This document shows, in pieces, positions 1-47,870 of a stretch of 47,870 nucleotides of DNA (the first letter of the stretch is position 1; each line of letters opens with the position of its first letter). Source of the stretch: Conidiobolus incongruus B7586. Taxonomy: Eukaryota. Both the position numbers and the translations under genes were made by a program. The notes beneath the pieces are model-generated. The model saw only the letters and a program-made list of their open reading frames with translations, had not been told where the DNA came from and did no database searches. The stretch is taken from positions 1-47,870 of the forward strand of contig JNEM01009166.1 in assembly GCA_000697335.1 (NCBI GenBank). The letters are read 5' to 3'.

Positions 1-478
1 TATATTATATATTTATTTTTATATATCATATATTCAAATATTTATTTATTTTTAATTGCAAAAAATTCCCATTATTAAAAATGCAGAGTAATATATATTG
101 TTCTTTACCAATTGAAGATAATGATGTAATAAGAATAAATATAACATGATTTGTTAGATTGAAAATATAAAGTGGAATTTAATTGACTAGAAAACTAAAT
201 ATAGATTAGATTGGTATAATCAGATACTAAGCTATAAACATCAAAGAATTAAATAAATATGAAGTTCATTAACCAAAACTTGTTCATTATAGATTGAATT
301 TGAATTATGAAAAAATAATAACATAGTTTATGGCTATAAATATGCACTACGTTAATGTATGTTTACTTTTAGGAAGACTGTAACAAGAGATCATACAATG
401 TTCTACAAGATAAATTGTCCAAAGGATCAATATGATAATGTTTTAAAGTCAATATTAAACAAAATCAATTGAAAATAA

Positions 479-1742
479 TTAGTTAGTAGTCTCCTTAAGC
501 TCATTAAACATTTCCCAAACGCCATTCAAGCCTTCCTTCCATAAAGAAACAGTATTATCACCGCATGAAACAGCTAAAATGTTACCAGAGAGAGACCAGC
601 TGACGCGCCAGACGACATCAGGGAATCTATCAGCTTTAAGCGGAGTTTTAGTCCAAGGAGAGTTGGGTGAATCTTGAGTCCAAATGATGACAGTTTTATC
701 CTAATAAATGGTTAATATTTACAAAAATCAATTACGATATTAATTTTACTTGAGAGCAGGAGGCAATATAATTTCTAGGCATACCAACATTAGGAGCCCA
801 AGCAACATCTCTAACCCAGTCGCTGTGACCTTCTAAACCTGTTTCTTCTTCTTGCCAGCCGGAGGTTTCGTTCTTGTAAGTCCAAATCTTAACCAAGTTA
901 TCGCATCCAGCAGTTGCAAAACGTTTGACTTGCTGGATTTCAGAAGGATTTCCAGTGGATTGAGTCAAGGCACCAGGTGCAATTGCAGGGGCCCAGCTAA
1001 CGGCGTTACATCCAATGGCATGGGCATCGAAAACAGTGCTTTCCCAAGTTCCATCATCTAAAAAATTATTTAACAAGTGATTATAGGATAAATATCTTTG
1101 ATTTTTACCTCTGTAAGTAAGAACAGAAACTTTTCCATCTGATGAGGCACAAGCTAAAATAGGACCAAGTTCGTGAGGAGCCCAAGCAATAGAGTTGACT
1201 AAAATATTTTATATGAATAAAGTAATATTTTTATAAATATTTTTTGAATTTTCACCTGATGAAGAATGAGAAGAATGTTCTTTAATTTGAGTCCAGGTTC
1301 CGTTGGTTTCTTTCCAAATCAAAACTCTTCCATCATAAGAGCAAGAGGCTAAAATGTTTCCGAATTTGGGATGAGCCCAAGCAACTTGCCAAACGGGACC
1401 TTCATGACTAAAATATGTCAAAATATAATCCAAATTAAGTATATATATATAATAATTACCCATTAAGAACTTGGATGAGTTTTTGACTGTTTTCTTCAAC
1501 TTCAAATATCCTGATGCTTCTATCTGAGGAACAGGTAGCTAATCTTTTTCCATAAAAGTCCAATTGAGCATCATGCTAATTATTATTTAGTCATCAATCA
1601 ACTTAATTAAAATAATATAAAATTACAATCATATCTTCATGTTTGGAATCAAAAGTGTAGGCATTTGAAGCGGTAGTTGCAGCCTAATCATAACAATTAA
1701 TAAAGTTAAGTAATTAAAGATATTTAGACTAAAGCATACCAT
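479..1742 (-). CDS. SEC13: COPII/nuclear pore WD40 protein Sec13 (multi-exon; first exon is only the ATG)
   Basis: Spliced translation [38 protein letters not shown]...[25 protein letters not shown]...[13 protein letters not shown]... contains the Sec13 signature motifs. Short GT-AG introns join the ORF-track fragments; stop TAA at 481-479. Confidence 0.96.
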
Positions 1743-1914
1743 TGTGAATCTTTAAAAAAAATATTTAAAAAAATTAAGTATTGATTGATTGAAATTGGCT
1801 GAATATTCAAGTGATATTTTGTATGGATAAACAATGAATTTTGGGAATTAATCTAAATTCTAAGCTGACGTAGTGTGGACATTGATAATTGGATATTGAA
1901 TCTTTTCTTATCAA

Positions 1915-1922
1915 TCCCATAA
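1915..1922 (+). promoter_or_regulatory. Recurrent oriented promoter motif TCCCATAA (representative copy, upstream of RPB12)
   Basis: Exact intergenic copies at 1915, 5444-5451(-), 15333, 21189, 23434-23441(-), 29420, 34021 and 46996-47003(-), each on the sense strand of the downstream gene. Confidence 0.7.
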
Positions 1923-2006
1923 TTGTAACTTTGATATTGAAAACTGAAGAGGGGTTTATATTAACCTAAATTTGGTATTGAAAAAAATAAGAATTTCACA
2001 TTGAAA

Positions 2007-2225
2007 ATGTCTAATCTTCCAGAAAACAAACGTGGTGATTTAAACCAACTTGAATTGAAAACAGACCCCAGTACCGACCCTCCAGGTCACCTTCGTTATA
2101 TTTGTTCCGATTGTGGTAACCACAACCTCTTGAGCAGCAGCTCTCCCTTAAGATGTGCCAAATGTGCCCACCGTGTTCTTTTCAAATTCCGTACCAGACG
2201 TATGGTTCAATTTGAAGCTCGTTAA
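2007..2225 (+). CDS. RPB12: RNA polymerase I/II/III shared subunit RPABC4 (Rpb12/Rpc10), intronless
   Basis: Zn ribbon YICSDC...RCAKCAHRVLFKFRTRRMVQFEAR with the canonical QFEAR end. First ATG is at 2007 (the ORF track starts at TTG 2001). Confidence 0.95.
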   Translation: MSNLPENKRGDLNQLELKTDPSTDPPGHLRYICSDCGNHNLLSSSSPLRCAKCAHRVLFKFRTRRMVQFEAR

Positions 2226-2952
2226 AACCATCTTATTTAAAATTAATCTACATATATTAGTTTATGTTCCAATTAATACTTTAAATCTCTCCTGATAGTA
2301 ATAAATTCTGTAAAATATGATAGACAAATTGATATTGTTAATATATTTCAAATCCTTACTAGTTCCTATTATAATGAATTTATAGATTATTGTATTATTA
2401 ACTCAATGTCAGCATATATATTATCACTTATTTTTTAGACCCTTAATTTAATAATTAATTCCAGTTTGCCTATTTATATATTTACAATATTAGTAACTGG
2501 TTTATTTTAAAATATTTTATGTTTAGTAATATTATAAAGACTTTACAATATTTAGCTCAATAAATAATACTATCCATTCTATTTATTCACTATTTTCATT
2601 TATCAATTACTTATATCTAAGAAATATTATTAATAGTAGAACACAGCTAAAATAATATTGGTGATTTAAAAATTATTATTAAATCAGGTTTAATTCATTT
2701 AATTTTTTACAATTTTTTGAAATATAGTAATTAGTATCTAATATTTATTTATTAATAAAAAAATTATCATTGTTTTATGTAAAAATAGTGCGAAATTAAA
2801 TGAATAATATTATTATCGTATATCTCATTGTATAATTTTATTTGAAAATTAAAACATAATTATAATATATAAAATGACTTAAGTAAAACTCTAGTTATAT
2901 GTATATAAAACGCAACTAATACAATCTATTAAGTGGTCTATAAATTAAATGA

Positions 2953-5355
2953 TTAACGTCTCTTTTTCTTTCCTTTAGCAGCTTGACGTTTCTCAGCTCT
3001 TAATTCTTTCTTCATACGAGGATCAACCATTTTGTAACGACCTTTGACACCGTTTGGTCTACCCTTAATTCCTTTAGCGCTACCCTTAGCAACAACCAAC
3101 TTGACCTTGGATTTCTTGGTGGGTTTAGCTTTCTTAGTCATTAGTTTTTCAATCGTTGAAGCCTTCTCCTTCTCTGTCATATCTTCACTGTCGGCAATTT
3201 GAGAAGCTTTCTTAGTCAATTTAGCTAAGCGTTGAGCTGCCTTGAGCTTCTTTCTAGCTTTAGCTTCGGCAATCTTCTTAATGGGGCGAGCATCCAAAGC
3301 CTTCATTCTATCGCGGAATTCCCTGACAGCCTCCTTGGTGACAGGAAGAATAGGGCGATAGTGTTGCTTTTCATCGTCTAAGAACCAAGCGGGAAGATTT
3401 TCGGAATCATTAAAAGAATAACGGTTGAAACCGTCGTCAATGACTTCAGCTGTCGTCTTCTGTTTGTTAACAATTTGCATAGCCAATGTCAAGGCTTCTG
3501 GAGTATCTAAATCTAATTCTTTCTGCTCTTTCTCCAATTGTTTTTGAGCAGCAATATCGATGGCTTGCTTTTTGGATTCTAATTCATCATCAGACTCAGC
3601 TTCATCAAGGTCAGAAAATTGATCTTCATTTTCATTATTTTGAGTCGATTTTTGGGACTTTTCGAGCTTGCGCTTTTTAGAGGTAGTGGTGCTATCGATA
3701 TATTGGTGATCTAAGGAGTTAAAGATGGGTTGATCAAAGAACATAGAAGCTGATGATGACAATTGGTTCGATGGTTTTTCACTAGTTTCGGCATCTGAAT
3801 CAGAATCAGAGTCAGAATCGTCAATGACTTCTTTATTAGGATAACCGCCAGCATCGTCAGAGTCATCAGTGTCAACATCGTGGGCAGCGTCTTCACCAAA
3901 TCCATGCCATTCTTCATACTTCTTCATCGATTCTCTCAAATGTTGCTTACGGTCATTCATTTTAGATTGGTAATGTTCGTACATAGCATCAAGTGAATCT
4001 CCGAGGCGATCTACTTCATCTTCGCTGTCAACCTCTTCATAATCCTCTTCAACTTCAGATTCAGAGTCAATTGACCTCATATCTTCTTCAGTATCCATAT
4101 TCCCAGAAAGAGCAGTAGCAAGCTTCTTGGAGTGAGATTTAGAGTCAGAATGGAAAGCAGATTCAGTTTGCTCCATACCAATATCAGTAGGAGTGATCAT
4201 ATTGAGTTGGAGTTTAACCATCTCTTTAGCTTTCTTCTCACGGACCTTACGCTTCTTTTTACGCTCTTGAGCACGAGCTTGTTCGGCCAATTTTTCGAGT
4301 TCTTCAGCAATATCAATCTCTTCGACAGTTTCAACTTTTTCGGCATCATCTTTCTTTTCAGGCTCAGGATTCAATTTCTTGACCATTTTAGTGCGCCATT
4401 TCAAGAGTTCTTTGAAATCTTTTTTGCCTAATACTTTAAGATCTTTACAGATGTCTTTGATATCTTCAGTGGTGAGTGGATCATTGAATAAAGGTTTGCT
4501 GAATTCAGAGTCGAAAACTAAAGAATTTAAACCAACTAAAAATGCTATAGGGTCTTCAGCCTCAATGAATTTTTGAATATCTTCGGTCTTATATTGAGTG
4601 TAGTTTCCATCTTCGTAACCATCACGGTGTCTAGTCTTTTTGGTAACTTCAAAGATGTTCAAAGATGAAGCGGGCTTGGAAGCTAAATCATTTTCTAATT
4701 CTTTGAAGACATATTTAGGATCTAAAAATTTGGGATCGATCTTTTTGGGGGCTAAGAAATCTCTACAAACAACGAAAATTTCTGCAGAAACATTACGAGA
4801 GGATGGAGGTTTTGTAGCTTCAACTTTAGTGAAAAGTTGGTTAAAAATCCAGATCAAGTTGTTGTAATCCTTAGAACGGAAAACTTTGGTAACAAAAGTA
4901 CCACCCTTGGTCAAAAATTCAACAGCTAATTTGAAAGACATTAATACTAATTCGGACTGAGTGTAGGCATCTTGAAGCCAAGCAGTACCGACATTAGGAG
5001 CACCATCATGAATAACTACATCAGCTTTCCAAGTCTTTAAAGTGGCACGAAGTTGAGAACGACATTTTTCCGTAGTAATGTCTTCTTGGAAAGTAATACA
5101 GTTATGGATAGGTTTGATAGGACACAAGTCAACACCGACAATCAAACTTTCCATAGGCATATATTTGGCTGCAACCTGCAACCAACCACCAGGAGCTGCA
5201 CAAAGATCGATTAAACATCTTGCGCTACTTAAAAAGTCATATTTCTTATTGAGTTGAATTAATTTGAAAGCGGCACGGGAACGATAACCTTGTTCTTTGG
5301 CAAAGTGATAGTACTTATCCAAACGTCCCTTTCCGACCTTTTTTTTAACACCCAT
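2953..5355 (-). CDS. SPB1: 27S pre-rRNA 2'-O-methyltransferase Spb1 (FtsJ family), intronless
   Basis: GKGRLDKYY...GYRSRAAFKL, SAM motif DLCAAPGGW, HDGAPNVG, KPPSSRNVSAE; C-terminus GVKGRYKMVDPRMKKELRA. Confidence 0.97.
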   Translation of the reverse strand: MGVKKKVGKGRLDKYYHFAKEQGYRSRAAFKLIQLNKKYDFLSSARCLIDLCAAPGGWLQVAAKYMPMESLIVGVDLCPIKPIHNCITFQEDITTEKCRSQLRATLKTWKADVVIHDGAPNVGTAWLQDAYTQSELVLMSFKLAVEFLTKGGTFVTKVFRSKDYNNLIWIFNQLFTKVEATKPPSSRNVSAEIFVVCRDFLAPKKIDPKFLDPKYVFKELENDLASKPASSLNIFEVTKKTRHRDGYEDGNYTQYKTEDIQKFIEAEDPIAFLVGLNSLVFDSEFSKPLFNDPLTTEDIKDICKDLKVLGKKDFKELLKWRTKMVKKLNPEPEKKDDAEKVETVEEIDIAEELEKLAEQARAQERKKKRKVREKKAKEMVKLQLNMITPTDIGMEQTESAFHSDSKSHSKKLATALSGNMDTEEDMRSIDSESEVEEDYEEVDSEDEVDRLGDSLDAMYEHYQSKMNDRKQHLRESMKKYEEWHGFGEDAAHDVDTDDSDDAGGYPNKEVIDDSDSDSDSDAETSEKPSNQLSSSASMFFDQPIFNSLDHQYIDSTTTSKKRKLEKSQKSTQNNENEDQFSDLDEAESDDELESKKQAIDIAAQKQLEKEQKELDLDTPEALTLAMQIVNKQKTTAEVIDDGFNRYSFNDSENLPAWFLDDEKQHYRPILPVTKEAVREFRDRMKALDARPIKKIAEAKARKKLKAAQRLAKLTKKASQIADSEDMTEKEKASTIEKLMTKKAKPTKKSKVKLVVAKGSAKGIKGRPNGVKGRYKMVDPRMKKELRAEKRQAAKGKKKRR

Positions 5356-6287
5356 TTTTTAATTTTCTTTATATATTTAATGAATGTCAATTTTTATAAT
5401 ATTTTTGTAGAAGCCTTTTGTATTGTTACTATTTGTAATAATTTTATGGGACATTAAATGTTTATTCCTAATTTTTAATGATTCAAATATCTTCTCTTAA
5501 TAGTATATCTATAATAATTTTATTAAAAAAGAAAAATACATTGATTCTGAATCAAATATCTGTTAGCATATAATAACTCAAAACACTAATACTATGTTGG
5601 TCATTAATATCAGTGATTATTGGTTAAATATTCATAATAAAAAAATTTTGAAAATATAATTAATAGTTAAATTTGGAAACCTCATTAGTTATAATAATTT
5701 CTTATAATTTTAAAATTATGCAAATTATATAAATATTTAAATCATGGTTAGGAATCAATATTTTTTAATAATAATGGATAATATATATTTACGAATTTAT
5801 TATATCTGTTAAAATTTACTAAAACTTAAAATGAATAAATCATCAAACCCATAATCAGTGTATATATTATAATGGTATATTTAAAAATTATTATATACCA
5901 ATATAAATCAATAATATATCACCCAATCCAAAATATTTTAAATAATTTGTAATACCATCTAAGAATACCCATTTCACTCTACGCCGAAATTTAATAATTA
6001 TTAATTACATGAATATGATTCAATGATTTTGATTTTAAAATAATGATATTATGATATAATGTGGTCGATGAAAAAAATCTAGAGTTGGTTATAATGATAT
6101 TTCAGTATGGACAATATATATATTATACAGTTATCTGATAAGATTGGTGATACATATATAAATGGTAGTATGCTGAAGAAAAAATAAAAGATCAAATGAA
6201 TTTTTTTATAAGTCAAAACAATTGAATCAAAAATGAGAATTATATATGGATAATGCCATTCAGATGCTATAAATTCACAAATTTCAA

Positions 6288-6360
6288 GGGGAATTAGCTC
6301 AAATGGTAGAGCGCTCGCTTAGCATGCGAGAGGCACGGGGATCGATACCCCGATTCTCCA
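6288..6360 (+). tRNA. tRNA-Ala (anticodon AGC), intronless
   Basis: GGGGAAT/ATTCTCC acceptor stem with discriminator A; D arm AGCTCAAATGGTAGAGC; anticodon arm CTCGC-TTAGCAT-GCGAG; T loop GGATCGATACC (the ATCG variant seen in eukaryotic tRNA-Ala). Confidence 0.97.
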
Positions 6361-6365
6361 TTTTT
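6361..6365 (+). terminator. RNA polymerase III oligo-T terminator of tRNA-Ala
   Basis: Run of 5 T immediately after the discriminator base. Confidence 0.8.
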
Positions 6366-6752
6366 AAATGGTTGATAATTAGGGAATGATACTCTTCAAA
6401 TTAATTTTCAATACAATTTTCAAATTAAAATATTACAATATATATATTTTATTTTATTTATATTCTGATGTTCAAAATTTTTAATATATTTGAAAAATCA
6501 GAAATTAAAAAAAGTACTATTTTCTTATTTTCTAACCTTATATTTAATAGATTCATTTCTTGAATTTTGTTGATTTTTGAATATTTAATGGTGTTGGATA
6601 ATTTCAATTCCTAATACTTATTACTTGGGATAAGGTTTATATGAATTTATTGTTCTAGTATTATGGGGTTTGAAATAAATTGTAAACAATTACTGCTACT
6701 AAAATAATCTGAAATTTTATACTCTTTATTACAATATAGACCAAGGAATTAA

Positions 6753-9520
6753 TTATTTTTGTAAAGAAGCCAAATACTCGTTGTGAAGTTTAGCTTGTTG
6801 ATCGTACTCCTTGATTAATTTTTTACTCTTGGATTTGGCAATTTCATTACCATCTTTATCATGGGTGGGAATACCTCTTTCATCCCATTGGCTATATTCT
6901 TCGGTGCGGAAAAGTTCGGAAGGAGGAGTCTTACCCTTTTCCAGTCTTTCGCGTCTCTTAGCTTCTTGAGCCTGTTGTTGAGCTAATTTTCTAGCTAATT
7001 TTTCTTGTTCTTGCTTTTGCTTCAACTCTCTAGCTTTAATCAATTCTTCTCTATCAACCAACTTGACTAAAGCTTTACCATCTTCACGATCGTCTAAGAC
7101 AACACCCAAATCAACCAAATCGTTGTCACGAAGCTGATCACAGATAGCTAAAATTTGCTTTGCATCAGCACCGCCACGAGCTAAAGCGCGAATATTATCA
7201 CGGAATGAAGATAAAACTCGGAGATAAGGCATGACGGTGTCTTCGAGGTTAGCGCCTGATTGATTGGTAGAGGTCAATCCAATTTCATGGCCACGGTTAG
7301 TTAAACCGAAAATCTAAATATACTGGGTTAGAATATATAAATAGGATGTACATTATAAGTAATGCTTACAGTTAAGATTCTGGTGACATATTTGGCAATC
7401 TGAGTAATTAATTCATGATTGACAACTTGACCAGAGGTGCGAATTTGACCAATGTAAACATTAGTGCGATTAATAAGTTCAGTAAGAGCCTTGATGGCGC
7501 TAGGAGTATTGAAAGAATCGCAAAGGGCGGAATGCAAATCGGCTTGCTTTTCTCTGAACCTTTTGAAAATTAGTGTTAAATTAAAATTAATATTAGTAAT
7601 TTAACTTACCAACTATCAAGTTGTTTTTCCTGATCCTTGTAATTATTTTCACCAGTAAATTCAAGGTTAGAAGATTTAGCTTCTTGAATTAATGCTTTAG
7701 CATTGATTAAGAAGTTGTTAAATAACTTTTCATTATTAATGGCTTCTTCCATTGAAGATTGTTTGAAATCCATGCCACTATCCCATTGGTGCATTAAGAA
7801 AGTAAGACGGAGTTGTCTGGGAGTATATCTGTTCAATGCTTCCTTAATAGTAATAAAGTTTTTCAATGATTTGGACATCTTTTGGCCTTCAATGTGTAAG
7901 TGACCGGTATGGAAGAAGTAGTTGACCCATTGAGGGCATCCGTGACAAGCTTCAGATTGAGCTAATTCATTGTCATGGTGAGGGAAAGCTAAATCTTCAC
8001 CTCCAGAGTGGATATCCATGGTAGTACCAAAGATTTCGCTAGCCATAGCAGAACATTCAATGTGCCAACCAGGACGACCTTGACCCCAAGGAGAATCCCA
8101 GAAAGGTTCTCCAGGCTTAGACTTCTTCCAAAGAGCGAAATCGGAGGGATTCCTCTTGCCAGTGAGTTTGGCACCGAGAGAACCTTCTCCTTCCTCAATG
8201 AGGGATAAATTATTAGCAGAGTTTGGTTCCAATTTGGCATAGTAGTGGTTGGGATTGGCATCAAAAGCAGCAGTATCGAAATAAACGGAACCATCGACTT
8301 CGTAACCGTATCCATTAGCAATAATTCCCTCGACAAAGGTAATAATTTCAGGGACATATTCACTGACTCGAGTCATGACATCAGCAGGTAATACATTCAA
8401 AGATTCCATATCTTGTAAGAAATCATTTTCCCAATAAGCAGCGAGTTCTCTAAAGATTTTAGGATCAGTGACTGAATCTTTTTTCTAATTAAAATGATTA
8501 GACATGTAGTTATGATCAATAGAATAAATCAAATAATTTACCTCAGCATCTAACCAAGCGCTAAGTATATCCTTAGAGTTTTCTAACCATTCTTTGATTT
8601 GGTCCTGGGACCATTTACTGGCAGTAGCTAAGTCATTCTTTACTTGATCAATGGCTTGGCGGGAAGCTAACTGAAGTTCGAAGTTAATAAAAATAAATGG
8701 ATGTTATATATGATAACATACAGCAGCCTTATAGTTCATAATTAATTTGGGATCAACACCTTCTTTGTCAAGTTGAGAAGCAACTGAATCTAGATCAGTA
8801 GACTTTAATTTATCATTGGCGAATAGTTGGAAGGCATTTTCAAGATCATCAATTAAGTTTTGATCAACTAAAGTTTTTGATTGAACGTATTGATTATAAA
8901 GATAGTGCTGTCTAGCTCTCAAAATAATCTATAAATTCAAATAAATAAATAAAAATTAATACTATAATAGTAATAAATTTACTTTATCGTCGATATCAGT
9001 AATATTCATAACAAATTGAACATCATAACCAAAGTAATCAGTCAAAATTCTTCTAAGAATATCAATAGTGACATAATTTCTATTTAAATTAATATGGTTA
9101 ATAAATTAAATATCTATATTATTACAAATCAATGAATATTCAATATTATTTTTACTAACCTAGCGTGACCCATATGAGCAGCGTCATAGACAGTAGGACC
9201 ACAATTATACCATTTGACTAATTTTCCTTTGGAAGGAATAAAAGGAACCTATTAATAGTAATAAGTATTGAATTAAATATTAAATTAATTGGAATTACTT
9301 TGGATTTGGTTAAAGTGTTATAAACTTTGAGTTGAATATTATCTTGATCAGGATTAACAGGAGCAGTCCATTTAGGAAGCTCTCTAGTAAGTTTCTCTTG
9401 GGTAGGTGAGGTGGTCATAATAGAACGGAATAATATATTTGATTGATACTTAGATTTTAATTTATTAATACAGATAGGTTGTAATACTTTATATATTGTT
9501 GAAATTCTACGATTGATCAT
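6753..9520 (-). CDS. CRS1: Cysteinyl-tRNA synthetase, multi-exon, with two in-frame ATGs (9520 and 9418)
   Basis: [18 protein letters not shown] (HIGH-type), [46 protein letters not shown]; eukaryotic C-terminal extension [11 protein letters not shown]. Confidence 0.96.
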
Positions 9521-11631
9521 GGAATTCAAACAATGAATACTGGATTTTTTTTTGGTTAATGGGTTTATTTATTGTCATTTATTCCTTTCTGAATAATAAA
9601 ATGTGGGATTAATTGATGATGCCATTCTTAAAATTATGATCAAATTTAAACTAAGTAATTTTAATATATTAGTTTCCTTAATTGTATTAATAAATGGTTG
9701 ATAAATTCTTAAATTCTTAAATTCTTAAATTATAAATTTAAAATACACATTACTATATTGATATTAAAAGAGTAAATTGTTATTTTATTATATTTATTAT
9801 AAACGATATTCTAATTGCTATATAAGAACTTCGTAACGATATATTCCTAAAAATTATTCATAAATAAAAAGGCATTCAGATATTATATATGGAAATAAAT
9901 CCATACTAAATTTATATTATTATTGATAGTGAATGAAGTTTAAAATATCACATTATGATATTATACAATATAGTCATATGTCACATTTTGTAAATACCAT
10001 GAATTATTTAGAAAGCATTATAATGGTAAAATGTAATAGCTGATATATATAATATATGATATTAAATTAATAATATATTGAATGAAATATTGATAAATAT
10101 TAAAATTAGTTTTATTAGATATTATATATATTCAAGATTACTAAACATCTTAATTTAATAAACCAGCAATGGTTTTATTTGATCATTTTATATATAAACT
10201 CACTTACACATCATTGAGAGACAACTACTCAAATTTAAAACAATTTGAGTATTGTATTTGATTGAATTTTTTTCATAACTTTAAATATATTGCTTCTGAT
10301 AAATTAACAATAATGACATCAAAGTTAAAATTCAATGATTATCACAATTTATTAAATTCATAATATTAGAATTGATGCTCAATTATTATAATAATTTGAA
10401 TATTGATAATTCATTCAAAATAATTACAATAATCATAACTAAGATTCAATTTTCGTTTTAAGTTATAATATCAAATTGTTTGTACTTTATATTCGATATA
10501 TAAATAATGAAAGTTTCGATTTTTTAACAGAAAATAACTGTTTAAAAATTATCATTATATATATTACTAATTAATATTTAAAAATACCTCATATGTTGAA
10601 AGAAATTAATATGTTTAGATGTATTTCTTAATAATTATAATTATTTAATTGATTCCATATTTTAAAATGACTATTGATTGAAAAATTTTCATAGATGGAT
10701 TTTAAAGATCTATATCAATCAAATTTAGAATTTCAAATATTATATTGAAAATATAAATATATAATGTATTATAATTATGAATTCAAATTTGTTCTGTTAA
10801 ACCATCAAAAATATTGAATATATCAGGATGAATATTAAATATTAATCGTTAGACAGCTATACTTTTAATAGAGTATAAATTTAATCTGATATCTTAATAG
10901 AAACAATTGTAACAGAGTGTAAAAATTTAAAGTATTGTTAGAACAGCAGTTACCTGAATTAAAACTGAAAATTCATTATTCCATATAGATAATAGATTCA
11001 ACTATAAATGTATTTTTATATCAAATTCCTAGAAATATTATATCGTTAACAAGATTAATCTTTATTAACCTTTTTAGAATATTAAACTCATGTAATACAA
11101 ATTTATCAATTAATGATCATAGAATTTCAAATATATTGAATGTATGAATTAATATTAATGCAAACTATATATAATAAAAACCAAATTAGAAAAGATAAGG
11201 AAATAATGATATCAAAATAAATTTTATATACTGGGTAATGAAAGTATTAAATTACTGCATGAGTTGCAATCAATTTTATTATAGCAAATGGGAGTGTAAA
11301 GTTTCATGAGGAATAAGAAAAAAAATCATATATAGTACAAGATTTTAATTTTAGAGGAGATGAAGGGATTGGGGATAAAAATACATTAGAAAGGTAGATT
11401 TATTTTAGGGAAGGAGAATAGTCAAAATAATAATTAAAGATTATACGTCACTTCGAAATAGATAAATTTAGAGAGGAAGAGGGAGAGTCTATGACGTAAA
11501 TAAAAGGGGAATTTTTAAAACATAGTATAATAATAAAGGAACAAGTGCAAATGATATTCATTAATGAAGGATATTATAAACTACGTTATTGATAACAAAT
11601 AACGAATTTATGAATAATTGGACTTAGCTAT

Positions 11632-14618
11632 TTAGGAGTAAGCATTGATACGCTTCATTTTATCTCTAGCCCATCTAGCAAGAAGGCGAGTTTGTTCAGA
11701 ATCTGGGCTGCGTCTAGTGCGAGCATACCGAACGATTCTAACAAGGAATTCTTGATTAAGGTAATTATTAGCTTGCCCTTGGGCATAGGCTTCACAAAGA
11801 TCACCTATGAGCCCAACAGCTCGACGAAGTACATATTCCTCGTAGGAATCCAAACTTTGGGAGAATAAGTGTAAAAATTCTACAGGATATTGGATAAAGT
11901 CCAAGAAAAGATTAGCAGCTCCAACAGCATGAAGACCTTGGACTATACCGGTGTAGGCATCAAGGATGGCGCAAGCTAAAGCATCAGGATCTAAGAAAAC
12001 AGATGGACCTTCAAGGGATGATTTAGCTTGAAGTAATTTTTCAACGGTAGGCGAGATATATGGTTGGTACGCATCGCCAATAGCTTGAGCAATATCTCCA
12101 AAGGTGGATAAAATTGATGGTTTTATAGAAGGGTCAACCTCAGGACTGGCAAGATTACTACCCAATAAAGTCATATAGTCAGCACTGTATTTGCCGAAAC
12201 TGGCTTGTAAAGATCTAGCTAAATCGCCAACAATACCAATTGAGATTGAAGTTAATTGAGGAGCCGAGGGGTTTTGAAGAGCTAAACATAAGAGAGGATG
12301 GAATTGTTCAAGATATTTTTCGAAATCAGGGCCCATAACAGTGATAATGGCTGAAATAGTAATGAAAACGTCTTCGGCTGCAGTAGTATTCTTGTTGGAG
12401 GCATCAATAATTGAGAATAAAGCAGCCATAGTTTGATCAGAGACTAAAGCAATTTGACTACCAATACGACGAATCAAACTGGTCATGACAACACAAACGT
12501 TAGACTGAAGTTCAGTCAAGCGGGGGAAACTGGCTGAGCTACTGGGATCACGGTAGAGTTCTGTTAAAGATACTAAACGAGAGAGCATCTCCATATAAAT
12601 ATCTCGAGTAATATCTAAACAATCTTCAGGACATTGACGGGCCCAACTTGATATAGCTTCATAGGCAGAAGTCAAAGTTCTAATAGGAACTTGGGTAGAA
12701 GCAGTGAATTCAACCAAAGTTTTTAAAGTACTCTGATAAATTGGTGAAAGAGGAGTAGATTGAGCTTTATCATTAGAGTTAATGTGCTCACCAAGTGCAA
12801 TTAAGCCAGAGCATGCATGAGTGACAATACTTGGCTCACCGTTCAAAGTATTAAGGAAAGCCATTACGATATCATGTAAAAGTCCCTTGTTAGACAAGAA
12901 ATCACTAGCAACTAAACAAATCTGACTCAAAGTCCAAACAGCAGAGTCTTTGACTTTAGTGGAAGGGTCATTGATCAACTTGGATAAGAGGTTTAAGGAG
13001 CCATCAATAAATGGAAGTAAACTATCGAGACTAGGACCATCCATTACTGTACCTAAAGCCATGACAGCAGCTTCACGTTTAGGCCACTCAGATGATTCAA
13101 TATTGCTAATAATAAAATCACCAACATGTGATAAGATGGCATCCTTAACATTTTGAGCAGTGAGTCTTAAACAGGTGGCAGCAGCCTTGGCTACAGTCCA
13201 TTCGTCTTCTTCAACATCTTCATCATCATCGACCATTAAAGTTAAAATCTCAGGGATAAACAAAGGTAAACTTCTGACGACGATATTTCTGTGGCTGGTA
13301 TGTTCTGATTGAATGTTGATGTCTTCCTCTTCATAATCGTATTCCGATTCATTTTGGATTTCCAATTCACTATCATTCATTGTGGACCAAAATTCGATGG
13401 CCTGATGTACTAATTCAGGCTCCTCGGAGCGTAAAGCGTTTTTAATAATTTGAGACAAGAAAGAAGATAGATATTCTTCCATAATAAAGTAGTACAATTG
13501 AGCAATGCGAACTAGACATTCAAAAGCTTTGACTTGAATATCTCCTGGTTTGACAGCAGCTTCCGAAATTTGATTCATGATATAGTTTCTTTCTTCCGGA
13601 ATTTCAAAGTTGTGAGAAGCAAAAGCGAGAGAGTTATATAAGGCGGAAAAAGCTTCAATTCGGACATTTCTAAAGTGAAAAATCATTAAAATATTTTTTT
13701 TGGCAAGTTAATTCACACTTACGTTGGCTGAGATTCATTGGATCCGTTAACAATAACATTCAAAATCGAGCTCGATTGAGATTGTAAAAATGCAGCTTGC
13801 TATATAAAATTTTAGTAATTTTCAATTAAGACATATAAAATTTACTTACAGGAATTTCACAAATATAACCAATAGTTCTTAAAGTGTTGATTTTAAGTCT
13901 TTCATCGCCTGATTGCATATATTGTGCTAAAATAGTCATTAGGTCTTCCCAGTGATTCATAGGTAATTCAATGCCAGCAATAGCAGTTACAATCTGAATG
14001 ATAATTTAATGTTAAAATAAGCAAATTTAGAAGCTTGAATCAGTTCAAAAATTACCTGAGCAGCAGCTAAGCCAATAGTGGGTTCTGGAAGAGCTAAAGA
14101 TTCCAACATCTAATATATAAATAAAAATTAACAATAAATCGACATAATCTCTTAATGAAATACCTTTTGCTTAATTTGAATTCTGAAAGCAGGGTCTAAA
14201 CTTAACCAACGTTGAGCGAATTCATTGTTGGTCATGGGATCCTAAAAAATTAAAAAACAATGAGTAAATATTAGATAAATAATAAAATTTGAATCATACT
14301 TTGGAGGTGAGTGAATTCTTAATAGCTAAACCAGCAGCAGAGCGGCCACTAGGATCATTACTTGAATTCAAAAAGTATTCACCTAATGAAAGTAAAAATT
14401 TTGTCTAAAAATTGAAAATAATATTTAGTAAACTCATATTAATTAATATGATAAGGATTAGAATTACGTAATCTTGTTGCAATTCACACAACTGATTTTC
14501 AGCATTAACACGGATTTGGTTATCTATTACAAGGTGTTAGATAAATAGCTTAAATAATCATATAGATATTAAATATACCTGCATCTAGTGTTCTCTTTAA
14601 AATTTCACCCAAATCCAT
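11632..14618 (-). CDS. KAP95: Importin beta-1 (karyopherin beta, HEAT repeats), multi-exon
   Basis: 5' exons MDLGEILKRTLDA...AAAGLAIKNSLTSK...TIGYICE; large exon with QAIEFWST, acidic loop DDDEDVEEDEWTVAKAAATCL, WPKREAAVMALG, KPSILSTFGDIA. Confidence 0.93.
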
Positions 14619-15431
14619 TACTGATAATTGAACTAATATGTAACAAAGACAAATAAAATTTTTTAATTGTAATTATTTTAATATACAAATTGTCAATTTA
14701 GTTCATCAATTCAGTTTATGTCAAAATGATCCATATTACCTAAAGAATTTGACAAATATTATGGTTGAATATTCTAGATTGAATGATTTTACATTCGTAA
14801 AACTTTTCCCTTAAATAGTTTGATGAATATATTCAAAACAAATAAATATCATAGATATTATGATACGTTATATATGATCAAGTTAAACTATGTCAATATA
14901 TTAAAAATATTATATCTAAATATTTACTCTAGTTCTTTATCTATTGTATTTAATTTAAATTCTCTATGCCATTATTTCTGCTAATATACAATGTTTGACG
15001 AAATTTGGTAATTTTTTTATCGAATATACTATTTGATTAACTTTTCACTCTTAACTTATATTTTATTTTAGGCTTTTATGAATGAATTAATTATAATAAA
15101 TACTAAATCCGATTATAATAGAAATTTACTTTGGTTAACTGGTAAAATGTATTTTAAATAATTTATCAATAAGATTAAAGATATAAAATATTTTAAAATT
15201 CATTCAATTTTTATCTGGTGAACATGATTTATGGTATAAGCTATATTTCATTTTTTATTCTATTTGCGACATACAAATATAATATTTGATTATCAAGATA
15301 TATTTTCATTTAACAATATTATTGAAAAAAAATCCCATAAAAAGAACTATCATTAAAATGAGATTTATAGGGGTTAATCAACTGTTTTTAGATTTTGGAT
15401 TATTAATCAAATATTTAACAAAGCTTTAATA

Positions 15432-16807
15432 ATGAATAAACCTGAAGATCTTCATTCTACAAGTTATCGTCCAATTCTTACTGCAAAAGTATCTAATCTA
15501 AAACCTTTGATGACTCTCTTAAGGGGAGTTCATTTCAAAGAAGTAATTATCTTACAATTATTTTGAATTATTTTACTGATCATCATATTTGTTATCAGAA
15601 AGCTAATTTTGCCATTAGTGAAGATGGCATTAGCATTATTATAGAAGAGAGTAAATGTTTTCAAGGTCATTCAGTATTAAAGAAAAATCTTTTTGAGCAG
15701 TATGATTTTTTCCCAGATAGAGATAGATTTCAGCACCTTCATCAAAATGATTTTATTAGTCCTAATCCTCCTTCCAAGCCTGCTATTTCTTTTGCCATCA
15801 ACCTAGATACATTAATTCAATGTATTCTTCTTTACAGCGCTGGACCAAGAGCTACTTACTCTAGCAATAGTGTTGCTTTTGGGATTAACGATCAAATCGC
15901 TAATCGAACCGAACCTAATCACACTTTCCCTTTGAATACCGTTGCAGGAACTCCTACTCATCTAACAGGAAACAAAACATCTGTGCAATTTTTATACGGC
16001 TCTGAATTGGATCCTAAATTAGTTGTAGTGTAGGTTAGCTCTTTCATTATATAGTTTGTTATTAATTTTATTACTCTAGAATTGAAGAAAATGGAGTTGT
16101 TTCCAAGTGTATATTGCCTACTTTTGAAATAGAATATTTTGAACCTTTAGTTATAAATCGAGAAATTGTTTCTAATAGGATAGTGATTCATGTACTTGAT
16201 ATATCAAATAATATTAACTTCATTTAATTTAATTATATTTAGTCAGATTTACTGAAAAAATCTATACTCAGCTTGGATGATTCTGCAACCTATATTACTT
16301 TATGCATCAGTCCATCAAGTCCTCATATTAGGCTACAATCCTCAGGCTCTACAGGATATTCAGAAGTAATTCAATTGATATTATTTAATATATGCTAATT
16401 TCTAATTTTATTACAGATTAATATGAGTATTGGACCTAATATCGAAGTGTTTTGTGGAGATCACTTTCCAAGGAATTTTTCGTAAGTTTGCTTATAAAAA
16501 TATGTAAATATGGTATTAAGTCTCTTCAATAGGTATAAATTTCACCAATTTTTGTATTTAATTAAAGCTTTGAGCTTATGTCAAATTACTCGTGTAGAAC
16601 TCGAATCTACAGGGTTATTATTGGTTCAAGTAATATTATATTTATACTAATTGCATTTCAATAATGTTAAATTATACATAGGCACTTATGTTTGGTGAAA
16701 CAAATAACAGCTTGGTGGAATTCTATGTAAGTTGATTTTTTTAATATTTATTTCATTAATTAATTTCGAAATTGATTTAGTTCATACCAGAAAGTGAGGT
16801 ACATTAA
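15432..16807 (+). CDS. RAD1: 9-1-1 checkpoint clamp subunit Rad1/Rec1 (S. cerevisiae Rad17 ortholog), multi-exon
   Basis: ILTAKVSNLKPLMTLLRGVHFKE-KANFAISEDGISIIIEESKCFQGH.....LFEQY matches the Rad1-family N-terminus. Later exons read KALSLCQITRVELESTGLLLVQ and VEFY-FIP; stop TAA at 16805-16807. Confidence 0.88.
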
Positions 16808-17585
16808 TTCAATCGAACAGATCTTTGTCGATACGAATTAGTTAATAAAACACCTTTTATTGATCTTAATACAGACTCAATTTGCTGAACTTGGGATTTT
16901 TGATTCAAATGATTCTGTTCATTTTGATAAGATTGTCCAATTAACTGAATTTTAGTGTCTCTTAAATCCTCTCTTAGATCAAATATTATCTCTTTTCTTC
17001 TATATTGAATTTTGACTAATTCTTGATTAAGCTCAGCCATCCTCTTGATAACATTATCATGAGCTTCAGAATTAATATTAAAATGCAGTCCCTTCTTAGT
17101 CAATTGATTCATTTTGGTTGTAGTGTAATGTTCCTGCTTTTTCTTCCTTAGATTCCTTGAGATTAATTTGCAATATATTTTAGAATACTAAAAATATATA
17201 AGATTAGTATTATGTTATATAATTCTTTAACTTTATATAATTACTAATAAGTAAATAATCCAAGATAATAAACCCGAAGTCTGTAAGAATTTGATAATGA
17301 AATCAATAGATATGAGTTTTTTAAACATTAATTGAACCAAGGCAGTAGTGAAACTCGATTTTGTACTTGACCTAATACTATCATAAATACTGACTATTTA
17401 TTTAAAATATCATATTCACATACCTTTTAAGATATATATCGAATATTTGATGCTATAATTGATGATCATTAACATTGGTTCACATATGATGAATATAGTC
17501 AAATTACCCAATAATTTGAATTTGTATGCATTTTGTTAAGATTGAGCTGGTGATACCAAAAATTTGCCATAAGTTGATTTGTCAT
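16804..17585 (-). CDS. Hypothetical ~205-aa protein with a hydrophobic segment and C-terminal coiled coil (4 exons)
   Basis: Exons 17585-17508, 17452-17424, 17371-17245 and 17187-16804 join in phase through 52-57 nt GT-AG introns into one open frame. No family recognised. Confidence 0.6.
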
Positions 17586-17914
17586 AATGATGATATTAAT
17601 TCAATAGTTGTACTTTGAACAACAACTTAGTAATCTATGAGGGTTAATATTTATATTGTTTATTGATGAAATCAACTTTTGAGTAGTTTACAATTTGAAA
17701 ATTAAAAAACTTGTTAGATAGTTCCCATTATATCTAATTATGGTAGTATTCGAGTTACATCAAATGGGATGTTATTGATACCACCAATTTCGATCATTTA
17801 TCAACCAAAATATAGTACGATTTTATTGGATATTATGATAGGAATATTGTTAATTAAGAGTCATTAAATAACAAAAATAATTTAATATTAACTCATAAAA
17901 GATTTATTTACATA

Positions 17915-20209
17915 TTAAAAAAATGACTGAAACTTGGAATACTTGTTCTGTTTTGTTAAAGCATTACTCATATGTCTTGATATGAATCCTGGCCAACAGT
18001 CAACAGGTAATTGATGATGAATGACACACTGTTCATAGAGCGACTGAACAGGTATATCGGGTATTTGGGAATCACTAGCTTCGTTATTCGTTTTAAAGTT
18101 CATCTAATAATATTTAATACTTGCTTTAAATATAAAGTAGTTTTATAATTACCTTAACACATAAAGCTAAAGAATAAAAATAGAGCTATAAAATGAATAT
18201 TATATATGCATATTCTGATTATAGTATTATTTATAATCACCTGTTTAAGCTTTTCAACTTCATCTACATGTCTTTGGATATCAAATTGTCCCTAAATAGA
18301 TGATTAGGTTAAATTGTATAATAACAGAACATATTAATATACCAAAAATTCTTCTTCAGCAGGATTTTTTTTAGCATTATCTGATGGTGTAAATAATCTT
18401 AACTGAGAAATTCTTTCAACAAGTTCTAATCTCTTATTTTGCTCATCATCGAGAGCTTTTGTCATACTTGCAATTTTTTCATCAGTAGTAACAGTTAAAG
18501 CATGAACCATCTGAAATTTATTAATTTCCATGATAACAAGCTTACTATAATTATAAATAATTTACCTGTTCTAGAGAATTGATAGTCGTATTGGCAACTT
18601 CTAGCTGTAATTGGAGCTGTCTCATAGAGAGTGCATTCTGAAATACATTGATTTAATTAATAAATTTAAATAATAATAATAATAATATTAATAATAAATG
18701 TCTTACTTTAGAAACAGATACCATACGATCAGCTTGCGTTTTATATTCTGCTAATAAGTCTATAATATCAAAGTATTATTTCGATATTTATATGATATAT
18801 GAGAATATTTGTAATTACCAGAAGGATGATAAAATAACATATCATCAGGAACTAATTCCTTATTGAAATTAGATTTAATAGGCCAGTAAGGATCACTCGA
18901 ATAATACTTAAAACTTAAGTGAGGGCCTAAAGTCGAACTCTCTCTGAGTTTTCCATTTTTATGAAAGTAGGTCACTATAATACGGTGTTTTCCCCTATTC
19001 AAAGTAACTTTTCCCTCTTTTTCTTTATTATAATGCTATCAACATATATATTAATGAAATGTTATTGAATCAAATAATAATTAAAAATTACCACTCCATC
19101 ATTTGAGATAATTGGTTTGTCCATATTTTCAACAAATAGTTCACTACCATCATTACTTTCTAAATAGAATAAATGACTGCCTGATTTTGGAATATGTAAA
19201 TATGCTGTATATTTTACAGCAAAATTTCCTAATTCTTTAATGATTACTTAGTTAAATAATATCATTATATAATATATGGTGATAATCACCTATATCGGGA
19301 ACTTCGGTATTAGGTTCCATGAAATCTGATTTCTCAGTTAACAAACCAATTGAAATATTAGGAACAACTCCAACACTCTAAATTAAATATTAATAAACCT
19401 TGGATATTTATCATTAATAAAGCTTTTACAGTTGGTATCAGTTGATCAAAATTTGGCAACTCGCTAAATTCACCTCTATAATACTCATAAACAACCCCAG
19501 GCTGGCATTCTTTTAAGTCGATGCCTTCGTGTTGAGATAATTCATTAGTATTAATAGTACTAGAGATCATGGAACTTCTATCCGACTAAATAACAATTAA
19601 CCAAATTTTTAAGAATACATAAAATAGAAATACCGTAGTATATTGATGGTGACAGAGTTCAGCGTGCCTTCGCATATTCTTTCTAGACACCTGCTGGTTA
19701 CATCTCGGATGAATACAAGGAATAAAACGTTCTAAACACTCAGTTTCCAAATGATATGTAAAATTCTTTTTTAATAAAATTTCTTCACATGTTAAACATT
19801 TCACTCTTAATTCCTGTAACTGTGACTCGACAGAGTCACTGGAGAAATATTGACTTGAGTGCGTTTTACATAGAGGACATAATAAATCCAAGTCGGGTAC
19901 CAATGAATTATTTCTCGAGTGACTGGAAAGATGGGGACTATTATTCAACGCTTGGTCTAAACTAATGGCTTTGGGTGTTTTTTGTTTGAGTTTGTTCGAT
20001 TTTTTGGTTTGCTTAGAATGAATTGAAAATGTATCTGCTTGAGGTGGTGGCGAAAGAGGTGGAGACGTAACAGATACCCAGCCAAAAACACATTCAGAGC
20101 AAAAAGTATGATTACAGCTCAATGTAATCGGATTTAAATAAGGATTAGAACATAGTGGACAAAGCAATTTAGGTTCAACGTAATCTACATAGATATACAA
20201 ATCTTCCAT
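17915..20209 (-). CDS. RING finger + TRAF-type zinc fingers + PA14 domain + coiled-coil protein (~579 aa, 11 exons); putative E3 ubiquitin ligase
   Basis: C3HC4 RING (CPLC..CNH..CSEC..CPLC); TRAF Zn finger CIHPRC...HAELC; PA14 motifs GVVYEYY, NFAVKYTAYLHIP.SG...FYLESNDGSELF, ISNDGVH...EKEGKVTL.RGKHRI.V.YF. All 10 introns are GT-AG and phase-consistent. Confidence 0.88.
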
Positions 20210-21295
20210 TATGAATGATCTGTATTAAGGAATAATAAAAACTACAAAATGCAAAATATATCAATTATTTTATTGATTAACTTTAGTAAATATTTATAAA
20301 CAAAAAGTGAATATAAAAATTGTGGTTAAATTTATTTTAATCTCATTCAATAAAAACGCGAATAAATAGTGTTGGAATAGATTACCATTTTTTATATTAA
20401 TTTATACATATTTTATTTATCCATTCTTAAGCATGACTTAATGTTTGGATTGTCTATTTGAGAATAATATAAATATCTGAGAATAATTGATTTTGGTTCA
20501 TAGATTTTAACCTTTTCTGTTTATATTCTTCGATACATATTTATATTTTTCTTTTTAATAATTCAAACCAAAATAAATAATCAATATAGCTCAGTATCAC
20601 TGTGACCTAACTGAGCAAATTGATATAATTAAACCGCTATATTGTTAGTTGAATGTTGATTCAACTAACATTGAATAAATTTAGTTCTAATTTCGATTTG
20701 ATTATATCTTTCATAATATTCATGAATCAAATATCAATGACTATCATTATTACATGTAGTAACATATTGTATATATAATATAAATATCAAATGAATAAAT
20801 TATTTTGTATATAATTTTTGCAAATCCTTAAATCATAATTTTCAAAATTATATGGATTTTGAATATGATTCAATTACCATATTTGGGAATTTTTCAAATA
20901 TTAGGCAAAAGAATACAAATTGAATTTTTCGACTTATTTCATATTTATTAAGTAGTCAATCTTGAAATAAATATAATTTGTTGTTTCGTATAGTATTATT
21001 GGTTAGTGTAATATATAAAAATAGACATTATTTTCAAATCATAGAAAAAAATACTTGATATTTTTCTGAATATGAAAGTAATCAAAATTTGTAATTATTC
21101 GAAAATAATATATTAATCAAGTGTGTGAGAATTTTGATGATTGATATTTGATCTCATATTTCCTTCACATGATTAATTAATGAAAAAATCCCATAACAAA
21201 CTATAAAGTGTGATGTTATAAAGCTGTTTGAATTTAATTGACTGCTTTTAATTTATAATTATATAATACAAAGCTTTAGTTAATTATAATCATCG

Positions 21296-22424
21296 ATGCT
21301 AAAACAATTTATCGCACCAAAATATAGTGGTTATTCTGTAAGAAATCTAATCAATTTGTATTTAATACATAATTAATCATATTTTTAGTTGCAATTTAGT
21401 CCTTTTTATGAACATAAATTAGCAGTTGTAGGGGCTGCCAACTATGGTTTAATAGGTAATGGTCAGCTATTAATCTTAGAAGATACTCCTGGTGATATAG
21501 TAGTTCAAAATGGGTAATTATTAACTTTTCAATTACCTGTATTTGTTTAATTAACATTACTAAAAACTTAGTTTTGAAACACAGGATGGCTTATTTGATG
21601 TGAGTTGGAGTGAAATCAATGAACATCAGCTTGTCACAGCTTGTGGTGACGGCTCTATTAAACTTTGGGATATTAATTTAAAGGTTTATTACTTTTTAAT
21701 ATTTATTTAAAAATATAAAAAATGACTAATTTATTTTTAGAATCATCCAATTCGCAATTGGCATGAGCATAAAAAAGAAGTTATGGGAGTAAACTGGAAT
21801 CCAGTTAAAAAAGATCAATTTGTCTCAGCTTCTTGGGATCAATCAATTAAAGTTTGGAATCCAGAAATTGGTAACTCGCTTGTAACCTTTGTGGGCCATC
21901 AACAATGTGTATACTCTGCAATGTGGTCACCCCATAATCCAGATTTGTTAGCATCTTGTTCAGGGGATCAACAATTAAAGATTTGGGATACTAAATCACC
22001 TAAGGGTGCAGTCCAATCAATTCATGCCCATTTAAATGAGATACTTTCATTAGACTGGAACAAATATGAACCTTCTCAAGTTGTTACCGCCTCAGTTGAT
22101 CATACCGTTAAAGCGTGGGATTTAAGAGACTTAAGAAGAGAACTTTGCTCTTTCAAATGCCATGATTATGCTATTAGAAGAGTTAAATGCTCGCCTCATG
22201 CCAATGGAGTTATTGGAACTGCTTCTTATGATATGACCGCTAGACTTTGGGATCTCAACCGACTAAATGGAGGCCATAATCCCGCTTTATATGTTCATGA
22301 CGTCCATTCAGAATTCGTACTCGGATTGGATTTCAATTTATACGTACCTGGGCAGATTGCTACATGTAGTTGGGATGAAAGAGTGAATATTTTCATGGTT
22401 CCTGAATTAGCTAAACAAGGATAA
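21296..22424 (+). CDS. PEX7: Peroxisomal PTS2 receptor Pex7 (WD40), multi-exon
   Basis: [84 protein letters not shown]. Confidence 0.95.
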
Positions 22425-22869
22425 AATCTTTGATTAATTATACAAGTATTTTCAAAAAAACTATATATTTAAATTTCAATTGCTTTGATTAAAATGTTAT
22501 GAACAATATTATTATCAACATTAAAAATTATTATATTTATTGAGACAATAGTATTGTATTTAATGATTTTAATAATAATGAATTTATTATGTTCGATAAA
22601 ATTGTCGCCAACATTTAGCATATATCTAGTTTAATCTAATTTTTTATCTCAATTTCATTATTCAAAATATATTTTAACTTGTAAATAATTAATATAAAAA
22701 ATATTCATCTAACATGTTATCGTATTAAAGTCAATTTTAACCAAATATATCAGTAAAACCTAATATAGTATTTTGATAACTAGTTCGTATAAAAAATAAA
22801 ATAATAAATAATAAATATTGAAAACTATGAATACCAAATAAATAAAATTAAATGTTTATATTTATATTA

Positions 22870-23323
22870 TCATTGTTGTTGTTCCATATTTTTAGGTAAG
22901 GTTATCTCTAAAAATTGATAACAGATATCATCGGACCAAAGTCTTTCAATTTCAATAGTTTTAACTTTACCATCCTCTATAAAAAAAATTTTTAGTAAAT
23001 TTTGAAAATTACTAAATCAATTTTTAATTATTACCAAATTCAACTTTAAGCTGAGGAACAGTTTTTTCTTGGGGACGAACAATTTCAAATTGTAAATCGG
23101 GGTTATTAAACTTAATTCTGGGAACGTATTGTTGATAAAAATGTCTATAGTAATATGTTAATTTGTTTAAGTTATATCGATTTATTATATTAAATTACCT
23201 AGCACCAGAAGCATCAGCTTTCTTAGTGGGGAATTTTAAGTAAACTTTTTTAACGGATTTATCTAATTTGACAGCACCTAGTCCAACTTTTAATTTTTGT
23301 AATAAATGAAATCCAGAAGCCAT
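22870..23323 (-). CDS. MRP49: Mitochondrial ribosomal protein of the L51/S25/CI-B8 family (Mrp49/mL61-like), 3 exons
   Basis: Not in the ORF track. Spliced read MASGFHLLQKLKVGLGAVKLDKSVKKVYLKF...SGAR-HFYQQYVPRIKFNNPDL...-EDGKVKTIEI... fits the fungal Mrp49 pattern G.GA..L...GAR.F....PR.K..NP. Confidence 0.8.
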
Positions 23324-23525
23324 GTTTTATAATTTAAGTAATGGTTATATTTGATCTTAAAATAATATTTTCTATCTGCATTTATATTTTATTGAATAAA
23401 AATGTTTATATATTTGATAATAAATAGAGGGAATTATGGGATTTTTTTAAAAATTACTATTTTTGTGACTAAATATCTTCTATAAGACAAAATTGATAAG
23501 AACTATTATTAAATAAGCTGTAAAC

Positions 23526-23557
<32 letters not shown>
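23526..23557. repeat. (AAT)n microsatellite, ~10 units
   Basis: Perfect AAT tandem array. Confidence 0.9.
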
Positions 23558-23560
<3 letters not shown>

Positions 23561-24265
23561 TTACTAGTTATATTTATTTTTCAAAATTTTAATCAAATAT
23601 TATATTGATTGATTTTTTATTATCTATTATGATGTTTTATTGCTCGAAACAATTTTTTAATATCACTTAATTTAAAAAAAGATATTAACATATTCATTAT
23701 CATACTAAACTAATAACAATTTTTTAAAGATTATGTGAGGATATGGTAATCATAGTCTTTGCTTATATTGACTATAAATTCATCATTTTTAATACAAATT
23801 TCACCATTGTATTGATTCATATCACTTGATATGGTTAAATATAATCGGTTTGATTGGAAATAAAGATTGATGTTGTAGGCACGTTTTATTTGTTAAAATT
23901 TTTTTTTTGAAATAATATAAATGAATAAATAGTTATGAATTTCACAGCAGTATCTTGATTATCATTATCTATCATAAAATATACAAGTATGAAGCAATTG
24001 TAGATGAATGAATATATTTAAAAATATTTCAATATGGAAAATTAATTAATATACAATTTTTAGATAGATAATTCAGGATAAAGTATATATGCGTTTATTG
24101 AAATATGATGAATTTTTAAAATTACATAGAGTTAAAACTCATATGACTTGGATATGGAAAGAAATATACAGACAGTTTTAAAAAATAGAAAATTTTGCCT
24201 AATCAAAAGCAAGAGGGATACAATCAGATTATAGGAATTGAAAAGTATCCAAATTGTTTTTTTGG

Positions 24266-26008
24266 TTAATTAGAAGATGGTGGGATTTGACAATCCCATA
24301 GGTAGACTTCGGAGTCTTCTGATCCAGCAATGATCCTAGTATCAGCCAATGAAATGCAGTTTATGGTGTCTTGTGATCCAACAAGAGTGTGCATACAGGC
24401 CCCAGTATCAAAATCCCAAACCTTCACAGTCCAATCCCGAGAACCGCTAACAATTCTAAGCGTATCCACTGCCAAACATTCGACGCCATCCAAATGTCCG
24501 AAAATAGTTCGGATGCAATGACCACTTACCAAAGACCATACTTTGATTGTATTGTCTGAGCTCCCAGTGACAAGAGTACAATTGGATAATTCAAAAGGAT
24601 TGCTAGTGGTGTTGTTTCTTTCGAACTGATTCTTGCGAATCAAGATACTAGACCTTAGATTCTCCAGCATTGCAGAAGGAACAACGGCTTGGAAACAATT
24701 AACTTCTCCAACATGTCCGGTAAACTCTTGAATACAGGTTTTAGTAACAAGATCCCAAAGCTTAACAGTGCCATCATCTGAACACGTTAAGACAAGGTCC
24801 ATATTCAAAAGTTGGATCTTATTAATAGGTTCAGAATGGGCATTGATTGTGAAATGTTGAGAAGTAGTGAAGTTATAAACATTAATTAGCCCTGTTTCAC
24901 TCCCAGTCACCATCAGATTTTTCAAAAAGTGGAGGCATTTGGCAGGTTGAGGGAAGGATAATTTTCTAAAACCAGTTCTATAGCACCAAACGCGAACTCG
25001 ACCATCTTTGGAAGCGGTAACTAAACGACATTCATCGAATTGAAGGTTAGTGACTTGTTCCATTCCATCTCCTTGGACGATGTGCAAGGGTTTGTGAGTA
25101 TTAAGGTCCCATAAGCGAACAGTAGAATCGGAGGAGGCGGTCATTAATCGAGGACCACAAGCTTGAAGGTGCTTAACTGAGTCAGTATGAGCCTTTAAAG
25201 TAAACTGTTGAAAATTTCCTCTTCTCCAGTTGCACTCAATAATCATTCTCTCCCTAAAAATAGATTTCCAGAAGCCTTCAGGTTCCTTAATCATATTTAC
25301 AGGATTGTTAATTAAAGGCATGGAGCTAGAACGGTTCTGAGGTGAAAGAGGCTGAGGATTGGTTTGTCGGATGTTAATTCTCTTACGAGGAGACCAGTTT
25401 GAAGAGTTGGAATCAGTGTCTGGAGAAGAACAAGTTAAAGGACTTTGGGTGAGTTGGTTGGTTTTTCCTTCTTGTTGCTGGGAAATTTGCTGTTGATGAA
25501 GCCACTCCGTTCGCTTTCTCTTTAAATAAACATCCAAAAGAACTGGTAAACCCCAACCACATTTGGTACATTTCTTGTTGATATGCTGCTCACAGAGTGT
25601 TTTCCAAAGGCAATTTTGCTCAGAAATTCGCTTCCAAAGTTTACATACTACACTAGTCTGACATAGACTTTTATGGTCAAGATAAGTAAATATTATTTTG
25701 GTGATATGAATAGGTAATTGGCCAATGATATCAAATTTGAGTAAAGGTTTGATGCATTCTGAAATAAAAGATAATTCTTTGTTTGTGGCTTGGGATAAAA
25801 GCTGAACAATGAAAAACTCTCTTAAAGAAGGATCAAACTGGTTAAAAAGGCCTAAAGTCTGATGATATAAGTTGTGCTGAGTAGAAGAAAGAGTATGAAA
25901 TTCTTGATTAATTCTGTTAGCCAACTCTGGAGTTTTGATAGAAGCGTGAGGATAAGAGCTTATAATACAAGATAAAGAAACAGGGCAACTCATAGGGATT
26001 GAACTCAT
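24266..26008 (-). CDS. MET30: F-box/WD40 sulfur-regulatory SCF adaptor Met30/SconB/Pof1, intronless
   Basis: F-box (DIIGQLP...IFTYLD.KSLC...VCK.WK) followed by the Met30/SconB-specific motif LCEQHINKKCTKCGWGLP; WD repeats with IFGHLDGVECLAVDTLRIVSGS.D.TVKVWD. Confidence 0.9.
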   Translation of the reverse strand: MSSIPMSCPVSLSCIISSYPHASIKTPELANRINQEFHTLSSTQHNLYHQTLGLFNQFDPSLREFFIVQLLSQATNKELSFISECIKPLLKFDIIGQLPIHITKIIFTYLDHKSLCQTSVVCKLWKRISEQNCLWKTLCEQHINKKCTKCGWGLPVLLDVYLKRKRTEWLHQQQISQQQEGKTNQLTQSPLTCSSPDTDSNSSNWSPRKRINIRQTNPQPLSPQNRSSSMPLINNPVNMIKEPEGFWKSIFRERMIIECNWRRGNFQQFTLKAHTDSVKHLQACGPRLMTASSDSTVRLWDLNTHKPLHIVQGDGMEQVTNLQFDECRLVTASKDGRVRVWCYRTGFRKLSFPQPAKCLHFLKNLMVTGSETGLINVYNFTTSQHFTINAHSEPINKIQLLNMDLVLTCSDDGTVKLWDLVTKTCIQEFTGHVGEVNCFQAVVPSAMLENLRSSILIRKNQFERNNTTSNPFELSNCTLVTGSSDNTIKVWSLVSGHCIRTIFGHLDGVECLAVDTLRIVSGSRDWTVKVWDFDTGACMHTLVGSQDTINCISLADTRIIAGSEDSEVYLWDCQIPPSSN

Positions 26009-26655
26009 TTAGTGTGAAATCACAGCTAAGCTGTTTAACTAAAAATCAGTTCAACTCAAAAGGATTTGATAAATGTGCAAAATTAAAGTGGAATATTTCT
26101 TTAATTAAAGAAAGGGTGAACACTTATTTATACCCAAATTTTTTTAATCCAATATTTCATCATTGATATGATTTATGTCGAATATTCATAAATTTCATAA
26201 ATATCATTACAATTTTAGCCTAACCCAACTGCCATATATGGCAATAGCTTTCAGCCAATTAAATCAAATATTTGTAATAATTATTAATCGAAATAGAAAA
26301 ACTCATTTATAGATTTATTTTACTTGAACTTATAAAACATATTAAAAATACATAAATAATTATTGTTAATAAAATGGTTTTTATAAGATGTGCATAGAGT
26401 TGATGATAATAAAGGCAATAAATCTATTTATACAAAAAATTTTAACTAATTAACCTTAATCATCAGAGCTTCATGAATTTTACCTGAAATTTAACTTGAT
26501 TGGTGTGAGTGTTAATTTTCTAATTAAAAGTTTAAAATGAAAAATTCAAATTCAGTATTTTTCTGATAAAAATAAATACCCTACTATACTTGATAATGAT
26601 AATAAATAGCATAAGCTTTATAATATTTCATTGGTTTTGGAACCAATTTCGGCAA

Positions 26656-26662
26656 CACGTGA
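26656..26662 (-). promoter_or_regulatory. TCACGTG E-box (Cbf1-type site) ~650 bp upstream of MET30
   Basis: CACGTGA on the + strand. TCACGTG is the Cbf1 element of yeast sulfur-regulon promoters. Confidence 0.4.
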
Positions 26663-29052
26663 TGTTCACTTGTAGAAATTTATCATTTTTCTTTAAAATG
26701 ACTAAATCAAATAAAAAATGAGAAAATCTTTAAAATCATATGAATGAAAAGAATAGCTCATGATATAATGAGTTAAATATCTCGAATATATCTAACACAA
26801 CTGTTTTTCTTGTTCATATATGCATATTATTGGTGATAAAATTCATATATTCTCTCATCGAATATTCACAATATATAATTATATGAAAATTTTAATTATT
26901 AAATCTGAATAAAAAGCACATGATAAGAATATTATTTGAATATATTATATAACATCATTATATGAATCTAGTATATGAGCCCAGTAATCATTGTTATAAA
27001 TATGGCACATATCCTCAAAAACAATTATTCAGTTCTCAGATTAGATAACCAATGCCATATTGGTTAAATTTGAAAAAATTTGAACATTTGAATTCAAAAT
27101 TTCTTTAAAATCATAAAAAGATTAAGAAATAATACCATACATGCTTTTGTAATATATTCATTACTATTAATTTTTATGAAATATAGTTATATTGAAATTT
27201 ATTTTGACAATAGTAAAATTCGCTTTTCATTCTTTTAACATATTAAAATCCTCATTCAGTTGTCCACTGAAGTTGTGGTATCCGTTTTTCTTTTTAACCA
27301 GGATATAATTAAATTCTCCAAAATCTTGTTAATTGAAAAATTAATTTAAATAGATAATTACTATTATTTTAAACAATTTATATTTCTGTCAAAAATATAA
27401 TTAATATTCTCAATTAAAGGGTTAATCCTAATTGATCTAATTTCATTTAAGCTCGTCACTTTTATTAACACCTAATAAAACAACTAATCAGATATTAATA
27501 AAGACAAATTTCAATACTTATTGGAAGAGATAAAAATTTAGTATGACAATGATAATGAGTGACTTTAACACAATTTAAAATTTAATAAAATTTTGTAATT
27601 TTATTGAAGGTTCTTTAATATTTTATTTCACCTTTAAAATGGTTTAAAAATAGTGTTATATATTACCTTGGAATCATAAGTAATTGATAACAGTATTTTA
27701 AATATTCAAATACAATCAATCATTCTGAATTGTTATTGTACTTATTTGATTATTATACACTATATCCCTGAGCATAATATTAAAATTATAGAAACTTCAA
27801 ATTGAATTATTAAGGAATTTTAATCATATTAATAATCCTGAATAATTTCAAATATCTAAAAATACTAACAAAATATATAATTTGGAATGGATAATTAATG
27901 GCTTAAATAATAATATATTGATGTATTATTTTACAATATTAATACCCTCATATCCTCAGGAAAGCTCATAGCTTAAAAATATATTATTTAAATATTCATA
28001 TATAATTGCTGAGCACTAATATTTAAGGTTAAAACCTTAAATATAGTATTGAGAATTGGCTTATAAAGAATCTTATTTTAAAAGGTAAAATAAGGATCAA
28101 AAACATTTGTTTACTGGATATAAAATAATAAAGTGAAAATTTATTTTAATAATATTGATCAATTGAAAAATTAACTGGAAAATGATTAGTTCGGTGTATT
28201 TATGATCTTTAACTTCCATTGAAAATAGTATATTAGGCGATTGATAAAGTTAGCCAAGTTATATTTACTTCACAATTCTGGGCCATCATCAATATTATAA
28301 TATATAATGTATAATGTATAATAATTATATTATTTGTTTTGAGATAATCTCAATCTAATTTTCACTGGAATAATCATATGTATATATATAATTTTTCATA
28401 TTATCCAAAGGGTTGTCATTTTATTTATCTATATTGTTTGATATTATGTTATTTTGAATATAGAAGTGTTAATTGAATAATGTTTCAAAATATAAAGGAT
28501 TTAGCTTGAGATGAAATTAATTATTCAAGTTCAATAATCAATGCTGAAAAAAAATTAGGATGTTAGTGAACTTCTATTAAGAAATAAACTATATTATACG
28601 TACTAATAACATCTATATATTAAAACATAATATATGTTAATAAGGTGAAATTGTTTTTATATGTATTAATTATAATAAGCACTAAATAATCCAAAACAAT
28701 TAAAATCGAAAAATAGTTTGACTTGTAAATTTAGTATGTTTAATTCAAATTATATAATTTGATGTAAATATAATGTATTTAATAATGATCTATGGTTATT
28801 TTATATATATACTATAGATGTTACCATACTATTAAAATAATCATCACAATTCTAAGGTGAGTTAATTTTTTGTATATTACATAACATGATCCAAATACAA
28901 TATAATTTTCTCTTTGAGCTATGGTTATTTCATTTTAAGTGCAATTAATTTATCTTTGAATTAAACTTATTCAGTTTATTCATATATTATAATGATATTA
29001 TAAATATATTTAAAATCTAGAGCATATATGATTATATTTGAAAATTTCATAT

Positions 29053-29386
29053 TGTCACGGGCCGGAGAACCCGTTCGTCCTTAACAATTCAATTCATTCG
29101 AGAACCCCGTCACAGATCCACCTGCAACATGACCACAAAATACACCCGAGCAATGCAATCAATCGTTCCATCCGACGTACGGTTCGTACGCTGGGAAGAC
29201 ACGTTAAGCAAACTATAAATATGCCGACTACAACCAAGTTAGCACGTCGGTCCTCTTCCTAGGGTACAGCCCAATAATCCAGGTTAAACAATAAATTACC
29301 CCTTTTATATCACCAAACAGGAGCCGTCCCGGAAGACGACTATTTACTTAAAAGTTATTGGACACTTGACTTCCCAGCCAGTATCA
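29053..29386 (+). mobile_element. Solo LTR (334 bp), probably Ty3/Gypsy-type
   Basis: GC-richer island starting TGTCAC and ending GTATCA (TG...CA), flanked by ATAT at 29049-29052 and 29387-29390. Internal TATAAATA (29214) is followed by AATAAA (29290); GAGAACCC(C)GT is repeated in the 5' part. Confidence 0.75.
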
Positions 29387-29607
29387 ATATATTAGTTAAA
29401 TATTAGATAATTTAACATATCCCATAATTACTTTGGCTGAATTAAATTATATTTATTGAAATTAAATAAAGTCCGAATAGATATTTAATGTATATTCAAT
29501 TAATATATCTCAAAATATATTTCGCACATTACTACTATAACAAAATATTTAAACACACATTTTAATCAATAATTATAATTTACCTTTTTTTAATTCTTTC
29601 TTAATTG

Positions 29608-31326
29608 ATGACGACATCAAATAACAATAGTCATAATGTGCCAATAAAGGATACAGAAAAAAACGCTAAACAAACTTCAACTGGAACATTTAATTCTGAA
29701 GCTTTTTTGAAGGCTAAGATTCTATTTGGATTCTGGTCCACTATGATTTTTATTCTTCCTATTTGGTTATATACTACTCACCAGCAGAGAACCCCATTAA
29801 ATCAATCCGATATCACCACATGGTTTCAACACAAGCAATATCAATTTGAAATTCCATTAACAATCTTTATTAGATGGGACAGTCAGTTAAACAATGGTGA
29901 TAAAATGAACTCACTCAATGATGAATTTAAGAGTATTGCTAATGAATATATTTCTGAAAATCAGAACAATTTGGTCAAGAACGATAGTCCACTTGTTAAA
30001 ATCCAACCCAACATTGTTAATTCAGAATCTTCGTTCACTTCAACATCATGGAAATACTTCGAAAATCAGAATCCCAACAGTGAATTTCAGAGCAATTTGA
30101 ATTATGTCGTCAATGTTCTTCATAAAAGTCAAATCAAAGATACCGTTTCTTGGGAGAAGGGCGAGCAAGTCAAATACTATTCACTGCCGCTAAGACAGTT
30201 TATTGTGTTAACCAAGAGCAAAGATGTGATGACAGTTAAGAAACAGACCCAAAACTTGGTTAAAGCTATTTTAGGCTCTTCTCATAACTCCATGAATCCA
30301 CCTGTGTTGAATGGAAATAACAAAAGGCAGGGAGTAAAATATGTTAAACACTATCAGTTAACTTTTAGTTTAATGAATGAAGATATTAACACTATTCAGC
30401 CTTCTTGGGATTACGAGTACATTCACGATCAGTTTAATAAGCATCTGCTTCACTTGCTTAAAAATGTATCTACATTTACTGTTGCAACTCAAATTCATCA
30501 CATATCTCCATTGGCTGTTCAACCACAAACTCAAACGAAGAATGGAGTTCAAACCAGATATTTAGTTCCAACCCAGTTACCTCAATTTGTCAATTCAGCT
30601 GATTGGAATATTGCTTCAGCGGTACTAACTGAACCCGATATTCACTTCCTTCTCTATCTTCCTTCGTCGCCATTATCCATCCAATACGGATCCAACGAAT
30701 TCTCACGCTCTTTCATAATTCCTAAATGGGGAGGTGTGTACATTGCAGAAACTCCAAAGAGTCAGGATGTTGAGTTAACATCCAAAGAGCTTGAACCTAT
30801 CGTGAAACAATTTTTGAAGCAATTCAAAGAGTTACTAGGTATCTCTACTATCCAAGATACTTTCTTATCTCATCAGCTGAAATTGGAACAGCCCCACTAC
30901 ACTATCCTCACCGGATGGGAATTAGACCAGTACCTATTAAGAAGATCTATGGAAAACGTCTTTGACACCGTTAGCACTTTAAACTCGCTCATTACTCTCG
31001 TCAACGAAATCAAAAATATGGTTATTTTACAAAAGATCCAGGTTCAAACACAGACTTGTTTAAATCATTTGGATCAAGCTTTTGAACTATTGAGTCAAGG
31101 AAAAATTCAGGAAGGATTTCAACATACCAAAGAAGCACTCACTTTAGCTGAACTCTCCTTTTTTGACCCGAGTATGGTGGGATTGATGTACTTCCCTAAT
31201 GAACATAAGTGGGCAGTGTATGCACCATTATATGCACCAGTCTTAGTGACTTTACTCAGAGTCACTGCGCTTACTTTTAATAAGTGGAGAATGGCTCAAA
31301 AAGATATTAAGACCAAGACCAATTAA
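29608..31326 (+). CDS. GPI17: GPI transamidase subunit PIG-S/Gpi17, intronless
   Basis: N-terminal TM then LPIWLYTT..QRTPL; YQLTFSLMNED, LPQFVNSADW, SFIIPKWGGV, WELD; C-terminal FFDPSMVGLMYFPNEHKWAVYAPL plus TM. Confidence 0.94.
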   Translation: MTTSNNNSHNVPIKDTEKNAKQTSTGTFNSEAFLKAKILFGFWSTMIFILPIWLYTTHQQRTPLNQSDITTWFQHKQYQFEIPLTIFIRWDSQLNNGDKMNSLNDEFKSIANEYISENQNNLVKNDSPLVKIQPNIVNSESSFTSTSWKYFENQNPNSEFQSNLNYVVNVLHKSQIKDTVSWEKGEQVKYYSLPLRQFIVLTKSKDVMTVKKQTQNLVKAILGSSHNSMNPPVLNGNNKRQGVKYVKHYQLTFSLMNEDINTIQPSWDYEYIHDQFNKHLLHLLKNVSTFTVATQIHHISPLAVQPQTQTKNGVQTRYLVPTQLPQFVNSADWNIASAVLTEPDIHFLLYLPSSPLSIQYGSNEFSRSFIIPKWGGVYIAETPKSQDVELTSKELEPIVKQFLKQFKELLGISTIQDTFLSHQLKLEQPHYTILTGWELDQYLLRRSMENVFDTVSTLNSLITLVNEIKNMVILQKIQVQTQTCLNHLDQAFELLSQGKIQEGFQHTKEALTLAELSFFDPSMVGLMYFPNEHKWAVYAPLYAPVLVTLLRVTALTFNKWRMAQKDIKTKTN

Positions 31327-31971
31327 CACTTGTTATTATACATTTATTTTTTAATGATCAATAAATTTTTATATTAATATTCAATATTATGTAAATATCC
31401 ATATCAATGAAACTATCTAATTTATTTATTGTTACAATATAACGATATTTTTCTATACTATTTTCAATTTGATTTAATTTTATATTGTAGACTAAATAAT
31501 GTGACAATTTTTCATTTTTAGATAGTAGACATTATACTTATATGACTAAAATAATTTAGCTTCTTGGTTAAATAATTGGGAAAATTTTTAAATTTAATCA
31601 ATACAATCCAAATGATTCATATGTGAAGTTATACATTTTGTTTGTTTAAATCCTAACAGTTCAGTACATATTTGAGAGAGTAGCTAAGCATTATTATATG
31701 GTGTCTGTTTACTTATTCAACAATCTGTCCTAATACTAAATATATACCAAATTCATTCATTACAGTGATTTAATATAAGAATCATAAAATACTCTAACAT
31801 ATATAAGGATAATTGGAGTAGTGATAAAAATAACTAAACTTAAACGTATAACTTAATAGGTTAAACCTCAAACCGGTTCCATTTAATATTGGTTCAGAAC
31901 AAATATATAGTTATCAGTTTCCTCAGTTTTGATCCAACTACGTTTTTAATTTGATTCACTTACATATCATC

Positions 31972-32523
31972 ATGAAATTATCTACTTTCGCTATTGCCTT
32001 AACTTCCATCACCGCTGCATACGCCCAATACGAAGATGTCTGTGGAAAAAATGAAAGTTATTGTTTGTCTACCTGTCATAAACATGGAGGTGTTTTGGTA
32101 AATATTTGTGATCCTAAAAATATGAACTATGAATGTCAATGTGAAGATAAAACACGTCCTATTGACACTTGTAAGGACATTTAATTGATAATGTTCTATT
32201 ATATTCATTAATAATTGTTTATTTTAGATGGTAATTTCCCTGTTGAAATTGAGAGATGTATGATCAATAATGCCAGCTGCCGTGATAAATGTAACGATGA
32301 TCCTAGTTGCCTTGCCAAATGTGACAGTGAATTCAAATGCATTTTCAAGGATCCCCACGATGGTAACGTTACCAAGCCCACTACCAACACCATCAAAGCC
32401 CCTGGAACTGCTCCTGCCACCGACGCTCCCAACCTCAATGGTAATGCTTTCTTCTCCAGCGCCCCCGTTTATACTTTAATTGGTACTTCCATCTTTGCTT
32501 TCTCTATTTCTTTAATTGATTAA
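31972..32523 (+). CDS. Small secreted 12-Cys protein (164 aa) with Thr/Pro/Ala stalk and GPI-type hydrophobic C-terminus; intron 32171-32227
   Basis: Signal peptide MKLSTFAIALTSITAAYA. The phase-1 intron joins two ORF-track fragments (..RPIDT-Y-GNFP..). C-terminus NG/NA-FFSSAPVYTLIGTSIFAFSISLID. Confidence 0.85.
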
Positions 32524-34085
32524 TTATTTGAATCATTCATTTATATTTAATTTATTCATCAATCACTTTAAAATTATAGCTTTTACTTCGTTATTATTAT
32601 TATTATTATATATTTAATAAATTGAGTATTTAATCATATCAACTGAGTCAATATCCATTCTTTATGTATAATTGTCCTGCTTATATGGTTAAATTGATTT
32701 AATCTGTCTAGTATTTTTTATTTGTAATACTATTGATAACTATCTCTTCTACCCTTTAATTTATAAACTTGTTATTATGAGATAAATTCACATATCAAAT
32801 ATATTATTTAATCTTGATATATTTTTGGCTTTTGTTGTGTTTTTATATTAAGTTTTATAAATATAGGTCATAGTTAGAAAAGTACTCAAAATATAATTTA
32901 GTAAATTATTTATTGATCCTGCTCTTTAACATATCAAGACTGTAGGTTTGAAACTTACTGTTGAGGTGTTGTAGCAGAATATCCAAAGAGAAAAAAATTT
33001 TCTTCTATCTTTATCTCTTTTGGGTTTAAATAGTTGCTTAAATGAATGATATGGGATTTGAATATAATCTAATAAAGAAAACAAAGTGAACAAAGAGTAT
33101 CCTTCAATTATAGACTGACAAAGCCATCTTAAATTAGAAATAATATTGGTTTAACTATCACAATAGAGTAAATGATTAAATTTAAAATACAACACTTTAT
33201 TAAAGTAGTATATTAATTTGGGATTGTATTTACTTACTGTAGTTCTTTTGTGAATTAAATTCAGAATTACTTTACATCAGATTTTTGTTAATAATTAACT
33301 GATCTTATGTATTAAAATTATAGGCAATAAACATTGTTTAATAACTTTGAATCTTTAATAGTATTAACATATCCAAAATTCAATCGTAGGTTATTTTACT
33401 CTCTGACATTATTAATTTTACATATTAAGCAACTATTGTATATCAAGCTTTATATTATGAATTGAATGGAATCTTCAATCAACTGAAATAAAAATCAAGT
33501 TAATAGACAAACAAATATTTTATATTATATTTAAAATTATTTTATTTCAATTGAAATTTTTATTAATGTCTTTAAAATAAACCTTGAATTACAAATAATA
33601 TAAACTCACCTATTACTCGAAAACTATGTCACTATTCAAGTTGCAGTGTATCAAAGTATTCAGTTTTCAATTATAAATCTATCAATTAGGTATTTTAATA
33701 TATCGAGTCAAAAATTCCTTGAAATTGATTAGTATCTAAACCATTTTCAAACACTTTTTATGTAAAATATATAATAAACTATTACTAATTGAATGACTGA
33801 TCATTCAAATTCACCAGCTAAAATAAATTTTCCTTTTTTATCTCAACCTTTACCAATTAATTTATAGTTTTTAATCACATTGAATTGATATTATTATATA
33901 ATGGTATCAATATCAATAAAATTAAAATAATTATAAAACAATTGATATTTTTATTAATTAATGATTATAAGTTCAAATAAAATCAATTAAATAAAATATT
34001 TGAAAATATTATTATTATAATCCCATAAAAGATTTAATCTAATATAATTTATATAAACTTAAGATAGTGTAATATCAAAATTAAG

Positions 34086-34319
34086 ACCTTAGTAAGTCCT
34101 TAAACTGCTAACACCATTCCATACCCCATAATAACATTTACAATCCCCTCCCACTCTTAAGTATACTGTTATTACTTTATCCCCAATAACTCCCAATACA
34201 AACAAAACCCTTAACTCTGGAACCGTATCTTTGGGTAGATCCCACAAGTTACGGATCAATATATTCTGCAAAATATCGCTTTTATTCGTCCTTAGGTCTA
34301 ATAAAAATCTTCTTCATTC
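34086..34319 (+). mobile_element. 234-bp insertion flanked by a 15-bp direct repeat; probable 5'-truncated non-LTR retroelement (LINE/SINE 3' end)
   Basis: AATATCAAAATTAAG at 34071-34085 and again at 34320-34334. The insert is C-rich, has a stem-loop near 34220-34257, and ends AATAAA...TCTTCTTCATTC. Confidence 0.68.
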
Positions 34320-34358
34320 AATATCAAAATTAAGTCATCAAATACATTCATTATAACT

Positions 34359-34796
34359 ATGATTCGTAATATAATTATAAATTCAAAAAAATTAATTTCA
34401 ACTTCTAATTTACAAAGATTTTCAACTAATATTTATCGTTTAAGCGATATTCCGCTCACTTCAGAAGCTGACTTATATGTACCTAGAAATATTCCCAGAC
34501 CTAACGAAACTCCAGAACAATTGCGTTCTAGATTATTGTATCAATGTCGCAAGAGAGGTATTTTAGAAACTGATTTAATCATGTCCACATTCGCTACCAA
34601 GTATTTAAAGGACTTGAGTGTTGAAAATTGTAAAGAATTAGATAGCTTTTTAGATTACCCTGATTGGGATATTTATTATTGGGTTACTGATGGAAAAGCT
34701 CCTCCTCCTGAAGTTGAAAAGTTGACTATTTTCCAATTAATTAGAGAACATGCTAAAAATAAGGATAAAAATATTTTAAGAATGCCTGATTTATAA
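34359..34796 (+). CDS. SDH5: Succinate dehydrogenase assembly factor 2 (Sdh5/SDHAF2), mitochondrial
   Basis: Basic presequence; RLLYQCRKRGILETDLIMSTFA, FLDYPDWDIYYW; C-terminal RMPDL. Confidence 0.96.
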   Translation: MIRNIIINSKKLISTSNLQRFSTNIYRLSDIPLTSEADLYVPRNIPRPNETPEQLRSRLLYQCRKRGILETDLIMSTFATKYLKDLSVENCKELDSFLDYPDWDIYYWVTDGKAPPPEVEKLTIFQLIREHAKNKDKNILRMPDL

Positions 34797-35777
34797 TCAA
34801 TTTAATATCAATTGATTATATTAATAATAAATATTATATTATCTGTTTAATAAAGATTTTAAAAATATTTAATTTTTTCATCATATATTAATCATTCAGG
34901 CTATTAATTAATATTTTACTAATCCTTATTTTTAATTCTTTAACTATATTTTTTTATATTAGATGAGTAATAAATATTTTTCTCAATGACCATATAAGTT
35001 CAAATTTATGTTTACTGAAATTTTTCTTTAAATGAGTCATTTGATCTATTGGTTTAAAATAATTTTTAGTTGCATTTAATGAATGTGATGATGGGTGGTA
35101 AATTCAATCATTAATCCTTCAAATAATATGATTTTTATTAACCAATGATTAATTGAAAATTTTGAACGTAGAACTGTTAAAGAGCTGATAGGATAAGTCA
35201 ATCATTTATATTATATCATAATTTTCGAGAAGCTGGGATAGTATAAATAACTGATTTTAATTATTCAATACATATAGGTGTTGGTAAGGGAGCATATTGA
35301 AACTCGAAAGATATGATTAGAATGATTAATGATAGCATAATAAATCATTGTTATTTTATATTGTATGATCATATGTGCAATGATCCATCCAACAATTAGT
35401 AAATGCTTGATGACTTAATTAACATTTGAATGAAATTAAACCAGGAAAATTAATCTAATATTAATTCAACAGTTTTATGTTAGAAAATTGGATGAGGTGT
35501 CACACAAAGCATCCACAACCTACTGTCACAACTTGAAAACGAAAAATGTTGCTTTATTAGTAAATTTTTAATATTTGTTGTCATTGGTTAGCAGATACAT
35601 TTTGATTAAAATTCGTCACATATAGAAATATTGACAATACTCATGAAGTTTGAGTTGTAATAAACGGATAAGATTATCAATCACCGAGTATAAATAAACC
35701 ACCAATATTCACTTTAATATTTAATTTTTCATATGAGTTGTGTATATGCTTAAATTATCATATTATTTCTAATTAAA

Positions 35778-38153
35778 ATGAGTGTCCAAGAAATGTTCAA
35801 CTCCCACCAAATGAATAGTTCTTCCGAAGAAGAGTTAGTTATTAAACCAAAACATACTACAAAAACTACTGATCAAACTAGCAATGCTCAGCTCGACGCA
35901 TTTCACAATATTTCTTCCATAGCTAGTACTCTTCCTAGAACAAATTCCTTCAAATACGAGAACCAAGTAGTCGAATTTCAAAAGCACACTGCTTTTCAAG
36001 AAACTATTAACTCAGGTAATTACTACACACTTTAATATTATAATAGAAAATATTTTACTTTCTACAAGAAATTATAAATTTTACAATTTCCAAAAATATT
36101 GATCGTTAATTGATGATAATGAAGGATCTTATATAATTAGCTATTCAATAAAAAATCCTAAGATTTTTAATATTATTATCATTATTCAAGTTGCTAATCA
36201 AGCTAATGTTTAGAAATTTCCAGAGTACTGGTTATTTACACTGGAGGTACCATCGGTATGAAGCCAAACGCTGATAATCATTATGAGCCCGTTTCAAATT
36301 ATTTAACTGAAAGTCTTGCTTCGATGGTTCGTTTTCATGATCCATATAATCCTCAATACTCTCCCAAAACTCTAGATTCTCTATCTAGAGTTGATTCTTC
36401 CAATCATTTATCCAGTTTATCTGAAAATATTCAGCACAACCCTCAGCTTCAGAATAGTACTCAACAAATATTATTGAATCAAACGAATTGGTTGATTACT
36501 CCACCTTCGCTATATGGTAAGAGAATTAAATATTCTATAAAGGAGTATGATCCTCTATTAGATTCTTGTAATATGGGTATGGATGACTGGGTTAAAATAG
36601 CAACTGATATTCAAGATAATTATAAATTGTACGATGCTTTTCTTGTGTTACATGGTACCGATACCATGGCGTACACGGCAAGTGCCTTGAGTTTTATGCT
36701 AGAGAATTTGGGTAAAACAGTTATTATCACAGGTTCTCAAGTTCCTCTATCCGAGGTGAGGAATGACGCAGTTGAAAACTTACTCGGTGCTTTAACCATT
36801 GCTGGTCACTTTGTTATTCCTGAAGTGTGTCTCTACTTTAATAATCGTCTCTATAGAGGTAATCGTTGTTCTAAAATTTCTGCTATGGACTTCCATGCTT
36901 TTGACTCTCCCAACTGCCGTCCTTTAGCAGAGACTGGTGTAAATATCGAAGTGAATTGGGGTGAAGTATTTTTCCCTAGAGATATCAGCTCTTTTACAGT
37001 CTCTAAGAAGATGAATAATAATGTAGCATCTTTAAGATTATTCCCAGGTATTACTGACGCTACTGTCAGAGCTTTTCTATCAACGAATGTGGAAGGTGTG
37101 GTATTAGAAACTTATGGTGCGGGTAACACTCCAGATCGTCCTGAGTTGATGAAAGCTTTAGCTGAAGCCAGTAATCGTGGTGTTGTAATCGTTAATTGTA
37201 CCCAGTGTAGAAAGGGATCTGTAAGCAGTTTATATGCAACTGCAAAGGGTTTGATCGAAGCGAATGTAGTACCTGGTGGTGATATGACTCCAGAATGTGC
37301 CTTAACTAAGTTAAGCTATCTTTTGGCTAAAGGATACACCCCTGAAAAGGTGCGTGAATTGATGCAAACGAATCTTCGTGGTGAGTTAACAGAACCCAAG
37401 AAAACTGTACCTGTTTTTCCAGACAAACCTCTCGATTCTACCGAATCCAGCTCTTGTCTCCATTATCTATTCCATTGTCTTCCCCAACCTTTATCCCTTT
37501 TCAAGATTGATGATTTATCCAAAATGCAAATCAACCAAATGTCAAGATCCCTTCTGCCTCTCATTTTATGTTCTGCGGCTAGTGCAGGAGATGTTGACAC
37601 AATCAAGCACTTAAATTTCGATCTGGGATCTCAGCTTCAATTCAATATTACTGATTATTCAGGAAACACACCATTGCACGTAGCTTGTGCGAATGGCGAA
37701 ATTGAAGTTGTCAAATACTTACTCCTCAATGGAGCTAGTGTTCACCTCCAAAACCAAAGGGGGCATACCCCCATCTTCGAGTCTATTATGGCAGGCCATC
37801 TGGATATTGTTCAATTACTAAGACAAGCAGGAGGTCATCTAAATTTATCAGAGATAAAATTTGCCACCCTACAATTTTTCAATTCTGCCAACACAGGCCA
37901 ACTCCAACAATTACAACTCTTCCTTGAAGGTGGTATCCCAGTAAACAGTCAAGGTGTATTTGGATCTACTGCACTTCACTTTGCAGTCGAAGGTCAACAA
38001 CTTCGAGTGATCAGTTTCCTTCTAACTGAACCTGACATTGATAGGAATTTAAAGAATAATTTTGATTTGACGCCTTTAGATTTAGCTAAAAGAAAATTAG
38101 AATTGGATCCAAATAATTATAACCTTCAAAAAATTGTTAAAATTTTACTATAA
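35778..38153 (+). CDS. Type I L-asparaginase with C-terminal ankyrin repeats (60-kDa lysophospholipase/ASPG type); intron 36016-36213
   Basis: VLVIYTGGTIGM and HGTDTMAYTASALSF catalytic motifs; TGSQVPL, DMTPECALTKLSYLL; ankyrin repeats GNTPLHVAC, GHTPIFE, GSTALHFA. Confidence 0.94.
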
Positions 38154-39599
38154 TTAGTAATATACAATTATGTTGATATAAAAAAATCAATGAAATTTTT
38201 TTATTTAAGTAAAATCAATTAATCGAATTTACTCATAAATTTTATTTTTTAGTAAAATGATTAAAGTTTACAATGATGTAATATTATATAAAATAAAATG
38301 TAAAAAGAAGATTGAAAGGGAAAATAAAAATGATAATTGAAGTTGAAATATTTTAGAAGTTTTTGGTAACCTGATATGTTTCACTGGTTAGAACTTCTCG
38401 CTTTATTCAAGATAATCAGTGTTAGATTCCCTTTATCGAAGATCTCTTCTAGCTTCAGTATATTTTTTTAATTTTAACTCCAATTGTTATTTTTTAACTA
38501 ACTATCAATATTATCTATATTAGGAATATTATTTATAATATGAATGTAGATGATAAAATTCTCACAAAAATTCAAAATTGGATTTTGAATTAGATAATAA
38601 AAATAAATCAAATATTAAATATATATATATAATGAAATTAATAAATTAATAATCTTCAATAATATTACTTTGTAATTTGAATACTGGAAATTGTTTGCAA
38701 TTGAAAAAAAATAAATAATTTAGTATATAATATATAATATATAGTATATAGTATATAAAAATGAATATATATTAAATAATAATGCTATTTTTTATTATTA
38801 ATTACTTTTTGTTACATTTTTAACAAACTTTTAATACTTGAAAAATAATTCTTTTTATTACAAACTAATTAAATTTTCTAATTTTTTTTCTTGTAAGCTA
38901 GTTATTTAATTACTTAAAACAATTATAATTACATAAGTTATAATTTAAAGAATATACTAAATATAATAGTTTTTTCTAGTTATTTTTAATTAAAAAGTTT
39001 TTTATAACTTTATGTATTTTATAATTATTATATAAAATAATAAGTGTTTTTAAATTATATTAAGAATACTAATTAAAAATAATCTTATTTAAGAAATATT
39101 ATAAAATTTATTGTTAATTAACTTTCTTTTAAAAATTAAATAAGAATAATATATACTATTATAATTTATTATAACAATTAATATATACTTACAAAATATT
39201 TATTTAAAGGAATTTATAAAAAAGATTAATTTAACTAAAAATTAACATTTTAATTTATGATTTAATAAAAGATTATATATATATAATTTAAATTTATTAA
39301 TTATAATAATTTACTATAAAAGTTTTAATTTTTACTTATACCTTAGTTTTATTTAACAATAGCTACTTTAATTTTTTTTAAACTTTAATTAAATTATAAG
39401 GTATTTATTTTGTATTTTTATTAATTAATTTAAGTTTAAATTTAAATATATATAAAATACTTGCAAAACTAATATTAGAATATTTAAAAAGTTCTTTAAC
39501 TAAAATAAAAAGATGTCTATTAATAGGTGAAAAAATAATAATAGAAATTAGTTTTTTGAGTTTTTATAAGTTGTAAATAATTTCTCTCTTAACTTTAAA

Positions 39600-42500
39600 T
39601 CTAAGGTAATAGATGGGATTAAATGTGTACATGAAGTTTATATAATGATTTGAATTCATTGAATTATTTTATAATTAGAAGGTTCTTTGTGCTGAAGAAT
39701 GTCAAAATTAATAAAATCTTCAAAATGAAATGAAGGGATTTGAAGTTAATTGACTCTCTGATAAGAGTTATAAATGCAAATTAGAATCAAATGAACCAAT
39801 TCTTGAAGTGTTATCAAATTTTCTATATTTCAAGATTGAAAATATATTTAATTTGGAGGACAAGTTTCTTGTATCAATTTTAAGTTTTTGGTGTATACAA
39901 ATCCAACACATTGTCAAGAAGTTAATTTGTCATTTCACTGATTTGCAACTCCCTTTGGATATACCACTATCCCCATATGCATTATACGAAATACCTGTTC
40001 AAGAATTACTCACTAAATTAGCTACGCAGCTGGCCAAAAGTTGTTTATTATTGGCTAATTATATAGTAGATCATATTAAGTCAAAAATTTTCACTTCTGA
40101 TCAAAATAACTAACAATGGTTGAAATTATTGCCGCCAAAAGACACTTATTACATTATCCAAGCGTGTATATTGACCTATATTCAGAGTCGATTACATCCT
40201 ATTAGTAACGTATTTTCAATATTGTATAAATTTGGAACTTACATTGAACTGTGTAATAAAATAAACTTTATATTAAATCATAATACTAATCAACTATAAA
40301 ATACCGAACAAAAACACTAATTCTATTTCAAAAATCTTTTGAACTTAGTAAAGCTCACAAGTCCAATTTAGCCCTTCTGATTATTTTATCCTTTGGTTTT
40401 CCTTGTGATAGGAATTAGTGGTCAAATAGTATCATAATTATTCCTTAGTTAATTTATTATTCAGTACAAAAATTATCATAAATTAATTGGGTTAAAGTTC
40501 ATTTTTACAGGATCATTCTCTCATTTTTGTGGATCAGAGTTTATCGACTATAAATTTAATGATTTGTGAAGGTTTCAAATTTTGTTAAGGAGCAATAAAG
40601 AAACAGAGTAACTATCTAATTATTTACTATTATTCATTTAGTAATAGCATAGTTTTTTGGGTCAAAATCAATGAAATTACTCAACTCACAATAACTTTAC
40701 AAGATAAAATTACCATCATTGATGGACCAATTACCATCGAAAGAGCCAACTTTAATATTTTCTAAAACTAGCACTGTGCTGTATCAATTGAGTAAAGTCA
40801 TTTGTCAATGGATTAAATTGTTGCATACGAAAAAAAGTGAATTAAAGAATAAGTTAGCTATATCGCCTACTAGAAATTTGGATCAAATTGTTCATCCCTA
40901 GAATATTTCCTCAATTAATTCCTTTGATTTGTTTATATGTATCTCTAATTAATGTATTTATGCATTTAGAGTGATATAGAACTCTATTTAGAAAGCAATT
41001 GGATCAGTTTATGAGCGTATTTTGTAAAAGAGTATCTTTATATTGTATTTTATCCATGTATTATCTCAATTATGTTCAAGTTGCATACATTATCACAGAT
41101 CCTACAAACCATCCTATAACTATCAGCTACATCCAATCTATTGGGATTGCACATTACAATTTCAAACAATTTGATCAAACTTCATCCTAGTTCAAACATT
41201 GAAATAGTAAAGAAATACTTCTAAATGAATTTATGCGACAAAGACTTTCAAAAGGCAAAATCATTATTCCATATCATAAGCTTCTACTTAACCAAAAGTC
41301 AAGCTAACTCATACGGCCTTGCATGAGCTAAAAACTACATCGACAACATTTTAACTAAATTCAACTCCAGTTTTGCTTACTCCGCATTCACCATCATTCT
41401 ACTATGCATTGGCGAAGACGATTTCACCATCGAACAAGTCTATAGCTTAGCAAAAATCATCATCAATTCAAAAAATTCAATCACTCATACCTTAAATCCA
41501 GATTAGAATAGGATTTAAATTCAAATTCACATCACAGCCCACTTATCCTAATAATTTTCTAAAGAAAGATTCAACCCACGCTCAATTTATGTCCTTATAT
41601 ACAAGATATCAAATAACATCACAATTGACCAAACAACTGGATGAATTAATCAAAGCTAGGAAGTTTCAATTAAAGAAATCTCATATGTATTTGGATATGA
41701 TACTTCAAGTGAAATTTTCTCAAATACATAATTTCTGACAATTCAACTAAATTTATTAATAATTTTGAAGGGAGATGGTTTGTTGAATATGAATTCGACG
41801 CATTTATTAACAAGTGTTGGTGAGTTAATTAATTTAATAGTATTGTTAATTAAAACTATTCATTCAAGTATTAATTAATTTATTAGTATTATTCATATTA
41901 CCACTATCACAATCCTAGTATCATTATTGAAGTATAAAATGATTGCTTTGATATATCTATTGGGACTAGTGGATCACAAAATTAGCTTTCAATACATAAA
42001 ACTTCTATTGAATGTACTCAATTTATCTAAAACTCTACCCAATTATCATGATAACAAGCTTTAAACTAGCCCCAAAGACTTTTACTTAATGAAATAGCTT
42101 AAATCTCAAGTACCGAACTAATCAAATTAATCATTAGGTCGTTAAATTTGGGACCTTATTACCTCTATCTAATCCAACCCATCTACAGTCTACTCAATTT
42201 AATCACACAACCCAACTTCAATATTCTATATTAGCTCAGTTTTAAATTATTTTTAAATATATCTTCAACCTTCCTCATTAAAGAATACCTCTCTATTTGT
42301 ACAAATATTGATGAAATGCAGAGATAATATTCGTGATAAACAAGATACGGATTTAGAATTAATTACTTGGTATTGATTGAATTTTGTACAATGATTATAA
42401 TATGAGAGATATGGGAAATCAATGGTGAATATTAATTCTTGTTTGTTATTCAAAATAATATTAACTCATTCATAATAGTCAAATTGTACTTCAATACCTC

Positions 42501-45500
42501 AAACAGCTCATCAAATCCCATTCCAATGTCACCAAACTGGGGTCCATTCCCATGACTTAACATATCTATTTAACATTCTCACATTATTTTTTAACCAAAG
42601 CAAATATTAATTCTGGTTTAAAGTTAGCCTCAAGAGCGTCTTATGCGTCGTGACATTTGCAGAATATTTGATTGGGGCAGAGTACCAATATGTCGAGTGT
42701 TTATAGGAGCAATTGTTTTGATAAAGGCTTGTTCAACTTGTATTGGAATTTCCCAAATTTGGGTTATTTTGAGATAATATAATTTATATTATTTATTATT
42801 TACTTACGCATTTAATATAGTCAATAATTATAAGTTTTCAACTTGTAATTGAATCTTACAAAATCAGAGGCAGCTACCAACTTGCTCATATATATGTCCA
42901 CATGGAATTGACCTCTCTAAAACTACAAATTTCATCACAAATTAAATTTTTGAAATTTAATAATGATTCTAATTTTCATTTAATTACCGACTAAGAATGC
43001 CAATTAAATCAATTATTCACCCAATTTTCAAAAGTAATTCAATTATAATCTATCATAAATATATTATAATTAATATCTAGAATTCTTCCATTGACAACTT
43101 TCATCATATTTCCTCCATTTGGGAAATTCTGGTGAAATACTAGCTCGAAGTGTTTGAATTTATAGCTTCTCACTTCGGTTTTCATTTTATTTCAGATGGT
43201 TAACTCAATTAGATACCGCCTTAGATCTATCTGATATAAATATACACTGTGACGATATGACTGTTAATGTACCTTTTGATAAGATATTAGCACTTAACAG
43301 TAATGATGTATTATTAAGCTTAAACTAATACTAATATCATTTTAGATTCAAATGACATATTACCGTCTGGAAAATTTTCTACGATATCGAATTGGATGTG
43401 ATCAGATTTCGTTACTGGATTCATATACTCAAGTATAATATCTTCGATGAGGACATATTAAAACTAACTAACTTTCTGAAAAGAATTTTATAATTTAATT
43501 TTTGAGAAATCCAAACTAATTCAAGGAATTACAATTTTATAAAATTGTAGTATTTTTGGTCGTTTAATGAATTGTTGTAAGTTTTATACTTATTATTTTT
43601 ATTATTATTTATTTATTTAATTATATTTTAGTTTAGAATTTGCCTATCTCTTTAAAATATCTAGACTGTTTATTAATAGTCATGAAGACATTTTAATTGC
43701 ACTAATAACATCAGCTTTATAATTTAGATTAGCTTTTGACATACTTTCCATACTCATTCCACTAAGCTATTTTATATATAATATAAAAATCGTTAGAGAA
43801 ATATTTTTAAATATATCATAGTTGATGATGATTATAGGGTTTTCAAATCATCAAATCGATTTCTAGTCTCATATAATACTAAGTTCCTTTTACCTGTTCA
43901 AGAGTAAAGGTATAGCATTCTCTAGAAGTATATTAGATACTGTCATTAATCCCAATGACAGCTTGAGAGCTTTGTCCAAATAGCAAAATACTATTGAATT
44001 GAATACTCCTTCATCCTATTGTAAGTCGAGTCTACCCCAAAATCAAATCAACGATGCAATTAGCAACTATTATAACATAATACCACAAGAGCCCTAATCA
44101 TTCTGGGATAATATGCTCACACTGCTACCAAAACGATGGGCAATCCCTTCCATTGATCATATTTTCGAATATAACGGTCTCATTCTCACCCAAGTAAACA
44201 TTTTGGAGATATCAATTTGGCCAGAATAACATTGGTCTAACTTACATTAATCCCAAAGGACTATAAAGATTTTTCCAAGCCCATATCAGGCTCCCCTCAC
44301 ACTCATGCTTACAATAAACTCGACAATATTATCATTGGAAATGCCTAACTCTCCAAAGTTGGTATAAATTGCATCATCAGAGATAACATGACCAACTGGT
44401 TGAACAGTCGTAAACTGTTAGATGACTAATTGAAGGACTTACTACACATGATCGAGCAGCTATGGCTTAGTGTTTTTAAAAGTTTTTTATTGCTAAATTT
44501 CAATCATATCTCCAAAGTAGAATTAGATACATTATGCAATAATATTAATCGTCTTAGTCAAAGGTTTGAAGCATAAGTTGAGTTCAGATGTTGAATCTCA
44601 TTTCAAAATCGATGTAGACAGAGGCTTAATTCAAAGTTTTATAAGAATTAAATATGATTTAACCATTTCAGGTATTGAGGGTATGTTAAGTTTGCTTATA
44701 GATACTATTAAATTGGCCTTTCATAGTGCATTCGAGATTCTGGGAGATGATCATATTATAATAATAATGATACCTCACAACTTTTTCAAAATTCGATCAA
44801 CTCGGAATTCGACATGAGTCGTAAAATCGATCATGTGATATTAATAATCGACAATTATTTGCAGCCTTTCCTATGGGAGAGTTTACCCTATATTTTGAAA
44901 ATTCAATGCCGAGGATATTTTTGTTAGCTCTGCTAAAAGAACAACTGATCCTGCTCTAGAAATTAAACAGTCACATCTCTTCTCAAAGAGGGTTCCATAT
45001 GAATATGGGCTCTACATAGACCTCGTCCGCACTCAAAATTACTTTTGTGAAGGTTTAAAGGCTCCTGGTTGGTGTGGTGCAATTGGCAAAACTACAGACG
45101 AAGATACTCTTTAACTTTACTTAACTGCTTCTCTATATCTTTATTTTGGCCACGGAACGAGAGAGCAATGCCTAAAGTGGCTTGAGATACAGCGTATAAC
45201 GCCTGCGACCACTGCTATTCTATTCAACTGTTCATCAAGTCACGTTAAATTCTAAGGAGAATTTGAAGGATCAGTGGCCACTTGCCACTGTTTTCTTGCA
45301 TGCAGTTTTTGCAGTCCTTGCCAATTTGTGGGATGTGGCAAATATAAATATTGATAAATTGTTTCACAAGTTACTAGTATTGTGAGAGTTTGAAACTTTC
45401 AGAAAAATTACTATAATCGATGGCAACGACGTCATGAACGGTCACAATCTCGATGAAACTTTATCTCGGTCTTTGGCACTCTACAAATCACAGTCAGCTT

Positions 45501-45568
45501 TTGTTTAAAAACATCTAGTAGATGCTGTTCCTGTCGTGTATAGTTTGCTTGTTTACATTCAGAAATAA
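39600..45568 (+). pseudogene. ESP1: Decayed separase (peptidase C50, Esp1/Cut1) gene; 5' boundary approximate
   Basis: Manual translation gives, in separase order: LLPKRWAIPSI (~44140), W.NSRKLLDD*LKDLL..IEQLWLSVFKS (~44400-44485), HVILIIDNYLQPFLWESLP (~44830-44890), LYLYFGHG (His 45151), ILFNCSS (Cys 45229), GEFEG, VLANLWDV...IDK, AVPVVYSLLVY*. In-frame stops at 44427, 45112 and 45253 and a frameshift near 45310. Confidence 0.85.
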
Positions 45569-45696
45569 AAATTTCAATCCAATAAAATATATAAAATAAC
45601 TATATATTCAAATTTGGTAAATGTGAAAAATTTATTATTGAACATAAAAATCATGTGAATATAAACAGAATTTAGTTATAAAAGAATATAAAATTT

Positions 45697-46800
45697 TTAA
45701 TTTAAAATGTATTTGGTATACTGAGTAATCTCATTGGGGATGCTGGACATGAGCTGAGAGACATAATTGACATCAGCCATTAGGGAAAGGTCGTCGCCAC
45801 AATTGGATCGCTAAAGTAAAGAATAGTTAATATTTAACTAATATTAACAAGGTTGATTGACTTACTTGTTTTACATAAGAGTATTCGCAATGCTTGGACG
45901 AATACTCCTTAACGATATAGTTAGTTGAAAAATCATGATACAATCGAGTATCATTGATTTGAAATAATACATCATCTACGCGCAAAAAGTAGCGCTGGAG
46001 TACCAGAAAACAACTGGGCATAACCCTCTTTTATAAAAAATGAATTATATAGATAAATAATATAAAAGTGTATTAATTTACCACTTTCACACTAAGAATA
46101 GCCGAACCATTGTCACCTAATTCATCTTCAAAGAGGACGTTCTCGTTATAAAAGAGAATAGGATCAGGTTTTTTTAATTTATCAATATCAATCCTTTCCG
46201 TACAGTTTTCAACGATCTAATATAATAAATTTAAGTATTATTGATAAAAAAATCAATTATATAATATACTTGAATATTTTCAGAATTAAGACAAGTACCA
46301 GAATATGGAGTCCTATAAGTCCAATCGTAGGATTTACCTTTATACTTGATCTCTTCCCAATCGGAACTAAAAATGAGTTAGAATATGCAAAAGAAAATAT
46401 TTAAAAGAAATTACCGTTCTTTCGCCCATTCCTGAGCGTAAGACACTTTAAGATTGGCAGAGTTTGGTGAAGTATCCACCAGACTTAAAGCCTCAACAGT
46501 ATCAAATTGATACTTAAACTTTGTTGGTTTGTATTCAATAACCAACTTATTCCCACCAAAAATCATTTCTGGGACTGGAAATCCAAGTTTCTCTGTAATA
46601 CTAAGTTTTATTAAATAGAATAATGTTTAGCATAATGGAATTAGTTGTAAAATTTTATAAAATCACCTGTCTATTTCAGAGCTATTAGAAATAGGTAGTT
46701 TGGTCGATATTATTGACCAGTGATCGGAATGATATTGGTTTAAAGAATTGGAATTATTATATATGGTAGTAGCGTTAGTAGAAAATTGACTAGATGACAT
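45697..46800 (-). CDS. TIP41: TAP42-interacting protein Tip41/TIPRL, multi-exon
   Basis: LGFPVPEMIFG.N, YDWTY.TPY.G, DPILFY....LFEDELGDNG...LSVKV-RVMP.CF..L.RYFLRVD.VL..INDTRLY. Confidence 0.95.
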
Positions 46801-47870
46801 ATTATTCATTTTGGTATAATATAAATAAAACTTTATAATCAAATATATTTATTAAAAAAATTATTTTAATATTATATAATTTTATAATTTTGTTTTAATA
46901 TACTATTTTAATATATTGATTTTTTTTATTTTGAATTATATTTTTTTATCCTATAATCAATATTAATAAATCATTTAATTTGATTGTAATTTTTTTTATG
47001 GGATTAATTAATTTTTTTTATTTTGAATGGCCAAAAGACAGCATAACTAAAAATATATAACAAGAATCTCAAGATAAGAAAACAGGATTGGGTAAGATAA
47101 AATTAATTAACAAAATATATAATTTATTTTGTTATTTCTATAATTGAGATAATCTATTGAAGAGTTGAAAAGGTAAACAAAATGTTTTATGCAACTATTT
47201 TATATTCTTAAATTATACATCAGAAAAATAACTAAAAATAATAGCTTCAAAACAATAATGTATAATTTTCATTTATTCATCAAGTTTAAATATTATTACA
47301 TTTTTATTAAATGCTTAGAAATATAAAATGTTTTTTTAAAATTTAAAGGAACAATTGCAAGAATTCTAAGAGAGATTTAAATAGATCCTTTCCTAGATGT
47401 AAATTTTTAGTTTTTTTAAAGTTTAATATAGTCTATTCATATAGCAATGCATTCATTTAACTTTTCAATATTTTATCCTAAACTTTATCTATGTTTAGAG
47501 CAAAAAATCTAAAAATGAAATAAAGTTTAATACTGAATCTAATATATATAAATGTTCAAAAAATTACTTAAATTAACTGCCTTGAAATTATATTCAAACC
47601 AAAAATTAGAATATTGGAATTAATTATTTGGAGTTGAATTTACTTGCTGAATTTGTATATAGCTTTTGTTTTAAATTTCTTATTATAAAATAGTAATTAA
47701 TATTCAAATTATTTTGTTATTATTATTTTATTTAATACTTAGTTTAGAATTATAAATTTTAATTAATATTAATGATTTAAATATATATTTTGAATATTAA
47801 TTATTTTTATAATATTTTATATTAATATATAAATATAACGATATATAATTATATTTATAAACTAATAATT

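Follow-up and report, generated by a model that had tools for sequence, protein, structure and literature searches.

Drosophila Motif 1, with its factor M1BP, and the site of budding-yeast Reb1 are lineage-specific sites of general factors that show strand and position bias and serve TATA-less promoters. The HomolD box of Schizosaccharomyces pombe (CAGTCACA/G) is bound by Rrn7 and is located 39 to 52 bp upstream from the transcription start site (TSS) (PMC10253590). In vertebrates, the ZNF143/Staf element SBS1 (TTCCCATTATGCACCGCG) peaks approximately 70 bp upstream of the TSS and is enriched at bidirectional promoters (PMC3627581). Fission yeast promoters to which only Cbf11, a protein of the CSL family, binds were associated with lipid genes (PMC4569565).

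The window, i.e., the whole 47,870-nt stretch of DNA analyzed here, is AT rich (intergenic GC content, 20%) and has many introns. It contains 15 intact protein genes, one tRNA-Ala gene, and a decayed separase-like region. Pfam backs the families of most of the genes; the labels SEC13, PEX7, and MET30 are those of a first-pass annotation of the same DNA and fit WD40 or F-box/WD40 domains, with no orthology implied. Over 560 residues, the SPB1 protein shares 85% identity with its Conidiobolus coronatus counterpart, and its next matches are at 58% and then at 54% (Massospora). The host is therefore a Conidiobolus-like entomophthoralean fungus, closely related to C. coronatus. A scan of the window against Rfam returned the tRNA-Ala only, and no RNA family matched the motif or the insertions described below. 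Every ATG named here is a predicted start, and all motif distances run from the 5' end of the motif to the predicted ATG and not to the TSS.

An oriented octamer upstream of genes in the window

The octamer TCCCATAA has 10 matches on the two strands of the window, eight of them intergenic and two coding. All eight intergenic exact copies are on the sense strand of the adjacent gene, 92 to 338 bp ahead of the predicted ATG. Counting close variants, the motif precedes 10 of the 15 genes, always facing the gene and mostly at about 90 to 120 bp before the ATG. The sites are as follows.

1839..1846, minus strand: variant TCCCAAAA, SEC13-like gene (WD40 by Pfam), 104 bp before the ATG (1742)
1915..1922, plus strand: exact copy, RPB12 (PF03604), 92 bp before the ATG (2007)
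5444..5451, minus strand: exact copy, SPB1, 96 bp before the ATG (5355)
9601..9608, minus strand: variant TCCCACAT, CRS1 (cysteinyl-tRNA synthetase; PF01406), 88 bp before the ATG (9520)
15333..15340, plus strand: exact copy, RAD1 (PF02144), 99 bp before the ATG (15432)
21189..21196, plus strand: exact copy, PEX7-like gene (WD40 by Pfam), 107 bp before the ATG (21296)
21781..21788, minus strand: exact copy in a PEX7 exon, antisense to the gene
23434..23441, minus strand: exact copy, MRP49 (PF05047), 118 bp before the ATG (23323)
25107..25114, plus strand: exact copy in the coding sequence of the F-box/WD40 (MET30-like) gene, antisense to the gene
29420..29427, plus strand: exact copy, GPI17/PIG-S (PF10510), 188 bp before the ATG (29608)
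34021..34028, plus strand: exact copy, SDH5 (PF03937), 338 bp before the ATG (34359) or 89 bp without the insertion
46996..47003, minus strand: exact copy, TIP41 (PF04176), 203 bp before the ATG (46800) or 194 bp before an in-frame ATG (46809)

Recounting in the sequence returned the eight intergenic copies of the first-pass annotation with the places, sense strand, and ATG distances it had given, and the variants it had placed at the usual spacing before SEC13 (104 bp) and CRS1 (88 bp) were also located. Its statement that only one other exact copy exists, within MET30, needs correction, since the PEX7 exon holds a second coding copy. Both coding copies are antisense to their genes and are likely due to chance.

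Sorted, the distances are 88, 89 (SDH5 without its insertion), 92, 96, 99, 104, 107, and 118 bp, followed by a tail of 188 and 203 bp, so that the floor is 88 bp. The last value may be 194 bp, since TIP41 has a second in-frame ATG 9 nt further upstream. The SDH5 promoter has been interrupted by an insertion, with the following features.

34071..34334, no strand assigned: SDH5 promoter insertion with its repeats, 234 bp (34086-34319; GC content, 36%) between identical 15-bp repeats
34071-34085 and 34320-34334: identical 15-bp direct repeats around the insertion, at a spacing of 249 bp
34240..34247, plus strand: TCCCACAA, a variant that is part of the insertion, 119 bp ahead of the ATG and within the usual band

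The insertion displaced the SDH5 site from 89 to 338 bp before the ATG. The shorter distance had already been proposed on the basis of a flanked insertion, and the perfect 15-bp direct repeat spaced at 249 bp bears it out. The TCCCACAA variant is a possible replacement site for SDH5, a role suggested by its position. Two insertions in the window are situated no more than 65 bp from a motif, which is compatible with open chromatin.

The TCCCA core is absent from the 360 bp upstream of five genes, namely, those for importin-beta, a RING/TRAF protein, the F-box/WD40 protein, a small secreted protein, and asparaginase. When genes were classed post hoc as housekeeping-type conserved genes or others, the motif was found at 10 of 11 of the former and none of the four latter (Fisher P = 0.004), and exact copies alone were found at 8 of 11 and 0 of 4, respectively (P = 0.03). 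The earlier claim that the element precedes most housekeeping genes therefore holds for 10 of 11 in this window, with one exception that had been overlooked: the importin-beta gene (KAP95) has no copy of the TCCCA core within 700 bp, although it is a housekeeping gene.

The 10 matches of TCCCATAA compare with 3.01 ± 1.80 in 100 shuffled sequences, none of which reached 10. As the word had been chosen after the data were seen, all 6- to 9-mers were ranked by their presence in the 15 sense upstream regions of 360 bp, a length that was picked so as to take in SDH5 and carries a slight bias towards the motif. Under each of four background models (orders 0 to 3), TCCCATAA was the top 8-mer, present in 8 of 15 regions compared to 0.05 to 0.15 expected, with Bonferroni-corrected P values over all 4^8 words from 1e-11 to 5e-8 across the backgrounds. 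The fixed orientation and spacing bias proposed in the first-pass annotation were likewise borne out: all eight intergenic copies are in sense-upstream windows, although these account for 14% of the strand-positions between genes (P = 1.8e-7), and 7 of the 10 distances fall inside one 31-bp band (scan P = 2.7e-4). The bare TCCCA pentamer, with 24 intergenic occurrences, was sense-upstream in 14 cases, antisense-upstream only in none, and elsewhere in 10. This confirms a real promoter element that is strand specific and spacing biased, as shown in one window of 15 genes.

Alignment of the 10 sites gives, as counts, A8 A8 immediately before the word and T10 C10 C10 C10 A10 T8 A10 A9 within it. 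The 8-mer is nonpalindromic, with five invariant positions plus an A at +6 in all 10 sites. Outside it, only the AA at -2/-1 is kept, besides a generally A-rich left side (the 20 bp preceding the motif are 13% GC and 52% A). An asymmetric and strongly fixed word that occurs once per gene and in one direction is what would be expected of the site of a single monomeric DNA-binding protein. Divergent promoters show the same relation of one copy to one gene. The 264-bp promoter between SEC13 and RPB12 has two back-to-back copies, each facing its own gene and with their 5' ends 69 bp apart, and the longer promoter between importin-beta and RAD1 has a copy for RAD1 only.

A metagenome scan with the SPB1 N terminus yielded 47 loci, all from distant eukaryotes (GC content, 29 to 69%) with no close relative among them. 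Upstream regions could be compared for 33 of the 47, and 14 were dropped because the match lay far from the N terminus or too little flank was present. None of the 33 regions, many of which are near-duplicates, has the exact word in the sense orientation; relaxed matches occur in four, and the three inspected lie in the apparent coding region of a divergent neighbor. This absence is weak evidence that the motif may be restricted to its lineage. Four DNA sequencing runs from a single study contain this DNA and may be its source; no RNA run was listed as containing it, which carries no information on expression. Contigs from sequencing run X1 over positions 1400 to 6200 of the window represent two haplotypes, the second of which has 52 differences and two gaps in a 302-bp segment (5391-5692) that includes the SPB1 site. 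Over the same positions, contigs of runs X5 to X7 matched in short pieces that covered no motif-bearing promoter.

Relation to the transcription start and competing readings

The floor of 88 bp in the ATG distances, together with the tail to about 200 bp, suggests a fixed offset between motif and TSS followed by a 5' untranslated region (UTR) of variable length. The distribution of upstream ATGs points weakly in the same direction. Within the final 50 nt ahead of the start codon, a single ATG is present, compared to expectations of 7.8 based on intergenic density (P = 0.004) and 4.6 based on local shuffles (P = 0.05). Just downstream of the motif, four ATGs were seen and about seven expected, which is no clear depletion, and the contrast between the two zones has a P value of 0.15. 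Six of the 10 promoters lack a strict TATAWAW in the 120 bp that follow the motif, and in the remaining four it sits at no shared offset. The 10 aligned sites show no second conserved element marking a TSS at a fixed offset.

On balance, (A)TCCCATAA is probably the directional site of one general promoter factor, situated approximately 40 to 70 bp upstream of housekeeping TSSs. A putative sequence-specific, monomeric factor would recognize (A)TCCCATAA in a single orientation, hold the promoter open, and guide RNA polymerase II to initiate 40 to 70 bp downstream at housekeeping genes. The motif would then act as DNA, the TSS would lie downstream of it, and it would stand in for a TATA box. We prefer this reading on account of the enrichment, strand, and spacing statistics, the asymmetric word with its A-rich left side, the paired copies between SEC13 and RPB12, the floor and tail in the distances, the depletion of ATGs, the scarcity of TATAWAW, the nearby insertions, and the burden of upstream open reading frames (ORFs) that would arise if transcription started in the motif. 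The motifless importin-beta gene, the zone contrast of P = 0.15, the lack of a second element at a fixed offset, the fit of nine sites to the human initiator, and the coverage of one window of 15 genes count against it.

The main rival, which the first-pass annotation did not consider and which we regard as unlikely, is a lineage-specific initiator, with transcription starting at the A of CCA and the 85 to 200 nt up to the ATG forming the 5' UTR. An initiator is strand specific by nature, and 9 of the 10 sites match BBCA+1BW, the human initiator consensus (PMC5287114). In microsporidia, too, genes start with a CCC-like motif, and their 5' UTRs are shorter than 7 nt (PMC2803860). However, BBCABW is short and easily matched, and the invariant TCCCA plus AA is far more informative than the degenerate human initiator. 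Transcription from the motif itself would moreover place an upstream ORF in 6 of the 10 housekeeping mRNAs (those of CRS1, RAD1, PEX7, MRP49, GPI17, and TIP41) and make every UTR at least 84 nt long.

It is less likely still that the motif belongs to a fungal CSL protein of the Cbf11/12 type that would activate a set of genes in a regulated manner, as in fission yeast, rather than act through a general element. Strict orientation and spacing are not known to characterize CSL sites, which speaks against such an activator. On the reverse strand the motif reads TATGGGAT; all 10 sites have the CSL core TGGGA there, and nine have a purine at the second CSL position. CSL accepts A at that position and further bases at position 8 (PMC4176381). 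CSL genes have also been reported from a zygomycete (PMC1973085). The likeness to CSL sites noted in the first-pass annotation holds for this core, but none of the 10 sites matches either strict consensus, GTG(G/A)GAA (GTGRGAA) or RTGGGAA. Furthermore, the base before the core on the sense strand is A in eight sites, T in one, and G in one, so that CSL position 8 reads T in eight and A in one, the reverse of what CSL prefers (sense-strand A versus T, P = 0.04). The genes in this window are also functionally unrelated, compared to the lipid genes of Cbf11-only promoters (PMC4569565).

We consider it very unlikely that the word acts in RNA, as UCCCAUAA near the mRNA 5' end, bound by an RNA-binding protein or taking part in splicing. 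A strict sense-strand bias would suit any RNA element, but the first AG after the motif is found at scattered offsets of 9 to 64 nt, which rules out a splicing branch point; the burden of upstream ORFs would be the same as for an initiator, and the 88-nt floor to the ATG would be left unexplained. Finally, that the sites are chance copies or leftovers of a small mobile element is scarcely credible: the motif was selected post hoc in a very AT-rich genome and insertions lie near two sites, but the enrichment withstands correction for the full set of 4^8 words with each of the four backgrounds, the flanks are dissimilar beyond a few bases, and none of the 20 largest families of direct repeats links two sites. 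A replication origin was rejected by reasoning, as one gene-oriented site per gene does not fit.

Candidate binding proteins

ZNF143 is known from animals, and the resemblance of the motif to ZNF143/Staf sites that had been pointed out extends to the shared TCCCA and stops there, because TCCCANN is followed by ATGC in none of the 10 sites. THAP11 was rejected likewise, with its ACTACA extension in 0 of 10. K50 homeodomain proteins, which recognize TAATCC, were rejected too, with a TAAT core before CC in 3 of the 10 sites. The telo-box was ruled out on sequence.

Of the named candidates, only a CSL-family protein of shifted specificity has a core that fits; it is a possible but not a likely binder. 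Otherwise, the candidate binder would be a zinc-finger or other monomeric protein outside the named candidates. Somewhat more doubtful is the full proposal that CSL, the animal Notch effector, turned into a general, direction-giving promoter factor of most Conidiobolus housekeeping genes, reading the shifted site TTATGGGAT. The published transcription factor table of C. coronatus, which consists almost only of Pfam names containing "transcription," does not name LAG1-DNAbind or BTD and is uninformative about CSL (supplement of PMC12387763).

Were the factor CSL, the motif would bear on the role of CSL before Notch, a question posed previously (PMC1973085). Under the full proposal, CSL would be a substitute for the TATA box, and the family's ancestral, Notch-free role could be tested directly. 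Were the factor not CSL, the motif would add one more lineage-specific general-factor site, which would be useful and of a known kind of system.

Comparison with described promoter systems

The promoter element is apparently undescribed so far. Within the literature searched, with subscription papers and most supplements outside its reach, there was no report of the motif or of such a promoter element for Entomophthoromycotina. Papers containing the letters of TCCCATAA anywhere in the text were, among the matches listed, unrelated by title, and neither TCCCATAA with "promoter" nor its reverse complement in the context of fungal promoter motifs gave a match. The Massospora paper, in its available part, describes a search for motifs of at least 25 bp only, before candidate genes. 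For a fungus, a promoter signal as dominant as a near-invariant, oriented 8-mer before approximately two-thirds of genes would be unusual. The motif would aid the prediction of gene starts in AT-rich genomes of this group and would provide a ready bait for finding the factor.

Among known systems, HomolD is likewise an octamer in fungal promoters; it serves ribosomal-protein and other genes as a TATA analogue at a fixed distance from the TSS (PMC10253590). Its sequence is unrelated to that of the motif, however, and it is active in both orientations (PMC10253590), whereas the upstream copies here are all in the sense orientation. Unlike HomolD, the motif stands before two-thirds of the window's genes, and these have unrelated functions. 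SBS1 of ZNF143 shares the TCCCAT core (PMC3627581) and differs in its ATGC tail, which, like the ACTACA of THAP11, is missing from all 10 sites. The CSL element (GTG(G/A)GAA; Cbf11 and Cbf12 in fungi) has in common with the motif the TGGGA core found in all 10 sites, and the family is reported from a zygomycete (PMC1973085, PMC4569565, PMC4176381). Apart from the failure of the strict consensus, the sites here differ in their preference for T at the eighth and A at the second CSL position, in keeping an extra base outside the CSL octamer, and in having general targets rather than lipid genes.

The CCC-like signal of microsporidia, which stand close to the base of the fungal lineage, is also a strand-specific C triplet before most genes (PMC2803860). 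In contrast to the fixed 8-mer found here at 88 bp or more from the ATG, it abuts the ATG, with 5' UTRs of under 7 nt (PMC2803860). Motif 1/M1BP and Reb1 have another sequence and, as far as is known, another factor. By analogy, the motif would work like HomolD, the ZNF143 sites and, more loosely, the microsporidian CCC signal, while by sequence it belongs to none of them.

Sequences beside the SDH5 and GPI17 motifs

Two features lie close to copies of the oriented promoter motif, an 8-mer with a TCCCA core:

34086-34319, 234-bp insertion in the SDH5 promoter, with a 15-bp target-site duplication
29053-29386, 334-bp element, GC content about 46%

The length of its target-site duplication suggests that the SDH5-promoter sequence is a non-LTR retro-insertion. 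Its sense strand is C-rich and holds several CCCA words, and no open frame was found across its six frames. The 334-bp element, which has the ends TG...CA and ATAT on each flank, precedes the GPI17 motif by 33 bp and returned no match in an Rfam search. By features typical of such elements, it looks like a candidate solo LTR.

A further gene, a possible spliced unit and a gene remnant

16804-20209, minus strand, multi-exon gene with RING and TRAF zinc fingers at its start
32930-33270, minus strand, two GTAAGT donor-like sites (33237 and 32958) around a 74-codon open frame
about 39700-45500, plus strand, long decayed gene with many stops and a Peptidase_C50 match in one piece

The RING/TRAF gene, whose later exons gave no clear Pfam match, lacks the motif, the nearest TCCCAAAT lying 679 bp upstream. 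The region around the 74-codon frame contains two near-motif words (33223 and 33056) and is possibly an unannotated spliced unit; a Pfam search with the frame returned no significant match. In the decayed gene, the Pfam match is to separase (E 2e-4); a separase pseudogene implies an intact copy elsewhere.

Haplotypes and the SEC13/RPB12 promoter

Contigs of sequencing run X1, from one sample, resolve into two haplotypes across 1400-6200. The SPB1 5' end is a collapsed piece, the haplotypes diverge by about 17% upstream of it (5391-5692), and half-depth indels occur at 1720, 1780, 1985, and 4348, which together suggest heterozygosity or a hybrid. In the SEC13-like gene, exon 1 (1740-1742) appears to code for ATG alone, with an intron directly after it. 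Between the back-to-back motifs of the SEC13/RPB12 promoter lies TGACGTAG (1866-1873), an ATF/CRE-like word.

Follow-up and report, generated by a model that had tools for sequence, protein, structure and literature searches.

A predicted TRAF-like RING protein with a PA14 domain in Conidiobolus incongruus, a candidate single-chain, carbohydrate-reading ubiquitin ligase

Locus and gene model

The window, that is, the whole 47,870-nt stretch of DNA analysed here (contig JNEM01009166.1 of Conidiobolus incongruus B7586), encompasses, on the minus strand at 17915-20209, a gene for which an 11-exon splicing pattern is predicted. Joining all 11 exon coordinates yields a single 1,740-nt frame (579 aa and a stop codon), with the following features:

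Exon 1, 19634..20209, minus strand: aa 1-192, C3HC4 RING and two TRAF-type zinc fingers (Pfam, PDB, Atlas)
Exon 2, 19430..19585, minus strand: aa 193-244, linker and first PA14 strand, GVVYEYYRGEF, which aligns with the bacterial G-x-x-Y-x-Y-Y-E-G start
Exon 3, 19290..19377, minus strand: aa 245-273, PA14 strand and a 13-aa loop insertion; the next intron may use another 3' splice site
Exon 4, 19092..19228, minus strand: aa 274-319, PA14 core with S298-N299-D300-G301 (canonical SDDG) and N316-D-G (Pfam, PDB 6QDI, motif survey)
Exon 5, 18819..19035, minus strand: aa 320-391, C-terminal half of PA14 with H320 and Y342-F343-H344 (canonical YF[E/Q/D/N]; register against 6QDI and 6QE7)
Exon 6, 18707..18759, minus strand: aa 392-409, linker and start of the coiled coil
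Exon 7, 18566..18637, minus strand: aa 410-433, coiled coil
Exon 8, 18343..18510, minus strand: aa 434-489, coiled coil up to about aa 473
Exon 9, 18241..18291, minus strand: aa 490-506, helical tail; splice model less certain
Exon 10, 18153..18185, minus strand: aa 507-517, helical tail; 33 nt, 24% GC, the least certain exon
Exon 11, 17915..18103, minus strand: aa 518-579 and stop, a small, probably three-helix module outside known families, with no Pfam match at E<=1

All 10 introns have GT..AG borders, are 48-69 nt long and contain 10-20% GC, compared to 24-40% in the exons and 28% in the window overall. An exhaustive splice-path search was run across 96 candidate introns, and the six longest paths were compared. 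Introns 1, 2, 7 and 8, together with the donors of introns 3 and 5, are common to all six paths, introns 4-6 undergo small shifts only, and every longest path ends at the stop at 17915. Alternatives exist for the acceptor of intron 3 and for introns 9-10, so that the gene model is weakest at exons 9-10. Independent support for the model comes from exons 2-5 which, once spliced, are colinear with bacterial PA14 domains from the first strand through the closing motif. The preliminary description of this DNA had proposed 11 exons forming one frame of about 579 aa, and a single gene combining RING, TRAF-type zinc fingers, PA14 and coiled coil. Both proposals are borne out at the level of prediction; in Pfam scans of eight single-exon pieces (exons 6, 9 and 10 being too short), zf-C3HC4 and PA14 score above the cut-off and zf-TRAF at the cut-off.

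The neighbouring genes recognised by Pfam encode Rad1, importin beta, WD40 proteins, an F-box WD40 protein, PIG-S and TIP41; by eye, further ORFs presumably encode Sec13, Rpb12, Spb1, cysteinyl-tRNA synthetase and asparaginase, and the F-box protein is one that we take to be Met30-like. This protein and the short, AT-rich introns would fit a fungus of an early-diverging lineage. These neighbours are eukaryotic housekeeping genes that give no hint of the role of the RING-PA14 gene, and no paralogue of the latter is present in the window. The start codon is preceded by about 1.3 kb of very AT-rich sequence (20210-21500, 13-33% GC per 60 nt), which is long for a gene-dense window. Just downstream, on the same strand, lies a 127-aa ORF (16804-17187, minus) with a helical or coiled-coil-like sequence and a weak DUF2096_N match below the cut-off; it probably represents the final exon of another spliced gene, with possible upstream exons within 17200-17860. 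This ORF is convergent with the spliced gene for Rad1, of the 9-1-1 clamp (15497-16700, plus; Pfam 3e-11). Elsewhere in the window, a two-exon gene (31933-32523, plus) encodes a small Cys-rich protein with a DUF7707 match (9.6e-6); it seems to begin with a signal peptide and has a Thr/Pro stalk, and its hydrophobic C-terminal end looks GPI-like by eye. A long ORF (36207-38153, plus) appears, by eye, to encode an L-asparaginase with C-terminal ankyrin repeats.

RING, zinc fingers and coiled coil

Exon 1 matches zf-C3HC4 above the Pfam cut-off (E 1.8e-7) and zf-TRAF at the cut-off (E 7.3e-6, 27.0 bits). All eight zinc ligands of the RING are present in C3HC4 order (C17, C20, C32, H34, C37, C40, C111, C114), and an S/P/K-rich loop of roughly 60 aa precedes the last pair. 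At the presumed E2-contact positions, L19, W44, P112 and K115 agree with the RING consensus. The two TRAF-type zinc fingers are C138-C141-H153-C158 and C165-C170-H182-C186. The best PDB match of exon 1 is TRAF5 (7L3L, E 7.2e-6), which aligns in two blocks, residues 5-45 and 110-184, flanking the loop; the last RING pair was placed at C111/C114 on this basis, and the RING loop is about 60 residues longer than that of TRAF5. [quoted passage not shown] The two proteins share such a loop in the same place, RING loop 2, but TRIM52 has the TRIM architecture and an acidic loop, unlike the S/P/K-rich loop of the Conidiobolus protein. The Atlas neighbours of exon 1 are RING/TRAF clusters of a generic kind, none listing PA14; the cluster at rank 2 is led by Ascomycota. 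The single-sequence structure model of this exon (mean pLDDT 41.7) was too poor for a fold search.

A heptad repeat spans residues 404-473 across exon junctions, with a score, by a simple in-house measure, that was reached by 1 of 200 shuffled sequences. The coiled coil follows PA14 rather than the zinc fingers directly, and about 105 aa are left past it. In this C-terminal region, the single-sequence model of exon 11 consists of three helices at low confidence (mean pLDDT 52), again too poor for a fold search. In TRAFs, the TRAF-C domain lies after the coiled coil (PMC10181826), and no MATH (TRAF-C) match at E<=1 was obtained with Pfam in exons 7, 8 and 11. Being N-terminal to the coiled coil, PA14 is not in the MATH position, which weakens the earlier suggestion that PA14 takes the place of MATH. 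On sequence evidence, the protein is TRAF-like but, with no MATH found, is not a TRAF. It shares with TRAF E3s, such as TRAF5 and TrafE, the N-terminal RING, the TRAF-type zinc fingers and the coiled coil, and differs from them in the lack of MATH/TRAF-C, the presence of two fingers only, the PA14 domain between the fingers and the coiled coil, the extended RING loop 2 and the small helical tail. In a hydropathy scan, no signal peptide or membrane helix was evident, and the protein has no strongly hydrophobic 19-mer, the best mean hydropathy (1.24) being found inside PA14. Thus, the domain order of the preliminary description (RING, zinc fingers, PA14, coiled coil, helical C-terminus), which agrees with Pfam, the heptad score and the weak helix model, is retained, as is the absence of an evident signal peptide.

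The PA14 domain and its relatives

The PA14 domain occupies about residues 219-390 and is complete, running in order over exons 2-5 without a frame break. Exon 4 alone matches PA14 above the Pfam cut-off (E 3.2e-6) and the clostridial PA14 structure 6QDI in the PDB (E 1.2e-5). Against a profile of 352 related domains, which was chosen by similarity and hence is not independent, the domain scores 122 bits. The Atlas feature neighbours of exon 5 are bacterial clusters, some with PA14 in 11-18% of the members, recognition falling just below the threshold. The closest relatives are PA14 modules of bacterial glycosidases, with 36-39% identity, among them the C-terminal module of a GH29 fucosidase (L070; 36% over 167 aa), and the shared features include the GxxYxYY start and the SxDGS, NDGxH and YF motifs. 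Full-length colinear similarity, at best 36-39% identity, extends to modules of bacterial glycosidases and sulfatases (PDB 9S8A and 9S8X) and to the clostridial RsgI sensors (6QDI, 6QE7). These bacterial modules, however, are mostly exported or surface-located and carry DD and E/Q/D/N ligands, whereas the Conidiobolus domain, with N299 and H344 in these places, forms part of a RING protein.

The preliminary description correctly recognised PA14, as Pfam attests, and cited GH3 glucosidases and Flo/Epa adhesins as its main settings in fungi; the closest matches of this domain are modules appended to bacterial glycosidases and sulfatases. No Flo/Epa adhesin or fungal GH3 chain appears among the PDB sequence matches of the PA14 exons, one of the profiles used being weighted to bacteria, and the Pfam match to GLEYA reaches only E 0.066. 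The yeast Flo/Epa (GLEYA) domains and the PA14 inserts of fungal GH3 enzymes have the superfamily in common with this domain; in contrast to them, the Conidiobolus protein has no evident secretion signal or wall anchor. Members of the same PA14 subtype are also present, alongside Sushi, SRCR or trefoil domains, in proteins of eukaryotic appearance. Five such proteins (P0037, P0089, P0103, P0097 and P0116) combine tandem PA14 domains with Sushi, SRCR/collagen or trefoil domains and resemble eukaryotic surface lectins. A recent transfer of PA14 from bacteria was considered and was weighed against the identity of at most 39%, the three introns within the domain and the presence of the subtype in eukaryotic-looking proteins.

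Two short stretches on the minus strand, GSHLFYLESND in exon 4 (19092-19226) and GPHLSFKYYSSD in exon 5 (18820-18930), are similar to each other, which may be due to chance or to an internal echo of the sandwich. They repeatedly misled the aligner. Several misaligned fragment alignments were left out.

The calcium/sugar pocket

In PA14 lectins, the sugar-binding Ca2+ is held by a cis Asp-Asp pair and by an Asn/Gln two residues past a conserved Tyr, according to PMC6852018 and bioRxiv 2020.11.18.389155. In the former, the Tyr is said to stabilise the cis peptide, Asn may replace Asp at the second motif position (DcisN), and a clostridial PA14 that has lost both Asp residues (to Asn-Gly) binds neither calcium nor pectin. 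In the Conidiobolus domain, two of the three side-chain Ca2+ ligands are changed. Residues 298-301 read SNDG, that is, the first Asp of SDDG has become N299 and D300 is kept; at the CBL2 position, typically E/Q/N, there is H344, in a register taken from the alignments to 6QDI and 6QE7. The preliminary description had noticed SNDG but missed this second change. The remainder of the pocket region, namely, D300, N316-D-G-x-H320 and Y342, is retained, and Y342 aligns with Y129 of 6QDI, so that the cis-peptide Tyr is preserved.

The rarity of these changes was gauged in 565 domain matches from the best 150 of 8,482 proteins, a set that includes repeats within proteins and is, therefore, non-independent. 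Among the matches listed, the Asp-pair position reads DD in 496 of 565 and ND in 22, indicating that Asn at the first Asp is tolerated singly; the CBL2 position is E/Q/D/N in 539 of the 558 readable matches and His in 2; and none of the 565 combines N with His. A set of 28 rows from sampled genomes (two of the loci overlap) includes 26 with DD and none with ND, and in 27 the second site is E/Q/N/D. With both N299 and H344, canonical Ca2+-dependent sugar binding is doubtful. The DcisD-N type is defined by an Asp-cis-Asp pair and an Asn/Gln/Glu ligand two residues after Tyr; here, the corresponding positions are N299-D300 and Y342-F-H344. Thus, by its residues, this is a PA14 domain yet not a canonical DcisD-N lectin, and the pocket may be dead or may be retuned for the cytosol; N299 and H344 may represent either conserved features or drift. 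Of the earlier proposal of a lectin-type E3, the predicted RING-PA14 chain is supported, whereas a canonical Ca2+ sugar site is doubtful.

Searches for related proteins and descriptions

No relative combining RING and PA14 was detected in word-indexed protein, metagenome, genome, viral and Atlas searches or among 1.84 billion representatives, the remote queries being single exons or a two-exon profile. Exons 1, 4 and 5 yielded no homologue among longer proteins in the word-indexed search; that collection contains none of three intronless neighbour proteins, so that the proteins of the source genome are probably outside it. A metagenome scan with exon 1 returned seven loci, all restricted to the first half of the RING and none with PA14, exon 4 had no confirmed match in sampled genomes and viruses, and the single match of exon 11 to phages was at chance level. 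The largest search, of the 1.84 billion representatives, employed a profile of exons 4-5 joined by a 40-aa bacterial bridge and retrieved 8,482 proteins at E<=0.001. The best 150 of these are all multi-PA14 proteins, and none of the 150 contains a RING or TRAF pattern. In simulations with 60 trials per identity level, the best 150 included an orthologue 48 times at 60% identity, 13 times at 50% and never at 45%. Because tandem-PA14 proteins crowd the list, and given this simulation, only close orthologues are excluded, the reach ending at about 55% identity; the architecture may or may not be widespread among more divergent proteins.

The literature searched, which took in few subscription journals, contained no description of a RING-PA14 or TRAF-PA14 architecture and no paper on Conidiobolus and PA14; domain tables in the supplements of genome papers may yet contain it. 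In passages of PMC4444583, PA14 and ubiquitin ligase are mentioned unconnected, and passages of PMC8195603 make no mention of PA14. The architecture RING-TRAF finger-PA14-coiled coil, as predicted, is real and apparently undescribed, in line with the preliminary description, which knew of no characterised example.

Possible function

The reading that we favour, tentatively and at less than an even chance, is that of a cytosolic, single-chain, TRAF-like E3 in which target choice would fall to PA14, whose remodelled pocket would most likely recognise a carbohydrate-bearing partner. By analogy with TRAF biology, a charged E2 would dock on the RING and the first zinc finger, and oligomerisation through the coiled coil would let several RINGs and PA14 domains act jointly. 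The pocket would take its ligand without canonical high-occupancy Ca2+, being metal-free, binding another metal on D300 and H344, or functioning solely during local rises in Ca2+; whatever protein or surface it binds would then be ubiquitinated and removed by the proteasome or by autophagy. A carbohydrate seems the likeliest single ligand class for PA14, while still falling short of probable, and is favoured because the closest PA14 relatives sit on carbohydrate-active enzymes and because pocket residues are retained. Cytosolic sugar-reading E3s do exist, namely, Fbs1-3 (PMC6389600). The more specific idea that a glycosidase-type PA14 was captured and its calcium pocket (N299, D300, H344) retuned to read carbohydrates at cytosolic metal levels, making a single-chain lectin ubiquitin ligase, is unlikely as it stands.

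Another reading, second in likelihood and itself unlikely, is that PA14 has lost sugar binding within a TRAF-like E3 or scaffold and, as a protein- or peptide-binding beta-sandwich, does the job of MATH. Cytosolic Ca2+ at rest lies far below what a lectin-type site requires, which speaks for such an adaptor, as do the two calcium-ligand changes, both rare and never paired among the matches listed, and the abolition of binding upon motif loss in the clostridial module (PMC6852018). Conversely, the rest of the pocket is kept, and the PA14 roles described in passages of PMC6852018, bioRxiv 2020.11.18.389155 and PMC4444583 are carbohydrate-related. It appears improbable that the protein is a canonical Ca2+-dependent lectin E3 responding to glycans exposed on endobacteria or damaged vacuoles, with Ca2+ leakage at the lesion as the trigger. 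Asn can stand for Asp, both in DcisN modules (PMC6852018) and among the ND matches, and there are precedents at damaged compartments: TrafE, a TRAF-like E3 of Dictyostelium, builds K63 chains on damaged endolysosomes (PMC10181826), and Fbs3 reads glycans on damaged lysosomes (PMC6389600). However, the CBL2 ligand is replaced by His, seen at this position in 2 of the 558 readable matches, and the locus contains no pointer to vacuoles or bacteria. The damaged-vacuole or endobacterium role put forward in the preliminary description thus finds no direct support, the neighbours being housekeeping genes.

We would likewise give little credence to a lineage-restricted fusion in which PA14 is a slowly drifting structural passenger on an ordinary fungal RING/TRAF-finger E3. 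The failure to find a RING-PA14 relative within the reach of about 55% identity, the abundance of RING and zf-TRAF clusters in the Atlas, one of them led by Ascomycota, and the pocket changes along with two loop insertions in PA14 are compatible with such a passenger. Nevertheless, PA14 is complete, shares 36-39% identity with bacterial modules and is interrupted by three introns, suggesting that selection has maintained it in the gene for a long time, and distant orthologues would, by the simulation, lie beyond the reach of the searches. Finally, the alternative splice paths of exons 9-10, in a model predicted from sequence, leave a very small chance that the gene model fuses two genes or covers a pseudogene. 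The RING exon is separated from the first PA14 exon by one 48-nt, 17%-GC GT..AG intron, which leaves no room for a terminator and a promoter, and the RING and PA14 exons are joined in all six of the longest splice paths.

Implications

The sugar-reading ubiquitin ligases covered by the review PMC6389600 are F-box subunits of SCF complexes from mammals and plants. Fbs1-3 (FBXO2, 6 and 27) share with the favoured reading of the Conidiobolus protein, a TRAF-like E3 with a carbohydrate-selecting PA14, the concept of glycan recognition on behalf of a RING ligase by a beta-sandwich in the cytosol. They differ in belonging to multi-subunit SCF ligases and in using another sugar-binding fold (PMC6389600), whereas here the RING and the putative sensor are in one chain. 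With no Pfam match to an F-box or an Fbs-type sugar-binding domain in the eight exon pieces, Fbs is an analogy only.

If PA14 binds protein, this would still be an undescribed TRAF-like architecture, albeit of narrower interest. A lectin E3 with a retuned pocket, if that reading is right, would give an early-diverging fungus a direct cytosolic sensor of glycans, such as those from intracellular bacteria, polysaccharide bodies, retro-translocated glycoproteins or damaged vacuoles. The altered pocket also offers a small, soluble test case of whether PA14 domains remain functional when the Asp-Asp calcium clamp is missing. A RING fused to PA14 would be an independent, one-chain solution and a candidate for the way in which a fungus marks glycans in its cytosol.

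Follow-up and report, generated by a model that had tools for sequence, protein, structure and literature searches.

The apparent gene desert between positions 39600 and 45568 of the window, which is the whole 47,870 nt stretch of DNA analysed here, very probably holds a separase gene that is broken and still carries an intron, with a second copy, likely intact and likely located in the same genome, supplying the function. Pfam, PDB and protein alignments confirm the separase homology of its 3′ part, and the protein alignment also its disablements. The parts of the locus are as follows.

39600..43350, plus strand: DNA of decayed coding character that probably represents the helical N-terminal portion of the separase gene; 5′ edge approximate
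43351..45568, plus strand: decayed C-terminal separase half, with the end of the helical region, the pseudo-protease domain and the active protease domain
43578..43636, plus strand: retained AT-rich GT-AG intron, predicted from a tblastn gap and alignment; ends uncertain by a few bases
45145..45156, plus strand: FGHG motif, in which the catalytic His codon (45151-45153) survives, from the sequence and a PDB alignment
45220..45243, plus strand: LFNCSSSH, with the catalytic Cys codon (45229-45231) kept and the flanking glycines lost

Identity and extent of the separase locus

Two matches to PF03568 (Peptidase_C50) identify the 3′ part of the locus. In particular, positions 44301-44894 match in frame 43800 of the plus strand (E = 5.7e-14, 52.5 bits) and positions 45019-45288 match in plus-strand frame 43801 (E = 1.4e-13, 51.2 bits), both above the family's curated cut-off of 27.8 bits. 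Among the 12 frames scanned against Pfam, only TIP41, on the minus strand, passed its cut-off besides PF03568; the third plus frame, the three upstream plus frames and three minus frames yielded no Pfam family, and a row for LrgB (E = 0.05) in the same scan fell below its own cut-off. A PDB search with 45001-45318 returned separase chains in 10 of 11 rows, with a best E of 2.2e-06, and solved separases account for 3 of the 5 weak rows obtained for the stretch before the catalytic part.

Three-frame translation shows the separase motifs scattered across changing frames, with their order kept: WxxxRxxLD, HVILIID..WESLP, DLxRTQ, YFGHG, CSS, ANLWDV and PVVY. The catalytic His-Cys dyad is retained, as FGHG and NCSS align with the solved separases, and the Gly beside the Cys is changed. 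The sequence-only reading had described separase protease motifs in order, with the catalytic His and Cys, in broken frames, and had staked this on the PF03568 profile hitting 44100-45568; the two profile matches, the PDB search and the alignment to the protein P0009 all agree with it.

P0009 is an 804 aa protein from a 12 kb contig (JGI/IMG and Logan), named hypothetical protein, that corresponds to the C-terminal half of separase. It is the closest intact relative among the 120 matches listed, of 291, and lies far nearer than all the named separases encountered; a search of metagenomes did not recover its contig. According to the P0009 alignment (tblastn, E = 5e-63), the homologous part begins at 43351, about 750 bases 5′ of the position 44100 from which the motifs had been reported. 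A quickly built tree of 41 rows, for which 40 of 124 proteins were picked by name to spread taxa, makes P0009 the sister of the window copy with a support of 100; the pair sits on long branches that do not place its lineage. The end branch of the window copy measures 2.27 and that of P0009 0.62, a difference that is partly alignment noise around the frameshifts.

The upstream part, from 39600 to 43350, is likely the N-terminal region of the separase, as judged from its codon signal, a step in G+C and its length. Trained on 4139 codons from ten window genes, a codon model gave a z of 5.4 on the plus strand of 39700-43300, which none of 60 shuffles reached and which equals the value for the homologous part; the minus strand gave -0.5. 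The last third of this stretch is weaker (z of 2.0, 1 of 60 shuffles). Three intergenic controls had plus-strand z values from -0.9 to 0.6, one of them with a z of 2.3 on the minus strand. Further, G+C rises stepwise near 39600, and a profile of 22 full-length separases (1831 positions) maps its position 1262 to 43792, so that by length, with introns allowed for, the gene start falls near 39600-40000. Upstream of 43792, the same profile gave best E values of 9-11 in a roughly collinear arrangement, which is not significant. The earlier assignment of this part to the N-terminal region therefore holds for the codon signal and the length, but separase homology is not detectable there; likewise, the proposed boundary near 39600 fits the length and the composition, but homology lends it no support.

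The retained intron

The frameshift-aware alignment to P0009 calls an intron at 43581-43636, and a GTAAGT occurs in the sequence at 43578; P0009 has no intron near 43580. Retention of this one predicted intron points to duplication at the DNA level and not to a retrocopy. A reading of 43815-43905 in frame 43800 that assumed a 22-base intron was rejected because P0009 aligns in frame 43801 throughout.

Disabling mutations

Over 43351-45553, the frameshift-aware alignment pairs 704 positions of the window copy with P0009 at 36% identity and contains 15 stops and 10 frameshift calls, one or two of which sit at the intron edge and are possible phase artefacts. The window copy accordingly has no continuous open reading frame. 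Its stops are of all three kinds, TAA, TAG and TGA, and stand alongside the frameshifts.

These breaks are present in the DNA itself. Three contigs of sequencing run X4 match 43922-45570 with no other letters and no gaps. Of the 15 stops, 10 fall in this interval, as do 6 of the 10 frameshift calls; moreover, four DNA runs, all from one sample, contain 0.99-1.00 of the stretch's words. The X4 sample is possibly the assembly's source, so the contig match excludes assembly slips and does not amount to an independent isolate. Within 43922-45570, the stops and frameshifts are thus not slips of the assembly, as the exact match of the X4 contigs shows, and the disabling mutations are real, with confirmation for that interval in the same sample. 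The check for assembly errors that the sequence-only reading had proposed therefore has a clear answer there: the breaks recur in read-derived contigs. That reading had also argued from the intact neighbours that sequence quality was not poor, and the long open frames nearby, together with a TIP41 gene that is predicted to be spliceable, bear this out.

It is accordingly extremely unlikely that errors of assembly, RNA editing or a variant genetic code account for the breaks. The confirming run could be the source sample itself, which leaves such an account some room, but the exact match over 43922-45570 comes from three independently assembled contigs, and the neighbouring genes are open in the standard code. 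The occurrence of three kinds of stop, coupled with frameshifts, further disfavours a variant code or editing, and this explanation is largely refuted.

A second separase copy

Run X4 contains a second separase contig of 2306 nt, three pieces of which align over 43845-45274; the N-terminal two thirds stay uncovered. It differs from the window at 174 of 1098 aligned letters and is thus about 84% identical. What can be read of its letters comes from 40 of the 151 differences on the list, plus 4 indels, 3 joints and 6 of 7 loose ends. Letters are seen at 3 of the 15 window stops, and the second copy has a sense codon at all three; the other 12 are divided equally between positions within (6) and outside (6) the aligned pieces. 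In particular, it reads TGG at the window stop at 43981, CAA at the stop at 44095 and, in a loose end, AGG at the stop at 43819, where its reading SRLTMIIEL is closer to P0009 than the window reading is. Its 95 visible codons include no stop, an outcome found in 235 of 20000 trials when the same 35 changes were placed randomly.

Wherever an interval can be tested, the indels of the second copy agree with an open frame (45274-45390 lies outside). For example, an insertion of one base behind 44195 pairs with the -1 frameshift at 44200, and the 217 letters it has against 214 in the window over 44550-44765 amount to a net +3, in frame. Between 44899 and 45018, it has 141 letters against 118, and these 23 extra letters give the +2 shift that an open frame requires. 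Further, a +3 at 45127 closes a one-residue gap, and a +1 and a -1 at 45173 and 45178 cancel out. At the catalytic Cys, the second copy reads LFGCSSGR against LFNCSSSH in the window, with the canonical GCSSG as in P0001 and P0009. Since the visible residues of the second copy differ from P0009, the latter is a relative's gene and not the paralog.

Overall, the second copy is probably intact and probably part of the same genome. Its protein was not found in the protein collection, where a search with one frame gave 0 matches, one with another frame 1 and one with alignment A2 291, of which the 120 listed did not include it; the collection also lacks the window neighbours (0 of 3 by exact look-up). 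The sequence-only reading had posed two outcomes, a functional paralog elsewhere or chromatid separation without canonical separase. As far as the contig can be tested, it supports the former, having no visible stops or frameshifts, and for the same reason it makes mitosis without canonical separase unlikely.

Age and mode of decay

Over the 95 codons of the copy pair, dS is 0.26 (bootstrap 0.15-0.42), dN is 0.10 (0.07-0.14) and their ratio is 0.40 (0.22-0.74). The divergence is even across codon positions (13/12/15), and the window copy has A or T against G or C in the second copy at 87 sites, with the reverse at 42 (p = 9e-05). In simulated neutral decay, 15 stops in 715 codons arise at about 0.08-0.16 substitutions per site. 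We infer about 0.13 neutral substitutions per site on each branch, with the window copy having escaped selection for most of the time since the duplication; a dS of about 0.26 with a dN of about 0.10 fits a duplicate that lost its function soon after arising.

Inactivation by RIP was considered and rejected, as C-to-T changes are not concentrated at CpA in this small sample (6 of 18 against 37 of 102 in the background, p = 1.0). The same small sample has 3 of 18 C-to-T changes at CpG against 6 of 102 in the background (p = 0.13).

Together, these results suggest a sequence of events in which the separase gene would have been duplicated at the DNA level and the window copy would have lost its function soon afterwards, drifting from then on without selection, by about 0.1 substitutions per site, towards A+T. 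Purifying selection would have maintained the second copy, which would carry the essential function; the window copy would make no protein and likely has no function. Separase frees sister chromosomes from each other and is essential in yeast. PMC3143119 describes it as essential in mice and names excess separase as a cause of aneuploidy, so that survival of one copy and loss of the spare would each be expected; PMC2680839 restates separase's role. As a speculation, loss of the window copy may have been favoured because surplus separase carries a dosage cost.

Alternative explanations

As a variant of the preferred reading that concerns the origin, the two copies could be homeologs or very divergent alleles in a hybrid, allopolyploid or anciently duplicated genome, with this loss being one among others in a wider return to single copy. 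Such an origin is possible, if unlikely. It would suit the finding of a complete gene and its intron in a dense neighbourhood without signs of insertion, and the contig depths of both copies are similar (16.8 versus 11.6-16.9), which implies no copy number. Against it, other decayed genes were not noted in the window, in a search that was not exhaustive, and blastn found no internal duplicate there.

If the sample is mixed, the second contig could also derive from another strain or species related to the window's organism, whose working separase would then lie elsewhere or be absent, although we consider this improbable. A nucleotide difference of 16%, as between the copies, is in the range of congeneric species, and neither copy turned up at 80% likeness in runs X5 and X7, which bear the same species label, a result that a filter can cause and that does not prove absence. 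However, a second organism would need to be present at similar depth, and the even spread over codon positions and the A+T bias of the window copy suit a decayed pair, although two organisms could still produce them. It is more improbable again that both copies are dead and that cohesin is removed without canonical separase. Letters of the second copy are seen for a minor part of it, which allows for breaks elsewhere, but all three visible stops are sense codons, the testable indels fit the frame, the catalytic motif has its canonical form and the pair's dN/dS is near 0.4; separase is also essential in the organisms tested for it (yeast, and mice according to PMC3143119). The broader claim that the second copy is dead elsewhere or foreign, and that a fungus-like eukaryote separates its sister chromatids without canonical separase, is similarly far-fetched. 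The preferred reading remains a decayed duplicate whose partner carries on the function.

Genomic neighbourhood

The locus is flanked by two genes.

36207..38153, plus strand: upstream neighbour, an open frame of 648 codons
45697..46809, minus strand: TIP41, the convergent neighbour, a predicted six-exon open frame of 278 codons (PF04176, splice search)

From its motifs, the upstream product is presumably asparaginase-like with ankyrin repeats. The window is A+T-rich; its open frames are long, at 33-41% G+C, and its introns short. From their translations, we take other window genes to be SPB1, PEX7, a MET30-like gene and PIG-S, a gene set that looks fungal. None of 80 metagenomic separase loci, all of them distant (best 24-29% identity), matched the 13 window gene pieces, including TIP41, or the upstream frames by tblastn.

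Three other features of the window were noted. Positions 29053-29417 form a G+C-rich island (about 0.46 against 0.2 around it) that starts with TGTCACG, ends with TTAACA and has TAT on both sides; by the TG...CA rule it may be a solo LTR, and a second copy of it was not found in the window. On the minus strand, 17900-20224 holds a RING-type zinc finger frame with several short frames resembling exons behind it, which may together form a single multi-exon gene of unusual composition. On the plus strand, 31933-32523 encodes a small Cys-rich protein in two exons, secreted-looking and with a hydrophobic C-terminal tail.

Significance and comparison with known systems

The locus offers a clean example of a duplicated essential gene of which one copy decayed and the other likely continues, and as read it matters little beyond that. 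An apparent gene desert of 6 kb that is a dead gene is a warning for annotation. If the second copy lies in a collinear block, the dS of about 0.26 would give a date for a hybrid origin or for the duplication of a segment or of the genome; if both copies were lost, a eukaryote would be dividing without separase, which would be the only striking outcome. In the literature searched, no paper was found on a separase pseudogene or on separase in Zoopagomycota, and, judged by titles and abstract starts, none on fungal separase duplicates.

Compared with separase, Esp1, Cut1 and ESPL1 (peptidase family C50), the window copy shares the motif order, the size of about 6 kb and the 3′ position of the protease domain. 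It departs from the functional members of the family in having no open frame, with its 15 stops and up to 10 frameshifts falling in the 3′ 2.2 kb, and in having lost the glycines around the catalytic Cys; P0009, in contrast to the window copy, is intact.

A unitary pseudogene has no counterpart in its genome, and the locus does not fit that description, as the sample contains a counterpart that is likely intact. In all probability, the window copy is an unprocessed, duplicated pseudogene with a likely intact paralog, an ordinary case of its class. It shares with such pseudogenes a kept intron, many disablements, a drift to A+T and, probably, a surviving parent copy. Separase is usually single-copy, and the window copy is the same in kind as unprocessed pseudogenes generally, with the difference that its parent is an essential mitotic gene of this usually single-copy sort.
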